A stretch of DNA of 64,000 nucleotides, taken from a virus. How positions within the stretch are numbered: the first letter of the stretch is position 1; each line of letters starts with the position of its first letter. Of the stretch, positions 1 to 64,000 are shown one piece after another. The notes beneath the pieces are model-generated. The model was not told the DNA's origin. It did no database searches and worked only from the letters and a program-made list of their open reading frames with translations. The translations under genes and the position numbers were made by a program. The stretch lies in UHGV virus genome UHGV-1380027, one strand, 5' to 3'.

Positions 1-18
1 ATTTATCAACGAGAAGGT

Positions 19-498
19 GTGAATATGGACTACAGCTACTGCGGAGAAGAAGTACCTTTTAACTACAGCAATCTCACCACGAGCAATCCATATGAGACTC
101 GTCACGGCACGCATATCATTGCTATTGACTTTGATGGAACGTTTAATGCGAGCCCTTTCATCTTCTCCCGCCTTATTAAGGACCTGAAGAAGGAGGGGTG
201 GACAGTCTATCTTGTGACTTTCCGATTCATCACTCAAGACAACGTGGACATCGAATACTGGCGCAAGGAGCTCGATGTTGGAGTGTTTTATACTGGAGGC
301 GTTCAGAAGGCCGCTTATCTGGCGCAGTTTGATATCTACCCAGACATCTGGGTTGATGATTCTCCAGCTTGCATTCCGGCTAAGAATCAGTTAGAGTTTG
401 CAATGAAGGAGATTGAGTATAAGTCTGACGCTAAGCGTAACGGATGGCCCTTTATTATTGAAGATTACCCAGATCCTGAACCGGAGAAAGAACCATGA
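19..498 (+). CDS. HAD-superfamily phosphatase/nucleotidase-like protein
   Basis: ORF of 159 aa; N-terminal motif IAIDFDGTF matches the HAD DxDGT phosphoryl-acceptor motif; size fits small phage 5' nucleotidases or 3' phosphatases. Confidence 0.45.
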   Translation: MNMDYSYCGEEVPFNYSNLTTSNPYETRHGTHIIAIDFDGTFNASPFIFSRLIKDLKKEGWTVYLVTFRFITQDNVDIEYWRKELDVGVFYTGGVQKAAYLAQFDIYPDIWVDDSPACIPAKNQLEFAMKEIEYKSDAKRNGWPFIIEDYPDPEPEKEP

Positions 499-695
499 AA
501 CGAAGATACCATTACGTGATGTGGAAGTTATATCATGGTGCTGCTAAGGCTTATCGAGCCGTGTTTGGTAATGACAATCACTGCATTATGTTACACCTTA
601 CATCCATTGAGCATCACAATGAGTGGATTCGTGAAATCGTAATAGGTGACAAAGACTTTAAGTAAAGTATGGCTTTCTAGATGGAGACTGACTAA

Positions 696-1076
696 ATGTG
701 CAAGTGTAAATCTTATAATTGGAAAGTGAAAGGTGCCAAGCATCCAAATGTTATCGTTGATGTGCCTAAAAAGCTCCGTGACGGCAAAAAACGTGTGTGC
801 CTTGATAAGTGCATGGCTAAACCTATCATGAGTCTATGGGCGGCAGGATTGAAAACTCTAAACTGCTGCTGTGGTCATAACAAAGATGTTCCAAGCATCA
901 TTATCCCAGAGGATGCAGACCCTAAAGCTTATGCCAAAATACTGACTCGCTACCCCAGCACCTTTCTGATCGGAAAATGGTGTCACGATGAACTTCAATG
1001 GTGGATAGCGTACGGTAGTGTAGGTGCTGCTTTTGGCTTCCCAGCTTTGTCAGAGCGCTACGTCAAATCGTCATAA
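696..1076 (+). CDS. hypothetical Cys-rich protein
   Basis: ORF of 126 aa with clustered Cys/His (CKCK, CLDKC, NCCCGH, WCHD) suggesting metal binding; no family recognised. Confidence 0.3.
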   Translation: MCKCKSYNWKVKGAKHPNVIVDVPKKLRDGKKRVCLDKCMAKPIMSLWAAGLKTLNCCCGHNKDVPSIIIPEDADPKAYAKILTRYPSTFLIGKWCHDELQWWIAYGSVGAAFGFPALSERYVKSS

Positions 1077-1180
1077 TCTGTTTTAAGGCCTCAAACGAGG
1101 CCTGTGCCTTCATAAACTGCCTACCTCTGTGTGATTACCTCTCTAAATAAAATACCCTCTCAAATTGCTTAAAATTAAGC

Positions 1181-1209
1181 TTGACATCAACACCAGATTT
1201 ATATATATG
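1181..1209 (+). promoter_or_regulatory. sigma70-like promoter candidate upstream of the 1242 gene
   Basis: TTGACA at 1181-1186 followed after 15-17 bp by TATATA/TATATG; RBS GAGGAG lies 6 nt before the ATG at 1242. Confidence 0.4.
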
Positions 1210-1241
1210 ATTATCTCATCAACCAAGCAGAGGAGATTGTC

Positions 1242-1649
1242 ATGGATAATCTTGCAAGTGTGAACGTCGAAATTGTTAAACTAAAGTTCTTGGGCTTTCG
1301 AGACCCTAATTCTCTAACAGCTATACTGATGGATACCCACTTCACACCTGGGAAAGAGTACACTGCCTTCCGTTATATTTGTGGAGATCACGAATCGGCC
1401 TATAGTGTGAATACAAACCTCGGCGAGGGGTATTTCATCAAAGATATCACAGATCACTTGTGGGGTATGTGGGAATTGGTGGAAGAAGAGAATAAATCCC
1501 TTCCCAAAGAGATTTGGGTGCACACCTTCCACACAGGTAAGTTCGGAGGTACGGAACATAAGTCTATCCACTATGAAGAAGAAAGTGCCATCAAACAACA
1601 AGCTGTGCTTGGTGGATCTGTAGAAAAATTTGTTAAATGCGAGGACTGA
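1242..1649 (+). CDS. hypothetical protein
   Basis: ORF of 135 aa with good RBS, co-oriented with neighbours; no motif recognised. Confidence 0.4.
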   Translation: MDNLASVNVEIVKLKFLGFRDPNSLTAILMDTHFTPGKEYTAFRYICGDHESAYSVNTNLGEGYFIKDITDHLWGMWELVEEENKSLPKEIWVHTFHTGKFGGTEHKSIHYEEESAIKQQAVLGGSVEKFVKCED

Positions 1650-1652
1650 GAA

Positions 1653-1853
1653 ATGGCTGATTTTTGTAAAGATTGCTCTGAAGAGTTGTTTGGCTTTGAC
1701 TGCAAAGATTTGGAAGGTCTGATCACTGAGGATCAGTGGAAGGAAGGCTATGCAGCACCTGTTATTTGTGAAGGTTGTGGCTATACCTATGTTGACCATA
1801 AAGGTAAGCGCGTCAAGCCGTCTGAAGATGGGGCATGTTGGGAGTATTACTAA
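1653..1853 (+). CDS. small zinc-ribbon protein
   Basis: 66 aa with paired CxxC motifs (CKDC ... CEGC); start 4 nt after the upstream stop. Confidence 0.4.
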   Translation: MADFCKDCSEELFGFDCKDLEGLITEDQWKEGYAAPVICEGCGYTYVDHKGKRVKPSEDGACWEYY

Positions 1854-1866
1854 CTATAAAAAGAAA

Positions 1867-1891
1867 GGGGCCATTTGGCCCCCCTTTTTTT
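1867..1891. terminator. bidirectional rho-independent terminator between convergent blocks
   Basis: GGGGCC-ATTT-GGCCCC hairpin (1867-1882) followed by a T-run on plus and preceded by an A-run (T-run on minus); lies between plus gene end 1853 and minus gene end 1904. Confidence 0.7.
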
Positions 1892-1903
1892 ATCTACTAC
1901 TTG

Positions 1904-4900
1904 TTAAAGAGAGAAAGTCGCGTAGGCTCCCAGACGATACTGCTGGTCACCAGGGAACATAACACCTATAGAGGCTGTCCCTAGAATCCTGCCTTCCTTT
2001 CCAGACTCCATTCTGAACCCTACCCATCCTGAACTCCTTGCAGCCTCGATGTTGTCGCTATACCCGAAAGTGGCAAGATCGTCAACACCAGCCCCAAACA
2101 GCAACTGAAGCTGACTTCTCGGAAGCCCTATAATTTCAGGAATATATGCACCAAAGTACACCATCTGCCCTACCTTAGGACCGCTGCCGTACTCCATCGG
2201 CTTGCTTGTAGCAAAAGTCTTCATACCAGAAGTCCCTGCCGGATTAGGGTATGCCCCGTTTGTTGCTGTACCTATCCACATTCTCCACTGTGGTGTCATC
2301 TGTTTGACAGTAAAAGATGTTGAAGACGTTTTGCGACCTGCATCATCAGTAGCTACAAACTTTATAGTGACATTACCAGGAGCTTTAAATGTTACCAGCC
2401 CTGTGGTAGCATCCACTGTTGCAATGTTGGTATTACTGCTTTCCCAAGTCTTTCTAATCCCAGACACATTGGAAGGGGTAATAGAAGGTTCCTGCATCTG
2501 CAGTTTACCACCCACAATCCCTATGCCGTTACCTGGGTTATACAACGCACCAACTTCATCTATAATGTTACCTGCCTTGAGACTGTACTTCCTTGAGAAG
2601 TTGTAAGTTCCGTTATAAGCGTGTGTCCCTGAGAAGGTGACATCTGCTTTTCCGTAAGAGATGCAAACCAAAGCATACTTCCTGTCAGGCAACGTTTCTC
2701 CAGTCTCTGGGTGAGTTTTACCTACCTGGAACACACTCGGGTCAGTGGAGTCGTGGCTATCACTAACGGAGCTTGGACCACCCATCAGTTGTGACAAGCA
2801 ATTCCTTACCCATGTCCAGTTATTGTCACTGGAGAAGTCTACGGTCAAATCAAACACAACCCACTCATTTGGCTTCCACACAGGTGTTGTGATCAACTTA
2901 CCAACACCCCCACCCTGAAGAGTAGGAGATTGTTCAGTGATCAGGGCAGAGTATGCCAGAGTGCCCAACTGCATAGTCTGGCTTGCTGTCCTCACTACCT
3001 TAGAATCAGCATCTGTGAAGTTGTTGATGATCTGGAATGTGCCATAAGTGTTTTTACAGGTAATTCTGGCGTTCAGTGTGTCAATCTTCCTCACATCTGC
3101 CATAGCAGTGTTAGACACAGAGAAGTCAGAAGCTTTAGCTGAGTTTGCCGCAACAGCAGGATCAACGTTAAGAGTTGCGTTGAACTGACAAGCAGGGGTA
3201 ACCAGCAGCTTGTTATCACCTATTTGCTTCCATGAAACACTTTGAACAGGGAGATTCCATTTAATACCTGAGAAAACTTTAGCAACCCTTGGTCCCAGGG
3301 CTCCAGTCCTGTTGTCTTTACAGCACATGGACATGGTGATCGTTGACGGAGTTGCCTGACCAAACAATTGCTGTGCTTTTACAGAGGACATAGTGTAGAA
3401 ATTGTCCTTAACAAACTCATCAGCCGCTAACGATCCGTCAGATCTCCACCATTGTACCTGGTAGCCTGTCTTATCCCAGCCACCAACCTGCTTCAAGTCC
3501 TCCCAAGAGATTTCCAGATCCCCAGTGGTAGGGTTGATTGCCGCAGTTCCTGGTGTTCCAGATGACCATATTGGGATATCGAACCACGCTGGTTTAACAG
3601 ACTGCACTGCGTTAGGTCCTATTGCAGCAGCAAGTTGTTGACCCATCAATACGCGAGCATCTTTCACCAGGCCCCGCTCAATCATAGATCCAGAGTAACC
3701 CTCTTTCTTATATGCAGAGGACCCGTTCAAATGGATGAGCCTGCTGCAGTCGAAGCCATACGCTCCACCACCATTAGGGTCTGCGAAGTTAGTTATGATT
3801 CTATCCCTAATATTTTTCCATGCCCTACCCCCAATCTCGTAGTCATGGTCATAACATCTTTGCAGCGTTGTCCAGCAAATGATTGCCATTCTTCTGCCAC
3901 CTGTAAACCCGAAAGCGCCGTCATTCAACTCTTTCCACAGGTAGCAGTTAGTTGTCCACATAGCTCTGTGAATGTTGAACCAGTTTATGGACTTGGCTGA
4001 GTTATCCCACTGAGTCCCAGGTAATTCAGGCCACACTGCATTAACCAGCATGTCTTCTGTTCCTGCATCAACCAAGAACCCTCTTACCTTTTTACCCATG
4101 CCTACCCTGTCTTTTGCAATCCAACTGCCAAACAATCTCAGTTTTGGACCGTAAACAACATCTTCCGGATGCTCAAAAGAGACATACTTTAAGTAGATTG
4201 TTGGGTCACCGTAGGTGCCATCACAAACACTTTTGTGCATGTTTTCGCCAAGATCTAGACGAAGCCCTGTCACCACTTTAGACGTGTCAGTGAATTTGTC
4301 TGTTAAATCAAATTCATACCACCACCATCCACCACCAAGCATAAATTTCTTGCATCGAGTATTGTCTGTATCAGATATTCTCTTATCCCCTGCAAAAGGT
4401 GAATCAGCAAACTGATAATGCAGAGCAGTCTCGAATAGATGTGTTGAGGTTCCGTTTTCTGCAAGAACTTGCTTACCTATTAAGTCGCACTTAATGATCA
4501 TCACAACACGTTTGTACCCGTTTGTTACTGGAACTTGCATAGATATGGATGTTCCGTCCATGTTCGATCTTAGTGCTGTCATGATGATATATGGGTCAAC
4601 AGCGTTGCCTAAAGTTTCAGGCCCTGGGATTATCTTGTACTTCTTAACCTGCCCCATGAACCTGTCACTGGCGTAAGTTGCAGCCTCAAAGCAAGATCCT
4701 CCATTAGGCAGTTCGCCAGGACCCCAGAAAAATGCGCCATAACAGTTATAAAACCACTTGTTAGGGTCGTATTTGTTCTTGAAGGTCTGAACCTCGTTAG
4801 CCTGTTTTGTCAAGAAAACCTGCGTATCTGTAAAGATTGCAGGATTTACTCTCGCCTGACGTGGAGGGTACCCTGTCGATTGGTTAAACCACTGATTACA

Positions 4901-7540
4901 AGAGTAATCTCTCATATAGTCATAATCAGAGTATTTGTTTGCATCTTCGTTCCAACACATATTTAGGTTGGTACCGCCCATGCACACAATGTATTCTGCG
5001 ATATACTTATCGCTTCTGGTAGGAATACCTATGAACCATCTATTAACAGGCTCATCCCAAGCTGTGCGCTCATCTTTAACGCAGATAGCAATCCAGTCAT
5101 GTGTTCCTGTTTTCTTGCATACATCTCGCTTCATACCGTAGTAGAACTCTTTAGTATTCGGCTCAGGTGCATTTATCAGGTAACTCCATGCCTGATTTGC
5201 ATAAGTTCCATTGGTTCGCGGGTCATGATCAAAGGCATACATGATGATCCTTTCCCCACCAAGATGTTCGCCAAGAGTAACTTTGACATTCACATCGCCG
5301 TAACCATTGCGAACAACATCCATATTATCAATAGAGATGCCCCTAGGGGTGTAGGCAATTTTCAGAGAGCTATCTTCACTGGTGCCTCCAAGTGTAATCC
5401 CTATGTTGTTTGTTGTCCCGTCGGCATATCTTACTGTGGCTTCCCAGCGTATTCCGAAATATCCTGCATCATGGCTGACAATTTTCAGTGTACGAGCACC
5501 TGGGTGAGGTTTTCCAGGATCAGGCCAAGGGTCTGGGTGTTCGTGGACAGTCAACGACGTTCCGTTTTGCTCGTTAACCTGCAACATTTTACCGCCTCTG
5601 CCGTTAGGGTTGAACTCCCATACGGCCTGTGTCTGCACTAAGTTGTTGTAGGTATTTCGTCTCTGATCATAAATCTCTTGGGTAACATCATAGGTGACTG
5701 ATCCAGCATCCATTCTGTGGAGTCGGACCATATACGATGTATCTCCTTCTACCGCAGGCTGAGTCCCATTCAGCCCGAAGTATACAGTATCGTTAACATG
5801 GAACTGCTTGTTTCTACCAACGGTATGCCACTTACCGTCAGAAGGATACGCAGGAACTATGGTGTTCCAGTTCAAAGTCCTTGTCGTGTGAGTTCTTCCT
5901 GTGCCATGTTTGTCATGATAGGTTATTTTTACAGAGTACAGGCCACGTCTGTTAACATTCCTGTTATACTGAGTAACAACAACTTCGTTGGCCCCGCCGT
6001 GGTTCCAGTTGGTGGAGAATTGGTAATTTGCATCTGTAACAACCGTACCCGCAGCATTTACCAGTTCAATCTTGTCAATAATGAACGTAGCCCCCTCTGG
6101 CTGAGGCTTCAATTTCATCTTGACCGTGTCACCAATGTAAATATTGCTAACACTGCTAACACCGTTAACGTCAAAAATATCATCAACACCCCAACTGTCT
6201 ACTGGGACATTTTTATACCAATTCTCAGGAACCTCTGTGAACCCCTGACTATTAAGTCTGCCGCCAAACAGGTTGTTAGAGCCTGCAAAACTTCCCCTTG
6301 GGATGCCTGACCACCAAAGTTTACCATTAACAACAGTAAAGGTACCTAAAAAACCTTCTCTGTGAATGCCCTGGAAATAAACACTCTCTGTCCAGCTAAC
6401 TGGGAGGCGTTGCTCAACGTATTTGGCTGTGGCAAGAGCTTGATAGTGGATAAAATTGGCCCTAGGGTTATTGTTTGCAGATTGTGCGCCAATATCATTA
6501 CATAAGTTGCGAGAGAATCCGCGATACTGCTTAGTGCCATTATTGAAGAAAATGCCACTTGTTCCGTACCCACGAGCCATTATTACTTCATGGGTGTAGG
6601 TAATATTTAAGGAACGCCATGTATCATCTCCCCAGACATCTTGCCCGTAGAATACGTTAACAAGCTGCTGATCATTAGGCTTGTGCATCCTCTGCGTTGC
6701 AATTATCGCCCCGTTCGGACCACACATGAATCCTTTCCACTCCTCCTCTGCAGGAATGCCTTTCAAATCGTTGCGAGTAATCTGAGCAGGGGGCCAAACA
6801 AGGTCGTTTCTACTGTTGTTTCTCAGAAAGTCGTATCCAGCAATCCAAAAACCTCTGGGCCCACCGAAAATAACAGAGTTGTCATGCACCTCGCAGTTGA
6901 TACTTGGGTTTTTCCAAGGGCCTGTTTCAGGATTTTCCGATGTTTCACCAATCTTTACAGGGGTTGCATGCTGGTTCTTATCTACATGTAAAGATCCGTA
7001 GGTGTTGTTACCAGACCCGTACAGGTGTAAAATGCCGTCACCCTCAGCCTCTGCCATAACCCAAACAGTGTTGTTAATACCGCCCATTACCTCGATAAGG
7101 CGCTCTGGGTGGGTGTCAAGGTGCAATCCTTGAACAATCTGTTCCGGAAGAGGTGTCCACTCGTTTACGCAAACATCGTTACCACCTGCCGCAGTGGATC
7201 CGATAAGACCTGCAGTGCAGCCGATGTAGAAAAACTGGTTATCAAAAGTCCGGATCACAAACGCACGGTCTGCTCTCCACACATGATCAACATTCCAGGC
7301 CGTCTCGCTCGGGTAGTTTATAGGGTTACGATCCCCAGTGCGACACTCCCCGAACTTGTTATAGCCAGTAATATTAAGCTGACCATCGTCAAAAAGTATA
7401 GCTAAGCTATTTACATAAGCTACTGTAGTGCTTGTACCGTCACTGTTGTCTATTGGGTATGACAGAACAGCAAGTTCCTTAACTCCACCCCTCTTATCGA
7501 GGAAATGACGACCAAGTTTTAGCAAAGGGATTGGAAGCAT
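1904..7540 (-). CDS. giant multidomain tail fiber/adhesin-like structural protein
   Basis: 1878 aa ORF, last gene of the late operon; Gly/Asn/Thr-rich repetitive beta-type sequence; C-terminal stretch resembling bacterial Ig-like domains; position downstream of the fiber genes. Confidence 0.5.
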   Translation of the reverse strand: MLPIPLLKLGRHFLDKRGGVKELAVLSYPIDNSDGTSTTVAYVNSLAILFDDGQLNITGYNKFGECRTGDRNPINYPSETAWNVDHVWRADRAFVIRTFDNQFFYIGCTAGLIGSTAAGGNDVCVNEWTPLPEQIVQGLHLDTHPERLIEVMGGINNTVWVMAEAEGDGILHLYGSGNNTYGSLHVDKNQHATPVKIGETSENPETGPWKNPSINCEVHDNSVIFGGPRGFWIAGYDFLRNNSRNDLVWPPAQITRNDLKGIPAEEEWKGFMCGPNGAIIATQRMHKPNDQQLVNVFYGQDVWGDDTWRSLNITYTHEVIMARGYGTSGIFFNNGTKQYRGFSRNLCNDIGAQSANNNPRANFIHYQALATAKYVEQRLPVSWTESVYFQGIHREGFLGTFTVVNGKLWWSGIPRGSFAGSNNLFGGRLNSQGFTEVPENWYKNVPVDSWGVDDIFDVNGVSSVSNIYIGDTVKMKLKPQPEGATFIIDKIELVNAAGTVVTDANYQFSTNWNHGGANEVVVTQYNRNVNRRGLYSVKITYHDKHGTGRTHTTRTLNWNTIVPAYPSDGKWHTVGRNKQFHVNDTVYFGLNGTQPAVEGDTSYMVRLHRMDAGSVTYDVTQEIYDQRRNTYNNLVQTQAVWEFNPNGRGGKMLQVNEQNGTSLTVHEHPDPWPDPGKPHPGARTLKIVSHDAGYFGIRWEATVRYADGTTNNIGITLGGTSEDSSLKIAYTPRGISIDNMDVVRNGYGDVNVKVTLGEHLGGERIIMYAFDHDPRTNGTYANQAWSYLINAPEPNTKEFYYGMKRDVCKKTGTHDWIAICVKDERTAWDEPVNRWFIGIPTRSDKYIAEYIVCMGGTNLNMCWNEDANKYSDYDYMRDYSCNQWFNQSTGYPPRQARVNPAIFTDTQVFLTKQANEVQTFKNKYDPNKWFYNCYGAFFWGPGELPNGGSCFEAATYASDRFMGQVKKYKIIPGPETLGNAVDPYIIMTALRSNMDGTSISMQVPVTNGYKRVVMIIKCDLIGKQVLAENGTSTHLFETALHYQFADSPFAGDKRISDTDNTRCKKFMLGGGWWWYEFDLTDKFTDTSKVVTGLRLDLGENMHKSVCDGTYGDPTIYLKYVSFEHPEDVVYGPKLRLFGSWIAKDRVGMGKKVRGFLVDAGTEDMLVNAVWPELPGTQWDNSAKSINWFNIHRAMWTTNCYLWKELNDGAFGFTGGRRMAIICWTTLQRCYDHDYEIGGRAWKNIRDRIITNFADPNGGGAYGFDCSRLIHLNGSSAYKKEGYSGSMIERGLVKDARVLMGQQLAAAIGPNAVQSVKPAWFDIPIWSSGTPGTAAINPTTGDLEISWEDLKQVGGWDKTGYQVQWWRSDGSLAADEFVKDNFYTMSSVKAQQLFGQATPSTITMSMCCKDNRTGALGPRVAKVFSGIKWNLPVQSVSWKQIGDNKLLVTPACQFNATLNVDPAVAANSAKASDFSVSNTAMADVRKIDTLNARITCKNTYGTFQIINNFTDADSKVVRTASQTMQLGTLAYSALITEQSPTLQGGGVGKLITTPVWKPNEWVVFDLTVDFSSDNNWTWVRNCLSQLMGGPSSVSDSHDSTDPSVFQVGKTHPETGETLPDRKYALVCISYGKADVTFSGTHAYNGTYNFSRKYSLKAGNIIDEVGALYNPGNGIGIVGGKLQMQEPSITPSNVSGIRKTWESSNTNIATVDATTGLVTFKAPGNVTIKFVATDDAGRKTSSTSFTVKQMTPQWRMWIGTATNGAYPNPAGTSGMKTFATSKPMEYGSGPKVGQMVYFGAYIPEIIGLPRSQLQLLFGAGVDDLATFGYSDNIEAARSSGWVGFRMESGKEGRILGTASIGVMFPGDQQYRLGAYATFSL

Positions 7541-7588
7541 TGTGTTCTCCAGATAAGAAAACCGCCCCGTCAGGAGCGGTCAGATATA

Positions 7589-9334
7589 TTAACGTTGTGC
7601 AATAACCACATCCACAATATCACCAACACCACAATATGTCAATTGTAGCAAGGTGACACTGTTGGCTTTGTTGTTAATAACAGGAGTAGCCGACAGTATG
7701 GCATATTTATCGTGTAAAGTCACGTTGTGGCCTACAGCATCCTGAATGACATAGATGATTGCAGTGAACGGGTAAGGTTTATCTTCAGCCGATGTTCCAG
7801 GCCATTGCCCTATTGTAAAATCCCCTTTCGCGTGGACAACATACATATTGGCCTGCCCGTTAGGTGTCCATGTCCCACTAGATGCGTCAGCCTCCTCTAA
7901 GTCAAACTCCACCTTCCCTGCATGGAAAGCAGGGGCAGTAATAGTTTTACCAGCTTCAATTTCTTGAGAGGTGGTTATCTTGCCACTAGAGTTAATGCCA
8001 TTACAGACAAAGTTGACATTAGAGAAGTCTGGCAGCCACCCAGTCACTGTACCTGATATTTCAAGGTTGTGAAGGTGGGTGGTGCCAGTCCCTGCTGCGT
8101 TTAAACTAACATCTCCATTTACCTGCAAGTTTCTGGTAACGTTGCAGTTTTCAGAGTTTGCAGTTGTTGCAGTTAAAGTGGTGGTTGTCAGCTCGGTAAT
8201 TACACCTTTGTTGGCTGTAAGTCCTTCTCCTTCAAAAGTGGCACGCTCATTCACCCTCAGAGTATTTAAAGATATGTTCTGGACAGATGCTGTGCCACGA
8301 ATGACTATAGATCCTCCAACCTCTAAATCTCCATTGATCAGTGCATCTCCCGTGCTTTCAATATAGCTAGGGTAGATCATGGTGCCATCTACAGAGTAGG
8401 TTATCCCTGTAACGGTGCCTGTCACCTCAAGGTTCTTAACCCTAGTGGTCCCATCAACCTGCAATGTCGGTTCGGTGGCTGCCTTCATGGCATTACCGCG
8501 AATGTACACGTAGTCAAAAAAGTTATTACCTAGACCATCAAAATGCACATCGTTGTTATTAGCCACTGGTTTCCCAGAAGTTATAGTGTCAGCTATAACT
8601 CTGTGAGTTGATACTTCATGAGGTTGCAGCTCTGTGCTCCTCCAGTCTGCATGCTTAGGATCGCTCCACGCAAAAGTCAGTGTAGAAGTATTTGCCGTAA
8701 GGATTAGGTTCCTGAAGCGTGCAGTAGAATCTGCTCCATTAACAGGTCCGTGTAAGGTAAGGGTACCCCCAACTATAGTGTTAGCAAGTTCTGTAAGACC
8801 TTTTACCACCAAAGATCCTACAGTAACTTTCATCCCCTCCATGGCTTTAAATATGCTATCCACATAGTCAACAACAAACTCTGTGTTTGCTATAGACTCG
8901 GACTTATCATCCATTGGAGGTGTAGGTACTCTCGGGTCACCTTCGAACCTTGGGCTGTTAAGTTTTGCGTAGTATTTTGCCATTACTGCAGAGTCGGTGT
9001 ATAATCTCCAGTTCGGAGATTGTGAAGGATCTGCTGGCATCCTAACCGGGTTAGATTTTGACGCTGCTGGAGCGTACCACCACTGAGGGCCTGTATCTCC
9101 TTTAAACTCATACAGCTGGTTAAAAACTGTTGTGGATGCACCATACGCCCAAGGGATCGGTGGCGTTTTAAAATAAAGGTTGTCAAGCATGGCTTTTCGT
9201 ACCGTAGGGATAGTGGTCCCATCCTCTACGACAACTTCATCCACAGCGTTACCGTTGACAACCAAGTGCAAACGTTCAGAATCAACAATTACTTGATCTA
9301 CCGCCTGCTCGAAGCTTGTCATGTCTTGCGCCAT
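7589..9334 (-). CDS. tail fiber/tailspike protein
   Basis: 581 aa, Thr/Gly/Asn-rich repeats typical of beta-helical fibers; co-oriented within the fiber cluster. Confidence 0.45.
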   Translation of the reverse strand: MAQDMTSFEQAVDQVIVDSERLHLVVNGNAVDEVVVEDGTTIPTVRKAMLDNLYFKTPPIPWAYGASTTVFNQLYEFKGDTGPQWWYAPAASKSNPVRMPADPSQSPNWRLYTDSAVMAKYYAKLNSPRFEGDPRVPTPPMDDKSESIANTEFVVDYVDSIFKAMEGMKVTVGSLVVKGLTELANTIVGGTLTLHGPVNGADSTARFRNLILTANTSTLTFAWSDPKHADWRSTELQPHEVSTHRVIADTITSGKPVANNNDVHFDGLGNNFFDYVYIRGNAMKAATEPTLQVDGTTRVKNLEVTGTVTGITYSVDGTMIYPSYIESTGDALINGDLEVGGSIVIRGTASVQNISLNTLRVNERATFEGEGLTANKGVITELTTTTLTATTANSENCNVTRNLQVNGDVSLNAAGTGTTHLHNLEISGTVTGWLPDFSNVNFVCNGINSSGKITTSQEIEAGKTITAPAFHAGKVEFDLEEADASSGTWTPNGQANMYVVHAKGDFTIGQWPGTSAEDKPYPFTAIIYVIQDAVGHNVTLHDKYAILSATPVINNKANSVTLLQLTYCGVGDIVDVVIAQR

Positions 9335-9343
9335 GATTTCTCC

Positions 9344-9610
9344 TTAAGCTTTTTGCTCTTCGTTTTTAACGTGGTCAGGGTGCTGGCAACCCCACCGGAG
9401 CGAGATGAATTTGCTAATAAGCTGGGGGCAGGCTACTGAAGGTGCGTATATCCACGCATACCATTCAGGAAGCGTATCATTGTACCCCATATGAATAAAC
9501 ACCCCAGTCATCACTGCCATGCCTATGTTTGACCATAGCTTAGATTGGGACACTTTCGTAGGGTCATCCGATGCCGCAACCAACCCCCATAAAAACTGAG
9601 TTAATTTCAT
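9344..9610 (-). CDS. small membrane protein (holin-like or exclusion-type)
   Basis: 88 aa with two or three hydrophobic segments (FLWGLVAA, IGMAVMTGVFIHM, WYAWIYAPSVA) and a charged C-terminus; lies directly after a fiber gene. Confidence 0.3.
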   Translation of the reverse strand: MKLTQFLWGLVAASDDPTKVSQSKLWSNIGMAVMTGVFIHMGYNDTLPEWYAWIYAPSVACPQLISKFISLRWGCQHPDHVKNEEQKA

Positions 9611-9619
9611 TTACCCTCT

Positions 9620-10666
9620 TTAAGCATAAGATATAGTGATCCATTGACCGTTTACAAATTTTTGAATGGCACCAGTCCAATAGTCGCCTTGATACGGGTG
9701 TTTATAGGCGTAATTGCCGGAGCACATTACATGCCCAGGGTATACTCTTGATTCTCTGTAGGTGGTTCTGAAACGGTTTGCTATCCTTACATCTTCAACA
9801 CCCCTACTAGGCATAGGAATAGTAAGGTTACCACTGCTATCTGCGCTGCTACCATTTACCCTGCGGACCACGTTTCTCCCACCAACTGTTGCATATTGAC
9901 CCCTGGCGGTGTTATCGTTACAATCCACTCTTCCACCTATTTGAGCGCTGCCGCAGGATTGTTGTCCATTAACAGTGGCTCTTGGTATCGTTACCGCATT
10001 AGCATTTGCAGAGGAGCTTTTTGCATCATTGCATTCAAGATTCCCTTGGATAGCCAGTCTTGCACGGTTGGCAGTTATAGCATTAAGCTTCATAGCCGAA
10101 AACACAGGCTGCCCACCAGAAGGTTGAAATCTCCAACGGAAACCGTCTATTTGGTGAGAAGGATCATCAAGGTCTGTGCCGTCAGCGCCGCCGATGTTGT
10201 CCATAATCCAGAAATCCATCATCGTTTTGTCTGGAGTTATGGTGGTGTATATCGCTGCATTGTCTGTTGACGCGGATGCAAACTCGATTCTTTGAAGACC
10301 CAAAGTTTGAGTCTGGGTCATTGTGTCCCCAGTCTTGTCAACATACAGGTCATCCATTTCTTCAGGCGAGTATACATTGAGGACTTTACGTGCAGCAGCT
10401 TTGTCTGGAACGTCTGCCAGATTATTAGTGACCCTTAAGAATCTATTATCCCATCCAGGGACAACATCTTCTGTTAAATGCTTTAGCCACGCAGAGAGCA
10501 TGTGGAGTTCAAAGTTAACAACTTCACATGCTATCCTTTGTGTCATATCCCAACCTTTCAATCTCTCTTCTTTGTTCGGTTGAGACTTGTTCAACTCTCC
10601 TGTATTTTCAAGCACAACATCCTGATTGGCCCAAATATCGAGAGGGATAACTGGTTTAGTCATCAC
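9620..10666 (-). CDS. tail fiber protein (paralog B)
   Basis: 348 aa; N-terminus (PLDIWANQDVVLENT...) and C-terminus (KFVNGQWITISYA) parallel the 11679-12719 product, centre diverged; C-terminal motif resembles phage P2 gpH-type fiber tips. Confidence 0.5.
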   Translation of the reverse strand: MMTKPVIPLDIWANQDVVLENTGELNKSQPNKEERLKGWDMTQRIACEVVNFELHMLSAWLKHLTEDVVPGWDNRFLRVTNNLADVPDKAAARKVLNVYSPEEMDDLYVDKTGDTMTQTQTLGLQRIEFASASTDNAAIYTTITPDKTMMDFWIMDNIGGADGTDLDDPSHQIDGFRWRFQPSGGQPVFSAMKLNAITANRARLAIQGNLECNDAKSSSANANAVTIPRATVNGQQSCGSAQIGGRVDCNDNTARGQYATVGGRNVVRRVNGSSADSSGNLTIPMPSRGVEDVRIANRFRTTYRESRVYPGHVMCSGNYAYKHPYQGDYWTGAIQKFVNGQWITISYA

Positions 10667-10753
10667 ATTCTCCTGAGAAAATTCCTTAAGGACTATTTTA
10701 ACACTTTAGAGAACAAAATGCAAGAACGGCATCCTTACCGTTCTTACCTTTGT

Positions 10754-11068
10754 TTACCTTTTACTATGCTCTACAAGCATGTGCAAAATCTTTTGTACAT
10801 CAGCTCGGATACCGGAGACATCTGTCCTGACATCTTGCTTAAGGTCGTTAATATCGGCCTCTAGCTTACTTAACCGGGTCTCGATAATGGAATCAAGTCT
10901 ATCTTTTGTAACCATGCTATTTTTCACTAAAATGAGGTCTTTCTCCAGCTCATCCAACCTCTTGGAAATGCCTTTCCATTTGGTGTGCCACTGGTTGAAA
11001 GCCCATACACAGATCGGGACAACGGTACCCATGCAGATACCGTACAATGCCGCCAAATCCAACTCCAC
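10754..11068 (-). CDS. membrane-anchored coiled-coil protein
   Basis: 104 aa: one N-terminal hydrophobic helix (LAALYGICMGTVVPICVWAF) then a heptad-like charged region; function not assignable. Confidence 0.3.
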   Translation of the reverse strand: MELDLAALYGICMGTVVPICVWAFNQWHTKWKGISKRLDELEKDLILVKNSMVTKDRLDSIIETRLSKLEADINDLKQDVRTDVSGIRADVQKILHMLVEHSKR

Positions 11069-11079
11069 AACACCTCCTC

Positions 11080-11664
11080 TTAGAGGGTAGGTCGTTCCGG
11101 GAAGAAAATGTCAGGGGCTTTAGATGTATCTATTTCAAGAAGTTTTACCCTGTACATTTTCAAATCTCTGATGTTGCGTTTTTGGTCATCAGTAAGATCG
11201 TATTCAAGGTCAATCATGTCTTGATAGGCACCAATTCTAGCAGTAGCCCAAGCAAGTTCTGTCTCTATGACACCCTCTGCCTGTTGAACAAAGAATTCAT
11301 TGTCTGTGACAAATTCATCACCAACTAAACGCAAAGCGTCGTGGTGGAGCATAATGTTTTCTGGTACCTCTTCTTTTTTGGCGATAACCACACGAAGACC
11401 TGGAGCAGGCCACAAGGCATCAGGTTCTTCTGTAGATGTCTTAAGAATACCCTTCTCGTCAACAAGTAAGAAGATACAGCCGGGATTTTCTTGTCGCAGT
11501 GTTCGTGATTGCACATACCAATCGCCATCATCATTACGTAAAAAATATCCAGTGTATGCTGTGTAATCCTCAACCTCCTGAGGAGTCAGCTCCTTGGTCT
11601 CCTTGTTGGTGTAGTATTCGCCAGATCCCGGTTGGTAAAGTTTAAACTCTTGAAGTATTTTCAT
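11080..11664 (-). CDS. tail fiber assembly chaperone (Tfa-like)
   Basis: 194 aa directly downstream of a fiber gene; size and C-terminal region (MYRVKLLEIDTSKAPDIFFPERP) consistent with Caudovirales fiber assembly proteins. Confidence 0.45.
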   Translation of the reverse strand: MKILQEFKLYQPGSGEYYTNKETKELTPQEVEDYTAYTGYFLRNDDGDWYVQSRTLRQENPGCIFLLVDEKGILKTSTEEPDALWPAPGLRVVIAKKEEVPENIMLHHDALRLVGDEFVTDNEFFVQQAEGVIETELAWATARIGAYQDMIDLEYDLTDDQKRNIRDLKMYRVKLLEIDTSKAPDIFFPERPTL

Positions 11665-11678
11665 GCTAGTCCTCCGAT

Positions 11679-12719
11679 CTACGCATAATTAACAGTGATC
11701 CATTGACCATTTACAAGTTTTTGTAAAGGTCCTGCCCAGTAGGTTGAACCACGCATCTCTTTTTTATCACCAAAATGCCAACCTGTGACAACGTAGCCGT
11801 TGCGAACTGGAGATTCAGAAACACCATCAACAAGTCTTGCACCGATTCTGATATCCTGTACCCCTGTCTGCGGGATGGTGATCGTTACATCTCCGTTACC
11901 GTTAGCCGTCACTCCATTCACAGAGCGCACCACATTTCTGTTACCGACAACACAATGCTGGCTTCTTACAACCATACTGTCACAACTTGCACCGCCATCA
12001 ACATATACGGACCCAGCTGTCAACTGACTAGCCACATTACAGTTGGTGAATGTTGCTGTGCTGCTGATGGTAAGGTTGTTACACCGCATGTTATCGACAA
12101 CTTCAACATTACCTACCACTTTCAACAGCGCACGGTTAGCCGTGATCGCGTTCAGGTACATCAAAGTGAACTCTGGATTAATGTCTGGCTGAGTTGGCTG
12201 GAATCTCCAACGAAACGCATCTACTGTAGATGTGCCACCATCATCAAACGCCCCAGTGTTATCACTTAACCCAAAGTCGAGAGTTGTCTTATCTGGACCA
12301 ATAGTTGTCTCTATCCAAGCCTTATCTGTCTCGGCAGCTTTAAAGTTGATACGCTGCAAACCTAAGGGGCCTGTCATTGTATCGCCTGTAACTTTTACAT
12401 ACCTGGCGTCTGCCTCTTCCTTAGTGATAATCCCAAGGTTTCTACGGGCAACAGGAATGTTCAAAAGATCGCTCAGGTTATTATCACGTACCAGATAACG
12501 GCCCTCTTGGGCAGGGATCTGCTCGTCAGCAATATATTTTGCCCAAGTCCCGAGCATATTGAAAATATAGTTAAGTTCTTCACATGACGGCTTTTGACCA
12601 AGATCCCAACCTTTTCTCCACAAATCATCAATCGGGCGTAGCCTGTTCTGTCTGTGGGTGTTAGGCAGAACCTGATCCTCCTCTGCCCAAATCTCTAATG
12701 GAAAACTAGGTTTTGACAT
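11679..12719 (-). CDS. tail fiber protein (paralog A)
   Basis: 346 aa; shares N- and C-terminal modules with the 9620-10666 product (C-terminus KLVNGQWITVNYA). Confidence 0.5.
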   Translation of the reverse strand: MSKPSFPLEIWAEEDQVLPNTHRQNRLRPIDDLWRKGWDLGQKPSCEELNYIFNMLGTWAKYIADEQIPAQEGRYLVRDNNLSDLLNIPVARRNLGIITKEEADARYVKVTGDTMTGPLGLQRINFKAAETDKAWIETTIGPDKTTLDFGLSDNTGAFDDGGTSTVDAFRWRFQPTQPDINPEFTLMYLNAITANRALLKVVGNVEVVDNMRCNNLTISSTATFTNCNVASQLTAGSVYVDGGASCDSMVVRSQHCVVGNRNVVRSVNGVTANGNGDVTITIPQTGVQDIRIGARLVDGVSESPVRNGYVVTGWHFGDKKEMRGSTYWAGPLQKLVNGQWITVNYA

Positions 12720-12731
12720 TTTATCTCCTGA

Positions 12732-14804
12732 TTATGAGAAGTCTGGCGGAACAACATCTTCTACATACCCTTTCAGAGCAACCTGCCCCATATGCAGAAC
12801 AGTAGAATCTCTGGCGGTAACAGTGATGCTGTCAGACATTACTTGCGGGTATGCCCACACATACTGTTTTACCTCAGGGTATCTATACTCTATGGTTGCC
12901 ATGTTTCCGCAAATACATCTCCATAAAAATTCTTGGTAATTCCTGGTTGGGTCGTAGCCATATACCGGAGCAAGCTCTTTGCTAGGAACGAACCCTGCAA
13001 GGTATTGTATTTCAGACGGTTTCCAACCTAACTTAACGATAGGTATGTTTACAGACTCTTTTGCCTTTTCAATACCTCCCTGCATCACCCAATCGTAGCA
13101 CTCAGTGCAGAAGAAATCAAGAGCACCTGCTTCCTTTTTATATTGGTCAGCAAGGTTCAGTTTTTGCGTAAGCTCGGTTTCCATAATAGTGGGGAAAAAC
13201 AGTAAAGCTGTCATCTGAGCCGATGCAGCGTGTGCTTTTATTGCCTTTGAAATGGCTGCAATACGAGCGCCAAGCTTACCACGACAAAATGCTACATACT
13301 TGTCATAAACACCGCCAGTTTTAGGATCGTCAATAGTCCCAATGTCTAGTGCATATTCACCAGTCTCATCATAAAACGCCTGCTTTGTAGGGTAGTCATA
13401 AATACAAGGCTTACGAGTATCGGTATTGAACCACCACCACGGTTCACCAATCTGCATAATCACTGGTAGGTTGTTTCTCATAGCGGCTGATGCAAAATTC
13501 TTAAATACTGCAGTAAGGAAATTCATGCCCTCTTCAATGGTTGGAGACAGGAGGTAACTACAAGGCGTATAGCCTGTTTTAGCATAGTTATCGTTCCAGT
13601 CTCTCTGGGTCCATTCCAACGGACAGGCATCGCTATAAAGCTCAAAGCTTACAGACTGCATAACGTCGAAGTCATGTCGTTTGGCATTGTACATAAAATC
13701 ATCATGCCATTTATAAGCTGCAGCGTTTAGAGCTCCTGTTTTGTTTATAGACCATTGGGTTCCTGACCATGTGTAGTCATAATAATGGCTCATACCAACA
13801 TAATGGTTTATGGTTCCTGTATAGCCCAGACGCTTGATATTGCTCAACACCCTTAAAGGGGATACGTTCCACATATCGTCATATGCTGTGCAGATCCCAA
13901 CATCGTGTTCTTTCACCTGAATATTGTTAAGTTGCATCATTTTCCAGCCTGTGTCCGGCTGAAGAAGATCTAGACGCAACTCACACTCTACATTTTCCGT
14001 TCTCGGGTCTGTGCTATTACCTACCCAATCTTTAGGCATAAGTGGTATTAGAATCCTTCTCACCTGCCGAGGATCAACACCCATCATGTTGTTGTTCTGG
14101 TCCATCCCGACGCAGTCCTCGAAATCAATATGAATTTCTGCAACATTCTTATCCTCTGAGATGCTGACAGCATATTGAGCTAAAGGAACATAGATGATTG
14201 TACCATCAACAAGGTCTACAGGCATAATCATCTTTTCAGGGGTGGAGAAGTTGCTGGCATTGGTTATTGACATTCTGAACCAAAGCTTGGTGTTTCTCAT
14301 CTCGTAGTGATCATCAAATCCAATGCCGAAATGGTCATACTTGTCAACTGTTTCCCAAATGCACCCAGCCATGCCCCCATATGTTCTTGACACTAAACGG
14401 TTAATACAGCAGTTATTATCCGCAACAATACAGGTGCTTTCAGTCTGCTGTGTGGTTGTAACCCAGTATCTTGGGTGAAACATTCTCTCCTCAACTGTAT
14501 CCCAAGATATTCTGTCAAGATTCTCATCTGAAACTATTGTACATTTCGCTCTTTGTGTTCCAATCATAACCCCTTGGGAGTTTGATGAAAACTCCATAAA
14601 GAAGCTCCTTGGCAACCTGTTTGGCAATTTGTCAACAATTTCTACAGGGATCTCGATACTGGTTGCCCCAACCGGGATAGTTACATCGCCCTCAACATGA
14701 TCATAATCCCTACCCGGAACTGCAGTATCTTGAACTGTGCGGTAATGAAACCGTGCAGCCATTGTAGAGTAATCACGGTAAGGTTTAAAAACAGCTGTTG
14801 CCAT
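12732..14804 (-). CDS. tail-associated protein, possibly enzymatic
   Basis: 690 aa between baseplate-like genes and fiber genes; Trp/Tyr/Asp-rich sequence suggestive of a carbohydrate-active fold; no specific motif confirmed. Confidence 0.35.
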   Translation of the reverse strand: MATAVFKPYRDYSTMAARFHYRTVQDTAVPGRDYDHVEGDVTIPVGATSIEIPVEIVDKLPNRLPRSFFMEFSSNSQGVMIGTQRAKCTIVSDENLDRISWDTVEERMFHPRYWVTTTQQTESTCIVADNNCCINRLVSRTYGGMAGCIWETVDKYDHFGIGFDDHYEMRNTKLWFRMSITNASNFSTPEKMIMPVDLVDGTIIYVPLAQYAVSISEDKNVAEIHIDFEDCVGMDQNNNMMGVDPRQVRRILIPLMPKDWVGNSTDPRTENVECELRLDLLQPDTGWKMMQLNNIQVKEHDVGICTAYDDMWNVSPLRVLSNIKRLGYTGTINHYVGMSHYYDYTWSGTQWSINKTGALNAAAYKWHDDFMYNAKRHDFDVMQSVSFELYSDACPLEWTQRDWNDNYAKTGYTPCSYLLSPTIEEGMNFLTAVFKNFASAAMRNNLPVIMQIGEPWWWFNTDTRKPCIYDYPTKQAFYDETGEYALDIGTIDDPKTGGVYDKYVAFCRGKLGARIAAISKAIKAHAASAQMTALLFFPTIMETELTQKLNLADQYKKEAGALDFFCTECYDWVMQGGIEKAKESVNIPIVKLGWKPSEIQYLAGFVPSKELAPVYGYDPTRNYQEFLWRCICGNMATIEYRYPEVKQYVWAYPQVMSDSITVTARDSTVLHMGQVALKGYVEDVVPPDFS

Positions 14805-15490
14805 TAACCCTCCTGTCTAGTTGCGTTTACTGTAATACTTTCACAATAAATGGTTGTAGTGTCCCAATCAGGTCTTACGTCAGGAACATATAACAAAGTA
14901 GCCAGCCCACCAACCCCGAACTGATTTTCTTCCCACACTGATCCAAAGCCGAGAGCTGTAGAGTCCCCTTCAAAACCAAAAGCTTGTCCTTGCGACTCCG
15001 TAAGACGCAAATGACAAGGCAATGGCAGCATATCTAAGATTTGGTCGATAGACTGCAATATGTCAAAGCAAGTTTTTCTAATGTTTATGTCAAACCTGAA
15101 ATTGTCACCTTTCCACGTATCGAAATTATCTCTTCCGAACAACTGTCGTAAGGTGGAGATGACATCTTCGCGAGTACCACCTCTTGATGATGCTGCCTGC
15201 TGAATAATCAGCGTAGCACGAAAATCCGCGTCTGAAAGACCATTCCTAAGAATACCAAGTTGATTACCAACTTCGTCAAGGTATCTCCCGCTGGCATTGT
15301 TAAGCAATCTTCCTTCAGCCAAGCCTACCAGCATTTTATCAACATTCTTCAACCTTTTAAGGTACACGGTTAAGAATGTGACTAAATTAACCTTCTCAGC
15401 CAGAAAATCCCCAGGGAGGTAATCAAGACCTCCCTGAACAAAATCTGGCAGAGTGTGGATGTGGTTGACATCCGACTTAATCTCTGCCAT
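14804..15490 (-). CDS. baseplate protein (P2 gpI / Mu gp48-like by position)
   Basis: 228 aa immediately after a baseplate J-like gene; order matches J-I-H-G of P2-type baseplates. Confidence 0.35.
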   Translation of the reverse strand: MAEIKSDVNHIHTLPDFVQGGLDYLPGDFLAEKVNLVTFLTVYLKRLKNVDKMLVGLAEGRLLNNASGRYLDEVGNQLGILRNGLSDADFRATLIIQQAASSRGGTREDVISTLRQLFGRDNFDTWKGDNFRFDINIRKTCFDILQSIDQILDMLPLPCHLRLTESQGQAFGFEGDSTALGFGSVWEENQFGVGGLATLLYVPDVRPDWDTTTIYCESITVNATRQEG

Positions 15491-15501
15491 ATCTCACCGC
15501 C

Positions 15502-16992
15502 TTAAATAGTTTGTTGGAAAGTTATATTACTTTCGTCTAGATCAAACACCTCAGTCATGTTTGCAACAATATCGTTTGTGGTGTAAGCTTCATCAGAGGC
15601 CCCCACAGGTTTGACTTGAATTACAAGTCTGTTAAATCTGCCTATTGACACAGCAGCCGATGCAGCACCAACCAATTGGATATTGTACAACGTATCTGCA
15701 ACATCCAGTCCGTTAACAACCTGCAAAAGAGCCTCTACAATGGCATCTTTTTCTGTTGTGGAAAGCGCAGCACCTGAGTAGGTAATTCTTACATCTAGGC
15801 GGTAGGTATTTGCCTTGGAGTAATAAATCCTTTCAGTCTGACCGTCTGATGTGGTAATATCGTAGAAGATATTCCCATAAGTTCTATTTGTGCAAGCTAT
15901 GGTTTGATACAGCGCCTGACAGATATCCTCTGTTGCACCACCAAACACCACCACTTGAAACTTATAAGGTGGTATACCTTTCGCATCCGTTTTATCGGTG
16001 TTGTTAGAGAACACTCTTACTTTCTCAACACCTTTCACCTCGCTTACAGCGCTAAGGATTGCAGGACGGGTAGCTTTAGATGTCAGCTGTTTAGTGCTGG
16101 AAGCTCTTAAGCGATACTCAGAGTCTTTCTCAACATCCCTGCCCTCATTGAATCTTTCTCGGTTGGTAAGCTTGATAAATCCACTGGGAGTAGGTGACAT
16201 TGTTGTCACGGTTTCTGCCCCTCTTGACAGCTCACCAGCCTCGTTAGCGATAACATCTAGGGTGATAGTTCTTTCCCCTACAATCGGGGATACTCTGAAA
16301 TCTACCCTGCTATTAAGTCCAACTTGATAAAGATTCGAATTGTACCCTATCCACAACGTCCCTGTCAACATATCTATCTGAATTAAATCATCATTCAGCA
16401 GGGTTGTATTATCGACAATGAATTGCTTAATCTCGCCGTAAAAGCTTGGCAAATCAGAAGAGTCCAGAGCCTTATCTGTTAAAACCAGACTTTTTGTTTT
16501 GATACTTCCGTCTGTCTGGTTGGTAATTTGAAAGTTGTATTTCCCAATTCTTAGGTCTGGAGCGTTTATTCTGTGAGCAATAAGATTTCCCGCCACCTGC
16601 ACATCGTTGCTAAGAACAAAGTTGCCACTGTCCAGCGTATAAGTTTTGGAATCATAAATCATATTGTACGGCACAGTTGTGTTGATTGTCAACTGGCAGG
16701 TACCTGATGATTTAGAACGGCCTCTTCGGTAAATACCCTGTCTTCCAAGAAGCTCATCTAGGTAAATACCTTCTGCCCCGTACAGCGTCTGCGATGCGTA
16801 TACAGATGCTGCCATAAGAATAAGTTGATACTCTCGCTCGTTGAAGATAGTGGTCAGCTTATCTGCAACGGAGTTACTCTGTACGTTGAAGTTTTCGCCA
16901 AAAGCACGGATCAGGCTTTGCTTAGTTTCAACGATTAGGTCATTTAGGGTTGGTATAACGAAACCAGCCTCTGTCAATCCATACTTAGCCAC
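15502..16992 (-). CDS. baseplate J-like protein
   Basis: 496 aa; N-terminal region (YGAEGIYLDELLGRQGIYRRGRSKSSGTCQLT) resembles baseplate J / T4 gp6-family wedge proteins; gene order. Confidence 0.4.
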   Translation of the reverse strand: MAKYGLTEAGFVIPTLNDLIVETKQSLIRAFGENFNVQSNSVADKLTTIFNEREYQLILMAASVYASQTLYGAEGIYLDELLGRQGIYRRGRSKSSGTCQLTINTTVPYNMIYDSKTYTLDSGNFVLSNDVQVAGNLIAHRINAPDLRIGKYNFQITNQTDGSIKTKSLVLTDKALDSSDLPSFYGEIKQFIVDNTTLLNDDLIQIDMLTGTLWIGYNSNLYQVGLNSRVDFRVSPIVGERTITLDVIANEAGELSRGAETVTTMSPTPSGFIKLTNRERFNEGRDVEKDSEYRLRASSTKQLTSKATRPAILSAVSEVKGVEKVRVFSNNTDKTDAKGIPPYKFQVVVFGGATEDICQALYQTIACTNRTYGNIFYDITTSDGQTERIYYSKANTYRLDVRITYSGAALSTTEKDAIVEALLQVVNGLDVADTLYNIQLVGAASAAVSIGRFNRLVIQVKPVGASDEAYTTNDIVANMTEVFDLDESNITFQQTI

Positions 16993-17061
16993 GTCACTCC
17001 TCCGGTATGAAAATCTCTACAAGGTATTTTACCAAATTTTGTAACAATAGTCAATCTGAGC

Positions 17062-17088
17062 ATAAAAATAAACCCCGCCGAAGCGGGG
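17062..17088 (-). terminator. rho-independent terminator after the J-like gene
   Basis: minus-strand hairpin CCCCGCTTCGGCGGGG (17073-17088) followed by TTTATTTTTAT. Confidence 0.65.
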
Positions 17089-17096
17089 CTTTACTG

Positions 17097-20000
17097 TTAG
17101 CCATGAGACTCGTTCCAAGGTCCCTGGAAGCTAGAGTTTGAACGACTAACTATTACGGTTGGACAAGATATTGTAACTCCTGTCACGCTTGACCTTGGTG
17201 TGTATATCTCGACGATAATGTCTATGGTTTGTTCACCGAGACCAGTTATCCCTACCGCACACATGCCGTTGTTGTCGTTTCCGTACTTCTTGCCTGCAAG
17301 GATTTGATGTCCGGCTATCCAAACGTTGAGCTGGGAGCCAGACAAGGTTCCGTTTAGTTTAAAGAAGAATGTTACGTTCTTACCTTGCCCTGAAACGTTG
17401 TCCACATATCTCCACCTCCAACGGCAAACCCCCTGCTGCGAGTTATATACCGGAGGACAGTCACCATAGGTCCTATGTGCAACGATTGCACCTTCGAACT
17501 GGTCAGCACGGATAACGGAAGCTTCTACACGTCCACGGAATGTACCTCCTGTTGCATCTATGGTGCCTCTAAAGCTACCATTATTGGCATAAACATCCCC
17601 ACGGAAAGTGCCACTGGTAGCGTTAACTGCCCCTGTGAAGTTACCTGCACTAGCGTTGATGTTACCTTTCACCCACACATCCATAAACTGGGCGTGTCCG
17701 TTCTTGTTAATATACCAACCGTATTTATGGTACCCGTTGCCATCGTAGTTGTTAGACGAAATTTCTTGTGCAATCTTGGCAGAAGAGATCGTCCCGTTCT
17801 CTATAAAAGCATCTTTCAAGAACGCTTGGTTGTTCTTGATTGCGAAAGCAAGGGTTGCTGTTCCATTTCCGGGGTTGTATACCGCAAAGTTGTTTGCACT
17901 AACCATGAAGTATGATTGAACTTGGCCTCCAGAGCCTTCCATGCCCAATTGGATACCTGCCACATACTTATTCCCTGCGGAGTCTACCTGTATTTTTGTG
18001 CCCCATTGAGCATTTACTTTGCCCTCTAAGTCTGTCACAGCCTTAGATGTTGTAGCTACTGCAGCTCTAAGCTCTGACACATCACCGACATCATCAATGA
18101 TCTCCTGCTTAGCAACAGCAAGTTCTTGACGAATAGCTGACGCTGTGCCGTTAATAAGATCCACGGTTGCTTTGTTGGTATCGGAGATTGTAGCGTCCAG
18201 TGCTGTTTTTGTGGAGGTCAGCTTACCATCCAAATCCTTAATCGCCTGTTTGTTGGTAGAAATTTCTCCACGTGCAGAAGTTATCTGCTCCGACAGTGCA
18301 GAGGTTTTCTGATTCAACAAATCTGTGGTGGCCTTGTTGGTATTGGCAATCAAGGTATTGAGATCAGTTTTTGCGGTAGTTATCTTACCATCAAGGGTGG
18401 TATAGTTCTTAGATACCGTCGCGTTTGTCTGACTGATCTTTTGATCCAGAGTTTCAGATGTCCTGTTGAGAAGATCCACTGTCGCCTGGTTGGTGCTTAA
18501 GATGCTTGCATCAAGTTCCGTTCTCTGAGTATTGATCTTGCCATCTAGAGTTTTATCTCCGGCAAGGTATCCGCTCTCCACACCACTTATTTGTTCTACC
18601 AACTCCCCTTTGGCTGCAACCAATTTCTCGTCTAAAGCCTCTGTCTTTTTGTTCAGAAGATCAGTGGTTGCTTTGTTGGTTGTCTCGATCAGGGATGCCA
18701 GTCTTCCACTTTCAGTGTTCAGATCGTTGGTGAACTTGTTCTGTGCAGCAACAAGTTTCCTATCCAGAGCTGTGATATTACCATTGACATCCTCAAACTT
18801 CTGAGTTGTCTCTGCAACTACTGCACCTATCCTATCTCCAAGTTGTTGGAATGCCTCATCTACCCTTCCGTCCATGTACTTGTTAAGCTCTGTGACACGA
18901 TTTTCAACCTCCTCGATAGAGGAATCTAAAGTGCTCATCAACTCTTTATAAGTTTCTGTCTTTTTAAATTCAGCATCTATCTGAGGCATCAAATCTTCAA
19001 TAGAGGTGTAGCAGCGTGCAGCGCATTCTACAAACTGAGAACTACCAAAAGCGTTTGTGGTTCGAATATACCAATAATAAATCTTATCGTTCTGCAGACC
19101 TTCAGATGTCCAAGTTGAACCAACACCCATACGGGTAGCTTTTGAAGTAACGGTTGCATCACTTGTGTCCGGCAACCTTGTCATACCAGATGTCCAAAAA
19201 TCATACTGGGTGCTTACACTTGCTAAGTCCCTGCTGTGCGGAATCAAGGTGATAGCAAAGTATCCCTGCTTAACTTCTACAGAAACAGGAGCTTCAGGTG
19301 CTTGAATGTTGAACTCGCAGTAGGCTTCTGGAGATACACCACCCTTATAAGATGTTGCAACCACGGTTGCTGTGTATGACCCTTTGGTCAATCCTTCTAC
19401 GCGGACAAACTGCTCGACTGTTTGTGCTGTCCAAATAATCTCTCCGTTCTTTCTTACCTGCACAATATTTTGAGCATAAGTTCCAACGTTGTCCCAAGCC
19501 AAAACACCATGAGTTACTTCCCCAGCTTGAAGAACAGAGTATCTGAAGTTTTGCGGTTGAGCTACACCGGACGGGGATATCGGAATATCCACATCTCCAG
19601 AATCCGGAAGTTGCCCTGTGGCATCATTCCACTCTTTAGCATCTTGACGGAGTTTTACCTTGACACCGCCCTTTTTGGTGAACTCCCATTCAAGAACCCT
19701 CATTTCTTGGCCCACTATACCAATACTTGGGAGGTCCATCGTAACGTAACGCCCAGGCTTAAATTTAAAACCCCGCATATTGCAGGTTACTTCAATAATC
19801 CTGCCAGCTCTGGCACGTCTTAAGAATATTGCGGAAACACGCTGAGCCTGATAAGGACTGGTAACAAAACGATAATCTATATCAATTATCTTTCTTTCTC
19901 CGTCCTTCTCTACCCATTCAGGTACGAACACCGATGGGAAGTCTGTTTCAGAATACCCTTTGGTTGGACTGGTGAATCTCCCAGTTATTGTGTTTGATCT

Positions 20001-20930
20001 TTTGTCGAAGGAGGCTTCAGGATAGATCTTAACCTCACCGCAAACACAGTCCTCACTCAGTGTCATTGTTGCCGGGCCATAGTATGCACCTACCAGCAGA
20101 CCGTATTTGCCAGCTACATAGCTAAGGTCTGCACCACAAGCCTTCAGCATTTCTGCCATAATACTTGCTGGTGCTTCGTCCATGTCGAACTCACCATTAA
20201 TAGTGTAACGGCGCTCACTGGTTCCGTCCGCGTTTTTTACAGCCTCGTCGCATATGTTGGCAGCTTCCTTGAAGGACTCCCAGTTGATGGTTTCGTCAGG
20301 ACATTTAAGGTACGTTCTTAGATAGTCCAGAATCACCAAGGCAGCGTTGTTGGTATACACCTCTTTACTGATACGAGGATCATAACATTTTTTACCAACC
20401 TTGACAAGTGTAACGTTTGGCAACCCAAAAGGAAACTTGTTAGGGTCAAACTTAAAGCTGGCACGTAGCCAACTGATCCCTCTACCTATCATGTCTGGTG
20501 ACCACGAAGGGCAGTGTGTGCCCATGAAAGGATCAGAGGTTTTCCTGTCGTTATGCAACTCCCACGATACCAAATCCCCATACGAGGAAATAGGATTACC
20601 GTCGATAAGTATATCTTCTATACCTTCCAAGGGATGATTGGCAAGAACAATAGCACAATGAAGGGTTCTGTCCCTGTCCTGCTCCAAAAACGCAAGCAAT
20701 CCAGATGTGCGTGTCTTCCCATACACTACAGAGCAAGGTGCAGCAGAAGATCTGAGAAGCTTTTGTCTATCTTGTGGACTTCTGTAAGATTTGTTGCCTT
20801 CGAAAATCTTATCAAGGGTTCTGGTGGTAACAGTGTTCAGGCTGTCAGCCAGAGCTGCCTTGGATGCGTTCCAGTCATAGCTCGAAGATCTTGCAGAAGC
20901 AACGATGTTATCAATCATTGCAATTGGCAT
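17097..20930 (-). CDS. lambda gpJ-like central tail fiber / host specificity protein
   Basis: 1277 aa; segments GYFAITLIPH, KIYYWYIRTTNAFGSSQFVE and KYVAGIQLGMEGSGGQVQSYFMVSANNFAVYNP align to conserved lambda J blocks as recalled; internal repeat region. Confidence 0.65.
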   Translation of the reverse strand: MPIAMIDNIVASARSSSYDWNASKAALADSLNTVTTRTLDKIFEGNKSYRSPQDRQKLLRSSAAPCSVVYGKTRTSGLLAFLEQDRDRTLHCAIVLANHPLEGIEDILIDGNPISSYGDLVSWELHNDRKTSDPFMGTHCPSWSPDMIGRGISWLRASFKFDPNKFPFGLPNVTLVKVGKKCYDPRISKEVYTNNAALVILDYLRTYLKCPDETINWESFKEAANICDEAVKNADGTSERRYTINGEFDMDEAPASIMAEMLKACGADLSYVAGKYGLLVGAYYGPATMTLSEDCVCGEVKIYPEASFDKRSNTITGRFTSPTKGYSETDFPSVFVPEWVEKDGERKIIDIDYRFVTSPYQAQRVSAIFLRRARAGRIIEVTCNMRGFKFKPGRYVTMDLPSIGIVGQEMRVLEWEFTKKGGVKVKLRQDAKEWNDATGQLPDSGDVDIPISPSGVAQPQNFRYSVLQAGEVTHGVLAWDNVGTYAQNIVQVRKNGEIIWTAQTVEQFVRVEGLTKGSYTATVVATSYKGGVSPEAYCEFNIQAPEAPVSVEVKQGYFAITLIPHSRDLASVSTQYDFWTSGMTRLPDTSDATVTSKATRMGVGSTWTSEGLQNDKIYYWYIRTTNAFGSSQFVECAARCYTSIEDLMPQIDAEFKKTETYKELMSTLDSSIEEVENRVTELNKYMDGRVDEAFQQLGDRIGAVVAETTQKFEDVNGNITALDRKLVAAQNKFTNDLNTESGRLASLIETTNKATTDLLNKKTEALDEKLVAAKGELVEQISGVESGYLAGDKTLDGKINTQRTELDASILSTNQATVDLLNRTSETLDQKISQTNATVSKNYTTLDGKITTAKTDLNTLIANTNKATTDLLNQKTSALSEQITSARGEISTNKQAIKDLDGKLTSTKTALDATISDTNKATVDLINGTASAIRQELAVAKQEIIDDVGDVSELRAAVATTSKAVTDLEGKVNAQWGTKIQVDSAGNKYVAGIQLGMEGSGGQVQSYFMVSANNFAVYNPGNGTATLAFAIKNNQAFLKDAFIENGTISSAKIAQEISSNNYDGNGYHKYGWYINKNGHAQFMDVWVKGNINASAGNFTGAVNATSGTFRGDVYANNGSFRGTIDATGGTFRGRVEASVIRADQFEGAIVAHRTYGDCPPVYNSQQGVCRWRWRYVDNVSGQGKNVTFFFKLNGTLSGSQLNVWIAGHQILAGKKYGNDNNGMCAVGITGLGEQTIDIIVEIYTPRSSVTGVTISCPTVIVSRSNSSFQGPWNESHG

Positions 20931-21367
20931 TAATACCTCCAGACATCAACAACGATAGAATCTTTCATGTCGAACATAAAGATCCCTTTATCACCTTTCG
21001 CCCAAATCTGGTTGTTCCAGAACACACCAGCGGTGAGCCCGTTCAGACCTTCGAAAATAACAATATCACCACGCTGAACCTGTTTAGGAGTATCCAGTCG
21101 AGTCAAAAAGAGATCAAAAATAGTAGGCAGATGTGTGGTTTTGAAACGAAGCATGCACCATCTCTTGCTTTCCAACTCTGTTTTATACGTTCCTTCAAAG
21201 TTAGAAAGAAAATCTGTTCCGTATTGGGCATCAACACACTTAGCCGCAAAAGTGCAGCAATCGTGGAATCCCCATTCAAACGGGACGGTGACTTCTTCGT
21301 CAAACACTTTCCACAATCTTTCTTGCCAGTCCACTAAACGAGGGTGTGTGCTCATTAAACCTCCCAA
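20930..21367 (-). CDS. tail tip assembly protein with NlpC/P60-like domain (gpK-like)
   Basis: 145 aa; EWGFHDCCTFAAKCVDAQYG resembles the catalytic Cys region of the lambda gpK NlpC/P60 domain; immediately upstream of the J-like gene. Confidence 0.4.
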   Translation of the reverse strand: MGGLMSTHPRLVDWQERLWKVFDEEVTVPFEWGFHDCCTFAAKCVDAQYGTDFLSNFEGTYKTELESKRWCMLRFKTTHLPTIFDLFLTRLDTPKQVQRGDIVIFEGLNGLTAGVFWNNQIWAKGDKGIFMFDMKDSIVVDVWRY

Positions 21368-21921
21368 ATGATCGGGCGGCTTGCCACCTGATCCACATAT
21401 TTAAAAAATCTGTCATTATCGTTTCTTGAGCTATGGCTCTCCTCTGTGTATCGATAAGGAAAACCTCTTAACCAGCTGTTGAAGATGGAAGATATGGATA
21501 TGGACAAAGCACTATTCTCCCCTGTCTGAATAGCCATGTCTGTTATAAGGCCGTCAAACAAGCCATTGGTTGTAACAGGTAAACCATTCTCCATAGCTGT
21601 GATATACAACGTGGCACGACAACCCGAATACTCCGTCTTCAGCAGATCACCTACATACTTGGGATCAAACCCGTTCAATGTTGCTACCACAGACCCAAAG
21701 TTGGTGGCATCTTTCTCAGATACAGCAGTCAATGTTGCTGATCCACCTATCCCTATAAAATGCTGCCCCTCAATCACCACAACACCAGTGCCTGAGCACA
21801 CCCTGACAGTTCCTGTTGGCAGCTCTAGCTTTGCGGCAATTAAGATCTCAACACTATCAAGCTCTAGCTTTTCAAGAAATAAATTATCTAATGGCGCTCT
21901 TATCATCTTAGAAATCCTCAA
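21355..21921 (-). CDS. minor tail protein
   Basis: 188 aa, co-oriented and overlapping neighbours in the tip-complex cluster; assignment by position only. Confidence 0.3.
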   Translation of the reverse strand: MRISKMIRAPLDNLFLEKLELDSVEILIAAKLELPTGTVRVCSGTGVVVIEGQHFIGIGGSATLTAVSEKDATNFGSVVATLNGFDPKYVGDLLKTEYSGCRATLYITAMENGLPVTTNGLFDGLITDMAIQTGENSALSISISSIFNSWLRGFPYRYTEESHSSRNDNDRFFKYVDQVASRPIIWEV

Positions 21922-22501
21922 AAAAGTTGATAACTATATTATCACCTTTCTGCATAGCATCAACCTTTTGCTTAATCTTATAGAGATCCCTGATATGAAA
22001 TCTACCCTTCGGAGATTGAGTTATTATCTTCATAGTATCCCCTGCGGCAATAGGTTTTCTAAGTCTTGGTGATATGTTTATAACAGCTGCCCCCACACCA
22101 TCACTTCGCACTGAGGATGTCACAACTTTCAACTCATCATTGACAGATATTTTATCCCCAGCCCTGACTATATCTCTGTTCGGTTCCCAACCAACCGTCT
22201 TCAAAAAATCGTCATTACCAGTTGGTCCTAGAGCGATTGGTTCATTGGAAGTAACTGAATGACCATAAGCCTTGATAAGAAAAATGTTTCCATCTTTGTA
22301 AACCTGATCAACAAAACTTTTAAGCTCCAATAGCTGGGACTCACTTATATTGGAAACCGTCAAAGTTCCTTTCCAGTTGGGCGTGGCATAGGTTACTTTT
22401 TGCGTCTTACCTGTAAACGGGCTTTTAAACGTAACAATATCTGCCAGCAACTCCAATCTAATATCTGGAAGATATCTAGGTCTTTCCCATAAAAACATCA
22501 T
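21908..22501 (-). CDS. minor tail protein
   Basis: 197 aa, first gene of the tip-complex cluster after a terminator; assignment by position only. Confidence 0.3.
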   Translation of the reverse strand: MMFLWERPRYLPDIRLELLADIVTFKSPFTGKTQKVTYATPNWKGTLTVSNISESQLLELKSFVDQVYKDGNIFLIKAYGHSVTSNEPIALGPTGNDDFLKTVGWEPNRDIVRAGDKISVNDELKVVTSSVRSDGVGAAVINISPRLRKPIAAGDTMKIITQSPKGRFHIRDLYKIKQKVDAMQKGDNIVINFFEDF

Positions 22502-22560
22502 GCCTCCAGGTTAAACAATTATGATAGTTATTTTACCAGATTTTAAGTTAATACGCAATA

Positions 22561-22590
22561 CAAACAAAAAGCCCTCGCCGAAGCGAGGGC
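22561..22590 (-). terminator. rho-independent terminator
   Basis: minus-strand hairpin GCCCTCGCTTCGGCGAGGGC followed by TTTTTGTTTG; located after the 22597-22929 gene. Confidence 0.65.
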
Positions 22591-22596
22591 AATACT

Positions 22597-22929
22597 TTAA
22601 AGTGCTTCCAAGGTAGATACTGATGGGTCGAACATGTTCAACCTTATCGGATCTACAATTTTTCCGCTTTTAGAGATGATATTTTCTGCATCTTCGTCTA
22701 GAGCCAGAACGTTGACATAAAACAATTCACTTTTCTCGCAAACCGGGTAGACAACCATGTTGCCAAACTCATCCTCGGCCTCATAAGTGTCTTCAGTTTC
22801 TGTGTAAATGAACCCGACAACCTCTACAAGAAGGGTGTTTTGCAACACCTCATTCTCGTAAAAGCCGATTTCGTCCATGAAACCGTTAAAATCCTCCCTA
22901 CCAGTAAACCCAAGGGTAAAAGTATTCAT
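22597..22929 (-). CDS. hypothetical acidic protein
   Basis: 110 aa, highly acidic; stop/start overlap with the upstream 1198-aa gene suggests coupling. Confidence 0.3.
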   Translation of the reverse strand: MNTFTLGFTGREDFNGFMDEIGFYENEVLQNTLLVEVVGFIYTETEDTYEAEDEFGNMVVYPVCEKSELFYVNVLALDEDAENIISKSGKIVDPIRLNMFDPSVSTLEAL

Positions 22930-25900
22930 TATTCAACACTCTCCATCATAAGCTGGGTGTCGGTCAATGCAGAGTTCCAAACTCTTACATCTTTAATATG
23001 ACCAAACAAATGTCTTTCACCTGTCGCCGTTTGACCTCCGAGACGGATGAGAGCGCCTCCTGCCAGGAATTCCCAAGAAGATTGCGTTTCCGTACTCACC
23101 AATCCGTTAGCAAAAGAGCAGGTTTTACCGTCATCTTTTATCCTGAACCCAATTTTCAATTTACGTGTTTTAGCCATCTCATAGACACGTCTGTTTGAAC
23201 CGCCAATATCACAATATGGATAACCATCTTCTGCAATATTTGCTGCAGAGCCAAATCCCATGATAAATGCAGCACCTGATTGGTGGCCCTCTGTATCAAT
23301 AACCCTAGGAGCTGCGTTAGGAGCTTTTCCCCAACCTCTCCAGTTGGCATCCACCGTAGCGGCGATGGTGAACGGTCTAGGTGCTAAATTATCAGTCATT
23401 GGGAATTTACAAAGGTCTGCTGCCCTAGTCACTGGTGAAGACCCTGTAGGGATAAACGAGGACTCACAAGATCCTAACTCGAACTGAGGTATTGCGACGT
23501 CAACCCAATCCCCTACGGCATGTTGAGAACCATCCGGTGGGGCAATCTGGAACTGGCACCCAATATTCATGTCAGAGTCCACTGCCTCAAACGTAGCAAC
23601 AACTCTTATCCAAGCAGGTCCGGCTGTTTGCCATCTCTCAGCTTTTACTTTAATTCTCCCAGCTGCACCACCTGTTGTTTTAACTTCAAGTGTTGACAGG
23701 TTAACATAGGCATCACCCTGGAATACTGTGGTAGATCCGTTATACATGTCGAATCTTACACGCAGTCTCTGGTGAGCTTTACCACCTCTTGCAATAATAG
23801 ACCCAGTACAAAATTTCTCAGCGCCTGTTACATCTGCACCACGGGTGGCTGGAACTGTAGCCAGGTTTAACGCTGTTGTTTCTACACCGGATACGTTGCT
23901 TACTGTAAATCTTGCACCTTTTGTTCCGTTAGTGTTTGTTACAGTGTTACCGACCGTAATCTGTGACTGGGCTCCCCATTTGCTCGGGTCTTCACTGTTA
24001 AGCATCAGATTTGTCCTTTGACCTTCAATGAGCAGCCCATCTCTTTCGAAACGTGGTTGGTTTGCTTGTGCAACAGCCATAACACCGCGCTTAGTGAAAT
24101 AGGTTGCGGTAGAAGGTCTGGAGAAGATCATCTCCCCCTCACCTAACACAGGTTTCAGGTTAGAGGTTAAAGGTAGCCACAGGTCTGGCATAACTGGGGC
24201 AGTTGTACTTTCTGGGAAGCTAGTTCTCTTCCAAGGGCTCCAGTTCATTCCACTTCCAGTGTTATTATAATACCTTTCCCACGTCCCACCAAGATACATT
24301 TTATATATCTGGACACACCCAGTACCCTCGTTGGCAGAGTTTCTAAGCACGATCAGCGTACCAGCCATCTGCTGTCCTGGTGGATAGTGTCTTTCCGCTG
24401 TGGCGTTGGCATTTGCCTCTTGATGGTAAATACCTTCGCGATCAGCTTTGTAATCGTTAAGGTCACTAGTACCCAACCCTTGACCACGGTGCTGAATAAC
24501 TTTGTTCCACGCTCTGTGGTTACCCTGCTCTATGGAACGGGTGTACAGCTGATCTAAACGGCCTGCCATCTGGAAAGCATAGTTTCCAGAAAATGCCACA
24601 GACAACCCGCCAACAACCATTGAACCTTCAGGTCCGTTGACATTGCCAGCCAGTATTTTGGACGGATTATTATTCCCGAACTGATTGTTCCAATCTGCAC
24701 CAGTATGACATACAAAACCACCCGGTGCTGAGAAAGTACCATCTTTGTTGAAATTGTAGAATCTGTGAGCAGAACCTACAACATCACGAACAATAACTTG
24801 ACCAGCTTCTGGAGTAGATCTGAACTCTGCCTGGCCTTTGAGGCCAGCACCATTGCCGCATTTAGAGGTAAATGTACCGTTAGTCAGATCCTCTGTCCCA
24901 TCTGATGCACACTGGAATCCTGCATTAGAGAATAACGCCTTTCTAGGACTGCTGTAGCACAAATAGTCAATACCGTCTGCCCATAGCTCGACTTTCGGCA
25001 TGTTCATTTTGCTCATCACTGCATAGCGTTCAGCAGTGCCTATATAGTGCCACTGTGTGCCGCCGCCAGTGTAGAACCCAGAGGTGCCTTTGAAGTCAAC
25101 AATAGGTCTGGTGTTAGTAATGTTATCTCCAAGAACAGCAAGATTCAAGTCAGCTGACTGGAGAGGTGAAACGAACTTAACACCGTCCTGATTGTTTGTT
25201 ACAGAGCCGACCTGATAATCTTGCTCTCTGGTAAACACTTCGACAACATTTCTACTCGCGTATATGCTGACAGGGAAAGCACGAGCCTCCACATAGAAAG
25301 CAACATACTCTTGTTTACCCCTTGTTGGAGCAACCATCCCAAGAATTGCTTTTTCATTCTGGTAGAAATTTACTACCCCGTAGAAAGAGTCTCCTCTGTC
25401 TGTCCATCCTCCAGTTCTATAGTGACACTGTAAGGTAGCGCAGTTCATAGGGTCATTTCCAGATGACGATCTGGTAACTATGGTAATATCAGTGCCAGTT
25501 GCTGGAGCATAGTACGGATCTGTTCTAACGATGATAGGGTAGTATTTCCCATCTTCCATTCCTGCGGTTCTTGGCAGTGTTAAGAAGTCTTTTACACCTG
25601 CTGCTATAGGAACTTTGAACAGATTCTGAGCATCTGCTAAAGTTGTAGCCCCTGTGCCGCCTTGCTCTATAGCAAGAGGTTGCCACGAAGCTGTTTGTTG
25701 GTTCCACATACCCCAACGGCCTGTTGCATCAAGCTGCAAGTACCCTGCTGTGTTTAAATCATCTCCGGCACGGATAACTGTTCTTGTTGGGTTGTTTGCC
25801 TCCAGGTGTTTAAATTCGTCACGAAGTGCTATTCTTTTTGTTGTTGCTACACCGTTGGTTACTGCAATGGTATACATGGCTCCGGAGGTAGCGCCACGGA

Positions 25901-26525
25901 AAATGCCATCAACAGTTGTAGTATCACGACGAGATACCACACCGTTCAGAAATTTTTCACCCGCCGCTTCAGAAGGGTAGTTAGTAGTTCTTCCCTCTTC
26001 AATAACTGCAGGACCAACAAAGTTGACAAGGTGAATAACATCGCCTACAGTATGCACTGTGCCAAAATCTACCCGCTGTGCAAGTGCTTTAGCATCGTTG
26101 GCTGTCTGAACAGTAACATCCATTACATCCTGGACAGACTGCCCTTCGGCTGTCATGATCATAGATGCGCCAATGGTAGACTCCAGCTCCTCCCTTAAGG
26201 ACGGATCTGTATATACCATCCACGCAGCGTCAGTAATCCCACCGTCAGAATATGGTGAAGACAGTGCAGGGACAGTGTGTGGAAATTCGCCTTTCCAACG
26301 CAGGTATAGATCTTCCTCTTCGAAGTAGGCAAAATCCATTGGGCCGTTTAACTTACCACCTTCCTTAAAGGAGATTACATGAGAAACAGTCCCATCCACA
26401 TGGACAACATCGCCAATTTTTACACGACGGGTCAGGTCTGGTTGTTGAACAACCAGGTAATCATCCTCTGTCACTGCGGTAGTGGCAGGAAGAGATTCAA
26501 TTCTGACAACTTTAATATCAGCCAT
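22929..26525 (-). CDS. tailspike/tail fiber protein with C-terminal lectin-like (LamG-type) domain
   Basis: 1198 aa; N-terminal about 80 aa share a motif with the 222-aa product of 29160-29828; C-terminus (GERHLFGHIKDVRVWNSALTDTQL) resembles concanavalin/LamG-type domain ends. Confidence 0.45.
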   Translation of the reverse strand: MADIKVVRIESLPATTAVTEDDYLVVQQPDLTRRVKIGDVVHVDGTVSHVISFKEGGKLNGPMDFAYFEEEDLYLRWKGEFPHTVPALSSPYSDGGITDAAWMVYTDPSLREELESTIGASMIMTAEGQSVQDVMDVTVQTANDAKALAQRVDFGTVHTVGDVIHLVNFVGPAVIEEGRTTNYPSEAAGEKFLNGVVSRRDTTTVDGIFRGATSGAMYTIAVTNGVATTKRIALRDEFKHLEANNPTRTVIRAGDDLNTAGYLQLDATGRWGMWNQQTASWQPLAIEQGGTGATTLADAQNLFKVPIAAGVKDFLTLPRTAGMEDGKYYPIIVRTDPYYAPATGTDITIVTRSSSGNDPMNCATLQCHYRTGGWTDRGDSFYGVVNFYQNEKAILGMVAPTRGKQEYVAFYVEARAFPVSIYASRNVVEVFTREQDYQVGSVTNNQDGVKFVSPLQSADLNLAVLGDNITNTRPIVDFKGTSGFYTGGGTQWHYIGTAERYAVMSKMNMPKVELWADGIDYLCYSSPRKALFSNAGFQCASDGTEDLTNGTFTSKCGNGAGLKGQAEFRSTPEAGQVIVRDVVGSAHRFYNFNKDGTFSAPGGFVCHTGADWNNQFGNNNPSKILAGNVNGPEGSMVVGGLSVAFSGNYAFQMAGRLDQLYTRSIEQGNHRAWNKVIQHRGQGLGTSDLNDYKADREGIYHQEANANATAERHYPPGQQMAGTLIVLRNSANEGTGCVQIYKMYLGGTWERYYNNTGSGMNWSPWKRTSFPESTTAPVMPDLWLPLTSNLKPVLGEGEMIFSRPSTATYFTKRGVMAVAQANQPRFERDGLLIEGQRTNLMLNSEDPSKWGAQSQITVGNTVTNTNGTKGARFTVSNVSGVETTALNLATVPATRGADVTGAEKFCTGSIIARGGKAHQRLRVRFDMYNGSTTVFQGDAYVNLSTLEVKTTGGAAGRIKVKAERWQTAGPAWIRVVATFEAVDSDMNIGCQFQIAPPDGSQHAVGDWVDVAIPQFELGSCESSFIPTGSSPVTRAADLCKFPMTDNLAPRPFTIAATVDANWRGWGKAPNAAPRVIDTEGHQSGAAFIMGFGSAANIAEDGYPYCDIGGSNRRVYEMAKTRKLKIGFRIKDDGKTCSFANGLVSTETQSSWEFLAGGALIRLGGQTATGERHLFGHIKDVRVWNSALTDTQLMMESVE

Positions 26526-26560
26526 TCTTTCTCCTGAAAGGGGGCAAACAGCCCCCTATG

Positions 26561-29158
26561 TTAAAGGTACAATCCACGGTATTGAGCATAAAGTCCCAGA
26601 CCGCGAAGGATTTCGCCAGAGTGATAGCCTACCGGATCAGAAACTGCCCAGCAGCCGTTTAAAACATTATCCCCGTTAATGAAGTGGTGCTTTTGCAGTA
26701 ACTTCACACAGGCTTCTACAACAATATCTATTTGAGGTATTGTCTCTGAATACCCGCAAAGACCTAGCCAGCAGCAACCTGCAAGCCATTCACCTACCAC
26801 CCACATCCTGTCTCCTCTGTCCTGATAAGAGTATCCTCCAGAGGTGTTAAAGTCTGTAGGTAGATTTCCTGAATGAGATGACCGGAATCTGTTGAGGAAC
26901 CATGCCCATTTCTGGCAGAACAGGAACAGTCTTTCATCAACAGGTTCTTTATGTTTCTTGAGCTCATATATTGTGCGGCACGCAGCAACAAAAGATCTTG
27001 ACTGGAGCTTAGAGTTATCTACCATCTCCCACCAACCAGTCAACCCTTCATTACCTCTCTGCCATACATAACGTGAGGCAACTGGACCCTCTGTCTTAAA
27101 TGTATTGTTATACCAGACTTGAGAGTCATACAGAAAGCCTATTGTATTTGACAATCTATGGCGGTCTATGTTTTCTGCCCCCATGCAGTAGACTGCTGGG
27201 TATTGCATACCAGGATAGGGCCAACTTGGCCTTTCCTCTAAGAGATAATTTTCCTTATCTATCACCTTTCCAGCAGGGAACACACCCGGCGTGTGCCTGT
27301 ATGCACCTTGCTTGTAGTTTCTGACATAACAATCGCCAACCTTAGCGGTTGATTCTGTCTTGCTTGCCATCCATACACTAAACCAAATTAGGTAAGCATC
27401 TCTATCTGCAACATAAAATTGCGGTAGCGTGTTGACGCAATACAGATCAAACAAGCCATTACCTATCTGCCTGTCGCTCAGACTGAAATCTACAGAGGTG
27501 ATCCCTTTGGTGTTAGCAAAGAAAGGTTTAATCTCCTCTTCGGTGTGATGAGGTTGTGTAGGGTCTAGTTTAAAATCTCCCAGAGTAAGAGTTTCTGTTA
27601 TCCATTGTCCATTAGTGGCATATAGATCAGCATACCATAACCAACGGTCTTTGTCAAGAAATTTGACCCTTACCATCTCATCATCTGATCGATAAGTTAC
27701 TGAGTTTAAAGAAATCTCTCTTCCAAAATTGAAAGTTACCTTGCCTCTTACTATGTTGCAACGGGTGAAGTTGTCAGAGTGGTTGTAAATGTCGGTATCA
27801 TACTGCATACTAACACTAGCGCCACCGCTTACGGCAATGTTTTCCTCTTTTGGCAAGAGATACGGGTTACCGTCTTTACCAACCACCTCTACAAAATCAG
27901 TAACCTTGGCAACTGTTTCTGTTACCTCTGCCCCTCCAAAAGGTACACCTATTCTGTACTGTTTTTTGTTATTGTTGCCATCATTAAGGATGAAATGTGG
28001 CTGGAACAGAACCCCTTCTCCTCCGAAATTCATAACAATTTCAGCATCTCTGCCTATTTTGTATGTAGTCCCTTTTTGGATTATTTCGCAAGGCTGGCGT
28101 GCGTTCATTCTAAAATTGATATATCCGTCACTATCCCTACTCATGACAGGTACTGTTCCTGCAACTAGACAAGTACCATCTGTGAACGGGGCCTTAATCA
28201 ACGTGGTCTTTCTGAACAGCTTGTCGTAGGCATTTATATCACTAAAATTAAGCAACTTATTGTAAGACTGCTTAAACGCGGTGTAATACTTTTCCTCACC
28301 TGTCAGGGTGTAGAGTTGATAACAAGCGTCACACCACATCTCTTCCCCATCTAACTCTGGGGCTTGATTGTCTGCAACCACGTTTATAGGATTTACAATT
28401 ACAGGGGATCCAGCAGGTATCACCGATCCGCCCTGCTCTTGAGGCAATCTCACACAATAGGTAACCTTGTGGTTGCCTGTAACACCCTTATCTTGCAGTT
28501 GGATTGTGCCGAACTCTGCAGACGTATGACCACTGTCGGCTATGCTACCGTTGGCCCAATAGCGGTTACCATCCCATGCTATATACCACTCAACCAACCA
28601 ACTTAATCCGGAAGTTGTCCAATTAGGATTAGCATCTGTGCCGCCGTAAACATCAGAGTCTACAGTGTTTCTTCCTAAAACACCGTTATACGCCTGAAAA
28701 GCCTTGTCCAAGTATTCTCCCCATGTCGGGGATCCTGCTGGGATTTTTCCTCTACCTTTGTTAAAAGACACAACCACATCTTTAAACCCACCATGTGATG
28801 GAACTCCATCTGTGGATAACGGGTAGTGGGACAATCTTTGCATTTTACTTTCTACTGCATATACTCCCAGAAGATGACTGTTGTAGGCTTCCCAAGCCTC
28901 TTTGGCCCTGTCCAGATAAAAATCGCTTTTTGATGCCCTGTATGCCTCAATGTATCCCAGAATCAACACAGCTTGGGACTCATGCATTGCCCAATCATTG
29001 TTTATCTTACTCCCTGACCAACCTGACGCTATAAGTCCATCCTGGTTTACCAGTTTGTTCTGTGTAGGGAGATTGGTAATACCTGTGTTGTTATCGAGGC
29101 ACTTCCTGTGCCCCTCGATCATCTGAAATACGTTATCAATGTTGTGTTGAATACGCAT
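26561..29158 (-). CDS. tailspike-like protein, putative glycoside hydrolase
   Basis: 865 aa, Trp/Tyr/Asp/Asn-rich composition typical of carbohydrate-active enzymes; located among tail genes. Confidence 0.4.
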   Translation of the reverse strand: MRIQHNIDNVFQMIEGHRKCLDNNTGITNLPTQNKLVNQDGLIASGWSGSKINNDWAMHESQAVLILGYIEAYRASKSDFYLDRAKEAWEAYNSHLLGVYAVESKMQRLSHYPLSTDGVPSHGGFKDVVVSFNKGRGKIPAGSPTWGEYLDKAFQAYNGVLGRNTVDSDVYGGTDANPNWTTSGLSWLVEWYIAWDGNRYWANGSIADSGHTSAEFGTIQLQDKGVTGNHKVTYCVRLPQEQGGSVIPAGSPVIVNPINVVADNQAPELDGEEMWCDACYQLYTLTGEEKYYTAFKQSYNKLLNFSDINAYDKLFRKTTLIKAPFTDGTCLVAGTVPVMSRDSDGYINFRMNARQPCEIIQKGTTYKIGRDAEIVMNFGGEGVLFQPHFILNDGNNNKKQYRIGVPFGGAEVTETVAKVTDFVEVVGKDGNPYLLPKEENIAVSGGASVSMQYDTDIYNHSDNFTRCNIVRGKVTFNFGREISLNSVTYRSDDEMVRVKFLDKDRWLWYADLYATNGQWITETLTLGDFKLDPTQPHHTEEEIKPFFANTKGITSVDFSLSDRQIGNGLFDLYCVNTLPQFYVADRDAYLIWFSVWMASKTESTAKVGDCYVRNYKQGAYRHTPGVFPAGKVIDKENYLLEERPSWPYPGMQYPAVYCMGAENIDRHRLSNTIGFLYDSQVWYNNTFKTEGPVASRYVWQRGNEGLTGWWEMVDNSKLQSRSFVAACRTIYELKKHKEPVDERLFLFCQKWAWFLNRFRSSHSGNLPTDFNTSGGYSYQDRGDRMWVVGEWLAGCCWLGLCGYSETIPQIDIVVEACVKLLQKHHFINGDNVLNGCWAVSDPVGYHSGEILRGLGLYAQYRGLYL

Positions 29159-29159
29159 C

Positions 29160-29828
29160 TTAGATAGCTCCTGCGATGATCAATGCCCCGTACCAAGTTA
29201 GTCCATTATCATATGTTTCCAACTTGAAAATGTCTGTTGCACCAGCTGTAAATGTTAGGATAGGATCTCTTCCGTAGGCCCATTTAACATTGTCAGGCCA
29301 ATAAACTTTGTTACCACCAGAGGTCTGCGTTATGCATACAGTTATAGTTCTTGCCACTCCGTCGAGCCCTTCTGTTTGATTTTCAAAAGAGATTGTGGTA
29401 TTTGAAGTGAGCCGAACTTTAAACGTGTCTGCAACGTCAAGATCCATGTCAAGTTGACCACCAATAGAGCCGTAATCAACTATCCTACCTGAAGAAGTTG
29501 CAGCAAGCTCTCCAAAAACAGACCATGCTTTTGCAGACACACCTCCGGCACCCTCTACAGTGGAATCTGGGAGGATTATTTTAGGATAATCTCCATTCCA
29601 TGTGTAGTAGCGCTTAGTTTCCGGATCATAAGCAAAATCCTTCTTGCTCTTAAGATAACCGCCTTCTGTGAAATAAACTATTTTAGTAATGCTAAGATCA
29701 TTGACAACATCATCAATCTTAGCCTTTCTTGTCCCGTCAGTCTGGTTGACAACCAAGAAGTCATCACTCAAGACTGTTTCTGCATCTTCAAGATCTGGGA
29801 TTGGTATTGTAGGATAAGCTACAGCCAT
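29160..29828 (-). CDS. tail protein sharing an N-terminal anchor module with the 1198-aa tailspike
   Basis: 222 aa; N-terminus (DDFLVVNQTDGTRKAKIDDVV...FTEGGYL...DFAY) parallels the N-terminus of the 22929-26525 product. Confidence 0.4.
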   Translation of the reverse strand: MAVAYPTIPIPDLEDAETVLSDDFLVVNQTDGTRKAKIDDVVNDLSITKIVYFTEGGYLKSKKDFAYDPETKRYYTWNGDYPKIILPDSTVEGAGGVSAKAWSVFGELAATSSGRIVDYGSIGGQLDMDLDVADTFKVRLTSNTTISFENQTEGLDGVARTITVCITQTSGGNKVYWPDNVKWAYGRDPILTFTAGATDIFKLETYDNGLTWYGALIIAGAI

Positions 29829-29837
29829 GATTTCTCC

Positions 29838-30554
29838 TTAGTTAACATCAATAGCACGACCAGACTGGTTGGCAATAGCCTCATCATTAGAGGTAGCAAT
29901 AACACCAGAATATTCGCGATCATCTGGAGCAAGCGTCCAGGTATTGCGGTTAATGGTTTGTTCTGCATCAGTCATCAGCAGATCTTTATCCTGAGTCAAC
30001 AGAGAACCTACAGGGATCGGGTTTTCCATCTCAGGACCAGCATACTGGTTCCACCACGTAGCATCTCCAGTTCTAGGCAATCTGAAATTGATCAGGTAGT
30101 ACAGTTTATTAGCCCACTTAATCCAACCTTCATCATCACAAAGAGAGGTTGCCCCGTCATCAGGCTGTGGGTAGGTAAACTGATCAAGACCTACGAAAGC
30201 CAGCCTTACAATCTCGTTCTCCTTGGTAACAACCTCAAAGAACGCTTGGTATGTTCTCGATCTTCGATCCATAGTAGACTGGAAGTTTATGATGTTTAGC
30301 ACATCTGGCTCTTGTCTTGCCACTTCCATAATCTTGTTATCAAGAACAGTCTTCATGACCTTCTTACTGAGAAAGTCCATATAAGGGAAGCCAAACAACT
30401 CATCAAAGTACCAGCTCCCCTTCCATGTATTAAACCTCATCCACAGGCGCTGGCGCAGACTTACTTGGTTTGAATCTATCAACTCAAGACCTTTGTCTAT
30501 CGCCAAATCACCTGTCTGTGGGTCCATCAATATATCACTATAAAGCGTAGCCAT
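29838..30554 (-). CDS. baseplate protein
   Basis: 238 aa, directly downstream of the spike-like gene; assignment by position. Confidence 0.3.
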   Translation of the reverse strand: MATLYSDILMDPQTGDLAIDKGLELIDSNQVSLRQRLWMRFNTWKGSWYFDELFGFPYMDFLSKKVMKTVLDNKIMEVARQEPDVLNIINFQSTMDRRSRTYQAFFEVVTKENEIVRLAFVGLDQFTYPQPDDGATSLCDDEGWIKWANKLYYLINFRLPRTGDATWWNQYAGPEMENPIPVGSLLTQDKDLLMTDAEQTINRNTWTLAPDDREYSGVIATSNDEAIANQSGRAIDVN

Positions 30555-30566
30555 TCAAGCCCTCTA

Positions 30567-31244
30567 TTAGTGCGGTCCACTTGTCTCGCCATCAGGGCAA
30601 GAGTGGGTATGACCTTTATATTCTGCATAGAATGAGTCCAAATCCACACCAGCAGCCGTTATAATTCTACCTGATGGGTCTATTGTGGCACCATTCATTC
30701 TGATATTTCCATCCACAGCAGCTCGTAAATTGGCAGCCCCGTTGGTGAAAGAAAACTCCCCGCTACTGTCGCACCGTAATGTCCCACCAGGTGTTTGAAG
30801 CTCAAAATCACCAGAAGGTGTCAGCTTAAAATAAACCCTATCATTCCATAACTCCACATTATCAGGATCGATCTGTAAAGCGTTAGAGTCTGAATGAACA
30901 GAGGTTATTGCCCACCCTGGAAACAGGCCGTGAGTTTGTTGATCATCATTATTGTTTTCATTTCTCTCTGAAAACTGCAATCCTACAACATCACCAGCCT
31001 TAATAGGAAGTGTTAACCTTGCCTTCCCGCTGTTTGCAGACATCACCTGGATTGGCACATCATAGATAAGAGGGTATCTCTCAACATCCCCGTCATCAAA
31101 CGTGGTTTCAGCTATTGGCTGCACTGCTGCGGAGGGGATACTGTAATCTACACTGACAACTCTGGCCCTGATACTGGTGTGGTAGTCCCTCATTATTTTT
31201 TCTATAAAGGATCTTACAGCAGCATCTTTCCTATTAATTGCCAT
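30567..31244 (-). CDS. baseplate central spike-like protein (gpV-like)
   Basis: 225 aa; size and His-rich C-terminus (GHTHSCPDGETSGPH) are reminiscent of P2 gpV-type spikes. Confidence 0.35.
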   Translation of the reverse strand: MAINRKDAAVRSFIEKIMRDYHTSIRARVVSVDYSIPSAAVQPIAETTFDDGDVERYPLIYDVPIQVMSANSGKARLTLPIKAGDVVGLQFSERNENNNDDQQTHGLFPGWAITSVHSDSNALQIDPDNVELWNDRVYFKLTPSGDFELQTPGGTLRCDSSGEFSFTNGAANLRAAVDGNIRMNGATIDPSGRIITAAGVDLDSFYAEYKGHTHSCPDGETSGPH

Positions 31245-32245
31245 TATACCTCCTCAGTTTTGTCAACAACTCCACCCACTGTTTCCCCAAGGCCAAGCTC
31301 TGTAGTGTAATCACCACCTTCTATGGTGCCCTTATGATGGACTGTGATCACCTTATAGAAGCCTGTGTATTGCCTACTTTTAAGATAAATGGTGGACTCT
31401 GGGAGGATAGCCCCGTTAAGACATGTGGTTACAGTAAGACCAACATCCTCTCTCGGGTTTTTCTTTTTCTTCTTACTTGTGCCACCTTTCGCAGCAGCTT
31501 TAGCTTTTCGTTTTTTAGCAGGTTCTGGGTTTTTAGGTGTGGGTGAACCGTGCATCCCAGACTCTGCACTTATTTCAAACACAGAGTCCTTGAACCTTTT
31601 TCCAACCTTGGTCCAATATAAAGCCCCGTCCTGAACGCTAAATGTTGAGTTTGTCAGCCTTGCAAACCTGCGCAGGTTCTCTGCGGTGTTTCCGGAGAAA
31701 GCCATAGAGTATTGCAAAGTTTGGTTTCCAAAACCAACAACCCTCCCTTTTGGCAAGTTCATATCCTTCAGCAGGTCATTAAGCACAGAGTTCAGAGGTG
31801 TACCTTTCTGATAAGATCTTGTGCTTTGGCACTTAATGATGTTCTCAGTGCCATCCCCAAAGATGAACTTAGTTTTTCTGGTCGGGCCTTCCCATCTGTC
31901 CTCAACAAACTCTACAGTTCCAGAGAATATCAACTGGTTCTCATTATCATAGCCAGCCTCAAACATAACTGCAAGAGCATCAGCTTGATGCATATCTAGA
32001 TAGTTAACTGTATCGTCAGACAGGTTGTAAACTGTCACATAGCCTTTGTTTGGCTCTTTGGTATTGTCCTTTTGTATGTCAAACTCTATATTGGCAGCAC
32101 CAGTGTCCGAGCTAATCTCATAAACTCCGGAATCACTTTCTCCTTTCTTTTCAACAGATTTCGGGATATTGGTTTTTGATTTACCACCATGCTCTACAGG
32201 GCGACCAAATAACAATCGCCATGTTCTACGTCTGTACTCTGCCAT
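31244..32245 (-). CDS. tail/baseplate protein with Lys-rich segment
   Basis: 333 aa; contains a poly-Lys stretch (KKRKAKAAAKGGTSKKKKKN); position after tape measure. Confidence 0.3.
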   Translation of the reverse strand: MAEYRRRTWRLLFGRPVEHGGKSKTNIPKSVEKKGESDSGVYEISSDTGAANIEFDIQKDNTKEPNKGYVTVYNLSDDTVNYLDMHQADALAVMFEAGYDNENQLIFSGTVEFVEDRWEGPTRKTKFIFGDGTENIIKCQSTRSYQKGTPLNSVLNDLLKDMNLPKGRVVGFGNQTLQYSMAFSGNTAENLRRFARLTNSTFSVQDGALYWTKVGKRFKDSVFEISAESGMHGSPTPKNPEPAKKRKAKAAAKGGTSKKKKKNPREDVGLTVTTCLNGAILPESTIYLKSRQYTGFYKVITVHHKGTIEGGDYTTELGLGETVGGVVDKTEEV

Positions 32246-32625
32246 TATTCTAACCCTTGCTGTTCCTTGTAAAGATCAACTGGAGTACCGTATACAAGTT
32301 GCAACTCAGATCTTGCTCCAAGGTTGTATCTTCCAACTCTCCCCCAATATTGATCGTCTTTAAACGACAGCGCCATCAATCTACCTTTCGGTAAATCGTC
32401 TCTGTAATGCAGTCCGTCTAGAATATCTTGACAAGCTGTTACTTTTCTGGTTACTAAAGGGCTGTCACCTACCGGACCAAGAGATAACCACCAGGACTCA
32501 TCCCTCTCATTCCATTGCATACGCATTTCATACGTCTCATTGTCTAAAACAACACGCATGGTTTGATCAGGAAAGCCGTCAATGTCCCACACAAAGGTGA
32601 TTATGCACCAATCTTTAAGCTCCAT
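32245..32625 (-). CDS. tail protein
   Basis: 126 aa, overlapping stop/start with neighbour; position between tape measure and baseplate genes. Confidence 0.3.
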   Translation of the reverse strand: MELKDWCIITFVWDIDGFPDQTMRVVLDNETYEMRMQWNERDESWWLSLGPVGDSPLVTRKVTACQDILDGLHYRDDLPKGRLMALSFKDDQYWGRVGRYNLGARSELQLVYGTPVDLYKEQQGLE

Positions 32626-32636
32626 TGCACGCCCCC

Positions 32637-33548
32637 TTATTTTCCGTTAACTTTGTTGTAGTTTCCCTGCTCAGATGGGACTATGGTAGAAGGTCTTCCA
32701 TATTCCTGATAGTACCAATCCGCAGCAGATTGGGTGACACCGTTTTCATCTGTCCACATCATAGATTTGTATGGCTGCCACTCTTCTGCGGCATTTGTGG
32801 ATGCAGTGTCTGCAAATGCCCCTGTGTCCCTCTTGTTACCTACGTTACTGCCATTCTTACAGTCGTTGACAGCACCTTTTTGCTGGGTCTTGCCTACTTT
32901 CTTAGGGTTGCTGTATACAGTTGCATTAACAACCTTGTTCAAGTAGAATGTGCGGAACTCTGTAAGTTCTACATCAAACACCATCGCAGCACCTTCACCA
33001 ACAGACTTGTTGGCAGAAAGGCTGGTTATAATGTAGTTCTCAAGGAGTCTTTCCTCGGTAACCAAAGAAACCAACTGGCGCTTATTAATGATCTCAGTCA
33101 AAGCCTCCAGTGCAGCGCCTGGTCGCATAGATGCTGCAGGATTTTTAGAGTCAGTATTCCTGTCAATGTAGTTTTGCTCATAGATTATATGTGGTGATGT
33201 ATTTACCCTACCAGTAAAAGAAAATACACCATCTTTAATTACAGCGTGGTCTGACAGGGTAGATTTATCTTCCACCGCAAACCCAGTTTTATCAACAGAA
33301 TGTTTGAAAGAGTAGTTCTCAACCTGATCGAAGATAATGGCAAGATCGTTAGTAAAGTTTTTACCCTTCATCTCTATATTGCGACCACCATAGTTAAGAC
33401 CGCTGACAAACATAGTGTACTTTACATCGCTTTCAGTTTGCTGCTCTGCCTTTTCAGCCTTTGGAGATTTAACCTCTTGAGGCTTGTACAGGTCTTTTTC
33501 ATCAACTATATTGCTTGGCATAACCTCTCCAGGACACTCCGATACCAT
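32637..33548 (-). CDS. tail protein (distal tail or DNA-circulation type by position)
   Basis: 303 aa, first gene after the tape measure gene. Confidence 0.3.
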   Translation of the reverse strand: MVSECPGEVMPSNIVDEKDLYKPQEVKSPKAEKAEQQTESDVKYTMFVSGLNYGGRNIEMKGKNFTNDLAIIFDQVENYSFKHSVDKTGFAVEDKSTLSDHAVIKDGVFSFTGRVNTSPHIIYEQNYIDRNTDSKNPAASMRPGAALEALTEIINKRQLVSLVTEERLLENYIITSLSANKSVGEGAAMVFDVELTEFRTFYLNKVVNATVYSNPKKVGKTQQKGAVNDCKNGSNVGNKRDTGAFADTASTNAAEEWQPYKSMMWTDENGVTQSAADWYYQEYGRPSTIVPSEQGNYNKVNGK

Positions 33549-33589
33549 CTAGATATTGTATCATAAAATAGCCGTTTTTACAACACCGA

Positions 33590-33614
33590 TAAAATAAAGG
33601 GGGCCGGAGCCCCC
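33590..33614 (-). terminator. rho-independent terminator after the tape measure gene
   Basis: minus-strand hairpin GGGGGC-TCCG-GCCCCC (33599-33614) followed by TTTATTTTATC. Confidence 0.5.
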
Positions 33615-33627
33615 TATGTGCCGTTTA

Positions 33628-35964
33628 TTACCAAAGATCTGTTGACATAAAGTTAATATCTTTGTTGTTCTCCCACTCAAGTTTTGCATCAATTATTTTG
33701 TTAAACTCGCCCTCATTTATTGAAATAGTGATTTTCCCATCACTGATCTCTAAAGGTAGCATTTCCATAGTTCTTAATTGAGAAGCAAAACCAGGGCCAC
33801 CTGGCAACGGAAGAGTACCGCCAGGTAAGGTGTCCAAAGGATCAACAAACCCGTTACCTCCCGATATGATATCTTTGCGAATCATATCGCTGATAGTATC
33901 CAGTTGCTGATTTCTCTCACTCAGTGGGTTGAAACGGTCATTAAATAACTCTCCGGCGCTCAATATTGTACCGATAATACCCAGCTTACCAAGCAGGCCA
34001 ACTTTACCACCAGGTGTCTTGAGGCCACCTCCACCTTTTCCTGCCGCGCCACCACCACCAGATCCTTCTGCAGTAGCTGCACCTGCTGCTCCAGCTGCGC
34101 CTCTTATAGAGCTAAGGAATTTAAAGGTTTTTACAAGCATAGATGCCATGACAAAACCTTTTGTTAGGGCGTTGACGACCAGCATGATGGCAGCAGCAAA
34201 ACCTGCCCATTTAGCATAACTAAAGGTGTCATGAAGCTCTTCAGAATATTCCTTCGTCTTAGCTGTTATGAATCCCCATTTAATCCCCCATTCAAGGAAA
34301 AACAGGCGGATCTTGACTATGGTATTGTTTAGTTCACCAACTACCAAGTTGAGGCCTCTCACAAACCCGCTAACAAAATCACCAGAGGCATCCCACACAA
34401 ATTGCAAAGTCTCACCAGTGCGAATCAGTGTATAATAGAACTCTGTTAGTTCGTCAGCCCAACGGGTGAACAGTTTCTGACGGGACAGTTCGATGAAGGT
34501 TTTCAGCCTGTTTTCTGCCAGCACGTTAGACTTCTGCATTCTCTCATAACCAGCTGCAGATGCCTCGTTCATGTACTTAGCCACATACTTCATGATCTTG
34601 GCTGTTTTAACCTCGCCTTTCTTCATCATGTCCATGAACTGATCCATGGAGAGTTCAGAAAGACCAAAAGCCTCTTTGGTGGCCTTGATAAAAGGTTCAT
34701 ATGCCCCAGGTAACGCTTCAGCAAGCTGTTGCTTAAGTTCTTCGGACATTACCTGCCCTTTACCGAGCATTTGCTGGATTGCCATAATACCGCGCTGGTA
34801 TTTTACCTCATCAGCACCATAAGCAGCAGCATACTGGGAGTATGCAGAGAATAGCTCATGGACCTCTTGGTTTGTCATCTGGTTTTTGGCGTTTACCGCC
34901 ATCTGGGCGTAACCTTGAAGACCAGATTTGAGATCAAAACCAAGACGCATAGCCTCTTGCTGGACAAACGCAACCTCACTGTTGGCTTTGTTTGGATCTC
35001 CAGTAACAGCAGTAAGAGCAGCACTTGCCCCCTCCATCATGTGACCAGATCTGTTCACAGCAGTAAATCCAGAGAAAGCCGTATACGCAGCTGTTGCATT
35101 AATAACAGATCTACGTAAGTCTCTCATGGCATCGCCTAGTGTAAGCGTTTGGCTGGTGGCGCTTTTAAATCCAGACTGCAGCGCTGACAGGTGGGCGTTA
35201 AAGGTTGACTTTTTCATCTCTCCGCGAGCAAACCTAGACTCTAACTCTGAGTATCCAGGCAAGCTTCCACGGAATCCGGCTCCATACTTGGCAGAAAGTC
35301 TTATTGCAGAGTTGTAGAGGTGGGTTCTCCTTGCCTCACGATCCGACATAAGCCTATTATCCATACCAGCTTTACTGTCCCTTCTTAGCTGTCTATGATA
35401 ACGATTCATAGCTGCTGTCTGAGCTTTCACAAGGTTAGGGTCGGAAGCCACACCACCCATATTAGGGTTACCGGGGATATACTTGAAGGATTTGGCATTA
35501 GCCAAAACTCTTGCCTTAGGTGCCTTATAACCGCCGTAAGACACTGGTGCAGATTTGGCAGCCTTTTTGGCCTCTTTAGCTTGCTGCTGGTAGAACTTAC
35601 GCATCCTAGCCATTTCTGGATTTTTAGCGGTAAGATTACCTACAGCTTGTTTACGTCTCGCGTTCTCCCTACGTTCTATTGCAGCCCTTACTGCAGCCTC
35701 TTTCTTGGCTTGTGTTACGCTCTCCCTGTGCAGTTTAGCATTTGCCTGAGATTGCTGTCTGGCAACCCGCTGCATTGTTTGCTGGGTTTTAACAGCCACT
35801 GCCTGCCATCTACTCATTGGGTTGGCTGAGTTAAAATCCTCGCCCAGTTTCCTGAACTCCCTCCCAATACTGCGAATTTTCTCTACAGCTTTTTTGTAGG
35901 AGGAGTTCTCTATCTCAAAGCCAATCTTGTTGACTGTTGTGGCAACTATTTTGTTTGTAGCCAT
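33628..35964 (-). CDS. tail tape measure protein
   Basis: 778 aa; N-terminal half predicted highly helical and rich in A/K/Q/R, Gly-rich segment, hydrophobic segments near the C-terminus; follows the frameshifted chaperone pair. Confidence 0.75.
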   Translation of the reverse strand: MATNKIVATTVNKIGFEIENSSYKKAVEKIRSIGREFRKLGEDFNSANPMSRWQAVAVKTQQTMQRVARQQSQANAKLHRESVTQAKKEAAVRAAIERRENARRKQAVGNLTAKNPEMARMRKFYQQQAKEAKKAAKSAPVSYGGYKAPKARVLANAKSFKYIPGNPNMGGVASDPNLVKAQTAAMNRYHRQLRRDSKAGMDNRLMSDREARRTHLYNSAIRLSAKYGAGFRGSLPGYSELESRFARGEMKKSTFNAHLSALQSGFKSATSQTLTLGDAMRDLRRSVINATAAYTAFSGFTAVNRSGHMMEGASAALTAVTGDPNKANSEVAFVQQEAMRLGFDLKSGLQGYAQMAVNAKNQMTNQEVHELFSAYSQYAAAYGADEVKYQRGIMAIQQMLGKGQVMSEELKQQLAEALPGAYEPFIKATKEAFGLSELSMDQFMDMMKKGEVKTAKIMKYVAKYMNEASAAGYERMQKSNVLAENRLKTFIELSRQKLFTRWADELTEFYYTLIRTGETLQFVWDASGDFVSGFVRGLNLVVGELNNTIVKIRLFFLEWGIKWGFITAKTKEYSEELHDTFSYAKWAGFAAAIMLVVNALTKGFVMASMLVKTFKFLSSIRGAAGAAGAATAEGSGGGGAAGKGGGGLKTPGGKVGLLGKLGIIGTILSAGELFNDRFNPLSERNQQLDTISDMIRKDIISGGNGFVDPLDTLPGGTLPLPGGPGFASQLRTMEMLPLEISDGKITISINEGEFNKIIDAKLEWENNKDINFMSTDLW

Positions 35965-36018
35965 GCTTTCCTCATAATAAAAAGGGCCAGATCCCAGAAA
36001 AGGAATCCGGCCCTTAGA

Positions 36019-36267
36019 TTATCCTCTCCTGCGCTTAGCTTTCGCAGCAGCTGCGGCAGCCTTCTGCTCCCGCTCCATTTCCCTGTTTTGGACGGTATCT
36101 AGGAATTCTTCGATATCAAGATACTCACAGAGCTTCAGGAAATACGCCATATCTGCAAGATTTAGCGATTCAAAATTTTCCCCTTTGAAATTCTTGAGCA
36201 CCCTGCACCAAAGAAAGTCGAACCAGTTAAGTGAGCTGTTCTTGGCTGCCCACTCACTGGCCCTCAC
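36019..36267 (-). CDS. tail assembly chaperone, -1 frame extension (T part of a G/GT pair)
   Basis: Frame open from 36393 to 36019 in the -1 frame relative to the 36279-36752 gene, overlapping its 3' end; the listed ORF start here is GTG. Confidence 0.5.
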   Translation of the reverse strand: MRASEWAAKNSSLNWFDFLWCRVLKNFKGENFESLNLADMAYFLKLCEYLDIEEFLDTVQNREMEREQKAAAAAAKAKRRRG

Positions 36268-36278
36268 AACAACCTTGC

Positions 36279-36752
36279 TTATTCCTGCTCTTCCGGAGTC
36301 TGATCCAGATTGTTCACCTGCTGGATCATACCCATCTGCTGTAACATCTCCAGAAGGCTTCCTAAACCGTCTTGTGTGAAAAAACAGCCGTAGTTAACCT
36401 CCAGAACCTTACCTGCCAGCTTAATCATCTCCAGCAGATGCCCTGCAAACACAACATCGGGGTTAAGCTTATCCACACCATCCACGGTAATATCTTCGAA
36501 CAAGATTTTAAATAACTCTTCAATAGAGCTATCATCAAGTTCTTGGAACAGGTAAGCCAGGGCTGTAGGAAGTACCTCTGCCATATTCTGACCACCTGAG
36601 AGAATAGATCCGCCGACAGCTCCTAGCGGGACAGCTACAATCTTACCGATTTTAGGCATGTTTTTCATTGCTTTCATCGGTCCCCAGTGGGTGATCACAA
36701 AGTTGTGCCCTGCTAAATCAATCTCTGTTGTAGGTCTAAAGTTTATAGCCAT
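36279..36752 (-). CDS. tail assembly chaperone (G-like)
   Basis: 157 aa directly upstream of the tape measure gene; contains the slippery site and is followed by the -1 frame extension. Confidence 0.55.
   Translation of the reverse strand: MAINFRPTTEIDLAGHNFVITHWGPMKAMKNMPKIGKIVAVPLGAVGGSILSGGQNMAEVLPTALAYLFQELDDSSIEELFKILFEDITVDGVDKLNPDVVFAGHLLEMIKLAGKVLEVNYGCFFTQDGLGSLLEMLQQMGMIQQVNNLDQTPEEQE
36378..36384 (-). promoter_or_regulatory. candidate -1 programmed ribosomal frameshift slippery heptamer (T TTT TTC)
   Basis: Minus strand reads TGT TTT TTC ACA (protein CFFT) in the chaperone frame; heptamer T-TTT-TTC fits X XXY YYZ; the -1 frame stays open to 36019. Confidence 0.45.
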
Positions 36753-36861
36753 TTTATAGCATCCTTATTAGTCATGTTGTGCACCATATTTGTGTATTTT
36801 ACCATGATTATAATGCATTGTCAATTTAACCTTTCAAGCAATCCAAAAAGGTGTGTCAAAA

Positions 36862-36897
36862 CCATAAAAGCAAAAAGCCCCACCCGAAGGTGAGGCT
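36862..36897 (-). terminator. rho-independent terminator after the tube-like gene
   Basis: minus-strand hairpin AGCCTCACC-TTCG-GGTGGGGCT followed by TTTTGCTTTTATGG. Confidence 0.6.
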
Positions 36898-36914
36898 TAT
36901 ACTAAAGTGTGCCC

Positions 36915-37388
36915 TTAGATAATACCTGCAAGACCTGCGAGGCCAGTGAGAGCACCAGTGATGTTGTCACGGTTGAGCCATGCATCCAGAATACCGATAT
37001 CCCAGTCCAGCTGACCTACTTCGGTTCCGTAAGTAAGGTCAGGCTGTTTCTGGATCCAACCGATTGTAGCAATACCGGGGCCCTGGCTACCTTCCAGCAG
37101 AACCGGGAAGAATACAAGACCAGTAATAGATGCCTGTTTCTGCCAGTCAGAAAGGTAGGCGTTCCATACAGAAGTGTTCTGCAAAGACACAGTCATAACA
37201 CCAGATTGGTTACGAGACAGGGCTGCAGACATTTCGCCATCCACACCAACATGAGGGTAGATGTTGTCTTCGTTTCTTGAAACAACGATCTTGGTGTCAG
37301 CAGCGAAGCCAGTGACACGCTGCTGCATCAGGTACAGTTTGACCTTTTTAGGGTCATAAGCATAAGGAGTTAAAATTTGAGTTTCCAT
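36915..37388 (-). CDS. tail tube-like protein
   Basis: 157 aa between the large tail protein and the chaperones, matching sheath-tube-chaperone-tape measure order; followed by a terminator. Confidence 0.45.
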   Translation of the reverse strand: METQILTPYAYDPKKVKLYLMQQRVTGFAADTKIVVSRNEDNIYPHVGVDGEMSAALSRNQSGVMTVSLQNTSVWNAYLSDWQKQASITGLVFFPVLLEGSQGPGIATIGWIQKQPDLTYGTEVGQLDWDIGILDAWLNRDNITGALTGLAGLAGII

Positions 37389-37398
37389 CTAGTCTTCC

Positions 37399-38775
37399 TT
37401 ATTCAGTCATTGCAACAGCATTGGTGGATTTAGAACCAACTTTGTCCAGAAGGACGTTGATCCGGATACGAACGAAGTGCAGGGCGTTGTTATACACCAG
37501 TTCTACTTTCACACCTTCCAGAACACGAGCAGCCAACTGATTGGTTGGGATCTCTGCACGTTTAGGAACTGTGATGATCGGGTCGTAGAACACATTGTTG
37601 TCTTCGTCAAAACCTGTCAGGATCGCGCCATTCTTAATGCCAGTATTGATCGGGTTGTTCATCAGAACAGACTTGATAACCGGAAGATCATCATCAGACA
37701 TCTTCATGCTTAAACCCATATTGGAGCGGCGATGCATGTACCCAAACATGGATTCTTCAGATCTGAACTTGATCCAGTGTGCAAAACGAATAGCGTCTGC
37801 ATACTGACCTGAAGCACACTTACCTTCCCAGAAAGCGCCAACACCGTTAATCATTCTGTAGAAGTTAACGTGGTTTTCCCAAATCGCCATACGCTGAGTT
37901 AAAGTCAGAGATGGTGCAATCACACCGGGCATCTGTTTTAAGTGCAAGCTGTCACCGTAGGACGGATCGTTGGATGCCATAGCACCTATGATACCACCCT
38001 CCGGGAAGTCCTTATCTGCACGAGGATCGTACATGCCAACACTGTCATATTGTGCAGCTTTCAGTTTGGTAGCGATGTTACTATCTTTGCCAGTCACATC
38101 TTCTGCAGTAGAGTAGACGTGCAGCTTGTAGTTGGCCTGAGCCCACTTAGCACATGCTTCAATGTCGGTGTGGTCTTCATGGCACAGGAAGTACCAATTG
38201 TCCCGCTCAGCATTGATCTTATCAACTACTGTAGAAGGTTTTTCAGAATTGGCGATATTCTTGATTGTATAGTTACCAGTATGATAACCAACAGTGCAGT
38301 TACCAGTGATGGTGATAACACCTTCTTCAGCCTCTACAGTGATACCGTCCAAATTATCATCTGCTTCGATTTTAGTCTTCATTGACTCTGCAATCTGAGT
38401 TGCACCTGTTCCACCAGAGATAGGCACTATCAGAGAGGTATTGTAGCCACCTTTTGCAATAGTCATTACGACATCGGTATCGGCTGCGGCAGCAATACCT
38501 TTAAAGTCTACAGTGGTTTTTTCTTTGGCCTGTCTGCCGATCATAACATATTGTGGAGGGAATACACCACCAAAAGCTTTTGCTGCAAACTCATACGCTG
38601 CAGAGCCTTGTGCGAAACCATCTTCCACCATCTGATCCAGCTCAGCATATACGCGAGCTCGCTCAGTAAAGTTGTTGTGGATAGCGATGAACAGGGGAGT
38701 TTCGAAACCTACAGTGTCAATAGGTTGGGTTCCGAGGTTAACTGTAACATCTACCACTTTATCTAAATATGGCAT
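37399..38775 (-). CDS. tail sheath-like / major tail protein
   Basis: 458 aa directly upstream of the tube-like gene; strong RBS; could instead be a large siphovirus-type tube protein. Confidence 0.45.
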   Translation of the reverse strand: MPYLDKVVDVTVNLGTQPIDTVGFETPLFIAIHNNFTERARVYAELDQMVEDGFAQGSAAYEFAAKAFGGVFPPQYVMIGRQAKEKTTVDFKGIAAAADTDVVMTIAKGGYNTSLIVPISGGTGATQIAESMKTKIEADDNLDGITVEAEEGVITITGNCTVGYHTGNYTIKNIANSEKPSTVVDKINAERDNWYFLCHEDHTDIEACAKWAQANYKLHVYSTAEDVTGKDSNIATKLKAAQYDSVGMYDPRADKDFPEGGIIGAMASNDPSYGDSLHLKQMPGVIAPSLTLTQRMAIWENHVNFYRMINGVGAFWEGKCASGQYADAIRFAHWIKFRSEESMFGYMHRRSNMGLSMKMSDDDLPVIKSVLMNNPINTGIKNGAILTGFDEDNNVFYDPIITVPKRAEIPTNQLAARVLEGVKVELVYNNALHFVRIRINVLLDKVGSKSTNAVAMTE

Positions 38776-38847
38776 TTGTTTCCTCTTAATATCTGTGCAC
38801 GGATATCAAACACGCAGTGTAATCATTACACTACACAATTATAACGA

Positions 38848-39399
38848 TTACTGACCACTGTCTGTAACCGCTTTACCAGAATTGGGTGAAGGGAAGTGTG
38901 TGGTTATTTCAGCCTTAATTCCCTGAAGATCCTCAAAAGCCCCAATGTCTGTCTCAACAAACCTTACGTTAAATGTCAGCATTACGGTGGCTCTATTTTC
39001 ATACGTCTGCTTATTCAACGGCACCCTTTGAGGTGAAATTGTTGAATTGTTAGAGTAGGCAAAGCACGATCCCAGAGGGAAATACTTGTCATAAAACATT
39101 GGAAGGTTTATTGCTTGCAATACTCTGCTAAGTGCAGCATATGCCCTGCCGCGATAAGCTGTTAACAGATAAGTGACAGTGTAACTGTGGGTGACGTAAG
39201 CATTACCCTCCGCATCTTGAAACTCATTATCTTCCCAAGTGGTGGGATTGATTGCCAGGGTTTGCAAAAGTACAAACTCACCTTCCGGCTTCGGTATGGT
39301 AGAGCTTTCTGCCAGAACTACAGTTCTTCCTGTGGCAACCTTGACAAGCTTAGCGATGGTTGTTTCAAGATCAGAAAAAACTTTTTCGAAAGCTTCCAT
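38848..39399 (-). CDS. tail completion/terminator-like protein
   Basis: 183 aa between head-completion genes and the major tail gene; position only. Confidence 0.3.
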   Translation of the reverse strand: MEAFEKVFSDLETTIAKLVKVATGRTVVLAESSTIPKPEGEFVLLQTLAINPTTWEDNEFQDAEGNAYVTHSYTVTYLLTAYRGRAYAALSRVLQAINLPMFYDKYFPLGSCFAYSNNSTISPQRVPLNKQTYENRATVMLTFNVRFVETDIGAFEDLQGIKAEITTHFPSPNSGKAVTDSGQ

Positions 39400-39824
39400 C
39401 AGTTTTCTCCTTCAGGCTCTTCTACCACAAAAAATCTGTATCTTCCACCACCAGACGTGACATAAGAATCGCATTTTAAAACGGTAAACCACTTCAGGTC
39501 ACCACGGATGTCAGGCAGTTGAATTTGATCAGCCATTGCATATGTTCCTTCGTCTGGACTATACAACTTGGTTGAGGAGTAAACTGTAAAAGCCTCGTAC
39601 TGTCTGCCACCCTCAGGATTTATCTGGGAGGAGTAATCTTTAGCTGCTCTTCCTGTCAACGGCTGCACAACACACTCTAAGACATCAAACTCTTCATACT
39701 CAAGTTCTAACCCCTCGTTAGCAAAAGGACTGCCAACTGTTTTGTTATACACTCTGTGGCGACCTTTGAATGTTTTACGAGGTATTAGCCTGTTCTTTCC
39801 TATCAGCTTATAACCTGCTGCCAC
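39399..39824 (-). CDS. head-tail joining / neck protein
   Basis: 141 aa; position only. Confidence 0.3.
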   Translation of the reverse strand: MAAGYKLIGKNRLIPRKTFKGRHRVYNKTVGSPFANEGLELEYEEFDVLECVVQPLTGRAAKDYSSQINPEGGRQYEAFTVYSSTKLYSPDEGTYAMADQIQLPDIRGDLKWFTVLKCDSYVTSGGGRYRFFVVEEPEGEN

Positions 39825-39843
39825 TCAACCACCCCCTTATTTT

Positions 39844-40314
39844 TTACTGTCCAATTTTAAAGGTTGCAGATTCAAGCAGCACATCGTAATGCCGCATAGC
39901 CTCGTTGAAGCCCTTCTCTTGTGCCCACTGCTCACTAACAGTAGGGTTACTAAACTGACCAGCCTCAATAACAAACTGGATAGCTTTGGCCCCTGTGTCC
40001 CCCATCTGCCTAAGAACAGCCTCTGCACTTGATCCTCTAGCCATAGCTCTCAACAATTTTTCTGTCAAGGTCTGTAGTTGCGTGCTGTGAAATGCAAAGG
40101 CCGTCTCCATGAAATTGCGAACAGGCAGCCCGTTCCAACCGAAGTTGTGAATAGCTGCCAATGTTGCCATATTTAAGCCTGACGGGTGAGGTTCATCATA
40201 AAAGCCGTAGGTTATTGTTTTGCTTTCAAGTTTCACAAGGTCTTTATAAAAGCGATCTAAACGCTTTAGGTTGAACCTTGTTTGACATTTAACCTTTAGC
40301 ATTATATTCCTCAC
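39844..40314 (-). CDS. head completion / virion morphogenesis protein
   Basis: 156 aa; position only. Confidence 0.3.
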   Translation of the reverse strand: MRNIMLKVKCQTRFNLKRLDRFYKDLVKLESKTITYGFYDEPHPSGLNMATLAAIHNFGWNGLPVRNFMETAFAFHSTQLQTLTEKLLRAMARGSSAEAVLRQMGDTGAKAIQFVIEAGQFSNPTVSEQWAQEKGFNEAMRHYDVLLESATFKIGQ

Positions 40315-40355
40315 TAATGTATTTTACCACAAAGATACATCAAAAGCAACAATTT

Positions 40356-41033
40356 TTAAAAACTGCGTTTGCGTCTTGGGTGGCGAGGAGGTTGATTATT
40401 TAGACCACTAATAGGTGTAATCCCCTGAACATCGAACGGGCCGTTACTGTTTTCATTAAATTTAACCCGAATTCCCTCGTCTACACGAACACCACCGATG
40501 ATAATCATTCTGCTATAAGCATCTAGCTCAGAGTCTACATAATCTGGGTGTGCCAGCAGCCAATCAAGAAAATCTTTCCACTGGGCGTAGGAAGATCCAC
40601 CACGAATCTCTATGGTCTCATCACCTATTTTTTCCAGACGAGAAGTTATACTTGCATTACCACTAGAAACTTCCTGCATCATCAGCCACCGCACAAGCTG
40701 CACAAGCACATTGTACTTAAGCAGGGGTAGCTTATCGGGGTCTGCTGGATAGTTTAGTTTCAGCTTCTCCATGTCAAGGAATGTTTTAATTACCTCGTCA
40801 GGGAGTGTTTCCTCATCAACATTGCCAAGCAATAACCTCATAATATCAATAAGAGGTTGGTCTGGATCAGGTTCCGGAGGCACAGGATCTTCTTTTGGTG
40901 GTTCTTCTGGGGTATCGACTACACCATCATGGTTAGGCGGTGACGGGATAATCTCTTCATCTTCATACCATGCCATTTGAAAATACCTCGTAAAAATAAA
41001 GCCCCATTCCTGATTTGGAAGGGGCCTTAACAA
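40356..41033 (-). CDS. head-tail connector or adaptor-like protein
   Basis: 225 aa with a Pro/Glu-rich N-terminal region; true start may be the internal Met (MAWYEDEE); position only. Confidence 0.3.
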   Translation of the reverse strand: MLRPLPNQEWGFIFTRYFQMAWYEDEEIIPSPPNHDGVVDTPEEPPKEDPVPPEPDPDQPLIDIMRLLLGNVDEETLPDEVIKTFLDMEKLKLNYPADPDKLPLLKYNVLVQLVRWLMMQEVSSGNASITSRLEKIGDETIEIRGGSSYAQWKDFLDWLLAHPDYVDSELDAYSRMIIIGGVRVDEGIRVKFNENSNGPFDVQGITPISGLNNQPPRHPRRKRSF

Positions 41034-41035
41034 AA

Positions 41036-41890
41036 TTATGCCAGTGCAGCCTCAAAATCTTTCATCATATTTTGGAAAGTTTTTGCCTTACTTAAGGTAA
41101 CACCGTGCTCTTTAGCGAAGGTTTGGAGTGCATCTTTCGAACCACTCTTGTCATCTTCGTTGTTAAGAGCTGCGGCTTGCTGCAGTATGGCATCAATATC
41201 ATTACCGGAAGATCTTGATTCTTGTGCCTGTTCAGGATCCTGCTCAGTGCCTTCCGTACCATCCGGTGCGGTAGGGCCTGGTGATTCCTCACTGCCACCA
41301 CCAGGTTCAGTAGGGCCTACAGGTGGCTCCGGCTCTGGTTCAGGTTCTGGGGCTACTGTAGAAGTCAGCCCAAGATTTACAACCTGAGAACGTTTCTTAG
41401 GCCACTCAATGGTGAAAGTCTGGGTATCTTCTGCATAAGCAACATCGCATTGCTCATCGTTTATGGTCACTTTTTTGGGCATCCCTTCAGGGTCCCACAG
41501 ATGACCTTCTGCCACTGAAACTTTGAAAGCGGCATCTACCTCTTTAAACACTGACGGGGTGAGTGTGATATTGACATCACCGCTTTGCAGTGTTAAAGTG
41601 CTTTCATCAAGGTTCTCTGTGAAGAACAGAAGAATAACACCCATACGGATAGTTGAGATACCAGTATCAATTGGCAGGCCTGTGTGTTTTGCAATCTTCT
41701 CGAAGAAGTCTACAATCGTTCTGCACGGATAGTGAACACTGCCAATAACGAATTCTGTTGGTGGCAGCAGGGCTGATAAACCAACATTGATTTCTGGATT
41801 GTATTGTGCTAAAAATTGATAAAAACTTAACTGATTGTTGAAAACTCTTAATAGAGGATCATACTCGACTGGATATACGGCTCTCTTCAC
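41036..41890 (-). CDS. capsid-associated protein with Pro/Glu-rich linker
   Basis: 284 aa immediately downstream of the major capsid gene; contains PEPEPEPEPPVGPTEPGG linker. Confidence 0.3.
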   Translation of the reverse strand: MKRAVYPVEYDPLLRVFNNQLSFYQFLAQYNPEINVGLSALLPPTEFVIGSVHYPCRTIVDFFEKIAKHTGLPIDTGISTIRMGVILLFFTENLDESTLTLQSGDVNITLTPSVFKEVDAAFKVSVAEGHLWDPEGMPKKVTINDEQCDVAYAEDTQTFTIEWPKKRSQVVNLGLTSTVAPEPEPEPEPPVGPTEPGGGSEESPGPTAPDGTEGTEQDPEQAQESRSSGNDIDAILQQAAALNNEDDKSGSKDALQTFAKEHGVTLSKAKTFQNMMKDFEAALA

Positions 41891-41910
41891 GGGACACTCC
41901 TGTTAAACCC

Positions 41911-41946
41911 TAATAAATAAAAAGGGGAGGGGAGAACCCCCTCCCC
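41911..41946 (-). terminator. rho-independent terminator after the major capsid gene
   Basis: minus-strand hairpin GGGGAGGGGG-TTCT-CCCCTCCCC followed by TTTTTATTTATT. Confidence 0.7.
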
Positions 41947-41970
41947 ATATGGGATGAATCACCTTAGTGA

Positions 41971-42978
41971 TTAGGCACCTTTCAGAGTTGCTTTAACAAC
42001 CAGCTCTGGGCGGGTGTTAACTGCCAGCATTGAAGTTTCAGATTCAATCTTCTCTTCACGCAGGTATGCAGAGTGTTTATACCACATGTACAGTTCCTGT
42101 GCAGGGGTGTTTGCTTCGTTAACATCATCTGCCGGAGCAAAGTGCAGCTGGAACATCTGATCAATACCCATCGGCAGGATGCGAGCCTCTTTCTTAGGAA
42201 TATTGCCAGAGATATCTTCGATAAAGGTGATACCTTTATGTTCAAACACACGGTATACGCTGTCTTGACCGCCAGCACCCAGACGGCGACGCAGAGGTTC
42301 CTGAGCAGAGCCGTAATAGGTGTATGCCAGTTCTACCAGCGGGTGATGGGTAACAGCACTGAAGAACTCCGGTGAGCACAGAGCTACGATGCGATAGCCA
42401 GCTGCGTTATCACCAGCTTGCAGCGCGATGTGCAGACGAGCCTCTTCCAGAACCTCCATAGGATCCTGATCTGCTTTTGCAGGGTCAATCTCAACAGATT
42501 TCTGTTTAACACCCCACAGAGTGTAGTAGTCATACTGACAGGTGGTGTCACCAGGTGCATAGGATTTACCCAGAATAGCCTGGAACAGCGCTTTCTCACG
42601 CAGTGCTTCATGAGAAACACGGATACGGCGAACAACGCGGGTTACTACGTCCTGAACAGTTTTCGGAGCATCAGGGGTGAAGTAACGACGGAAGTTCTGA
42701 ACATCTGCGGCAGTGATGCCTTTGTCCAGAGGGAAGAACGGGATGTTCAGGTTTTTAACCTGGGCACGTTCACTACCAACGTAGTTACGCTCACCACCAC
42801 GACGGCGTGCCGGAATGTCGGTTACAACTTCATCAACACGCTCGATCTGAGCAATCGTTGAGGTGCCGAGACGGGTTTCGAACAAATCCATACCAGTAAT
42901 CAGTCGGAATTGGCGCGGAACAAGTTCCAGAGTAGCACCTAAATCAACAATGCCAAATTCATCTTTACGAGTAATCAT
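41971..42978 (-). CDS. major capsid protein
   Basis: 335 aa; position after terminase-portal-protease-scaffold-decoration (lambda-like order), strong RBS and a strong terminator immediately downstream. Confidence 0.6.
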   Translation of the reverse strand: MITRKDEFGIVDLGATLELVPRQFRLITGMDLFETRLGTSTIAQIERVDEVVTDIPARRRGGERNYVGSERAQVKNLNIPFFPLDKGITAADVQNFRRYFTPDAPKTVQDVVTRVVRRIRVSHEALREKALFQAILGKSYAPGDTTCQYDYYTLWGVKQKSVEIDPAKADQDPMEVLEEARLHIALQAGDNAAGYRIVALCSPEFFSAVTHHPLVELAYTYYGSAQEPLRRRLGAGGQDSVYRVFEHKGITFIEDISGNIPKKEARILPMGIDQMFQLHFAPADDVNEANTPAQELYMWYKHSAYLREEKIESETSMLAVNTRPELVVKATLKGA

Positions 42979-43025
42979 TTATTTCTCCAAAGTAAAACTT
43001 AAATATTTCCCGAACAATTTAGGGC

Positions 43026-43415
43026 TTACTCATCACCAAGGGTCTGGACTTGAACCTTGTTACCAAGGGCCTCAAGCGTGTCTAACACAGCCTGTGCTGC
43101 TTTAGCGCCACCAGTTGCCAGCAATTTATCCTTGGCAAAAGTAACACCACGTACAGCAACAACCAGTTTATATTTCTTTGTGCCAAGAGGTTCAGCGATA
43201 TGCACTTTACCAGCAGAGTCTGGAATTAAAGCACGATCCACCAGAACGCCGTAAGCGTCTGAACCGTCCTGATTGGCAATGCTACCATCTTTGGTCACAA
43301 CCGTGCCAGCGTGGTGATGCTCTGTCAGTGTAATTTCCATCTCTTTAAAATTGTAGCCAGCATCGCTAGAATCAACTTTGCCGAGCACGATATCAGAATA
43401 TTGAGCGGTAATCAT
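43026..43415 (-). CDS. head decoration protein
   Basis: 129 aa between scaffold and major capsid genes, the position of gpD in lambda-like head modules. Confidence 0.4.
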   Translation of the reverse strand: MITAQYSDIVLGKVDSSDAGYNFKEMEITLTEHHHAGTVVTKDGSIANQDGSDAYGVLVDRALIPDSAGKVHIAEPLGTKKYKLVVAVRGVTFAKDKLLATGGAKAAQAVLDTLEALGNKVQVQTLGDE

Positions 43416-43435
43416 TTATTTCCCCCGTTAATGTC

Positions 43436-44413
43436 TTATTTGGTAGATTCTGCACGTGCACGAGCAAGTGCTTTTGCAACGTTTTCAGCAAGAATTTCTT
43501 CTGCGGATTTTGCAATATCATCCACAACAGGTTCGCCATCATTACCATGTTCAGTGGTGGCAAACTCTTCTTTGGTTTTATGCACCTCTGCTTCCAGCTC
43601 TTTAATTTTGGCTTGAGCTTTCTCCAGCATAGCTACGATAGGTTCGTTAGCTTTTTCCAGCATGAAGTCAACCAGGGTTGCATGATCTTCTTCACCAACA
43701 AAGCTTAAAGCTTGAGCTTTAGCCAGCATTTTAGCTTTTTCAACTTCAACCTGGGCCTTGATGATTTCTTCAGCTTTACTCTGGGTTGCTTTCAGCTCTT
43801 CTACTTGCTTCAGCAGATCCAGATACTCTTTAGTTTTGGTTACGTCCACCGGATTCTCCTCGGTATTTGCGGATTTTGCAACATCATCCACCTCGGTAGT
43901 TTTATCCACCTCAGCAGGTTCCTGTACCGCCTTGATCAGGTTCCCTTCTTTATCGAAGAGATCAGCGGTTACTTGTTCAAAAATCTGTTGTGTTTTTAAC
44001 AGACTGTACTGATCTACCACGCTAAGCTGCTTGCCTTCTTTTGCAGCTTTATGAATGGTCACGTTATCACAACGCTCTTCCAGCCATGCAATGCAAGACT
44101 CTGCGTCAGCTTGCGCCCATTCCCAATCAGGATGCTCTTTAGCCCAAGCTTCCTCTTCAATCTCAAAACCAAGCATGTGTGCGAGTGCTTTGGCATCGTC
44201 ATACCACATATCGAAGAAACGACGCAGGTATTCTTCAAAACTCAGCTCCACAGTAACTTGGCGAAGTGCCTTAACAATATCGTCTGTTAACTGCTCAGGC
44301 TGAAGATCACTCTTCATCAAAAGAGATACAGGTCTGTTGTTAGCGCTATAGCCTTGCGCCTTATGGCACAGGGCAATCCCCTTCTCTTTAATAGTGATTG
44401 TTTTTTCAGACAT
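43436..44413 (-). CDS. scaffolding protein
   Basis: 325 aa, strongly helical and rich in E/K/A, located between protease and capsid genes. Confidence 0.5.
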   Translation of the reverse strand: MSEKTITIKEKGIALCHKAQGYSANNRPVSLLMKSDLQPEQLTDDIVKALRQVTVELSFEEYLRRFFDMWYDDAKALAHMLGFEIEEEAWAKEHPDWEWAQADAESCIAWLEERCDNVTIHKAAKEGKQLSVVDQYSLLKTQQIFEQVTADLFDKEGNLIKAVQEPAEVDKTTEVDDVAKSANTEENPVDVTKTKEYLDLLKQVEELKATQSKAEEIIKAQVEVEKAKMLAKAQALSFVGEEDHATLVDFMLEKANEPIVAMLEKAQAKIKELEAEVHKTKEEFATTEHGNDGEPVVDDIAKSAEEILAENVAKALARARAESTK

Positions 44414-44844
44414 TATTCATTGCCCTCTTCTACAACACTGATCCCGAAATTTACGTTGGTAATTTCGCCCGTCTCTTCATCAACATTGCCTGTTGCCTGA
44501 ATGCTTAGGCCACCAACAATGCCAGCCTTCTTAGCTTCCCATAATTCAGGATTATTGTATTTAACTTTAGCAACCCAAGAGCCAGCCTTGATGACCTGCT
44601 CAGTACCAATTACTACAACATCAAACTCTTCTTGAATCCACGTCTTTTCAATAGTGAAAGCATCTGTAGAGGTCAAGTGGAAAAGGTTTTCAGAAACTAG
44701 GCCTGCGGCGTATGCTGCGTCCCAATTATCTTTAGCCTTTTTGATGGTGTCTTTACTCATCCACTCACCGTGAGCGTCTTTAGTGTCCGGTTCGTAGATG
44801 ATTTCGTAGGAAATCATTTCTTCCTGTGGCATCTTATTCCCCAT
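44413..44844 (-). CDS. prohead protease-like protein
   Basis: Position between portal and scaffold; listed ORF extends to 44985 over the portal 3' end, so start trimmed to an internal ATG at 44844 or 44832; protease call is positional. Confidence 0.3.
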   Translation of the reverse strand: MGNKMPQEEMISYEIIYEPDTKDAHGEWMSKDTIKKAKDNWDAAYAAGLVSENLFHLTSTDAFTIEKTWIQEEFDVVVIGTEQVIKAGSWVAKVKYNNPELWEAKKAGIVGGLSIQATGNVDEETGEITNVNFGISVVEEGNE

Positions 44845-44899
44845 GTGGATTATTTTATCACGCCAAAGGAGGTTTTGCAACCCCCTGTGTTGATAATTT

Positions 44900-46456
44900 T
44901 TAATTTTCCATGTTGGATATGGAATTATCTCTGGTTGATGACATCTTAGAAGTGCCGTTGCCAGTGGATCCTGCAGCCATTCCATCGCCAGCCCTACTGA
45001 TGTCCTGGCCCAAGAGCTTCATTAGCTCTTCCTGATCCATGTCCTCGTCAAATCTTTCATCAAACCCACCTACTTCAAGAATCTTATTAATTACTGCAGG
45101 AGTTTTTGGCAAGTAACCTACAGCACCGATCCTCTGGACAAACTTGGAGAAGCTCTCCATGTCCACCTCTTCAATCAGGCCAGGTTTCAGTTTAGGCATA
45201 TCATCATCTTCAAGGATGATACCATTCAATGCCAGAAGCTGTGGAATAAGATCTTTATTGAAGGCCTCAGTGATAATATCTATATCACGCTGAACAAAAT
45301 GACCATGGATAGACTGTTTTGACTCAGACAGAGAGAAGGATCCAACGTTATCGTTACCGAGGTTAATAAAGCCAGCACCGAAACGGTCAAGAATCGCCTT
45401 CTTACGGGCATCAATCAAATCTTTAGTGGAATACTGCTTACCCATACCGTCAACCCCCTTCAGGGTCATGGAGTAAAGCTCTTTACCAGACTTATCTCTA
45501 TCAGACGGAAGTATAAAGAAACTTTGCTCCCCACTATGGGCGTTTGCTGCGTCCAACATAAGATCTGCAACCATTCTCCCTTCCATCGAATTCGGGTCAA
45601 TGCTGGCCTTGTTCAAAATATTGGAAGGAATTTTCAGCTCAAGCACACCACCAAGGTCTTTGGAGCAGCCAACAACCTCAAGGTTTTCAATCAAAACTTT
45701 CTCACGGAAAGATCTGTAGCAACCTATCATCGGTGACACACCTGCAGGATTAGATTCTGTTCCTGACAGAGTCATGAGCATAAGCTTTTTAGCAGGGATG
45801 AAAATTTCAGGCTCATTAAAGCCTTTTGAAGGCATTGCAGCGAGAGGTCCAGCCCAGCGTGCATTCTGAGTGTTTAGAAATGCATTAGGTGACTGATAAA
45901 TACCTGTCAGTGTTCTGCTATTCTTGTCAAAGACAAACGGCTCTGATCTGGACAAACTGGCCTGTGGTCGGAATGCAATTTTATCAATAAGAAGCATCCC
46001 GGCATATTTACCTTCTTTCTCTCTGCGGTATACTTTCTCAAACAGTGAAAAACCATACTCGTTAAAGGTAGCTGCGCTTCTTGCAATATCTCGAAGAGTT
46101 TGTTGGTTTGCCAAATTACGCAAAGAATACTCTATAAGCTCGGCGGCTTTCTTAGAGTCTTCACTTTTAACATTATAAAGGATCTTAAAATCATTGAATG
46201 CTTTCGTGATGAAAACATATTTTGTATCTAAGGCAGTAGCAACTGTGGAATCACATTTCATAGTCTCCACTGTGGCAATCAGCTGAGGCCAACGCAATTC
46301 CTCAACCATCATAGATTGTGATTCTGCCATAATTTGGGAAAGTGCGCCAGAACCGATCTCACTCATACGAACATTATGAGTTGGTGCGCCTGCGTTCCCA
46401 GATTTATTCACAGTTTTGGCTGTGGCGTTGTGTTTCCTGCGGTTCTTTTTGGACAC
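44900..46456 (-). CDS. portal protein
   Basis: 518 aa immediately downstream of the large terminase gene; size and position typical. Confidence 0.65.
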   Translation of the reverse strand: MSKKNRRKHNATAKTVNKSGNAGAPTHNVRMSEIGSGALSQIMAESQSMMVEELRWPQLIATVETMKCDSTVATALDTKYVFITKAFNDFKILYNVKSEDSKKAAELIEYSLRNLANQQTLRDIARSAATFNEYGFSLFEKVYRREKEGKYAGMLLIDKIAFRPQASLSRSEPFVFDKNSRTLTGIYQSPNAFLNTQNARWAGPLAAMPSKGFNEPEIFIPAKKLMLMTLSGTESNPAGVSPMIGCYRSFREKVLIENLEVVGCSKDLGGVLELKIPSNILNKASIDPNSMEGRMVADLMLDAANAHSGEQSFFILPSDRDKSGKELYSMTLKGVDGMGKQYSTKDLIDARKKAILDRFGAGFINLGNDNVGSFSLSESKQSIHGHFVQRDIDIITEAFNKDLIPQLLALNGIILEDDDMPKLKPGLIEEVDMESFSKFVQRIGAVGYLPKTPAVINKILEVGGFDERFDEDMDQEELMKLLGQDISRAGDGMAAGSTGNGTSKMSSTRDNSISNMEN

Positions 46457-46470
46457 AAGCTTTACCCCTC

Positions 46471-46507
46471 AAAACAGTATAACAAAATAGCCCTCGTGTT
46501 AGAGGGC
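46471..46507 (-). terminator. hairpin/attenuator between terminase and portal
   Basis: minus-strand hairpin GCCCTC-TAACAC-GAGGGC followed by a T-rich stretch (TATTTTGTTATACTGTTTT). Confidence 0.4.
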
Positions 46508-46558
46508 CAGTATCTCCGATTACTCTATTCTACCACATCTAATTAAGATTGGCAACAC

Positions 46559-48106
46559 TTAGATAAAACGCTTGAACATAGAAGGTGATGAGATTGATGG
46601 AATCACACAAGGCAGCGCTACCTCCTCTTTCTCCAGGAAATTAATCGCAGAAGCTACACAGTCGGCCCAGTCGTCTTTTCTGTTAAATGTTGATCTTTCC
46701 CCGTTGAACTTTTCAAGTTCAGTTAGAAATGCTTCCAGAGTGTCAGGATGGAAACTGGATTTTACAATCCTCACCATTCCTTGTTGGGCAAGATTGGCAA
46801 AGGGTGAGAACCTTGTCAGTTTAGATTTGTTGGAAGGCATTGGATCTTCTTCAACCCTGAACCCTTCGGCGAGCAAGGATCTGGACGAGGTTAAGAACTC
46901 ACTCTTACCTGCCTGACCGGGGTCCACAGAAAATACGATTATGCAATCATCTCCATCAAACTGCGCCTGTTTCCTGATGATCACATCTCGTTCCCCAGCC
47001 TTTTTACAGAACTTTCCTTCCAGACCTGTGGAATACCTACCGTCATCCACGTTCTCAGGACAATAATCCCCGGACAGGTAATAAAAGCCGTCGCTATCTT
47101 TACTTACCTTAACACTGGCGGTAAAGTCAGGAAATTTATTACCGGAAGTTCTCTCGGTTCCTGCTTTATCCCATGCCCTGCAAGATACTGATCCAAGAGG
47201 TACTCTATCGGCATCACGAAGGAAAGATCTTTGGAAATAGTTTGCACCCTCAGGTTTGGCAAACCAGTTGCCATGAAGAAGCTGGGCTTTTTCAAGCTCG
47301 GGTAGACCTTCAAGGAAAGCAAGGTATTCCGGGTTGTCTCTCAAACAGACAGGATTATCGAAAATTGTTGCGCCTATAAACGAGAATGACAACGGTCTTG
47401 GCTTGATCTCCACACCCAGTCCGTTAACCGTGGTGTATTTCTCTATTAACTCTTCTTTAGAGTCTCCCCAAATAAATTCACCGTCGCGTCGGATAAAATA
47501 TCTTTTCTTACCACATTTCTCCGGATCTGGATACCCTTCATCGTCCAACCACCACCTAACCAGTTTGGCAAGCATGTGTTCTGAGTCGGGGTTACAGCTG
47601 ATAACCATTCTTGATGGATACTTTGACTGAGATCGCAGACGAGACATCAAATAGTCTATCTGCTCCCATTCGAATTGCGTGCCTTCATCGAAGCAAACCA
47701 TGGTGTACTCAAGGCCTTGATGGTTAAGCTTATCTTGGACATACTCCATGTGGCAGTATTTTACAACGGCCCCCTTTTTGCTCCTGTCCCACTTGCCAGT
47801 GCTCGGATCAAACCGTGGAAAAATAAACTTATGATCCTTCTCTCTGAACTTTGGTTTAATGTTTTCAGGCAGATCACTGTAGATAGCTACTGCTTTAGGC
47901 CATAGCCCACCCTCACCTTCCAACTGGGGAGTTGTTCTTCGGAACATAACCACAGAGCTGTGCGGGTCATCAATAATTTTAAGCGGCATTAGCTGCAAGA
48001 GGAACGACTTGCCAGACCCAGCTGCACCTCCGATCACCAAAATATCTGCATCGTTCTCTAGGATCATCTTCTGCTTTTCAGAACACGGTCCGTAAATCTT
48101 AGACAT
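46559..48106 (-). CDS. terminase large subunit
   Basis: 515 aa; Walker A motif GGAAGSGKS near the N-terminus; position ahead of portal. Confidence 0.85.
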   Translation of the reverse strand: MSKIYGPCSEKQKMILENDADILVIGGAAGSGKSFLLQLMPLKIIDDPHSSVVMFRRTTPQLEGEGGLWPKAVAIYSDLPENIKPKFREKDHKFIFPRFDPSTGKWDRSKKGAVVKYCHMEYVQDKLNHQGLEYTMVCFDEGTQFEWEQIDYLMSRLRSQSKYPSRMVISCNPDSEHMLAKLVRWWLDDEGYPDPEKCGKKRYFIRRDGEFIWGDSKEELIEKYTTVNGLGVEIKPRPLSFSFIGATIFDNPVCLRDNPEYLAFLEGLPELEKAQLLHGNWFAKPEGANYFQRSFLRDADRVPLGSVSCRAWDKAGTERTSGNKFPDFTASVKVSKDSDGFYYLSGDYCPENVDDGRYSTGLEGKFCKKAGERDVIIRKQAQFDGDDCIIVFSVDPGQAGKSEFLTSSRSLLAEGFRVEEDPMPSNKSKLTRFSPFANLAQQGMVRIVKSSFHPDTLEAFLTELEKFNGERSTFNRKDDWADCVASAINFLEKEEVALPCVIPSISSPSMFKRFI

Positions 48107-48393
48107 TAACCTCTCTCCTTTGGAAACAGTGTTCTTATATAGTCTTGCAAAATGATCAATTTAGCTCTATCATTACTACAAGACAGGTTATTATCCCTCA
48201 TAATGCCAGAATTCACCGCATCTGGCGCACCTTTCTTCAAAGGGATAGCCTTAGCAGGAGGCTTCATAGCACCCTCGGGAGGTTTAACAATCAACCTTCC
48301 TACATCCGGAGGGTCAATCCTGTATTCTCTCTCAACGCTGGTTGCACACCCACACAATAACAAGCACAAAACAACCAGTGCAGTAACTCTCAT
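48106..48393 (-). CDS. outer-membrane spanin-like lipoprotein (Rz1-like)
   Basis: 95 aa; signal peptide with lipobox-like LLLCGC; Pro-rich mature region (DPPD, KPP, KPPAKAIP); start overlaps the stop of the upstream membrane coiled-coil gene. Confidence 0.55.
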   Translation of the reverse strand: MRVTALVVLCLLLCGCATSVEREYRIDPPDVGRLIVKPPEGAMKPPAKAIPLKKGAPDAVNSGIMRDNNLSCSNDRAKLIILQDYIRTLFPKERG

Positions 48394-48788
48394 TGAACCT
48401 CCTGATTGATACTCTCATTATAAATATCTATTAGCTGATCAGGAAGTGTTGACTTCTTACCTTCAGGTGATTGGAGGTAGATAATCTGCTTTTCTTTACC
48501 TGCCTTCTCAGCCATATTTAATTTATCCTGTAGATCAGAAAGAGATTTTTCAAGGTTTTTAACCTCCTCTGCGTGGCCCATTTTAATTTTGTCGGCCTGC
48601 TTTTGTTGTTGGTCAAGGATCCGTTCCCACTTTAACTCTGTTGCTGACACACCTTCCTGATAAGCATCATTGAGCTTAGAGTTAAACCAATACACGGCAC
48701 CAAGATAAGCCATACCTATAGCCGCTGCAAAAACTAAACCTTTTATGATCCCTCTGTATTTACTCATCAATGTTAAAACTGAAATCAT
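48390..48788 (-). CDS. inner-membrane spanin-like protein (Rz-like)
   Basis: 132 aa; N-terminal transmembrane helix (GLVFAAAIGMAYLGAVYWF) then charged coiled-coil region; overlaps the downstream lipoprotein gene. Confidence 0.55.
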   Translation of the reverse strand: MISVLTLMSKYRGIIKGLVFAAAIGMAYLGAVYWFNSKLNDAYQEGVSATELKWERILDQQQKQADKIKMGHAEEVKNLEKSLSDLQDKLNMAEKAGKEKQIIYLQSPEGKKSTLPDQLIDIYNESINQEVQ

Positions 48789-48802
48789 TTTAAGGCTCCA
48801 GA

Positions 48803-48840
48803 AACGAAAAAACCCCGCAGCTATACAGCTAACGGGGCGG
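48803..48840 (-). terminator. hairpin with T-run (terminator/attenuator)
   Basis: minus-strand CCCCG...CGGGG hairpin with internal AGCT palindrome followed by TTTTTTCGTTTC. Confidence 0.4.
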
Positions 48841-48893
48841 GTTAAAATTGAGTAACCTAAATAGATCGAAACTAACTAAAAGGAGACTAATAC

Positions 48894-49163
48894 TTATCGA
48901 GGCACTCGGTGGATGATTCTGACAGTAACCGCATTCTCATTCATCAAGTAAGCATCCACATCTCTGTAAATATAAAACTTCTGCTCGCTATCAACAACAC
49001 AAGCTACTGCCCCTTCAGAGTTGTCTTCAAAGAAGACCACAACTGCATCGCAGCTTAGTTCATGATACGACTCTCGAAGATTTACAGCAAGAGGGTTGAA
49101 ATCTTCACGAAGATCTAAAGTATGGGTTGGATTTACACGTTCTACAATTTTAAGTGTATACAT
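48894..49163 (-). CDS. hypothetical protein (possible small terminase by synteny only)
   Basis: 89 aa, first protein gene downstream of the tRNA cluster; RBS AAGGAA; no motif recognised. Confidence 0.3.
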   Translation of the reverse strand: MYTLKIVERVNPTHTLDLREDFNPLAVNLRESYHELSCDAVVVFFEDNSEGAVACVVDSEQKFYIYRDVDAYLMNENAVTVRIIHRVPR

Positions 49164-49209
49164 TTTAAAGGTTCCTTTTGTGTGTATATATTTAAAGTAT
49201 AACTAAAGG

Positions 49210-49286
49210 TGGTCTCCACGGAGTGATTCGAACACTCGACCTCCTGATCCCAAATCAGGCGCTCTACCAAGCTGAGCTACGCGGAG
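49210..49286 (-). tRNA. tRNA-Pro (anticodon TGG)
   Basis: Hand-folded cloverleaf: acceptor CTCCGCG/CGTGGAG (one G-U), T arm GAGTG-TTCGAAT-CACTC, anticodon loop TTTGGGA, encoded CCA. Confidence 0.7.
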
Positions 49287-49297
49287 TATTTATTATT

Positions 49298-49372
49298 TGG
49301 TGGCCCTGGGTGGAATTGAACCACCGTCTGGCGATTATGAGTCGCTTGCTTGAACCTTCCAGCTACAGGGCC
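49298..49372 (-). tRNA. tRNA-Met or Ile2 (anticodon CAT)
   Basis: Acceptor GGCCCTG/CAGGGCC, T arm GGTGG-TTCAATT-CCACC, anticodon loop CTCATAA, encoded CCA; CAT cannot distinguish Met from lysidine-modified Ile. Confidence 0.65.
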
Positions 49373-49373
49373 A

Positions 49374-49449
49374 TGGTGCTGATGGCAGGACTTGAACCTG
49401 CAACCTATTGATTACAAATCAATTGCACTGCCAATTGTGCTACATCAGC
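49374..49449 (-). tRNA. tRNA-Thr (anticodon TGT)
   Basis: Acceptor GCTGATG/CATCAGC, D stem GCAC/GTGC, anticodon stem ATTGA/TCAAT with loop TTTGTAA, T arm GCAGG-TTCAAGT-CCTGC, encoded CCA; 1-nt spacer from the previous tRNA. Confidence 0.75.
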
Positions 49450-49453
49450 AAAA

Positions 49454-49552
49454 GGTGCTAGGTGATGGAATCGAACCATCTATGTATTCAACGACTACCT
49501 CGTCTATTTTCAGGATTAAAAATCCTCGCCCTTGCCAAAGGGCTTACCTAGC
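49454..49552 (-). tRNA. atypical tRNA-like gene (about 99 nt; anticodon loop TTTTTAA, possibly TTT)
   Basis: Perfect 7-bp acceptor GCTAGGT/ACCTAGC, D arm GCCC-TTTGGCAA-GGGC, T arm GATGG-TTCGATT-CCATC, but about 31 nt between anticodon stem and T arm; no encoded CCA. Confidence 0.35.
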
Positions 49553-49650
49553 TCAGTATGTTGACCATGTTGCTAGTCGGCGATGACGACTGTAACATTT
49601 GATAATCCGGTTCTGCTTCCGGCTTTCGCTTAATTACAAGGTCAACAATA

Positions 49651-49741
49651 TGGCAGAGGATAATGGAATCGAACCATCATCGAGTCATCCTCAACGGGAC
49701 GGTTTTCAAGACCGCTTGAGCACCATTGCTCCCTACCCTCT
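49651..49741 (-). tRNA. tRNA-Ser (anticodon TGA)
   Basis: Acceptor AGAGGGT/ATCCTCT (one G-U), anticodon arm GCGGT-CTTGAAA-ACCGT as in bacterial tRNA-Ser, long variable arm, T loop TTCGATT, discriminator G, encoded CCA. Confidence 0.6.
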
Positions 49742-49855
49742 TTTATAAACAATACTGATAATGACACTGATTTTCGAGCAGTTAGTGACTAGTATAAACG
49801 ACGATAAATATCAATGCCATTATCTGTATGATTTATGCATTTAAAAATATAAATT

Positions 49856-49943
49856 TGGTGGTGAGTGATGGAGTCGAACCACCCGAATCGCAATGATAAC
49901 AGATTTACAGTCTGCCCCGCTACCCCTACGGAATTAACTCACC
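49856..49943 (-). tRNA. tRNA-Tyr (anticodon GTA)
   Basis: Acceptor GGTGAGT/ACTCACC, anticodon arm GCAGA-CTGTAAA-TCTGT, long variable arm, T arm GGTGG-TTCGACT-CCATC, encoded CCA. Confidence 0.7.
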
Positions 49944-50073
49944 TAAATACTAATATTTAAATTCTTTTTAAAATAGCTAGTGTTCTAACCACTAACTATG
50001 AGGTATCGGTAAAGTGGTTACCGCCACTTGCCGAAGATTTACTCTGCTAAAGTAAGCTACATTAAAAAGAACT

Positions 50074-50148
50074 TGGCACCCCGTACTGGACTCGAACCAG
50101 TGTCAACGGCTTAGAAGGCCGCTGCTTTATCCACTAAGCTAACAGGGC
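50074..50148 (-). tRNA. tRNA-Arg (anticodon TCT)
   Basis: Acceptor GCCCTGT/ACGGGGT (two G-U), D stem GCTT/AAGC, anticodon arm GCGGC-CTTCTAA-GCCGT, T arm ACTGG-TTCGAGT-CCAGT, encoded CCA. Confidence 0.65.
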
Positions 50149-50206
50149 ACTGGGTGGCTTTCTTTTACACCTGAGCCGCCAGAAAAGGTGGGAGACCATG
50201 TTTATA

Positions 50207-50235
50207 ATATTACACTGTTAGGCAAAGTTTGTCAA
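50207..50235 (-). promoter_or_regulatory. sigma70-like promoter for the tRNA cluster
   Basis: On the minus strand TTGACA, 17-bp spacer, TAATAT; lies about 50 nt upstream of the first tRNA 5' end. Confidence 0.5.
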
Positions 50236-50244
50236 GAAAATATT

Positions 50245-50583
50245 TTAACTATTGCCAACAGGCTGTATTTCTGTGGTAAATGGCATAAAAGGTGCTGGTT
50301 TTTCAGCCTCTTCCACTACCACCTCTTCCTCTTCACCAAACATCTCATCATATTCTTCCTGCATTCGGTCTGCCTTATCAAGAACATACTCTGCAATGCT
50401 TTGACGAATATTTTGTTTGGTTTTCGGGTCCAACATCAGCTCTCTTAAAACTTTGTGAGCTTCTGGAACCATCGCTATAAAAGATTCCTTCATATCAAGA
50501 ATGTTCTTCTCTAGCTGAATGGCGTTGGACTCCTCTTTCAGAGGTCTGCCTCTACGGCGACGCTTTTTAGTTGTATCCGCCAT
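50245..50583 (-). CDS. small protein with basic N-terminus and acidic C-terminus
   Basis: Start trimmed to an internal ATG (50581-50583) preceded by RBS GGAGGAAAC; N-terminus KKRRRRGRPLKEE, C-terminus EEEEVVVEEAE; the listed longer ORF runs into a non-coding GC-rich island. Confidence 0.4.
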   Translation of the reverse strand: MADTTKKRRRRGRPLKEESNAIQLEKNILDMKESFIAMVPEAHKVLRELMLDPKTKQNIRQSIAEYVLDKADRMQEEYDEMFGEEEEVVVEEAEKPAPFMPFTTEIQPVGNS

Positions 50584-50928
50584 GTTTCCTCCATTATCAC
50601 GTGATAGGTGGATTTTATCACGGCAAATACTGATTGTCAAGTTCGCCGCAGGGTGGTATTCCCTGCGACTTGCCCAGCGTCCTGGACCAGCAAGACCCAA
50701 CAAGTGGGTTACCAGATACCCATTACCGCGCTCTGGCTCGACCTTATTACAGGTTGGCTGGGGTCACATCGTCATGTGCTGGCTGCCCCTACCATTTTAA
50801 GTGTGGTGCACTATCAAGCCCTCTAAGGGGAACTCAGCCTTCTCCGAACCCTGTTTCAAAGCATCCGGAGATAAAGCCATCAAACTCATCTTTAAATTGG
50901 ATATTCATCATGATACACGAAAACAACC

Positions 50929-51171
50929 TCATTGTAAAGCACAAATAAATAAAACATACTTAATTTGTTTGTTATCAGGCTCAGGGTAGAAGTAGAAGAT
51001 CTTGCTATCACCGATCTGAACACCACCATCCCAACAGCATAACCCATAACCAGTATTCATACAAGCTAAGTCGTTGGCAAAATCTATTGCATCATCTAGT
51101 GCACGAAATTCACCTTCATCTTCTAAATAATCCTCATTCATGGAACGGAAAACGAGCTTAACCTTAAACAT
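50929..51171 (-). CDS. hypothetical protein
   Basis: 80 aa, co-oriented ORF. Confidence 0.3.
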   Translation of the reverse strand: MFKVKLVFRSMNEDYLEDEGEFRALDDAIDFANDLACMNTGYGLCCWDGGVQIGDSKIFYFYPEPDNKQIKYVLFICALQ

Positions 51172-51247
51172 AGCATTACCTGTAGACCTCGTAAGTTAAA
51201 ATTGTATCACATCATATTGCAGATCTTATCAGGTAACATTATTTTTG

Positions 51248-51436
51248 TCAACAGATTCCGGCCTTATCCCTCCTGTCTGCGTATTCTTTAATCGCAACCT
51301 CACCTGCATTGGTAACCAGATCTTCAAAGTAATTCTCAAGCTCCTCGTCAATGTCCGGTGACCAGCTCTTTTTCCTGTCAGTGTGAATTGCAGACTTGTT
51401 GAACTTATTACAATTCTTTGCTACCGGATTGTTCAT
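51248..51436 (-). CDS. hypothetical protein
   Basis: 62 aa, co-oriented ORF. Confidence 0.25.
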   Translation of the reverse strand: MNNPVAKNCNKFNKSAIHTDRKKSWSPDIDEELENYFEDLVTNAGEVAIKEYADRRDKAGIC

Positions 51437-51446
51437 TAAGCTCTCC

Positions 51447-52025
51447 TCAACGTTCGTAGTAAATCTTATTCAACATTACCTCATCGTTTGCAGAAAGGAT
51501 ATCAAGATATGCATCACCAAATCTGCCTGCAACAACCTCTGCATGATACATCACTTCGTTAACATCGTCAAGAGTGATAACCGGATGACCATATCTTTCT
51601 GAATATTGTCTCAGTGTGCGATGTAACGAGTCGTCATCATATGCAGACTTTTTAATATCACAAACACGACGAATGGCCTTGATGTCGAAAAAACCTGTGC
51701 GATACCACCCAAGAAAAAAGTTCCGTGTAGTGTCAACATCTACACCAATACCATTAAGAACCTTATCTACAAGATAGCTGTCATCCTTTGGACTAGCGTC
51801 CTTAGTGCGAATGTAGTTGCCATCTTTTCCAGGTGATAGCTCCTTCTCATCACCAACCTGCATGCCATCATTTGGCGGTGTTAGCCACTTATCAGGATGC
51901 TTACGATCACGAGCGTTAGAATGATTACGCTGGAAACCTGGCTTCCACTTGAAAGTTTTCTCCATCTGTTCTTCATTCTGATAACGTTTTGCAATCTTTT
52001 CACTGGCATCTTTGCGTGAACTCAT
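51447..52025 (-). CDS. hypothetical protein
   Basis: 192 aa, charged; first gene downstream of the origin-like region. Confidence 0.35.
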   Translation of the reverse strand: MSSRKDASEKIAKRYQNEEQMEKTFKWKPGFQRNHSNARDRKHPDKWLTPPNDGMQVGDEKELSPGKDGNYIRTKDASPKDDSYLVDKVLNGIGVDVDTTRNFFLGWYRTGFFDIKAIRRVCDIKKSAYDDDSLHRTLRQYSERYGHPVITLDDVNEVMYHAEVVAGRFGDAYLDILSANDEVMLNKIYYER

Positions 52026-52529
52026 AGCAGACTCCTCTTCAAGTTATAGAAAAACTCACTGTATCGCTTTGTAACGAGCTTTTCTATCAAACTGGTGCGA
52101 TTGCCTTACTTGGTATAGTTTATATAGCTGTGGAGCGATTTAGGGGCCTTCTTGTCAGTTTCCACACATAAACTTTATCCGAACTCGCGCGGGAGGCTCT
52201 CAACCGACTCCTTCCGGCGCTGGCAAGCTTTCGTCGGTGGTCCACATTAGTGCTCGGCCTTTGGCCTGCGCTATCGCTTCGCTCCCACACATGTTAACAG
52301 TCCTGCATGTATGCACTTCTGTTATTGTGTGCACTATGGAGGCCCGGCATCTCGCCCCTCGTAGGCGAGTGCCAATGAAGGGCCGACACTACCCATAATA
52401 AGTAATAAATTTAAAACATGGTACTTAGGATCTAGTATATTCTACATAAGTTAAGTATATGTACTTTAGTACCATAAGTACTAGATCTTTTATTTTTTAT
52501 TATTTAGTTATTTTAGTTATATTCTTTAT

Positions 52530-52612
52530 GTGTCCGTATCACGGACAGTTAGTGTCCGTATTACGGGCAGATGTGTCCGCGTGACGGACAGTAGTGTCCG
52601 TATCACGGACAG
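52530..52612. repeat. four tandem 19-bp palindromic iteron/operator units
   Basis: GTGTCCGTATCACGGACAG at 52530 and 52594 (perfect 7-bp arms TGTCCGT/ACGGACA), one-mismatch variants at 52552 and 52573; 21-22 bp phasing. Confidence 0.8.
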
Positions 52613-52686
52613 TTACTAACTTCTGTTCCAGAGTGAACATAAAACATACAAATCCTTATAGTACAGATGTTTAAGTTTTTACTGGT

Positions 52687-53037
52687 CTAACCAGTTGTTG
52701 ACATTCGAATAACTTCTTCTGGTGGCAAAACTTTGGAAAATGTGCATCTTTTACCTCTCCCTTGTGTGGATATTTCAACCACTCCTGCACATTCTAAAGT
52801 TTTAACGCACGCTGCTGCTTTTGTTTTCTTTATCCCAACATCTGCTGCAATTTTCCTTGTGCTGGGTGTGAAGCGTGAATTTTCTCCAAGCTTATACCAG
52901 TTGTGCAGGTAGCAGTATACGATCTTGTCATATAAGTCAAGAACAACAACCTCCCCAGTTGTGTCATTCAAAACTTTTGACATAGACAGTATTTCAAGGG
53001 GGACTTTAAGATATAGCAGCTTATCCCCATCTTTCAT
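52687..53037 (-). CDS. small helix-turn-helix DNA-binding protein
   Basis: 116 aa; segment TRKIAADVGIKKTKAAACVKTLECAGVV resembles a helix-turn-helix; gene ends 75 bp from the palindrome array. Confidence 0.35.
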   Translation of the reverse strand: MKDGDKLLYLKVPLEILSMSKVLNDTTGEVVVLDLYDKIVYCYLHNWYKLGENSRFTPSTRKIAADVGIKKTKAAACVKTLECAGVVEISTQGRGKRCTFSKVLPPEEVIRMSTTG

Positions 53038-53084
53038 ATCTCCTGATTCTCCTTGTGTGGCAATTTTCTTTAAAATAGCAGGGA

Positions 53085-53639
53085 TTACTCCCCGCTGTCA
53101 ATAGCAAGACTCATTGCAATACGGTATGCCTCTTCTAATGGTAAGAGTCTCCCCCACACATCCCAACCGACATCAAACTGCCTGCCAAACAACTGCTGTG
53201 TGGTTCCGTGAGCATGACCGAACAGTTGGACTGATCCGTGAGGCTTTCTGTTCCACTTTGCAAACTGGTAATGGCTCATACAGATCAAATTCTTGTTGTG
53301 GCGAAGCTCGTAATAATCTACAACCTCATGACCGAACTCTTTCATAATTCTGACAGTCGTCCTTGTGTCATGGTTACCACGAACAAGAATAATATGTCCG
53401 TTCAACATATTTAGAACATCTGGAAGCAATTTGTTGATATTCTTATCATTAGTGCACGCAATATCCCCCAAGTGAAACACAGTGTCTGCAGGTGACACAA
53501 CAGAGTTCCACTTGGTGATGATTCCCGCATTCATACTGTCAAGATTGTGATCATACTGAGATCTGTGTTTTTGACATGAGTCGAACTCCATTACCCGCTG
53601 GTGGAGAAAGTGTGTGTCGCTTGTTACAAAGTATTTCAT
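53085..53639 (-). CDS. calcineurin-like metallophosphoesterase
   Basis: Motifs SDTHF (DxH), GDIACTNDKN (GDxxDxG-like), LVRGNHD (GNHD/E), GHAHG; start trimmed to internal ATG 53637-53639 that matches motif spacing. Confidence 0.6.
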   Translation of the reverse strand: MKYFVTSDTHFLHQRVMEFDSCQKHRSQYDHNLDSMNAGIITKWNSVVSPADTVFHLGDIACTNDKNINKLLPDVLNMLNGHIILVRGNHDTRTTVRIMKEFGHEVVDYYELRHNKNLICMSHYQFAKWNRKPHGSVQLFGHAHGTTQQLFGRQFDVGWDVWGRLLPLEEAYRIAMSLAIDSGE

Positions 53640-53646
53640 ACATTCC

Positions 53647-54057
53647 TCATTTAAGTTTAATGCAGTTTTTAAGCTGGCGTTCCATACGATCCACAACCCT
53701 GTCTGGAACATCCTGAATGCTTTTATTACCATGGCGGTTTTCAACCACGATCACGGTATAACTATATCCATGACTGATCGCCATGTCAATATATTCTTGC
53801 ACATGTTTTTCTTTTGTAAACGTATTACTTACCACGATACGGTCGTAGCCCATACGCATCATATCTTCTACGTTATCTTTGCACCATTTTGCTGCAAGTG
53901 TTACTTTACTTGCATCCCAGTTGTAATTGCCGTCATCGTCGTACCAGAACATATCGTTCTCAAAATGTGGATACAGACCTTCTAAAGATAGCGCATTTGC
54001 CAGTGTTGATTTGCCAGACCCTGGTAGACCACGCACGATATATAGCATTTTAGACAT
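53647..54057 (-). CDS. P-loop polynucleotide kinase-like protein
   Basis: Walker A GLPGSGKST at residues 11-18 from the trimmed start; ATG at 54055-54057 preceded by RBS GGAGGG and a sigma70-like promoter; listed longer ORF would overlap the divergent plus gene. Confidence 0.55.
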   Translation of the reverse strand: MSKMLYIVRGLPGSGKSTLANALSLEGLYPHFENDMFWYDDDGNYNWDASKVTLAAKWCKDNVEDMMRMGYDRIVVSNTFTKEKHVQEYIDMAISHGYSYTVIVVENRHGNKSIQDVPDRVVDRMERQLKNCIKLK

Positions 54058-54085
54058 AGTAACCCTCCGTTTTAATTTTAACGAT

Positions 54086-54114
54086 AGTATACCTAACTGT
54101 TTTGTTAATTTCAA
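54086..54114 (-). promoter_or_regulatory. sigma70-like promoter for the kinase/phosphoesterase operon
   Basis: On the minus strand TTGAAA, 17-bp spacer, TATACT, about 30 nt upstream of the kinase ATG. Confidence 0.5.
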
Positions 54115-54148
54115 GTGTTGACACCAGGTTATTTGTGTGGCAGGATAA

Positions 54149-55093
54149 ATGGACAAAATGACAAATGAGGAATGTATGATGAAGTATTTTAATGCAGACG
54201 ACCTGGTTGACAAAGGTCTTGTAACCAGTCGGTATTATCCAGATCTTGGATTAAAGATCTACAAATACGCCAGAAAAGTATTCTACAACAACTTATGGCA
54301 CTTATCTCCGCGTTTACTTGAGTGCCGAGGCATTGTTGTTGGTAATGAAGGGAATGTTGTGGCATGGCCCTTCACAAAAGTATTTAATTTGGGAGAAAAC
54401 TCCACCAACCTGCCTGACAATAAGCTTGTGACGGCGGTAGAGAAAAAGAACGGATTCCTTGGTGTGGTATCATCTCATAAAGGTGAGCTATTGTTCTCAA
54501 CAACCGGGTCTCTTGATTCTCCATACTGTAACCTCGCAAAGGAAACAATCCAGGAGCAATGTGGTAATTTAGATCTCATCAAAAAGGTTATGGGCCATGA
54601 AAACATGACATTCATGTTTGAAATTTGTCACCCTTCAGATCCGCATATTGTTCAGGAAGACCATGGCGCATATTTGATAGGTTGCAGATATAATGATTCT
54701 GGAATAATGCTACCAGAAGCAGCTTTAGATGGGATTGCCAAATACCTTGGTGCAAAACGTCCTCACACTGTGCGTGAAATTCCGTTCAGCTATGCAAAAG
54801 AATTAGCTGCAGAAACAAGAGGTGAAGGGTATATGATTCGTAAGCCTTACTACCCTTATGATCTGCAGCTGAAGATCAAGTCTCCATACTATTTGGCACG
54901 GAAGGCCGTAATGAGGGGTAAAGCTTGGAAGATTTGGGATGATGATATCTTTAAACGTATTGACGAAGAGTTTTACGGCATGGTAAACTTCATTCGTAAC
55001 AATTACACAGAAGATGTGTGGAACTGCCTCCTAGAGCAGGAACGCCGTGAGATACTTGACTGCTATTTCCACAACGAGGACTATATGCAATGA
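54149..55093 (+). CDS. RNA ligase-like nucleotidyltransferase
   Basis: 314 aa; candidate ligase motif I in VEKKNGFLGVV (KxNG); true start probably ATG at 54176 or 54179 after RBS GAGGA; divergent from the kinase/phosphoesterase genes. Confidence 0.4.
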   Translation: MDKMTNEECMMKYFNADDLVDKGLVTSRYYPDLGLKIYKYARKVFYNNLWHLSPRLLECRGIVVGNEGNVVAWPFTKVFNLGENSTNLPDNKLVTAVEKKNGFLGVVSSHKGELLFSTTGSLDSPYCNLAKETIQEQCGNLDLIKKVMGHENMTFMFEICHPSDPHIVQEDHGAYLIGCRYNDSGIMLPEAALDGIAKYLGAKRPHTVREIPFSYAKELAAETRGEGYMIRKPYYPYDLQLKIKSPYYLARKAVMRGKAWKIWDDDIFKRIDEEFYGMVNFIRNNYTEDVWNCLLEQERREILDCYFHNEDYMQ

Positions 55094-55440
55094 AGAAGTT
55101 GATCGTGTGGCTGGATGACTTGAGAGATCCGTCAAATTATGGGATCCCCGATGCTATTTGGCTAAAGAATTCCTCTGAGTTTATGGATTTTATTAACGAT
55201 AAGGGAAAGCTCTACAGGCGCGTTTCTGAGTGGCACATGGACAACGACCTTGGAGAGGTATTTGAAGGGTACGATTGCCTATCTATGCTGGAGGAAAAAT
55301 TTGTATTTGGTAAGCCTCCTGTAGTTGACAACGTGAAGATTTTCGTGCATACTTCTAACCCATCAGCGGCTCGTAAATTCATGCTTGCTGCTGACTCGTT
55401 TAAAAAGTTTGGAATAGAGATTAAACAAAACATCTACTGA
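55090..55440 (+). CDS. receiver-like (CheY-fold) small protein
   Basis: 116 aa; LIVWLDD beta-strand start, acidic cluster HMDNDLGE, HTSNP and RKF spaced like receiver-domain landmarks; inference only. Confidence 0.3.
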   Translation: MKKLIVWLDDLRDPSNYGIPDAIWLKNSSEFMDFINDKGKLYRRVSEWHMDNDLGEVFEGYDCLSMLEEKFVFGKPPVVDNVKIFVHTSNPSAARKFMLAADSFKKFGIEIKQNIY

Positions 55441-55448
55441 GGACACTT

Positions 55449-56210
55449 ATGCGACGACTGATCATTATCTCCGGTGCTGGTTTGAGCGCTGAATCTGGTA
55501 TCCCAACTTTCCGATCTGGTGGCACTGCAATGTGGGAGAATTTCAGCATCGATGAGGTGTGTAACATCCACACCTTTGCCAAGAACTACTATAAGGTTCA
55601 TGACTTTTACAATGCACGGCGTGTAGCTCTTGGCAGTGTTGATCCTAACCTTGCACATCTCCGGATCGCTGAGTGGTATTCCCGCTGGTCTGGTCGTGTG
55701 ATCAACCTGACCACCAATGTAGATGATTTGCTGGAGCGTGCTGGTGTAAAACATGAAGATATTTTACATGTCCACGGATATTTGCCAGAAATAGTCTACG
55801 AGGATGATGAAGGGAGTAACGTCATTAAAGACATTGGATACTCTGAGGTAGATGCAAGCAAGTATACTTGGGTTAAGCCTAATGTAGTGTTCTTCGGAGA
55901 AGTAGCTCCAAAGTATACAGACATGTATGACCTGTTGACTTCTCTGACGAGCAATGATATGGTTATCCTTGTAGGGTGCTCCAACACAGTTATCAATTTT
56001 AACTGGGAGCTATTCCCTGCCTGTAATAAGGGGACCAAACTGCTGATCGTTAACAAATACGACTCACAGCATTTAGGGGAGAATGGCATTTCACGTAGTG
56101 ACATTTACCAGTATGAGGATCGCGGCATCCCAGTTTGGTTTAACGGGGCTGTTGACGCTTTCTCTGATAAAACATTCATTGACATCGTAGAAAACTTTAT
56201 GGAACTGTAA
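55449..56210 (+). CDS. Sir2 (sirtuin)-family protein without zinc-ribbon cysteines
   Basis: GAGLSAESGIPTFR (sirtuin NAD-binding signature), TTNVDDLLERAG (TQNIDxL-like), HVHG (catalytic His-Gly); no CxxC pairs; RBS GAGGA. Confidence 0.75.
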   Translation: MRRLIIISGAGLSAESGIPTFRSGGTAMWENFSIDEVCNIHTFAKNYYKVHDFYNARRVALGSVDPNLAHLRIAEWYSRWSGRVINLTTNVDDLLERAGVKHEDILHVHGYLPEIVYEDDEGSNVIKDIGYSEVDASKYTWVKPNVVFFGEVAPKYTDMYDLLTSLTSNDMVILVGCSNTVINFNWELFPACNKGTKLLIVNKYDSQHLGENGISRSDIYQYEDRGIPVWFNGAVDAFSDKTFIDIVENFMEL

Positions 56211-56224
56211 GCGGAGGCCTTTTA

Positions 56225-56938
56225 ATGCTGAATACTAAACTGATTGACAACCTGGAAAAACTGTCTCAGCCTGAAAACTACCTTTGGTCTGCCAACTGGG
56301 TGGAAAATTGGAACCGTGTAGCAGCTAAAGTGAAAAAATCATACACACCATTCGAACTTCAGCTGAGTTTCATTGAGGAAGAGTTCAATGAAGTTTTGGA
56401 AGAGTTGGAGAAAGGTGATGGTGGGGATCATCTCCTAAAAGAGGCCTGCGATCTTCACGTTGTCACAAGTTATGCCGCTTATCTTGTTAACGATAACCAT
56501 GAAAAGTGGTCAAACTTGTTTGATAATCCGCGAGGTCTTAAGTTTAAGATCGGTGAATTTTATGATACGCTGATCGCTGCGAAAAATACCTCTAAGCAAA
56601 GAGCGTCTGCTTACCGCTTAGCAGAGTTGTCAACAGCTTTGCTGTTCCAGCTTCGCGGTGATGTGTGCGGGATGATGCGGAAGGTTCTAAAATCTAATGA
56701 CAGCAAGTTTGCACGCGTCAACCATCTGCGGTATTCACACGGTGCCAGTGCAGATATGCCTGCTGAACAACTTATCGAGTTGGAGATTAAAGATCTTGAG
56801 CGACGCTTTGATGGTCGCTATGAAGGTTTTGTTGCTAAAGAAGAATTCTACAACGGAAATAAAGTTATCATATTCCTCGACAGTAAAGGTAAGATTATGA
56901 AGCCTTCAAGCTTTAAGGATGTAACAGAATATATTTAA
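56225..56938 (+). CDS. MazG-like all-alpha NTP pyrophosphohydrolase
   Basis: 237 aa; acidic helix pair IEEEFNEVLEELEKGD ... LLKEACDLHVV resembles the MazG EExxE...D metal-binding motif. Confidence 0.35.
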   Translation: MLNTKLIDNLEKLSQPENYLWSANWVENWNRVAAKVKKSYTPFELQLSFIEEEFNEVLEELEKGDGGDHLLKEACDLHVVTSYAAYLVNDNHEKWSNLFDNPRGLKFKIGEFYDTLIAAKNTSKQRASAYRLAELSTALLFQLRGDVCGMMRKVLKSNDSKFARVNHLRYSHGASADMPAEQLIELEIKDLERRFDGRYEGFVAKEEFYNGNKVIIFLDSKGKIMKPSSFKDVTEYI

Positions 56939-56944
56939 TAACAT

Positions 56945-56973
56945 AGCCGGGGCGATCCCGGCTTTACTTGTTT
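56945..56973 (+). terminator. rho-independent terminator
   Basis: AGCCGGG-GCGAT-CCCGGCT hairpin followed by TTTACTTGTTT immediately after the MazG-like stop. Confidence 0.55.
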
Positions 56974-57002
56974 AGGAAAGTATGCAAGTGAGGTAGAAAG
57001 TT

Positions 57003-57311
57003 ATGTACAAGCACTCCAGAGATCTTGAAAACGATGATGTGTTTGGGGATCAGATGAAAGAATTGGTTAAACTTATAGGTAGGATAGAGGATAAGTTTGA
57101 CACTAAGATCTACATCGACAGCAAAGTATTCAACCACAAAATATGGACAAATCTGTGTGTTGGACTGCATGGAGATAAAGATGTGGTAAATTTGGTTGTA
57201 ATTAAGTTCATAGTGTGGCAGAATAAAACTATAAATTATTACGATCCACACCTACTTGTTTACCCGATAAAAGACCTATTAGAGAAGGAGGACTGCAATG
57301 CCGTTATTTAA
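57003..57311 (+). CDS. hypothetical protein
   Basis: 102 aa co-oriented ORF. Confidence 0.3.
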   Translation: MYKHSRDLENDDVFGDQMKELVKLIGRIEDKFDTKIYIDSKVFNHKIWTNLCVGLHGDKDVVNLVVIKFIVWQNKTINYYDPHLLVYPIKDLLEKEDCNAVI

Positions 57312-57567
57312 TCTTGCTAAACCTGTAGAAGCACACCAGTTTGACGGAAGCTCTTCATCAGTATCTGATCTGCAACGGTGGATTGATACAGGTGTGTTTA
57401 CACCGTCACCTGTTCGGACCAGAGATATTCTTCGCATGTGTGAGCTTGTCGAGCCGTTTGGTAACCTGGTCTTGTACCAAGGGGATTGGTTAGTTGACTT
57501 TATGGGAGACTGGTTGGTAATGAGCAAAGAAGAGATGTTTAAAATTTTTAAGGAAGAGGCTGAGTAA
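57298..57567 (+). CDS. hypothetical protein
   Basis: 89 aa; RBS AGGAGGA upstream; stop overlaps the ligase start. Confidence 0.3.
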   Translation: MPLFNLAKPVEAHQFDGSSSSVSDLQRWIDTGVFTPSPVRTRDILRMCELVEPFGNLVLYQGDWLVDFMGDWLVMSKEEMFKIFKEEAE

Positions 57568-58850
57568 TGCATCAGATCAAAACAACACTGTACGCACTGA
57601 ACAAAGATGGCAGCTACCAACAGTGGAAAGTATTCACGGATGGTGATAAGGTTATCGTAGAGTTTGGCAAGCTTGATGGTAAACTGCAATACAAAGAGAC
57701 GATCTGTACACCTAAGAACGTGGGCCGTGCCAATGAAACTACAGCTGAGCAACAGGCTGAGCTGGAAGCGATCAGTAAGTGGGAAAAACAAGTCCGTCTG
57801 GGGTATGTTGAAAATATGGAAGATTGCGAGCAGGGGGTTGACCTTTTACCCATGCTGGTGCATGACTACCTGAAGCGTGGAAAGGCACTTAAATTACCTT
57901 GCTGGATCTTGCGTAAGTTAGATGGCCTTCGTCTACTGGTTGTTTTCCAAAACGGTGAGCCTAAATTTATTTCCCGTGGTAATAAGTCCTACCCTATTCA
58001 AGGAAAGCTTCTGGAGCAACTTCGTTCTTTCCACTTCACCACCGGGATTAAACAGCTCGACGGAGAGATCTATATTCATGGTCTGCCTCTGCAGAAAATA
58101 GTGTCTCTTGCTAAACGTTGGCGCACACAGGAAGAGATTCAGGCCGAGATCGATAAAGACTACGAGGCAGATAAAAAACGCCGTCATGCCGCAATTAAGG
58201 CAGGCTTATCAACATACAAAAACTTCAATAAGGTAGATATTCCTGTTGATGTTGAGCCTGTTCGTGATGATTTGCGTTACGGAGGGTACTGTAGCTATGA
58301 CTTAGAGTATCATATTTTCGACATCCCTAGTGACAAGGTATGGTGGGATCCGGAAACAGAATCTGGACGATGCAAGGATCTTATGGATGCAGAAGATACC
58401 ATTACCACTCTGATGCTTGACCATATCAAGGTTGTTGACGCAGAGCTTGCGTACACAGTTGATCATTGCGAAGAATCTGTTGGTGTATTCATGTCCGAAG
58501 GATATGAAGGTACTATCATGCGTAACTTCTGTGGTAAATACGAATACGGTCAGCGAACATCTGAAGCATTGAAATGGAAAAAGTTCAACGATGCTGAGGT
58601 GAAAGTTATTGACGTTGAGAAAGATAAGAATGATGAAGGTGTTCTTATCTGTGTTGACAAGGAGGGTATCGTTGTTAAAATGAAGATGAAAGGTACGCAC
58701 GAGGAGCGTAGCTATGACAGGATGCAGGAAATGATCGGCAAGTTTGTCACCTTCAAATATCAAGCAAGGACAGAAGACAACAACTACCAATTCCCTGTCG
58801 GCATCTGCGTCCGAAATGTTAACCCGGACACTTGGGAGGTTCTGGAATGA
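57567..58850 (+). CDS. ATP-dependent DNA ligase
   Basis: 427 aa; motif I RKLDGLR (KxDG adenylation lysine) with downstream Gly-rich ligase-like blocks. Confidence 0.65.
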   Translation: MHQIKTTLYALNKDGSYQQWKVFTDGDKVIVEFGKLDGKLQYKETICTPKNVGRANETTAEQQAELEAISKWEKQVRLGYVENMEDCEQGVDLLPMLVHDYLKRGKALKLPCWILRKLDGLRLLVVFQNGEPKFISRGNKSYPIQGKLLEQLRSFHFTTGIKQLDGEIYIHGLPLQKIVSLAKRWRTQEEIQAEIDKDYEADKKRRHAAIKAGLSTYKNFNKVDIPVDVEPVRDDLRYGGYCSYDLEYHIFDIPSDKVWWDPETESGRCKDLMDAEDTITTLMLDHIKVVDAELAYTVDHCEESVGVFMSEGYEGTIMRNFCGKYEYGQRTSEALKWKKFNDAEVKVIDVEKDKNDEGVLICVDKEGIVVKMKMKGTHEERSYDRMQEMIGKFVTFKYQARTEDNNYQFPVGICVRNVNPDTWEVLE

Positions 58851-58975
58851 TGTAGGAAGGTTTAGTAGGTAACGGTAGCCAATTGAATGATGGTTTTTTC
58901 AATTGGCACCTGCATAACCACATTATGCAGTGTTGTTGATCGGGTTAGTTATGAGTAAATTGGAGAGTATGAAAA

Positions 58976-59446
58976 ATGAAACTTGATAAAAATGTTCAAC
59001 GAAAAGCTTTCTTGGATATGATCGCATATTCAGAAGGTACAGATAACGGTAGACAACCTACCAAGGATCGGGGCTATGATGTCATAGTCGGTGGCAAGCT
59101 GTTTAGCGATTACAGCAAGCATCCGGGTGTGTACGTTAAGCTAAATGCTAAACTTACCTCCTCTGCTGCGGGGCGCTACCAAGTTTTGGAGAAGTTTGCT
59201 AAACACTATATGAAACAGTTAGGATTACCAGATTTTGGCCCTGCCAGTCAGGATAAGATCGCACTACAATTGATCCGTGAGTGCAAGGCGCTCGATGATA
59301 TTGATGAAGGTCGTATTCATCAGGCCATCCATCTTTGCAGATCCCGATGGGCAAGCCTTCCTGGTGCAGGGTATGGTCAGCACGAACAGAAGATCGAAAA
59401 GTTGATCGAGGTGTTTAAAAAGTCAGGCGGTGTTGTCCTAGATTAA
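58976..59446 (+). CDS. endolysin, lambda R-type lytic transglycosylase
   Basis: 156 aa; near-colinear with lambda R as recalled: NVQRKAFLDMIAYSEGTDNGRQ, GYDVIVGG, AGRYQ, WASLPGAGYGQ; RBS GGAGAG. Confidence 0.85.
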   Translation: MKLDKNVQRKAFLDMIAYSEGTDNGRQPTKDRGYDVIVGGKLFSDYSKHPGVYVKLNAKLTSSAAGRYQVLEKFAKHYMKQLGLPDFGPASQDKIALQLIRECKALDDIDEGRIHQAIHLCRSRWASLPGAGYGQHEQKIEKLIEVFKKSGGVVLD

Positions 59447-59449
59447 TCA

Positions 59450-59478
59450 TTGACATGACCACATGGATGTGGTATTGT
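59450..59478 (+). promoter_or_regulatory. promoter candidate with embedded palindrome
   Basis: TTGACA (59450-59455), 17-bp spacer, TATTGT; spacer contains perfect inverted repeat ACCACAT-GG-ATGTGGT (59458-59473). Confidence 0.35.
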
Positions 59479-59509
59479 TACCCAGTAAAATGTTAAGGAG
59501 AGTTTAACC

Positions 59510-59716
59510 ATGAAAGATTTTCTGTTGGCAATTTTATTCATGGCAGCATGCTTTGCCTGTGGTGTCGTGTTTGCAGGTGAAACAGCGTATCTTGTAGATG
59601 TATATCGGGACAATGGTAAACGTATTTGCCTTTATGAAACAAGCCAAGGTGAGCTCTACGAGCTTGTGAAACAAGGCGAGGCTGGATCTTGTCCTCGGAC
59701 TCACTTCTTCGAATAA
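59510..59716 (+). CDS. small secreted/lipoprotein-like protein
   Basis: 68 aa; N-terminal hydrophobic segment with lipobox-like FMAAC; RBS AAGGAG; adjacent to endolysin; holin or o-spanin role not established. Confidence 0.35.
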   Translation: MKDFLLAILFMAACFACGVVFAGETAYLVDVYRDNGKRICLYETSQGELYELVKQGEAGSCPRTHFFE

Positions 59717-59726
59717 GGGTGGTAAT

Positions 59727-59945
59727 ATGGCTTTAGAAGGCACTGATTATATTCACGATTATCGTGGGAGTGCAGTGTATGTGGGAGATACTGTTGCAGT
59801 ATACTACGGTTATGGTTCCCTAGAAACAGCGAAGGTCATACAGATCAAGAATGACCGTGCTAAGCTTGAAGTTTATTACTCTAATGGCGAAAGATCGATT
59901 TCTAAGTGGAAAGATGGTTATTGTATGGTCAAATTGGAGGGCTGA
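59727..59945 (+). CDS. hypothetical protein
   Basis: 72 aa co-oriented ORF. Confidence 0.3.
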   Translation: MALEGTDYIHDYRGSAVYVGDTVAVYYGYGSLETAKVIQIKNDRAKLEVYYSNGERSISKWKDGYCMVKLEG

Positions 59946-60409
59946 TGGAAGACGGACGTTTAATGAAATCTGAACGCAGGCTTATTGTACAGCTGATCCC
60001 GGAGACAGCTTGGTATAATAATCTCCGAAACGCTGTGAAGAAGAGTGAGTGGGATAAGATCCGTAAGAAGTGCTACAGAGAAGCCAACTATACTTGTGAG
60101 GTGTGCGGCGGTAAAGGCAGCAAACATCCGGTGGAGTGTCATGAACTTTACACTTTCGAAGAGGGAGTGATCCGGCTTGTCGGACTGATAGCGTTGTGCC
60201 CAGATTGTCACACATCGGTGCATCCTGGGTTAGCAAATATCCGTGGAAAGTATGCTCAGGCAGTTAATCAGTTGGCTAAGGTGAATAAGATCACCAAGGG
60301 TATGGCAGAGGCGTATTACCGAGACTGCTTTGCAGAGTGGCGTGAGCTTAGTAAAGTTCCAGAATGGAAGACTGACTTTTCGTGGATAGAGGGTTACCTT
60401 GATGGCTAA
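59906..60409 (+). CDS. zinc-finger HNH-like protein
   Basis: 167 aa with CEVCGG ... HPVECHELY ... CPDCH, a C-x2-C/H/C-x2-C arrangement typical of HNH nucleases; 5' end overlaps the previous ORF so the true start may be internal. Confidence 0.35.
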   Translation: MERWLLYGQIGGLMEDGRLMKSERRLIVQLIPETAWYNNLRNAVKKSEWDKIRKKCYREANYTCEVCGGKGSKHPVECHELYTFEEGVIRLVGLIALCPDCHTSVHPGLANIRGKYAQAVNQLAKVNKITKGMAEAYYRDCFAEWRELSKVPEWKTDFSWIEGYLDG

Positions 60410-60692
60410 GAAACCTGTAAAAGAGAAATTCGATAAGACAGCTTTTGTATTTGATACGCCTCTGGACGACATTATCAGAGGCATGCAAGCACTGTATCGA
60501 AAGGCTGAATCTGAGCAGTTGTCTGAATCAGAACTTTACTGGCTTGGTTGGTGGGAGTTAAACCTGCCTAAAGCTGAAAGTTCTTGTCTGAGAACTGTTA
60601 AAACGTGCGCCCAAGAAAACGCCGCACTTGGAATCTACCACAAAAGGAAAAGATCAACAAAAAGCTCTCCAAGAAAGACTAAAAAGTCTTGA
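60399..60692 (+). CDS. hypothetical protein with basic tail
   Basis: 97 aa; C-terminus KRKRSTKSSPRKTKKS. Confidence 0.25.
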   Translation: MMAKKPVKEKFDKTAFVFDTPLDDIIRGMQALYRKAESEQLSESELYWLGWWELNLPKAESSCLRTVKTCAQENAALGIYHKRKRSTKSSPRKTKKS

Positions 60693-60718
60693 CAAAAGTG
60701 CTATTAATCTGATATTAT
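60689..60718 (+). promoter_or_regulatory. sigma70-like promoter with overlapping inverted repeat
   Basis: TTGACA (60689-60694), 18-bp spacer, TATTAT; CTGATA-TT-ATCAG palindrome overlaps the -10; RBS AGGAGA before ATG 60752. Confidence 0.45.
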
Positions 60719-60751
60719 CAGTCAGATATTTATAAACTAGGAGAACTAGAC

Positions 60752-61060
60752 ATGCTTAAAATTTTTATTGTTGAAGATAAAGATATTGTCCAGTTGTATG
60801 CAAACGAGAATCATAAAGGTATGATCCTGAAGAAGGCAAGCAACCTTCATGAAAACACCATTCAACCTGGCGATGTAATTAAGATCTGTGGCTATCTGAT
60901 ACCAGACTCCTTGATGAAAATAACCCACCACTGGGGGTCTAATCCGTTCCTTTTTGAAAAATATTGGGATGTTGAGTCGCTTATTGCAGAGAGTGATGAT
61001 GCATTCCATTACAGCATCCAACCATCTTGCAGAATAACTAACAGGAGGGTCTTTGAGTAG
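60752..61060 (+). CDS. hypothetical protein
   Basis: 102 aa with promoter and RBS immediately upstream. Confidence 0.35.
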   Translation: MLKIFIVEDKDIVQLYANENHKGMILKKASNLHENTIQPGDVIKICGYLIPDSLMKITHHWGSNPFLFEKYWDVESLIAESDDAFHYSIQPSCRITNRRVFE

Positions 61061-62192
61061 AGAATATCCGCTTATTGAGTCCATAGATTGTCTAGCTGAT
61101 CTTCTTGAACCTGACGCTATAGTTTATTATGACTTCGATCAGGTTGCATACCAAGCTGCAGCAAGTTGTGAAAAAAGGACAATTGAGGTAACACATAAAG
61201 CCTCCGGACGTAAGAAGGTGTTTAAAACACGAACAGAATTTTGGGGGAGGCAGAAGAACGCAGTTGGCGGTTGGTTAAAGGCTGAGAACACCAACCGTGA
61301 AGCTGCATGTAAAAAAGCTGGCAAGGAGTTTATTCCGTGGACACGCGAAGATTTTGATGTCTTGGATATCCAAACCCCTGATCCTGTAGAGAACTGCTTG
61401 CACACAATTAAGTGTAAAGCTAATGCAGTCCTTAACTATCTCGGTATTCCTGAAGATCGGTGCGTAGGGGTGCTTGGAGGAACAGGCAATTTCAGACTAG
61501 ATCTTCCCATGCCGGAACGATATAAAGCCAACCGTAACAATACTCTTCGACCACTGTTGCTCGAAGATGCAAGACAGTATCTACAAAAGCAATATAACGC
61601 TCAAGTGATCAACGGTATTGAAGCTGACGACTGGTTAGCTATCCAGCAATTTGAAGGTTGGAACCACTACCAGAAAACAGGAAAGTTCAACAAGTTTATT
61701 ATCTCTATAGATAAGGACCAGCGAACACTTCCTGGGCTTGTATTCGATCCGATGAGGAACGATAAAGGTGATTTTGTAAGAGAGACACCTATGCTCATTG
61801 ATAACGGTATGGGTAACATATTCATGAAACCAAACGGCGATGTTGGTGGGTATGGAATGTTGTTCTTCGGTTATCAAATGCTGTGTGGTGACTCGGCTGA
61901 CAATATTAAGCCTTACCAAGGGCTTATTGGTAAAGGAAAGTTTGGAGATGCATCTGCATTCTCCTTACTGTCTCAGTGCAGCACACCGAAAGAGATGTGG
62001 TTAGCAATTATTGATCAGTATAAAAAATGGTTTCCGAAAGGTGCCGTTAAGTATACTGATTTCAATGGTATCGACCGTAGGATTTCCGTAGGCCAGTGGA
62101 TGAGTATAATTTTTGACTGTTTGTATATGAAGCGAACATTCAATGATCAAACAAAACTTGTTAACGTTCTTAGAAATGTTGGAGCAATTTGA
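61053..62192 (+). CDS. 5'-3' exonuclease / flap endonuclease (T5 D15 / T4 RNase H family)
   Basis: GIEADDWLA (GxEADD), ISIDKDQRTL (cf. STDGDWDTL), CGDSADNIKP...GLIGKGKFG (cf. GDxGDNIxGVxGIG) in the order seen in T5-type 5' nucleases, as recalled. Confidence 0.6.
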   Translation: MSREYPLIESIDCLADLLEPDAIVYYDFDQVAYQAAASCEKRTIEVTHKASGRKKVFKTRTEFWGRQKNAVGGWLKAENTNREAACKKAGKEFIPWTREDFDVLDIQTPDPVENCLHTIKCKANAVLNYLGIPEDRCVGVLGGTGNFRLDLPMPERYKANRNNTLRPLLLEDARQYLQKQYNAQVINGIEADDWLAIQQFEGWNHYQKTGKFNKFIISIDKDQRTLPGLVFDPMRNDKGDFVRETPMLIDNGMGNIFMKPNGDVGGYGMLFFGYQMLCGDSADNIKPYQGLIGKGKFGDASAFSLLSQCSTPKEMWLAIIDQYKKWFPKGAVKYTDFNGIDRRISVGQWMSIIFDCLYMKRTFNDQTKLVNVLRNVGAI

Positions 62193-62515
62193 TGACTAAA
62201 AATTCTGTAGATAGTGCAATTATGGAAGCTGTTTTTGAGGATGATCATACAACAGGCACCATTAAAACAAAAAATACATTTATTGTTGCCACAGGTATGT
62301 GGCGATTGTATGAAGATGATACTATTGCATACATCTTGTACACTGATGATTACGCAGATGATCGTGTATGGTCTGCTGTTTTAAAAGAGGACTGTGAGCT
62401 GATCGAGGGCGAGCGGTTATGCATGTTTACCAGTGTGGAAACAGATGTTAAGCTTTGCTCCCTTGTGTTGTTCAAAGACAAAGCTTATGCCCCAGATGAA
62501 GAGGAAACAGCATGA
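62189..62515 (+). CDS. hypothetical protein
   Basis: 108 aa, translationally coupled to neighbours. Confidence 0.3.
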   Translation: MMTKNSVDSAIMEAVFEDDHTTGTIKTKNTFIVATGMWRLYEDDTIAYILYTDDYADDRVWSAVLKEDCELIEGERLCMFTSVETDVKLCSLVLFKDKAYAPDEEETA

Positions 62516-63141
62516 GAGAAAGACTGCTGTCTATAGACCAGTCTCTTACCCACACGGCCTGCGTTGTATGGGACGATGGTAGGCCTGTTCATAAGGTTGT
62601 GTTACGAACCCAAAGCTCGTCTGCAAAAGAGAAGAAACCAGGGACGGTTTCTTTTGCAACAGCTGCTGAGCGTATTGACTGGATCTGCAAACAGGTTAGA
62701 TATTATATCCACACGCACGGCGTTGACACCGTGGTTATGGAAGGGCTCTCCTTCGGATCGCGAGGAGATGCCACACGTGAACTGGCTGGGTTGTTTTACG
62801 GTCTTGAAGTTATGCTTTGGGATGCTTTAGCAGATTGTGAAAATGACGGCCTGTTTAAGGTTCACACAGTGACACCAACAACTGCCAAAAAGTTTGCTCG
62901 TAGCCATCTTCCTGAAGAACTTGCTTTTGAGGAGAAGAAAAAGCTTGACAAAAGGACAGGTAAGGAGCATACTGTGAAGAAACCTGTTACGATGGATAAA
63001 AAGTTGATGGTTAAGGCCTGCGAAGTATCTGAACCGGGGTTCCTAGATGGGATCAACTTGGTACAAGGTAAGGCCGATCTCGCAGATGCTTATTGGATAG
63101 GCAGGGCGCATCTGGAGGGATTATCGCAAAGCGTAAAATAA
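62512..63141 (+). CDS. RuvC-like Holliday junction resolvase
   Basis: N-terminal LSIDQSLTHTACVV (cf. RuvC GIDPG..TG), central VVMEG acidic residue, C-terminal KADLADAYWIGRAH (cf. RuvC D...D...H). Confidence 0.45.
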   Translation: MRERLLSIDQSLTHTACVVWDDGRPVHKVVLRTQSSSAKEKKPGTVSFATAAERIDWICKQVRYYIHTHGVDTVVMEGLSFGSRGDATRELAGLFYGLEVMLWDALADCENDGLFKVHTVTPTTAKKFARSHLPEELAFEEKKKLDKRTGKEHTVKKPVTMDKKLMVKACEVSEPGFLDGINLVQGKADLADAYWIGRAHLEGLSQSVK

Positions 63142-63698
63142 GAAAGAAAGCTGTCAAAGCCCCCGTTCATAGCGGGTGGCTAAAAGATTCTAAGGACATA
63201 GCTAACTTTCGGAAAGAATTGTCAGAAGAGCAGGATGGTCTTGATCCGATCTTGTGCGAACCACTTCGTAAGCCTTGTTTAGATCATGATCATCTGACTG
63301 GTCGTTGTAGGGGTGTTTTGTCCCAATGCACTAATACCTTTGAGGGGTATGTGCTTAAATACTGGATGAAATACTGTAACGAGTATACAGATTGCAGTTT
63401 ATCAGAGGCGTTGCGCCGGATGGCTGACTATCTGGAGAAAGACTACAGCGACTTCCCGCTCCACAAAAACTACAGGGACGATATGACAAAGTTCTTGAGG
63501 AGATGCTCTAAAGCTACGATTATTGCACGGGCAGAATCGGATCTAGATCTTGTCATTAATTCAGAGTATACCAAGCATGAGGCTATTGAGGCCTACATGC
63601 AGGAGTTTATAAAGAAAACTGAGGAGAGAGATTTCTATGGAGATGAAAAAGGTATTCAATCCTTGCGATTCAGTTCTGATCAGGATGAAATACCGTAA
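63093..63698 (+). CDS. endonuclease VII-like (T4 gp49-family) junction nuclease
   Basis: CEPLRKPCLDHDHLTGRCRGVLSQCTNTFEG matches the endonuclease VII zinc-binding/HNH-like core; 5' end overlaps the previous gene so the true start may be downstream. Confidence 0.6.
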   Translation: MDRQGASGGIIAKRKIRKKAVKAPVHSGWLKDSKDIANFRKELSEEQDGLDPILCEPLRKPCLDHDHLTGRCRGVLSQCTNTFEGYVLKYWMKYCNEYTDCSLSEALRRMADYLEKDYSDFPLHKNYRDDMTKFLRRCSKATIIARAESDLDLVINSEYTKHEAIEAYMQEFIKKTEERDFYGDEKGIQSLRFSSDQDEIP

Positions 63699-63858
63699 CT
63701 GGAAAGGTGTTGTTGCAGATCGCTGCGTTACTGAGCCTAGTTTATGGTTTGGCTCTACAGATTATCATAAAGAAGATCAGTGGTTGATGCATGCATTTGA
63801 TGTAGACAAGGGCGAATATCGTGACTTCGCTTTAAAAGACATTCTTCAGTTTTACTAA
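63637..63858 (+). CDS. hypothetical protein
   Basis: 73 aa ORF overlapping the 3' end of the endonuclease VII-like gene. Confidence 0.25.
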   Translation: MEMKKVFNPCDSVLIRMKYRNWKGVVADRCVTEPSLWFGSTDYHKEDQWLMHAFDVDKGEYRDFALKDILQFY

Positions 63859-63870
63859 GGAATCTTAACG

Positions 63871-64000
63871 ATGATGACAAAGTTAACTCTTGAGCAAATT
63901 TTAACACTAAAGCAACAGGGATACACTAATAGACAAATTGCTCGTGAATTTTTAGGTCGTGAGTCACGTGAGAGCTGGATCCGGCTACAGCTTAAACGTG
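63871..64000 (+). CDS. helix-turn-helix protein, 5' partial (runs off the window)
   Basis: ATG at 63871 after RBS AAGGAA; translated MMTKLTLEQILTLKQQGYTNRQIAREFLG contains an HTH-like segment; 3' end not in window. Confidence 0.3.
   Translation, partial: MMTKLTLEQILTLKQQGYTNRQIAREFLGRESRESWIRLQLKR

Follow-up and report, generated by a model that had tools for sequence, protein, structure and literature searches.

The cryo-EM baseplates of the contractile-tailed phages phiTE and phi92 contain a sheath, wedge 1, and wedge 2 that are close homologs of those of the phage studied here, and the order of their tube initiator, plug, hub, spike, and sheath initiator matches that in our phage. In the solved phi92 structure the hub and spike lie on the tail axis, and neither the phi92 (PMC13450770) nor the phiTE paper reports a J-type hub-fiber, unlike what we find here. 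The closest relatives of the gene module that includes our J protein are the tail-tip modules of Queuovirinae siphoviruses of E. coli (CAjan gp15–gp18; 9g gp65–gp68), where the same set of four genes, arranged in the same way and close in size (194, 194, 144, and 1040 aa), stands directly after the tape measure gene and supplies the tip on the axis of a non-contractile tail; their J carries the same Pfam domains as ours, and their gene 3 is also DUF6950. In phage lambda the tip comprises gpM, gpL, gpK, gpI, and gpJ. In T5, pb3 consists of one chain, located on the axis of the siphovirus tail, and, unlike the present J, has no long coiled-coil fiber. For the Rhodobacter gene transfer agent (GTA), the baseplate order reportedly given by Bardy et al. 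in 2020 is distal tail protein, hub, NlpC/P60 peptidase, and megatron, and in that gene order it is the same kind of four-part tip as the present module; the weak PF09931 matches of gene 2 relatives are a further resemblance. The GTA is, however, distant in sequence, and its tip, too, lies on the axis of a non-contractile tail, unlike in the present phage.

The window analyzed here is a 64,000-nucleotide stretch of a Vequintavirus, an rV5-like E. coli myophage with 98% identity to phage ECP26 and about 94% identity to rV5. Positions 14804–38775 form its tail-morphogenesis cluster (Table 1), in which every gene named in a preliminary description of this DNA is present where it had been placed, all on the minus strand. 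From these assignments we conclude that the contractile tail encoded by the cluster is complete and canonical, its parts being a sheath, a tube, a frameshifted chaperone, a tape measure, a tube initiator, a plug, a hub, a spike, a sheath initiator, and two wedge proteins, and that an intact four-gene siphovirus-type tail-tip module lies between the variable fiber genes and the wedge genes. The 110-aa protein encoded just ahead of it is outside the module; Vequintavirus records with it number only about 35, and it is also encoded beside side-fiber genes of ~46-kb siphoviruses. The reading that we favor as a whole, at somewhat better than even confidence, is a contractile tail together with a captured siphovirus tip module that was co-opted as an off-axis accessory fiber. 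A hybrid adsorption device, one of two alternatives raised in the preliminary description, is supported at the gene level and extended: the genes of a genuine contractile tail and P2/Mu-type baseplate, with matches among solved myophage structures, stand alongside tip genes that are syntenic with those of siphoviruses. We found no paper that treats the four-gene set as a module.

Table 1. Tail genes and expression signals in the cluster, with the basis of each assignment
Feature	Coordinates	Strand	Basis or context
Baseplate wedge, 228 aa	14804..15490	-	phiTE Wedge 1 E 8.6e-67; phi92 gp146 E 5e-23
Baseplate wedge, 496 aa, Baseplate_J	15502..16992	-	phiTE Wedge 2 9cuy_T E 1.6e-158; phi92 gp145 E 2.2e-56
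TGGTAAAATA promoter-like motif	17025..17034	-	ahead of wedge genes
Intrinsic terminator hairpin	17070..17091	-	directly after J stop codon
Module gene 4, 1277-aa J-type protein	17097..20930	-	Pfam Ig_J, Ig_J_second, Phage_Tail_Tip
Module gene 3, 145-aa ORF, DUF6950, predicted NlpC/P60-type fold	20930..21367	-	Pfam DUF6950 E 1.8e-33
Module gene 2, 188-aa ORF, resembles hub N-terminal part	21355..21921	-	40% identity to CAjan gp16, E 3e-48
Module gene 1, 197 aa, "distal tail protein" position	21908..22501	-	PHROG 1302 "distal tail protein" E 1.3e-49
TGGTAAAATA promoter-like motif	22529..22538	-	28–37 nt upstream of module gene 1
Intrinsic terminator hairpin GCCCTCGC-TTCG-GCGAGGGC then T5	22571..22590	-	closes preceding fiber unit
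110-aa small protein, accompanies 1198-aa fiber allele	22597..22929	-	distribution across records
Fiber genes: 222 aa (Tail_spike_N), 865 aa, 1198 aa (Tail_spike_N; variable allele)	22929..29828	-	Pfam, PHROGs, EmilHeitz annotation
Probable sheath initiator, 238 aa	29838..30554	-	position; 68–70% identity to sister-genus orthologs
Central spike, 225 aa	30567..31244	-	Pfam phage spike N-terminal domain E 1.4e-9
Myophage's own baseplate hub, 333 aa	31244..32245	-	annotated baseplate hub in EmilHeitz
Baseplate plug/spacer, 126 aa	32245..32625	-	Pfam Pam3_gp18 E 2.9e-18
Tube initiator, 303 aa; myophage's own Dit-like ring protein	32637..33548	-	Pfam Dit_like E 2.5e-22
Tape measure, 778 aa	33628..35964	-	Pfam TMP_3
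Tail assembly chaperone and -1 frameshift extension	36019..36752	-	Pfam Phage_TAC_15 E 1.9e-23
Tail tube, 157 aa	36915..37388	-	Pfam KPP10_Orf10; annotated tail tube in EmilHeitz
Tail sheath, 458 aa	37399..38775	-	Pfam DUF3383; PDB phiTE sheath 9cb9 E 1.1e-144; phi92 gp130 E 9e-48

Each of the four adjacent genes has its counterpart, in unchanged order, among CAjan gp15–gp18, with amino acid identities of 32% (E 8e-30), 40%, 45%, and 54% for genes 1–4. The siphovirus-type set is larger than first noted, with the 197-aa and 188-aa genes upstream of the 145-aa gene also belonging to it. A Dit fold was sought in the gene 1 protein and not demonstrated. Gene 2 likely starts at 21906, giving 183 aa, and by sequence its product resembles the N-terminal part of a hub, at marginal scores (E 0.013 and 0.011): the best PDB match of its family profile is T5 pb3 residues 21–177 (E 0.013), and PF09931, the hub N-terminal attachment domain, is weakly matched by three of nine family members. 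Because the N terminus of J also matches pb3, genes 2 and 4 look like a split pb3. Gene 3 likely starts at 21355, giving 141 aa, and its AlphaFold model (pLDDT 94), for which the top Foldseek matches are MepS, RipD, and LytE, confidently predicts an NlpC/P60-type fold; D–C is invariant and the His position is Thr. Like lambda gpK, this protein is encoded just upstream of J, and the gpK-like call made earlier holds for the fold, but only for the NlpC/P60-like half of lambda K, as the JAB/MPN half and the canonical catalytic His are absent. A homolog of lambda gpI is missing from the module, and the proteins at the gpM and gpL positions have no detectable sequence similarity to their lambda counterparts. 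Of the "lambda J/K-like tip" proposed earlier, the presence of siphovirus tip genes is borne out, but they are closest to the tips of Queuovirinae (CAjan, 9g) and not to that of lambda.

The same gene order directly after the tape measure was found in 9g, Tlacuache, PSTCR4, PSA-2T, CRP-821, Halfdan, and K473, was seen in part in K394, and occurs in a fused-hub version in Chester. In every phage inspected outside the present genus, the module comes after a non-contractile tail's tape measure gene; in the present phage, unlike in Queuovirinae, it comes after a fiber gene and a terminator within an operon for a contractile tail. A tblastn search with the J N terminus returned 117 records at 95% identity or more, followed by siphoviruses at less than 60%, with none in between. 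None of the four module genes occurs in the 33-kb tail loci of Seunavirus SPLA5a and Mydovirus Ro1, which retain every contractile-tail gene at 33–80% identity. From this distribution, rather than from a phylogeny, we infer the direction of transfer: the ancestor of the genus would have gained the module horizontally and then co-opted it.

The module has probably been put to new use as an additional side fiber. Intact, conserved genes encode the phage's own hub and spike, and because these proteins occupy the tail axis, as they do in phi92 (PMC13450770), we place the J trimer, by inference, off-axis. It might be mounted on the baseplate or the fiber network, with the products of genes 1 and 2 probably forming its proximal cap or adaptor; no baseplate docking partner was identified for the module. 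J would then act as an additional long fiber whose conserved C-terminal domain may bind a conserved cell-surface structure, and the DUF6950 protein could be either an assembly factor, as lambda K is, or a virion-borne subunit that binds or cleaves the cell wall, as in GTA baseplates. We consider it improbable that the module instead sits on the tail axis or elsewhere, for example as a J cone around or beyond the central spike, as an alternative tip in a fraction of particles, or as a collar or neck fiber. J hubs are normally on the axis, on a six-fold ring, and the fold of this one matches; the Dit-position protein is retained; and in the cryo-EM maps of Bas49 and Bas54, where only three other fibers were placed, the J fiber is not among the baseplate-proximal ones (PMC12143355). 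However, the tube initiator, hub, and spike that hold the axis in phi92 and phiTE are all intact here, the module brings along neither a tape measure nor a tube gene, and a neck location is without support.

A module that is a mere passenger, that is, a recently gained insert, non-structural or in decay, that plays no part in the virion, is a distinctly unlikely reading. It would accord with the insertion between terminators and the lack of the module in sister genera, with the loss from gene 2 of the C-terminal tail GSKKDAPxFxY, which is conserved in its siphovirus homologs, and with the 19-protein virion proteome of rV5, where the three small module proteins are not detected (PMC3606486). 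Peptides of gp37, the rV5 ortholog of J, are nevertheless present in purified virions, with four peptides giving 4.2% coverage and only one of them strong (PMC3606486). In 117 genomes none of the four ORFs is disrupted, and their dN/dS values against EmilHeitz (0.025, 0.007, 0.077, and 0.026 for genes 1–4) fall in the same range as those of core tail genes, so the module is under strong purifying selection. It also forms its own late transcription unit. Its two flanking hairpins are the two best terminators, the one that closes the fiber unit being the top-scoring terminator-like site within 14.5–30 kb, and each is followed by an exact TGGTAAAATA motif; the window has four perfect copies of the motif, each lying between genes on the minus strand, ahead of late genes, against a chance expectation of ~0.1 from sequence length. 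Translation is coupled, with TAATG overlaps, and GGAGG ahead of them, at the L-to-K and K-to-J junctions.

It is more doubtful still that only domains were shuffled, leaving the 1277-aa protein as an ordinary side fiber with borrowed J Ig and fiber domains and no tip module around it. Lateral tail fiber is a frequent label for this protein in public records, and Pfam together with direct comparison reaches only lambda J residues 666–990 (two alignments, 666–849 and 845–990). However, residues 48–758 are 54% identical to the full J of CAjan, hub part included, and the hhalign profile alignment begins at lambda J residue 218 (218–805, prob 99.3, E 2.5e-20). In addition, Foldseek matches the AlphaFold model of residues 63–430 best to T5 pb3 (E 2.9e-24, TM 0.65–0.68), then to lambda J (E ~1e-17) and to the GTA, T1, Chi, and JBD30 tips, with far lower scores for myophage hubs; the GTA virion chain 6tba_8A matches the fold strongly (E 6.6e-15), and a Mesorhizobium phage "megatron" is among the tblastn matches to this N terminus. 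The three upstream genes are homologous to and syntenic with siphovirus tip genes. We conclude that the protein, in which lambda gpJ-like blocks had been noted earlier, is a full-length J that combines a T5 pb3/lambda J-type hub with a central fiber. It is laid out as hub domains, two Ig/FN3 domains, a long coiled coil, a tail-tip fiber domain, and a domain at the C terminus, and has its hub core, its two Ig/FN3 domains, and its tail-tip fiber domain in common with lambda J 218–990; the LamB-binding domain Ig_GpJ_C and the domain FNIII-A were not detected in it. Compared with CAjan J it has 237 additional aa in the coiled coil, with four TN(K/Q)AT(T/V)DL(L/I)N motifs, and its C-terminal 180 aa are only 30–36% identical to Queuovirinae J.

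The preliminary description had also considered that the tail is non-contractile, with the 458-aa protein a large tube, the baseplate J- and I-like calls wrong, and the J and K genes a normal tip; the siphovirus-type tip genes are all that we found in favor of this reading, whose probability is negligible, as it is refuted by the matches of the sheath and both wedge proteins to solved myophage structures and by the contracted sheath that electron microscopy shows in rV5 (PMC3606486), and is further opposed by a tip module that does not follow the tape measure. Comparison of the 458-aa protein with the PDB returned solved myophage sheaths (E 1e-144), and the tube, chaperone, tape measure, spike, and baseplate-like calls likewise stand. 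The chaperone itself is a 157-aa protein (36279–36752) with a slippery TTTTTTC at 36378–36384 and a -1 frame open over 36393–36019. The tube is 80% identical to its Seunavirus ortholog, and the 333-aa hub, for which a Pfam search gave no match, is 58–59% identical to its Seunavirus and Mydovirus orthologs. By position, the tube initiator, the central spike, and the probable sheath initiator are equivalent to phi92 gp135, the iron-loaded phi92 spike, and phi92 gp139, respectively (PMC13450770). The 228-aa wedge protein has a C-terminal extension of ~19 aa relative to sister genera.

A megablast search of phage genomes placed the tail region among the rV5-like myophages. Escherichia phage vB_EcoM-ECP26 (ECP26) matches it with 100% coverage and 98.4% identity, and more than 100 rV5-like phages (genus Vequintavirus, subfamily Vequintavirinae) match it at 93-98% identity. 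Eighteen GenBank records (MG0656xx), named 'Campylobacter phage' and listing Campylobacter jejuni as host, are 94% identical over 24 kb and are likely mislabelled or contaminant isolates. This group of phages is already well known, as are its contractile tail and large number of fibres; by electron microscopy the rV5 tail measures 121 x 17 nm when extended, and its sheath 44 x 20 nm once contracted (PMC3606486). Every gene of the tail region lies on the minus strand. Near 54 kb the GC skew of the window turns from negative to positive, which fits a switch in transcription direction where the structural gene block ends.

The preliminary description had left two readings of this tail, a hybrid of contractile and siphovirus parts or a large non-contractile tube of 458-aa subunits with mistaken baseplate calls. 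The 458-aa protein and the wedge proteins match solved components of phiTE and phi92, two myophages whose baseplates have been determined by cryo-EM (see the table), and the tube, frameshifted chaperone, tape measure, tube initiator, plug, hub and central spike genes stand in canonical order, with orthologues in the sister genera. Both wedge proteins that make up the trifurcation unit of a simple baseplate (Mu/P2, phiTE/phi92 type) are present. The gene order of the contractile set is identical to that of the solved phi92 baseplate, which runs gp135 (tube initiator), gp136 (plug), gp137 (hub), spike, gp139 (sheath initiator) and gp145/146 (wedge). Because the contractile set is homologous and arranged as in phi92, the non-contractile-tube reading is refuted, and the contractile core and P2/Mu-like baseplate first noted from the sequence are genuine. 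The chaperone gene has a slippery heptamer, T TTT TTC, within a 115-nt overlap, and the open -1 frame runs on into an 82-aa ORF, which is consistent with the usual chaperone frameshift.

Features of the contractile tail, the four-gene tip module and neighbouring elements, with positions in the window and the evidence behind each assignment
Feature	Position	Strand	Length	Evidence
Tail region	14804-38775	minus		
Sheath			458 aa	Pfam DUF3383; solved phiTE sheath 9cb9, E 1.1e-144; phi92 gp130, E 9e-48
Tube			157 aa	Pfam KPP10_Orf10
Chaperone			157 aa	Pfam Phage_TAC_15
Slippery heptamer	36378-36384			
Tape measure			778 aa	Pfam TMP_3
Tube initiator			303 aa	Pfam Dit_like
Plug			126 aa	Pfam Pam3_gp18
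Myophage's own hub			333 aa	annotation and position only
Spike			225 aa	Pfam phage spike N-terminal domain
Wedge, Baseplate_J-type			496 aa	phiTE Wedge 2, E 1.6e-158; phi92 gp145
Wedge 1, small partner	14804-15490	minus	228 aa	phiTE Wedge 1, E 8.6e-67; phi92 gp146
Module gene 1 (Dit position)	21908-22501	minus	197 aa	CAjan gp15, 32%, E 8e-30
Module gene 2 (hub-N)	21355-21921	minus	188 aa	CAjan gp16, 40%, E 3e-48
Module gene 3 (DUF6950)	20930-21367	minus	145 aa	CAjan gp17, 45%, E 9e-47
Module gene 4 (J)	17097-20930	minus	1277 aa	CAjan gp18 (J), 54%, E 0
Intrinsic-terminator hairpins	22590-22571; 17091-17070	coding		
Decamer TGGTAAAATA	17025; 22529; 36795; 40320	minus		exact copies
110-aa protein	22597-22929	minus	110 aa	PHROG 1361
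1198-aa fibre	22929-26525	minus	1198 aa	
222-aa fibre adaptor	29160-29828	minus	222 aa	
690-aa fibre	12732-14804	minus	690 aa	N4-type 'non-contractile tail sheath protein' domains, E 6.7e-80

Within this contractile-tail locus lies a module of four genes whose homologues build the tail tip of siphoviruses. In CAjan, a Queuovirinae siphovirus of E. coli, the genes behind the tape measure are gp15 (194 aa, "distal tail protein"), gp16 (194 aa, "tail protein"), gp17 (144 aa, "putative peptidase") and gp18, the J protein, and the four window genes are homologous and collinear with these and with the genes of eight further siphoviruses. The same four genes directly follow the tape measure in 9g, Serratia phage Tlacuache, Providencia phage PSTCR4, Pseudomonas phage PSA-2T, Roseobacter phage CRP-821 and Vibrio phage K473, and variants of the arrangement occur in Halfdan, K394 and the T5-like Chester. 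All inspected phages outside Vequintavirus that carry the module have a siphovirus-type tail operon. By homology and synteny, we assign the window's module to the Queuovirinae/9g-type four-gene tip modules, from which it differs solely in not lying behind the tape measure.

The preliminary description had taken these genes for a lambda J/K-like tip complex, and while it was right that they are siphovirus-type tip genes, the lambda M-L-K-I-J set is a different matter. Homologues of gpM, gpL and gpI were not found (no Phage_min_tail, Phage_tail_L or Lambda_tail_I domain), and hhalign comparisons of gpL with the gene 2 family and of gpM with the gene 1 family gave probabilities below 1%. The lambda tip has five genes, whereas the window's module is without a fifth, and a lambda-type module follows the tape measure as the axial tip, whereas this one lies about 11 kb and nine genes away from it. 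What the module does share with lambda is a J protein in which a hub core is joined to Ig/FN3 domains and a tail-tip fibre domain. Because several defining features were looked for and found missing, the module is best classed outside the strict lambda M-L-K-I-J family.

The 110-aa gene upstream was considered as a fifth module gene and rejected, as it travels with a variable allele of the 1198-aa fibre. It is found in about 35 of about 117 Vequintavirus records and also adjoins side-fibre genes of ~46-kb siphoviruses; its product seems to be tied to one 1198-aa fibre allele, perhaps as a chaperone or adhesin. Residues 545-677 of the 1198-aa fibre are 40% identical to the CAjan side tail fibre gp20, which is a second, independent link between this myophage and Queuovirinae.

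The lambda gpJ-like blocks reported for the 1277-aa protein not only hold but extend to a whole J protein. Pfam and direct comparison recognize only two lambda J parts, at residues 666-849 (two Ig domains) and 845-990 (the tail-tip fibre domain), and Pfam did not detect the Ig_GpJ_C (LamB-binding) or N-terminal FNIII-A domains of lambda J. PHROG 31 "central tail fiber J" covers residues 143-1118, and a family profile of the J N-terminus aligned with lambda J 218-805 in hhalign at 99.3% probability (E 2.5e-20). In pairwise comparison CAjan gp18 is 54% identical over residues 48-758 and 50% identical over 869-1124. The AlphaFold model of residues 63-430 has a pLDDT of about 80-96, and its best Foldseek match is the T5 baseplate hub pb3 (E 2.9e-24, TM 0.65-0.68), followed by the hub of DT57C, then by lambda J (E about 1e-17) and the GTA, T1, Chi and JBD30 tips, with myophage hubs of the Mu gp44 type far behind. 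The protein is not a borrowed piece of fibre, since its J homology is full-length and includes the hub part. From the hub fold together with this full-length homology, we conclude that the phage encodes a second, siphovirus-type hub beside its own 333-aa hub. The J coiled coil is ~237 residues longer than in CAjan and contains four TN(K/Q)AT(T/V)DL(L/I)N motifs (residues 751, 813, 864 and 918); apart from this recurring 10-residue motif, neither Tandem Repeats Finder nor self-BLAST revealed any significant internal repeat in it. The C-terminal 180 residues are 90-97% conserved in the genus and 30-36% identical to Queuovirinae J ends, and their conservation within the genus suggests a conserved receptor.

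For gene 3, which belongs to Pfam DUF6950, the earlier "NlpC/P60 gpK-like" label stands at the level of fold. The AlphaFold model (pLDDT 94.4, from a 58-sequence alignment) has only NlpC/P60 proteins as its top Foldseek matches: MepS/Spr (E 8.5e-5, TM 0.56, probability 1.0), RipD, LytE and Trichomonas NlpC. NlpC/P60 enzymes also rank first for the family sequence profile (E 0.007-0.9). The JAB/MPN domain of lambda gpK is absent by Pfam, and hhalign between DUF6950 and gpK gave only a 26-column match around an RGD motif, at 14% probability; the NlpC/P60 relation of gene 3 therefore rests on the fold search. All 58 family members keep an Asp-Cys where the catalytic Cys is expected, a Thr stands where the catalytic His aligns (GLTAGV versus GRHVGI), and RipD, among the top fold matches, is itself non-catalytic. 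The gene 3 product may be something other than a conventional peptidase. A homologue search with the 145-aa protein returned only 6 matches, two of them chimeric.

Gene 2 likely starts at 21906, which gives 183 aa. It has no Pfam match, and alone it matched no PDB sequence. The best PDB matches of its family profile are the N-terminal part of T5 pb3 (residues 21-177) and the DT57C hub (E 0.013-0.017), and among nine members of the family three show a weak match to PF09931, "baseplate hub protein, N-terminal attachment domain". Because of these pb3 and PF09931 matches, genes 2 and 4 together can be seen to resemble a split pb3-type hub, which is suggestive. A related-locus search with gene 2 returned near-identical Vequintavirus contigs only. 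Gene 1 is named a distal tail protein by PHROG 1302 (E 1.3e-49) and position only; it has no Pfam match and no PDB match, either as a single sequence or as a family profile, and hhalign of its family against T5-type Dit and against the phage's own Dit_like tube initiator was non-significant.

The module is specific to the genus. In Salmonella phage SPLA5a (Seunavirus) and Raoultella phage Ro1 (Mydovirus), representing sister genera, all contractile-tail and baseplate genes are kept at 33-80% identity, a conserved set that spans from the sheath or tube to the wedge and short fibre, and a tblastn search of their tail loci (33 kb each) turned up no counterpart to any of the four module genes. Relatives of the wedge protein form a continuum of identities (60%, 51%, 43%, 32%). 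For the J N-terminus, tblastn yields 117 records of at least 95% identity and then a gap down to siphoviruses below 60%; with the first 465 residues as query, siphovirus J proteins reach 57% (Seuratvirus CAjan) and 50% (Nonagvirus 9g), with others lower. The simplest reading would be that a Vequintavirus ancestor captured the module from a Queuovirinae-like siphovirus, the direction of transfer being the one we infer.

The module is delimited from its neighbours by transcription signals. The only two ~100-bp gaps in this part of the tail region lie one on each side of it and contain the best two coding-strand intrinsic-terminator hairpins, with an exact copy of the decamer TGGTAAAATA after either hairpin. 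This decamer has four copies in the 64-kb window, where ~0.1 exact copies would be expected by chance from the sequence length; all are intergenic and on the minus strand, and they precede late structural genes, namely the head-proximal gene for a 156-aa protein, the chaperone gene, the module and the wedge genes. SPLA5a has a variant, TGATAAAAT, at the matching site ahead of its wedge gene. We regard TGGTAAAATA as a candidate late-promoter -10 element of the phage group. At the gene 2/3 and 3/4 junctions, TAATG overlaps with GGAGG just before them indicate that translation is coupled within the module. As judged from these signals, the module is a domesticated, separate late transcription unit.

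The module is also under selection, and the orthologue of its J protein has been found in rV5 virions. Compared with the Vequintavirus relative EmilHeitz, dN/dS for genes 1-4 is 0.025, 0.007, 0.077 and 0.026, and core tail genes range from 0.00 to 0.065. The rV5 orthologue of J, gp37 (1279 aa), is among 19 proteins identified in purified virions, with 4 peptides and 4.2% coverage; one strong tryptic peptide, GYSETDFPSVFVPEWIEK, falls in the hub part, and the three small module proteins were not detected in this low-depth study (PMC3606486). We conclude that the module is functional.

As for where it sits on the virion, the tail axis in phi92 and phiTE is filled by the tube initiator, hub, spike and tape-measure C-terminus. 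Orthologues of these axial proteins are intact in the window, and the module has no tape measure or tube gene of its own; therefore, the J trimer is unlikely to be the axial tip. Most plausibly, it would be mounted off-axis, with the split hub and ring protein forming a bulky proximal head whose docking would have been redirected to the baseplate or to another fibre. Identity to CAjan falls towards the proximal end, from J through DUF6950 and hub-N to the ring protein (see the table), and gene 2, which ends in ...IIWEV, is without the GSKKDAPxFxY tail kept in seven siphovirus homologues; such proximal divergence and the lost tail are as expected if proximal contacts had changed. We tentatively propose, with a little less than even confidence, that the myophage domesticated a whole siphovirus tip complex (ring protein, split hub and J trimer) and displays it off-axis on its contractile-tail baseplate as a self-contained 'mini-tip' organelle, perhaps in six copies on each virion. 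Cryo-EM of the Vequintavirus phages Bas49 and Bas54 (maps EMD-51868 and EMD-51869) located only three fibre types, the J-type fibre not among them, and the maps hold unassigned density on the head of another fibre, TC8, which as a lead only is a candidate docking feature. The 'mini-tip' may correspond to this density or to the occasional 70-nm thin fibres of rV5. Wedge 1 has ~19 extra C-terminal residues, DVRPDWDTTTIYCESITVNATRQEG, absent from the Seunavirus and Mydovirus orthologues, and this extension may be, again as a lead only, a peptide on which a genus-specific fibre docks.

The usual view is that phages exchange tail modules with others of like architecture, and that receptor-binding proteins evolve through domain swaps. 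In this case an entire tail organelle of several proteins, a second hub among them, appears to have passed from one tail architecture to another and to have been repositioned. If so, a complete four-protein tip assembly, not a mere domain, crossed from non-contractile to contractile tails and has been kept under selection in very common E. coli phages; rV5-like phages are among the most often isolated groups, and some have been tried as biocontrol agents against E. coli O157. The module could explain part of the multi-fibre adsorption apparatus, which in phi92 relatives has been likened to a Swiss army knife of nanometre size, and which genes build which fibre, and it would be a natural test of how a hub/Dit assembly is re-targeted to a new docking site. 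Full-text literature searches found no description of the four genes as a complete siphovirus tip module, of their genus specificity or of their separate late-unit organisation. The RBPseg paper on the fibre class of J notes that its N-terminal region is one often found in central tail fibres, and the rV5 paper gives COG4733 and Mu-type hub HHpred matches for gp37 (PMC3606486). Labels in public records include "tip attachment protein J", "central tail fiber J", "cell wall hydrolase" and "lateral tail fiber protein with fibronectin type III domain". In these myophages, automatic labels such as "tip attachment protein J" and "distal tail protein" are correct as to homology but misleading as to position.

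Three neighbouring or module genes have features of their own. The 690-aa fibre, which combines a Calx-beta domain with the N-terminal and TIM-barrel domains of the N4-type protein, is absent from the Seunavirus and Mydovirus loci, and this deacetylase fibre has been tied to ECA/NGR recognition in the literature. In the comparison with EmilHeitz, dS is 0.81 for module gene 1 and 0.52 for the 222-aa fibre-adaptor gene, with neighbours at 0.15-0.3; nucleotide identity is 88% and 91%, respectively, and the GC content of gene 1 (0.389) is the lowest among the genes compared. These values hint at allele exchange of both genes within the genus.

Follow-up and report, generated by a model that had tools for sequence, protein, structure and literature searches.

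The locus and its genes

The DNA analysed here, a window of 64,000 nucleotides from the virus genome UHGV-1380027, belongs to a Vequintavirus (an rV5-like phage) and is 98% identical to Escherichia phage S127 BCL3. On its minus strand lies a region that encodes part of the host-recognition apparatus of this rV5-like myovirus: three genes, orthologous to rV5 gp43 (222 aa), gp42 (865 aa) and gp41 (1198 aa). When a query of 8.6 kb was compared with known sequences, 35 records—Vequintavirus genomes—covered at least 80% of it at 93–98% nucleotide identity, and the 222-aa gene falls in the same range (93–98%) within the genus. The locus of rV5 and of Bas49 EmilHeitz (BASEL) resembles that of the window in its orthologous genes, its gene order and its DNA (93–98% identical), and comparison of synteny with Bas49 and rV5_ev146 finds the order kept in both. 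A single nucleotide separates the stop codon of the 222-aa gene from the start of the 865-aa gene. The open reading frames of 222, 865, 1198 and 690 aa lie where the preliminary description placed them; they and their features are collected in Table 1.

Table 1. Genes, domains and conserved residues of the locus, in window coordinates
Feature	Position	Strand	Evidence
222-aa gene, rV5 gp43 orthologue; proposed adaptor (N-terminal anchor + C-terminal knob)	29160..29828	-	ORF; phrog_7760 'tail fiber protein', E = 3e-118
First sub-motif of the anchor (..i.dL.....v..dDfLVV.Q.D.TRk.KI.DVV), 222-aa residues 1-45	29694..29828	-	
Tail_spike_N domain, 222-aa residues 46-105	29514..29693	-	PF18668, E = 3e-10, residues 51-104
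C-terminal beta-sandwich knob (CTD), 222-aa residues 115-222	29163..29486	-	AF2 model, BLASTP
865-aa gene, rV5 gp42 orthologue; predicted glycosidase-like (alpha/alpha)6 six-hairpin barrel with inserted beta domains	26561..29158	-	
Glu60 codon, candidate catalytic acid, motif T(T/S)EGQ (hESQ in the window)	28979..28981	-	family alignment
Asp270 codon, invariant, motif (n)aaDaE.W..DA	28349..28351	-	family alignment
Beta-sandwich module, 865-aa residues 480-579	27422..27721	-	BLASTP, phrog_23426, E = 2e-13
1198-aa lateral tail fibre gene, allele of rV5 gp41 and bas49_0026	22929..26525	-	phrog_6578 'tail fiber protein'
Second anchor copy, 1198-aa residues 1-105	26211..26525	-	BLASTP; Tail_spike_N, 40.6 bits; phmmer
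Exchangeable distal head, lectin or ConA-like, 1198-aa residues 791-1198	22932..24155	-	tblastn; phrog_1419, phrog_5939
690-aa ORF	12732-14804	-	

The 1198-aa protein, first described as a tailspike ending in a LamG domain, is no enzymatic tailspike: it is one of the lateral tail fibres, and its head is lectin-like. It is 91–95% identical to the 1478-aa protein of Bas49, except for one internal segment of about 280 residues that the window allele lacks; rV5 gp41, for its part, ends in a peptidase-S74 domain, whereas the window allele has a lectin-type head instead. That head, about 400 aa long, is 28–49% identical (tblastn) to the C-termini of side or lateral fibres of T5-like, T1-like, Dhillonvirus and lambda-like phages, with the difference that in these siphoviruses it caps their own fibres whereas here it sits on a myovirus Tail_spike_N fibre. 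The LamG label itself falls short by Pfam (Laminin_G_3, E = 0.0013 and 19.4 bits, below the gathering cut-off of 27.6), and yet it fits the lectin-like head of the Bas49 fibre that cryo-electron microscopy has placed on the baseplate wedge, and which is probably the orthologue of the 1198-aa protein.

An anchor common to two proteins

The N-termini of the 222-aa and 1198-aa proteins were previously said to share a motif, and formal alignment bears this out. BLASTP pairs residues 8–105 of the first with residues 7–105 of the second at 38 identities in 99 positions (38%, E = 2e-18), and the alignment takes in the strings from which the likeness was originally suspected, FLVVNQTDGTRKAKIDDVV / YLVVQQPDLTRRVKIGDVV and EGGYLKSKKDFAY / EGGKLNGPMDFAY. 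A phmmer search of the 309 six-frame ORFs that the window contains brings up, for each N-terminus, the other protein and nothing else (E = 2e-17 and 1e-18); the next match has E > 0.3, and these ORFs hold no further copy of the anchor.

Judged by sequence, the shared N-terminus is a recognised tailspike and fibre N-terminal domain, Tail_spike_N (PF18668); the scores, 40.4 bits for the 222-aa and 40.6 for the 1198-aa protein, both exceed the gathering cut-off of 25. PDB sequences matched by this part are the N-terminal parts of tailspikes (9occ_G, 8x8m, 5w6f and 4oj5, for example), and in solved structures of CBA120 TSP1, TSP3 and TSP4 and of gp63.1 from G7C the domain lies within the N-terminal part. 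This supports the earlier proposal of a common attachment domain, and an N-terminal anchor of this kind has already been described. Phages CBA120 and G7C thus have Tail_spike_N in common with the window proteins, and, as in those phages, a conserved N-terminal anchor is found here on several receptor-binding proteins.

Ahead of Tail_spike_N lies a first sub-motif, and this part of the anchor reaches into another subfamily. A hidden Markov model built from the two window copies and searched among 692 ORFs matched gp140 of phi92, a Justusliebigvirus (E = 6e-7), a 157-aa protein of locus L007 (2e-6) and the phi92 endosialidase gp143 (7e-6). These two phi92 proteins have the first sub-motif, of about 40 residues, in common, just as the 222-aa and 1198-aa proteins do. 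The parallel is not complete: unlike the 222-aa protein, phi92 gp140 has the segment of some 40 residues only, without Tail_spike_N, and gp143 is an endosialidase tailspike whereas its counterpart in the window is a lectin-headed fibre.

A knob and a predicted enzyme

The C-terminal half of the 222-aa protein is of a different kind. In an AF2 model, the N-terminal half of which is not usable, residues 114–222 are all beta (pLDDT about 80–88), and they carry the motif Q.tG.NkvtWPdNvKW..G..P.L.y..g..D...l.t.D.G.tW.G. A profile search with this domain matched 15 small proteins. The fold matches of the protein and its knob are weak to moderate and comprise the Pa223 capsid spike, Solidus gp83 and the N-terminal region of CBA120 TSP4; the best of them, Pa223 gp52 for one, are small spikes that form trimers, attach by an N-terminal segment and end in a knob. 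It had been supposed that the shared anchor serves different distal modules. The 222-aa protein does not simply carry such a module of its own; the knob at its C-terminus is the hallmark of a family of small proteins.

The 865-aa protein was called enzyme-like, which its predicted fold upholds and sequence searches leave without a family. The model (pLDDT 71, moderate; built from 7 sequences) is an (alpha/alpha)6 barrel, the fold of clan GH-M. It differs from that clan (GH8, GH48; E. coli BcsZ) in that two large beta insertions break the barrel, and it has no significant sequence or profile match there. Pfam and PDB sequence searches with the protein itself gave no match; the profile of its family gave one among PDB sequences, to a helix hairpin of cellobiose 2-epimerase (E = 0.002); and a Pfam scan of all family members returned no GH8 and a single sub-threshold match to GH76 (E = 0.0049). 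Neither Pfam, nor profile searches, nor hhalign ties the family to any CAZy family. The family, which spans 525 phage records and 363 protein clusters, lacks both a Pfam model and a solved relative.

Two invariant positions of the family lie in motifs that recall the two GH8 signatures of BcsZ. Glu60 is invariant in 15 members of the family, and its surroundings recall TTSEGQSYGM in the E. coli GH8 enzyme BcsZ, the glutamate of which we take to be the catalytic acid; the likeness exists at the level of the motif only (hhalign, <1%). The motif around Asp270 resembles the GH8 signature, SASDGDVWMAW in BcsZ, without statistical support. Membership of GH8 was considered and rejected: aligned to BcsZ by hhalign, the whole family and the barrel alone both had probabilities below 1%, and the likeness of motifs is all that remains.

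Beyond the barrel, residues 480–579 match residues 365–464 of Erwinia phage phiEa104 gp071 (BLASTP E = 2e-14), a different fibre protein, at the C-terminus of which this beta-sandwich module also stands alone. Among close homologues of the 865-aa protein there is no recognisable anchor domain; the family is conserved in its first 25 or so residues, and G16 and G26 do not vary. Neither large protein has the look of a trimeric beta-helix depolymerase body: the 865-aa protein is predicted to be a barrel, and the 1198-aa protein—judged by its head, from homology—resembles siphovirus fibres.

In each of the 12 curated contexts, the gene immediately upstream of the 865-family gene encodes a small protein with the knob at its C-terminal end, and the window follows the same rule: a protein with a WPdNvKW-type knob, then, after the 1-nt gap, the family member. 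The rule works in both directions. Where loci were found through the enzyme (L003, L004 and L005), the gene that abuts it upstream has the knob at its end (BLASTP E = 2e-20, 2e-20 and 1e-9); where they were found through the knob (L007–L010), a member of the 865 family comes next (E = 6e-167 to 2e-81). In IMG/VR, 29 loci that match the knob strongly could be evaluated, and each of them carries the enzyme 8–43 nt downstream. The pair recurs in phi92 (gp140/gp141, of 157 and 958 aa, situated, as here, after the sheath initiator), SPN3US, phiEa104, SE4 and Aeromonas phage Atoyac23—very different virion types—and the linked genes abut or overlap.

While the knob stays linked to the 865-family gene, the N-terminal anchor changes with the type of virion, and this is what is new here. 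The small protein begins with Tail_spike_N in the window, with the 40-aa segment in phi92, with a fibre-like stretch in phiEa104 and with a coiled coil plus SPRY in a Burkholderia prophage. In Atoyac23, a T7-like podovirus, it begins with the N-domain of the T7 tail fibre (46.3 bits, cut-off 25.2); the rest of that protein is just coiled coil and knob, and a 934-aa enzyme follows. Divergence of the knob correlates with that of the enzyme (r = 0.63, Mantel p about 2e-4, 11 pairs), a correlation that co-inheritance alone could produce.

The link does not extend to the wider knob fold. At 15 IMG/VR loci, domains that resemble the knob more remotely (E = 1e-8 to 1e-18) end fibres of 228–1034 aa, and the genes downstream are unrelated to the 865 family and mostly without annotation; universality is thereby ruled out, so that the knob fold in itself is not bound to the enzyme. 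Several 865-family members have N-terminal extensions, one of which, in P0055, might have been a natural fusion of adaptor and enzyme. We do not accept it as evidence, the match to the knob model being weak (hmmsearch E = 3e-4; hhalign probability 10% over 29 columns).

A proposed two-part appendage

Members of the knob family are always encoded directly ahead of a gene of the 865 family. From sequence and gene context, the products of 222 and 865 aa are therefore best read as a two-component appendage, adaptor plus enzyme. On balance we favour a model in which the anchor is shared, the 222-aa protein is the adaptor for the 865-aa enzyme, and knob and enzyme are mobile together as a cassette. 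The anchor, an attachment segment of about 45 residues followed by Tail_spike_N, is common to the 222-aa and 1198-aa proteins, and would probably fix both as trimers, either at equivalent sites at the periphery of the baseplate or on one another. The 1198-aa protein forms the long lateral fibre, ending in its exchangeable lectin-like head. The 222-aa protein would be a short adaptor, not a receptor binder by itself, the knob of which pairs with the protein encoded by the following gene, translationally coupled to its own. Since that product has no anchor of its own and is predicted to be a glycoside-hydrolase-like (alpha/alpha)6 barrel, with inserted beta-sandwiches that may bind carbohydrate, the adaptor would serve to attach to the tail an enzyme that is not fibrous and that cleaves or binds glycans. 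Knob and enzyme would move between phages as one unit, each lineage supplying the N-terminal anchor. Homology, domain boundaries, the predicted fold and the linkage of the genes are shown, as is, in the literature, that both proteins occur in virions; the trimeric state, the docking site, the contact between knob and enzyme, the catalytic activity, the substrate and the branching are parts of the model that we infer.

Such an arrangement would have precedents. In CBA120 (TSP1–4), G7C (gp63.1, gp66) and the K1-5/K1E/SP6-like adaptor-tailspikes, conserved N-terminal modules mount differing receptor-active proteins and one protein is the platform for another, the same logic as proposed for the window pair. 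The parts differ, however: in the window, what is to be carried is a protein predicted to fold as an (alpha/alpha)6 barrel and lacking its own anchor, rather than a trimeric beta-helix spike, and the platform is a terminal knob of about 100 residues, T4 gp10-like (XD) branching domains being not clearly identified. The resemblance to CBA120 TSP4 extends to a weak similarity of fold between its N-terminal region and the 222-aa model.

Another arrangement can be imagined, in which the 222-aa protein acts by itself as a short trimeric spike with a host-binding knob, as proposed for the Pa223 capsid spike. The 865-aa protein would then have a separate mount, its own conserved N-terminal helix, and the genes would be neighbours only through joint inheritance and expression. 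The fold matches to small trimeric spikes speak for this, as do the distant knob-like domains that end ordinary fibres with no such enzyme downstream, and the conserved start of the 865 family, with its invariant G16 and G26. Against it stand the perfect linkage across differing virion types, in the curated contexts and in IMG/VR alike; the Atoyac23 protein, which offers its T7-type anchor nothing besides coiled coil and knob ahead of the enzyme gene; and the close 865-family homologues, which lack a recognisable anchor domain. We regard this arrangement as unlikely.

We think it quite improbable that one protein merely assists in making the other—the 865-aa protein folding or maturing the small fibre, or the small protein chaperoning the enzyme—with no lasting appendage as the result. 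Tight translational coupling of a fibre gene with the gene downstream is typical of fibre–chaperone pairs, and distant knob-like fibres are indeed followed by small proteins of 180–260 aa; yet a size of 865–1157 aa and a predicted glycosidase fold suit a chaperone poorly, and both partners are reported from purified virions. Mass spectrometry found rV5 gp41, gp42 and gp43 all in the particle, and S144 virions contain both ORF16 (21 kDa) and ORF17 (111 kDa, 25 peptides), which we equate with the knob–enzyme cassette by their size and synteny with SE4, not by sequence. Finally, that duplication of tail genes or recombination between them merely left the shared N-terminus behind, with no common docking role for it, is very hard to credit: tail fibre genes are mosaic and their N-terminal segments are often swapped, but the two copies, only 38% identical, are equal in length and motif order, the pairing of a small protein with a major fibre is kept in phi92, of a different subfamily, and the domain family sits N-terminally in the solved tailspikes of CBA120 and G7C.

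Taken further, our two-component model would make the knob–enzyme pair a widespread, undescribed host-recognition device, consisting of a short trimeric adaptor, its anchor particular to each lineage, and a non-fibrous GH8-like (alpha/alpha)6 glycanase, with phi92 gp140–gp141 as fibre II of that phage. A cryo-electron microscopy study of phi92 published in 2026 left fibre II, 'short, thick, rigid' and attached at the base of fibre I, unassigned, and did not mention gp141. This extension is possible and we put it forward tentatively; it includes, at the same doubtful level, an adaptor that carries a single enzyme, on myovirus baseplates, podovirus tails and prophage tails alike.

How much of this is new? 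The published view of Vequintavirus already has several co-expressed fibres with glycan-active domains, and for rV5- and phi92-like phages a tail apparatus of many fibres and specificities has been published, so that a shared anchor and several glycan-active appendages are part of the existing picture. The several enzymatic spikes once suggested for this locus fit that picture of multiple fibres and specificities, with two corrections: the 1198-aa fibre is not an enzymatic spike, and the predicted 865-aa barrel is unlike the beta-helix of classical spikes. What the present analysis adds is a testable assignment for virion proteins that the literature has left unplaced, rV5 gp42/gp43 and phi92 gp140/gp141. 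On the adaptor model, the substrate of the 865-aa protein could be a conserved surface glycan of enterobacteria, because its gene is almost invariant within Vequintavirus. If the adaptor model is true, the pair would be a candidate for the unassigned fibre density in phi92 and in Bas49/Bas54; 'anchor + knob + enzyme' would be a portable unit, usable to retarget phages; and the 865 family would be a new family of virion-borne glycanases, with a substrate worth finding.

The shared anchor and the proteins that carry it

The tail region of UHGV-1380027 has the gene order of Bas49 EmilHeitz and rV5_ev146. Down the minus strand from the tape measure gene, those for the tube initiator, hub and central spike come first, followed by a sheath-initiator-like protein, the 222-, 865- and 1198-aa proteins, the distal tail and baseplate genes, a gpJ-like 1277-aa protein and, last, the 690-aa protein, two short tail fibres with a chaperone, and the 581- and 1878-aa proteins. 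Megablast with 22000–30600 matched 124 phage records, mostly Vequintavirus genomes at 93–95%; the closest, Escherichia phage S127 BCL3, aligns with the whole query in a single piece at 98.4% identity. By size and position, the 222-, 865- and 1198-aa genes are those of rV5 gp43 (222 aa), gp42 and gp41, and mass spectrometry found all three proteins in rV5 virions. At ~54000, where GC skew reverses its sign, coding passes from the minus to the plus strand; here the structural module gives way to one that is transcribed divergently.

Coordinates of the features discussed
Feature	Position	Strand
581-aa protein	7589–9334	-
690-aa protein	12732–14804	-
110-aa ORF	22597–22929	-
1198-aa protein	22929–26525	-
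Break of the missing ~280-residue segment	25626–25715	
865-aa protein	26561–29158	-
Residues 480–579 of the 865-aa protein	27422–27721	
222-aa protein	29160–29828	-
Sheath-initiator-like protein	29838–30554	-

The preliminary description proposed that the 222- and 1198-aa proteins share an N-terminus, and they do: BLASTP aligns them at 38% identity over 99 residues (E = 2e-18), and the motif strings quoted in support fall inside this alignment. When either N-terminus is searched against the window's 309 six-frame ORFs, it retrieves the other alone (E ~1e-17 to 1e-18); there is no third copy, the next best match having E >0.3. This anchor starts with a segment of ~45 residues, followed by a Pfam domain at residues 46–105. 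Both proteins pass the threshold for that domain, Tail_spike_N, which in solved structures falls within the N-terminal part of CBA120 TSP1, TSP3 and TSP4 and of G7C gp63.1, and of several newer tail proteins. Kropinski et al. had already pointed out the likeness of the gp43 N-terminus to that of the P22 tailspike. Among 692 ORFs, an HMM of the first segment matches phi92 gp140 (E = 6e-7), a close relative at locus L007 and the phi92 endosialidase gp143 (E = 7e-6); hence this pairing, in which a small protein and a major fibre have one N-terminus in common, is conserved across two subfamilies. The N-terminus of the 581-aa protein (..VIVDSERLHLVVNGNA..TIPTVRKAMLDNLYFK), which has no match in a Pfam scan, is similar to the start of the phi92 colanidase tailspike gp150, and on this likeness would be a second, different type of anchor in the same tail.

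The 1198-aa protein was first described as a tailspike ending in a LamG domain. A match to a ConA-like lectin family is present there, but it lies below the Pfam threshold, and the evidence points to a fibre rather than an enzymatic spike. Its last 408 residues match the C-terminal ends of side or lateral tail fibres of T5-like, T1-like, Dhillonvirus and lambda-like phages at 28–49% identity. The RBPseg study models a Bas49 fibre with a lectin-like head, where Bas54 has a peptidase-S74 end, and places it at the baseplate wedge by cryo-EM; this is probably the product of the same gene. The 1198-aa protein is 91–95% identical to the 1478-aa Bas49 protein, minus ~280 internal residues, the break falling inside a repeated W..W.PL....GGTGA element. 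Only S127 BCL3 aligns unbroken among the best megablast matches, so the short allele appears uncommon. The start codon of the 110-aa ORF overlaps the 1198-aa stop codon; this ORF is conserved (phrog_1361, no functional annotation; 'hypothetical' in relatives) and could be a fibre assembly factor.

A knob gene and its enzyme-like neighbor

In the contigs of three distant homologues of the 865-aa protein, the abutting upstream gene always ends like the 222-aa protein. The upstream proteins, of 153, 244 and 473 aa, have unrelated N-termini and share only the C-terminal ~100 residues, the 'knob' (BLASTP E = 2e-20, 2e-20 and 1e-9, respectively). A knob profile search found 15 small proteins, and in all four contexts examined the next gene encodes an 865-family member (E = 6e-167 to 2e-81 against the window protein). 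Among annotated genomes, such pairs occur in phi92 (gp140, 157 aa; gp141, 958 aa), SPN3US (156 and 1005 aa), phiEa104 (gp072, 244 aa; gp073, 1157 aa), SE4 (gp52, 206 aa; gp51, 986 aa) and Aeromonas phage Atoyac23 (270 and 934 aa). Atoyac23 is a podovirus, and its 270-aa protein, in the fibre position, consists of anchor, coiled coil and knob, nothing more; the anchor is the Pfam T7 tail-fibre N-terminal domain (46.3 bits), which mounts gp17 on the T7 tail.

When IMG/VR was scanned independently for the knob pattern, 46 loci came up, two of them cut off at a contig end. All 29 with strong knobs (E <=1e-31) have the enzyme gene 8–43 nt downstream; the other 15 have weaker knob-like domains that end longer fibres, and other downstream genes. 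In these last (L047–L061), distant domains with a WPSNVKW motif end fibres of 228–1034 aa, and the tightly coupled downstream genes are unrelated and mostly match no family; one group encodes 606–967-aa proteins starting MSRLTK..RRERTNARI. The more alike two knobs are, the more alike their enzymes tend to be (r = 0.63 between pairwise identities; Mantel p ~2e-4).

The knob is predicted to be a beta sandwich (pLDDT 80–88). In fold comparisons it comes closest to small trimeric spikes and to N-terminal pieces of tailspikes: the Pa223 capsid spike (2.5e-4; 6.0), Solidus gp83 (4.3e-4; 7.4) and CBA120 TSP4 fragments (3.3e-3; 7.0–7.1). The trimeric Pa223 spike attaches by a segment of 40 residues, continues as a triple beta-helix and ends in a knob.

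The 865-aa family

The 865-aa protein has no relatives in Pfam or PDB sequence searches. A word-indexed search found only six homologue clusters, a full HMMER scan 363, and tblastn 525 phage records, among them Phapecoctavirus, Justusliebigvirus, Seoulvirus (SPN3US), Kolesnikvirus, Loughboroughvirus, a T7-like Aeromonas phage and Vibrio phages. Both queries, this protein and 22000–30600, also surfaced 18–23 'Campylobacter phage' GenBank records (MG0656xx) that share 92–97% identity with rV5-like or phi92-like phages of E. coli; their stated host, Campylobacter jejuni, looks doubtful.

The AF2 model (pLDDT 71) has helices at 2–23, 59–95, 269–319 and 654–860, and beta regions at 101–237 and 330–613. 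E60 and Q62 (T-T/S-E-G-Q) and D270 (aaDaE.W..DA) do not vary across an alignment of 15 members, whose identity to the window protein is 24–36%. In the E. coli GH8 enzyme BcsZ, TTSEGQSYGM likewise precedes SASDGDVWMAW; the two motifs stand further apart in the 865-aa protein, by the length of its first beta insertion. The GH8 link finds no support from profile methods, and so we limit our claim to the predicted six-hairpin fold and a plausible E60/D270 acid pair rather than family membership. The S144 paper reports an HHpred hydrolase signal for a protein, taken to be an 865-family member, that looks like neither spike nor fibre. Residues 480–579 form a beta-sandwich module that matches phrog_23426 and also ends a separate fibre protein, gp071 of Erwinia phage phiEa104 (E = 2e-14), which suggests a mobile, possibly carbohydrate-binding, domain. 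The six-hairpin domain is also fused to other tail modules (proteins P0084–P0144, P0087 and P0141); many ~1000-aa members have a conserved N-terminal extension of 120–150 residues, and in two ~2000-aa proteins the domain is C-terminal, preceded by an apparent tail-tip protein.

A proposed appendage and the published picture

We propose that the anchor fixes two different things to the baseplate periphery: the long lectin-headed fibre, and a short adaptor, the 222-aa protein, whose knob would hold the glycosidase-like 865-aa protein. On this reading it is no surprise that the 865-aa protein lacks an anchor, that its gene is translationally coupled to that of the 222-aa protein, that the two stay together while the anchor is swapped to suit each virion, and that particles contain both. 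Independent mounting of the two, to be weighed against their linkage, is less probable but plausible; that one is a chaperone or assembly factor of the other, when both are virion proteins, is improbable; and a meaningless duplication of the N-terminus, given its recurrence in gp140 and gp143, is hardly credible.

A multi-specificity apparatus, as the preliminary description held, agrees with the multi-fibre 'Swiss army knife' published for phi92 and rV5 relatives, and conserved anchors and adaptor-mounted spikes are likewise a published principle; the original observation holds, though it is mostly what one expects of these phages. The 690-aa protein has Calx-beta, NCTSP_N and NCTSP TIM-barrel domains (E = 7e-80), the same as the N4 gp65 non-contractile sheath protein, and the literature ties this conserved type of fibre to enterobacterial common antigen or the N4 glycan receptor. 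The BASEL, RBPseg and phi92 cryo-EM papers assign neither gp42/gp43 nor gp140/gp141. In the first, which genes make which fibre is stated to be unclear; in the second, three of nine annotated fibres were found in density, along with one extra, unexplained density; and in the third, gp140 was tested alone, gp141 is never mentioned, and fibre II, short, thick, rigid and joined to the base of fibre I, has no assigned gene. The gp140–gp141 pair, in which gp140 shares its N-terminal segment with gp143, is a reasonable, if speculative, candidate for fibre II. The conserved adaptor-enzyme cassette is a modest new point, and one that makes an open structural question testable.

Follow-up and report, generated by a model that had tools for sequence, protein, structure and literature searches.

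Spanins of rV5-like phages have been described before. Kongari 2018 (PMC6139136) includes rv5 spanin families in its Tables 3 and 4 and places the i- and o-spanins in the class of 'separated' architecture; the i-spanin group consists of rv5/2_JES-2013/FV3, and the rv5 o-spanin family (n=7) includes Av-05, 4MG, PVP-SE1 and GAP31. In CB7, rV5 and PVP-SE1 the spanin genes adjoin the gene of the large terminase and lie outside any lysis cassette (Buttimer 2020, PMC7344957). For LL12 the i-spanin is gp66, the o-spanin gp65 and the endolysin gp90 (PMC6658697). Comparisons used in the literature are with T4, in view of its separated spanin genes and dispersed lysis functions, and with SP6 and VP4 (PMC7344957). 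The assignments in these papers are bioinformatic, and no experimental test of the rV5-type spanin family was found in the literature. The rV5-like phages are a therapeutically used group. Dispersed lysis genes are textbook knowledge for T4 and T7.

The window analyzed here, a stretch of 64,000 nucleotides of the virus genome UHGV-1380027, shares 99.2% identity over 4 kb with the Vequintavirus NHEP1, an Escherichia phage, and by its sequence it is an rV5-like E. coli myophage of Vequintavirus. Four of its genes are central to what follows:

46559 to 48106, minus strand: large terminase (TerL), 515 aa, uninterrupted; matches to Terminase_6N/6C and phrog_979 (E 1.7e-208)
48106 to 48393, minus strand: predicted o-spanin gene, 95 aa; phrog_1267 match, lipobox, O-spanin annotation
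48390 to 48788, minus strand: predicted i-spanin gene, 132 aa; phrog_4297 match, hydropathy, GenBank relatives
58976 to 59446, plus strand: endolysin, 156 aa; matches to 1AM7 and phrog_90; GH104 lytic transglycosylase of the lambda R type

The two genes at 48390-48788 and 48106-48393 very probably encode the two-component spanin of this phage. An earlier note on the same DNA had described them as a membrane protein and a Pro-rich lipoprotein with overlapping stop and start codons, immediately upstream of the large terminase, and each of these points was confirmed. The observations behind the spanin reading are the structure of the two genes, their topology signals, homology to known families, the conserved synteny and the type of endolysin. 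The pair does not consist of chance ORFs, since both proteins match PHROG families annotated 'Rz-like spanin' and orthologues occur in more than 190 phage records. Both small genes of NHEP1 are annotated 'Rz-like spanin', and many GenBank relatives label the pair I-spanin/O-spanin. The earlier note presented the arrangement as noteworthy. Because both the pair and its odd position had already been annotated in GenBank and published (PMC6139136, PMC7344957, PMC6658697), the pair and its location beside TerL, far from the endolysin, are correct but ordinary, and the finding adds little beyond correct annotation.

The i-spanin gene comes first and has a ribosome binding site, GGAG, 7 nt upstream of its ATG. 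Its stop codon and the o-spanin start overlap by 4 nt (ATGA, in CAATGAGA), and the TAA of the o-spanin gene shares one base with the ATG of TerL (TAATG, in GGTTAATGTCT); both junctions have GGAGG or GGAGAGAGG in front. The genes count as 'separated', since the 4-nt overlap is shorter than an 8-bp case that Kongari (PMC6139136) still calls separated. Four genera of Vequintavirinae share the order i-spanin, o-spanin, TerL, portal.

The 132-aa protein matches phrog_4297 over its full length (E 1e-48). It has a single hydrophobic segment at residues 14-32 (mean Kyte-Doolittle value 1.94) that reaches F35, and no second TM segment. With K10, R12 and K16 on the N-terminal side of this segment, the protein is predicted to be a type II inner-membrane protein with N-in/C-out topology and one N-terminal TMD (about residues 14-35); the rV5 authors likewise obtained '1 TMD' for the orthologue, gene 67, with TMHMM/Phobius. 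An AF2 model, made from the single sequence and of moderate confidence (mean pLDDT 71.5, pTM 0.30, pLDDT below 50 at residues 106-112), has a helix at 5-99, a coil at 100-114 and a second helix at 115-131. The periplasmic part is mainly helical in this model, and a helix-linker-helix domain with the linker at 100-114 is predicted. The protein has no Cys. W34 and the C-terminal DIYNES motif are kept in four genera, and C-terminal motifs of the other partner are preserved across them as well.

The 95-aa protein matches phrog_1267 with an E value of 8e-22. Its N-terminus reads MRVTALVVLCLLLCGC followed by ATS and contains the lipobox LCGC with Cys16; all elements of PROSITE PS51257 are present (rule applied by hand; R2), and the residue at +2 is Ala, not Asp. 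The protein is predicted to be a lipoprotein precursor that carries a signal for signal peptidase II and is destined for the outer membrane. The TM and lipobox calls for both proteins relied on simple rules for hydropathy and sequence patterns in place of SignalP or LipoP. The mature part comprises 80 aa, with a Pro-rich N-terminal half, and the protein has nine Pro in total (9.5%). L13, G15 and C16 (L-x-G-C) are invariant in Vequinta-, Seuna-, Mydo- and Avunavirus despite identities of 30-37%. Orthologues annotated O-spanin are found in 192 phage records; the protein of the window is 100% identical to the o-spanin of NHEP1 and 92.6% identical to that of FV3. Profile scans with Pfam and NCBIfam gave no model that matches either spanin protein; the informative databases for these proteins were PHROGs and PDB only.

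The o-spanin has one periplasmic Cys, C72, which FV3 has too. In 507 of 528 spanin pairs, one or more periplasmic Cys are available for homotypic intermolecular disulfides (Summer 2007, Kongari 2018). Within the present family the residue is not conserved: Av-05 has C117 in the i-spanin instead, and the pairs of SSE121 and KNP2 have no periplasmic Cys at all, although spanin function is generally believed to require such a Cys.

The start of the endolysin gene lies 10,188 nt from that of the i-spanin gene. The note's assignment of a lambda R-type enzyme some 10 kb away, in a plus-strand block, agrees with the match to lambda lysozyme (PDB 1AM7, E 3.2e-56, residues 4-154 aligned). The protein is 63% identical to lambda R; its AYSEGTDNGRQ aligns with AWSEGTDNGRQ, so that the catalytic Glu in the SEGT motif is retained. 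Against Pfam-A no family was found at E of at most 0.01, whereas the rV5 authors reported PF00959. Hydropathy over 19 residues reaches 0.42 at most, the protein begins with the polar stretch MKLDKNVQRK, and there is no membrane, signal or SAR segment. As a soluble, cytoplasmic enzyme the endolysin would be holin-dependent.

A mechanism of lysis can be proposed on this basis. The N-terminal helix of the 132-aa i-spanin would anchor in the inner membrane, with its largely helical domain extending into the periplasm. The 95-aa o-spanin would be lipidated at Cys16 and, with Ala at +2, end up in the inner leaflet of the outer membrane, from which its extended, Pro-rich mature part could reach inward. 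The C-terminal regions of the two proteins would bind to each other, giving complexes that pass through the peptidoglycan meshes and bridge the periplasm. These complexes would be inactive until a holin allows the soluble transglycosylase (58976-59446) to destroy the wall, after which the freed complexes may cluster and collapse, causing fusion of inner and outer membrane and release of progeny. Complex formation, membrane fusion and the need for prior peptidoglycan degradation are inferred from lambda Rz/Rz1 and T4 PseT.3/PseT.2. Since intact peptidoglycan would restrain the spanins, their genes would need no co-regulation with those of holin and endolysin and could therefore sit elsewhere, here translationally linked to TerL.

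Compared with the rv5 families of Kongari (PMC6139136), the proteins and the 'separated' class are the same and nothing of substance is different; the position beside TerL is that of rV5, PVP-SE1 and CB7 (PMC7344957). T4 resembles the present phage in that the i- and o-spanin genes, PseT.3/PseT.2, are separate, adjacent and unlinked from endolysin (e) and holin (t), and in having an i-spanin without Cys and a comparatively long o-spanin. However, PseT.2 carries two Cys that are conserved and essential and lacks a Pro-rich stretch, whereas the o-spanin found here has a single non-conserved Cys and is Pro-rich. Nor is the T4 spanin pair known to lie beside the terminase. Moreover, the proteins belong to another sequence family, and Kongari (PMC6139136) lists the T4 and rv5 families apart.

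The earlier note had likened the arrangement to that of T7, and this holds only in part. The position is indeed similar: 18.5/18.7 lie between genes 18 and 19, the latter of which encodes the large terminase, and end 22 nt before gene 19. The lysis genes of T7 are scattered too, with lysozyme encoded by 3.5. The likeness does not extend to embedding, to the genes upstream or to sequence. T7 gene 18.7 (37032-37283) is wholly embedded in 18.5 (36917-37348), unlike the separated genes found here; gene 18 (small terminase) and gene 17.5 (holin) lie just upstream of the T7 pair, and the i-spanin has no detectable sequence similarity to gp18.5. With lambda the phage shares the functional model (S, R, Rz/Rz1) and a homologous endolysin. 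In lambda, S, R and Rz/Rz1 make up one contiguous cassette in which Rz1 is an embedded gene, while here the endolysin stands alone, with neither a lambda-type holin nor spanins beside it; the required homodimer disulfides of lambda are formed by the two Cys of Rz and the single Cys of Rz1.

That the lysis functions are dispersed, as the earlier note stated, was borne out: the endolysin is located in a divergent plus-strand block of DNA metabolism, and it and the spanins are on opposite strands and in separate units. The note also supposed these units to be differently timed, and on this point the elements around the spanin and TerL genes have to be considered:

46488 to 46555, minus strand: TerL-portal intergenic module, a late-like promoter (extended -10 TGTGGTAGAATA, -35 TTGCCA) followed by a hairpin with a T-run; P064 and t064ABC of rV5 Table S4
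48807 to 48838, minus strand: terminator-like bulged hairpin, GCCCCGT-T-AGCT gtat AGCT-GCGGGGT plus T6 run
48894 to 49163, minus strand: ORF89 (rV5 gene 68), 89 aa, acidic, phrog_8729; last gene before the terminator
49210 to 50148, minus strand: tRNA genes (Pro, Met, Thr, one odd call, Ser, Arg) in an array that precedes spanin/TerL; also annotated in NHEP1
50207 to 50235, minus strand: sigma-70-like promoter TTGACA-17-TAATAT before the tRNA array; 'PtRNA' of rV5 Table S4

ORF89 gave no Pfam or NCBIfam match and is not recognizable as a small terminase; T7 gp18 has the same length, but ORF89 shows no similarity to it.

According to one alternative, which we consider possible but rather doubtful, spanins and endolysin do not belong to differently timed classes. 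The spanin-TerL trio would be promoter-less and expressed by low-level terminator read-through from the tRNA promoter, the endolysin would be reached from plus-strand sigma-70-type promoters, and lysis timing would be set only by the holin. The hairpin (fold -16.9 kcal/mol) ends 18 nt before the i-spanin ATG and leaves no room for a promoter after it; it resembles an intrinsic terminator and would close the tRNA/ORF89 unit. A simple terminator scanner missed it because of the bulge. The 105-nt intergenic region that contains the hairpin is 100% identical in FV3 and NHEP1, while the o-spanin protein differs by 7%. On visual inspection no extended -10 or T4-late-like site was seen in 48838-48893. 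The 'late promoter' motif of rV5, TGGTAAAATA, has 15 matches with at most one mismatch in the window against 5.9 expected, several of them in intergenic gaps of the structural block, and none was found upstream of the spanins even though 13 of the 15 are on the same, minus strand. The nearest promoter-like site upstream on that strand is PtRNA (50235-50207), and a TTGACA-16-TAAAAT site with TG is present upstream of the endolysin, at 58654-58681. However, these promoter sites are consensus matches only, the rV5 authors class genes 27-66 as late, and there may be antitermination or an unrecognized promoter specific to the phage. Literature searches for transcriptomes of rV5-like phages gave no relevant result.

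A comparison of genera bears on the same question. In Vequintavirus the terminator precedes the i-spanin gene and the o-spanin stop overlaps the TerL start, whereas in Seuna-, Mydo- and Avunavirus a terminator and a late-like motif separate TerL from the o-spanin gene, and a gene of 450-485 aa, split into 184 + 269 aa in SSE121, overlaps the i-spanin start. A homologue of this gene (phrog_16176) was not found in the window by tblastn (E at least 0.14). On a further reading, which seems unlikely, the transcription boundary would have moved in Vequintavirus, where the i-spanin/o-spanin/TerL module would depend entirely on transcripts from the tRNA promoter that pass a perfectly conserved hairpin. 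The sister genera would then differ in that their spanins end the upstream operon. The dose of spanin would be low, like that of a packaging enzyme, and tied to TerL via translational coupling.

Two further alternatives concern the identity of the pair. Exclusion is a function of some phage lipoproteins, Llp and Cor among them, and with this precedent the two proteins might be envelope proteins with a non-lysis role, such as superinfection exclusion or receptor masking, that are spanin-like in topology only. The missing late-like promoter motif and the non-conserved periplasmic Cys would be compatible with such a role. We nevertheless regard it as very improbable. The genes form a full spanin set, in which a type II helix-linker-helix protein is followed by a short Pro-rich outer-membrane lipoprotein; the C-terminal motifs of both partners are kept across four genera, the PHROG spanin-family matches are strong, and there is no other spanin candidate in the window, where a TM scan of all ORFs gave only the pair and a 68-aa ORF. 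It is hardly credible that one or both are packaging proteins of the TerS type, for which one could cite the slot upstream of TerL that is usual for a small terminase, the coupling through TAATG, a weak match, of coiled-coil type, between the 132-aa protein and the TerS family phrog_1206 (E 0.025) and the lack of a recognized small-terminase-like gene among the ORFs examined beside TerL, since the strongly hydrophobic N-terminal TMD of the 132-aa protein and the lipoprotein signal of the 95-aa protein put both outside the cytoplasm, Pfam and NCBIfam gave no DNA-binding domain match, and the coupling to TerL is not conserved in other genera because of the terminator and promoter-like motif between the o-spanin gene and TerL.

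The TM scan of the window was also a search for a holin. Apart from the spanin pair it yielded the 68-aa ORF alone, and no holin-like ORF was found near the spanins. In 2013 the rV5 authors proposed gp129, which is distant and lies outside the window. A small gene downstream of the endolysin was also considered:

59450 to 59478, plus strand: sigma-70-like promoter TTGACA-17-TGGTATTGT, extended -10; P090 of rV5 Table S4, directly after the endolysin stop and before the 68-aa ORF
59510 to 59716, plus strand: 68-aa ORF (rV5 gp90), phrog_4641, hydrophobic N-terminus

We did not adopt the 68-aa ORF as holin. Its PHROG has no assigned function, and its 122 near-identical copies are nearly all in Vequintavirus-like records, labeled 'hypothetical' or 'putative membrane protein'; a match of 35% identity occurs in a syntenic ligase-exonuclease block of Acinetobacter phage ABPH49, with no endolysin annotated there. 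The joint reading that the Vequintavirus i-spanin/o-spanin/TerL genes form a promoter-less, terminator-bracketed module and that rV5 gp90, not gp129, is the holin or antiholin is in our view unlikely.

The earlier note called the product of this ORF lipoprotein-like. This is fair in view of the strongly hydrophobic residues 4-22 (Kyte-Doolittle value 2.68) and Cys14/Cys17 but not secure, as the lipobox, MAAC with the Cys at 14, is borderline. Pfam-A and NCBIfam scans gave no usable match. With a C-terminal part of 45 aa that contains two Cys, the protein may be a borderline lipoprotein or else serve as a membrane anchor. Its gene adjoins that of the endolysin and has a sigma-70-like promoter of its own.

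The large terminase gene (TerL) of this phage is immediately preceded by two small genes, which together form a compact minus-strand cluster:

48390..48788, minus strand: i-spanin gene, 132 aa, with GGAG 7 nt 5' of the ATG
48106..48393, minus strand: o-spanin gene, 95 aa, N-terminus MRVTALVVLCLLLCGC followed directly by ATS
46559..48106, minus strand: TerL, 515 aa, Terminase_6N/6C, phrog_979 at E 1.7e-208, with the portal gene next

The i-spanin gene's stop codon and the start codon of the o-spanin gene overlap in ATGA, and the last A of the o-spanin TAA is the first base of the TerL ATG (TAATG). The GGAGG-type ribosome-binding sites of the o-spanin and TerL starts lie within the preceding gene. 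The i-spanin has a single hydrophobic segment (residues 14-32, mean Kyte-Doolittle 1.94) with K10, R12 and K16 ahead of it, and it contains no cysteine. When the PROSITE lipobox rule was applied by hand, all of its elements were found in the o-spanin, namely an Arg within residues 1-7, an uncharged stretch, L-C-G-C and Cys16; Ala at +2 points to sorting to the outer membrane by the established +2 rule. Nine prolines (9.5%) occur in the o-spanin, mostly in the first half of the mature chain. Both proteins match Rz-like spanin families, the i-spanin over its full length (phrog_4297, E 1e-48) and the o-spanin at E 8e-22 (phrog_1267), while no Pfam or NCBIfam model matched either of them. A single-sequence AlphaFold2 run on the i-spanin gave a helix (5-99), a low-confidence linker (100-114) and a second helix (115-131) at a mean pLDDT of 71.5, so that its predicted transmembrane segment plus helix-linker-helix would correspond to the layout described for i-spanins. 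The ORFs, topology signals and overlaps bear out the spanin pair with overlapping stop and start that the earlier note had placed before TerL.

The likeness to T7 claimed in that note holds in one respect. In the T7 record genes 18.5 and 18.7 are placed between genes 18 and 19, so the position before the large terminase is shared; T7, though, has 18.7 embedded within 18.5 and has its small terminase and holin 17.5 just upstream, and its gp18 and gp18.5 have no similarity to the ORFs found here. What the two phages share is position alone. In T4 and T7 it is usual for lysis genes to be dispersed, and the literature offers T4 as a parallel for separated genes and SP6 and VP4 for the terminase-adjacent position (PMC7344957).

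The phage itself belongs to a well-sampled group. Window positions 46000-50000 match 704 phage records, the close matches being E. coli myophages of about 136 kb and the top one Escherichia phage NHEP1 (99.2% identity across the full 4 kb). The four matching records that were checked are classified as Vequintavirinae, and NHEP1 and FV3 belong to the genus Vequintavirus, the rV5-like phages. NHEP1 is annotated with 'Rz-like spanin' for both genes and then 'terminase large subunit', and many other records label the pair I-spanin and O-spanin. Among the matches are also about 18-20 records titled 'Campylobacter phage' (MG0656xx, host C. jejuni), which share the E. coli Vequintavirus sequence with 91-95% protein identity and whose host labels look doubtful. 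TerL is one uninterrupted 515-aa ORF here; several BLAST matches to relatives come in two or three pieces, and introns or a homing endonuclease reportedly interrupt the gene in rV5 and LL12.

In the 2013 rV5 paper gene 66 (95 aa) was left unannotated and gene 67 (132 aa) was described as a membrane protein with one transmembrane domain. Since then, rv5 i-spanin and o-spanin families have been listed under the separated architecture (Kongari et al. 2018, PMC6139136), gp66 and gp65 of LL12 have been named i-spanin and o-spanin and its gp90 endolysin (PMC6658697), and the spanins of CB7, rV5 and PVP-SE1 have been reported to adjoin the large terminase (Buttimer et al. 2020, PMC7344957). Because of these publications, both the spanin pair and its terminase-adjacent site apart from the endolysin are already known.

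The gene map has a divergence point near 54150-54210. From there the minus-strand run carries a tRNA array, the spanins, TerL and the structural genes, and the plus-strand genes encode RNA ligase, a Sir2-like protein, DNA ligase, the endolysin, an exonuclease and polymerase subunits. This agrees with the units 27-81 and 82-163 proposed in the 2013 rV5 paper and confirms that spanins and endolysin lie in two separate, divergent units. The earlier note had also taken these units to be differently timed. Two sites flank the spanin-TerL cluster:

48807-48838, minus strand: bulged intrinsic-terminator-like hairpin with T6, -16.9 kcal/mol, with 18 nt between its end and the i-spanin ATG
46488-46555, minus strand: promoter-like site TTGCCA-17-TGTGGTAGAAT followed by a terminator-like hairpin, in the TerL-portal gap, equivalent to P064 and t064ABC of rV5

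The first hairpin does not appear in the terminator list of the rV5 authors. The whole 105-nt spacer before the i-spanin gene matches both FV3 and NHEP1 at 100% identity, although the FV3 o-spanin protein differs by 7%. Transcription from the promoter-like site of the second would give an RNA whose 5' leader includes the hairpin and U-run. The late-promoter-like motif of the rV5 authors, TGGTAAAATA, has 15 matches in the window against 5.9 expected, 13 of them on the minus strand and several within intergenic gaps of the structural block. The spanins have none ahead of them in the window; the closest one is found 3' of TerL, ahead of the portal gene. Going upstream along the spanin strand, the first promoter-like site is a sigma-70-type tRNA promoter (50235-50207). 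In the tRNA region, ARAGORN calls six genes (49210-50148, minus strand), including a 91-nt tRNA-Ser(tga) and one of 99 nt whose anticodon has four bases (49454-49552); five are annotated in NHEP1 (Pro, Met, Thr, Tyr, Arg), and Ser/Tyr are labelled otherwise in other relatives. The spanin-TerL trio thus appears to have no recognisable promoter of its own, and a late class for the spanins cannot be recognised from the sequence. Low-level expression by read-through is a tentative option, though at least as plausible as late-class expression. No transcriptome for any rV5-like phage turned up in the literature search.

The related genera differ on this point. In Seuna-, Mydo- and Avunavirus a gene of 450-485 aa (phrog_16176, split in two in SSE121), with a weakly nucleotidyltransferase-like N-terminus, overlaps the i-spanin start, and a conserved hairpin (GCCCTTAT...ATAAGGGC plus T-run) followed by TGGTAAA(A/C)T separates the o-spanin gene from TerL:

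L003:3744-3843, Seunavirus SSE121: hairpin and TGGTAAA(A/C)T
L004:3693-3781, Mydovirus KNP2: the same elements
L005:3696-3790, Avunavirus Av-05: the same elements

Given this gene overlap and the terminator 3' of the o-spanin gene, the spanins would end the upstream operon in these genera, whereas in Vequintavirus they appear to be fused to TerL behind a terminator, with the operon boundary on the opposite side.

Spanin orthologues with 30-37% identity occur in Seunavirus SSE121 and 4MG, Mydovirus KNP2 and Avunavirus Av-05, and the order i-spanin, o-spanin, TerL, portal is kept in the three genera together with the 4-nt spanin overlap. The lipobox L, G and C, a PP...AM...P core and the C-terminal region are invariant in the o-spanin, and W34 after the transmembrane segment and a C-terminal DIYNES motif are kept in the i-spanin. 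This pattern fits two envelope proteins with putatively interacting C-terminal parts. The periplasmic cysteine varies in position, being o-spanin C72 in Vequintavirus (window 48180-48182) and i-spanin C117 in Av-05 (L005:3004-3405), and in SSE121 and KNP2 neither partner has it. Kongari et al. regard such a cysteine as nearly universal in two-component spanins (PMC6139136); the SSE121 and KNP2 pairs fall among the roughly 4% of pairs that lack one.

The structure of the genes, their topology signals, their family, their conserved synteny and the type of endolysin were observed here, and the pair very probably acts as a functional spanin; no experiment on the rV5-type family was found in the literature. 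An exclusion-type envelope pair is improbable, since the full set of spanin features speaks otherwise. That the pair are packaging accessories occupying the 'small terminase slot' is scarcely credible, as the membrane and lipoprotein signals weigh against it. By analogy to lambda Rz/Rz1 and T4 PseT.3/PseT.2, and following the model summarised by Kongari et al. (PMC6139136), the i-spanin in the inner membrane and the lipoprotein in the outer membrane would join through their C-terminal regions into a complex that spans the periplasm, passing through the peptidoglycan. A holin would free the soluble endolysin, the wall would be degraded, and the complexes could then fuse the inner and outer membranes; complex formation, fusion and dependence on earlier wall degradation are all proposed by this analogy. 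Spanin timing may not matter, because intact peptidoglycan would hold the spanins inactive, and this would explain why their gene position is free to vary.

The endolysin unit contains two relevant ORFs:

58976..59446, plus strand: endolysin, aligned over its whole length to lambda lysozyme 1AM7 (E 3.2e-56), SEGT catalytic motif included
59510..59716, plus strand: 68-aa ORF (rV5 gp90) directly 3' of the endolysin, strongly hydrophobic N-terminus with Cys14 and Cys17

The alignment and the 10.2 kb between endolysin and i-spanin starts agree with the lambda R-type enzyme noted earlier about 10 kb from the spanins. With lambda R it shares 63% identity; it lacks a hydrophobic segment and has no Pfam-A match at E <= 0.01, although the PDB match is strong. 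The neighbouring ORF had been called lipoprotein-like; the label is defensible from its hydrophobic N-terminus with cysteines, but the PROSITE rule needs the cysteine at least one residue further on. Its predicted hydrophobic segment is long enough for a membrane anchor, its 45-aa tail has two further cysteines, and it has its own strong sigma-70-like promoter (TTGACA-17-TGGTATTGT, plus strand; promoter and ORF together span 59450-59716). It is the only membrane-type ORF in the window besides the spanins. It was not adopted as holin, being nearly restricted to Vequintavirus-like records and matching Acinetobacter phage ABPH49 (35% identical) in a syntenic block without an annotated endolysin (annotations only). 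The 2013 rV5 paper, with gp89 as lysin, proposed the distant gp129 as holin, and the LL12 announcement stated that the holin could not be identified (PMC6658697). Outside Vequintavirus, the endolysin comes closest, among the matches listed, to lysins from smaller Salmonella and lambdoid phages (63-69% identity), which suggests that the lambda R-type endolysin was gained alone, without a lambda-type holin or spanins.
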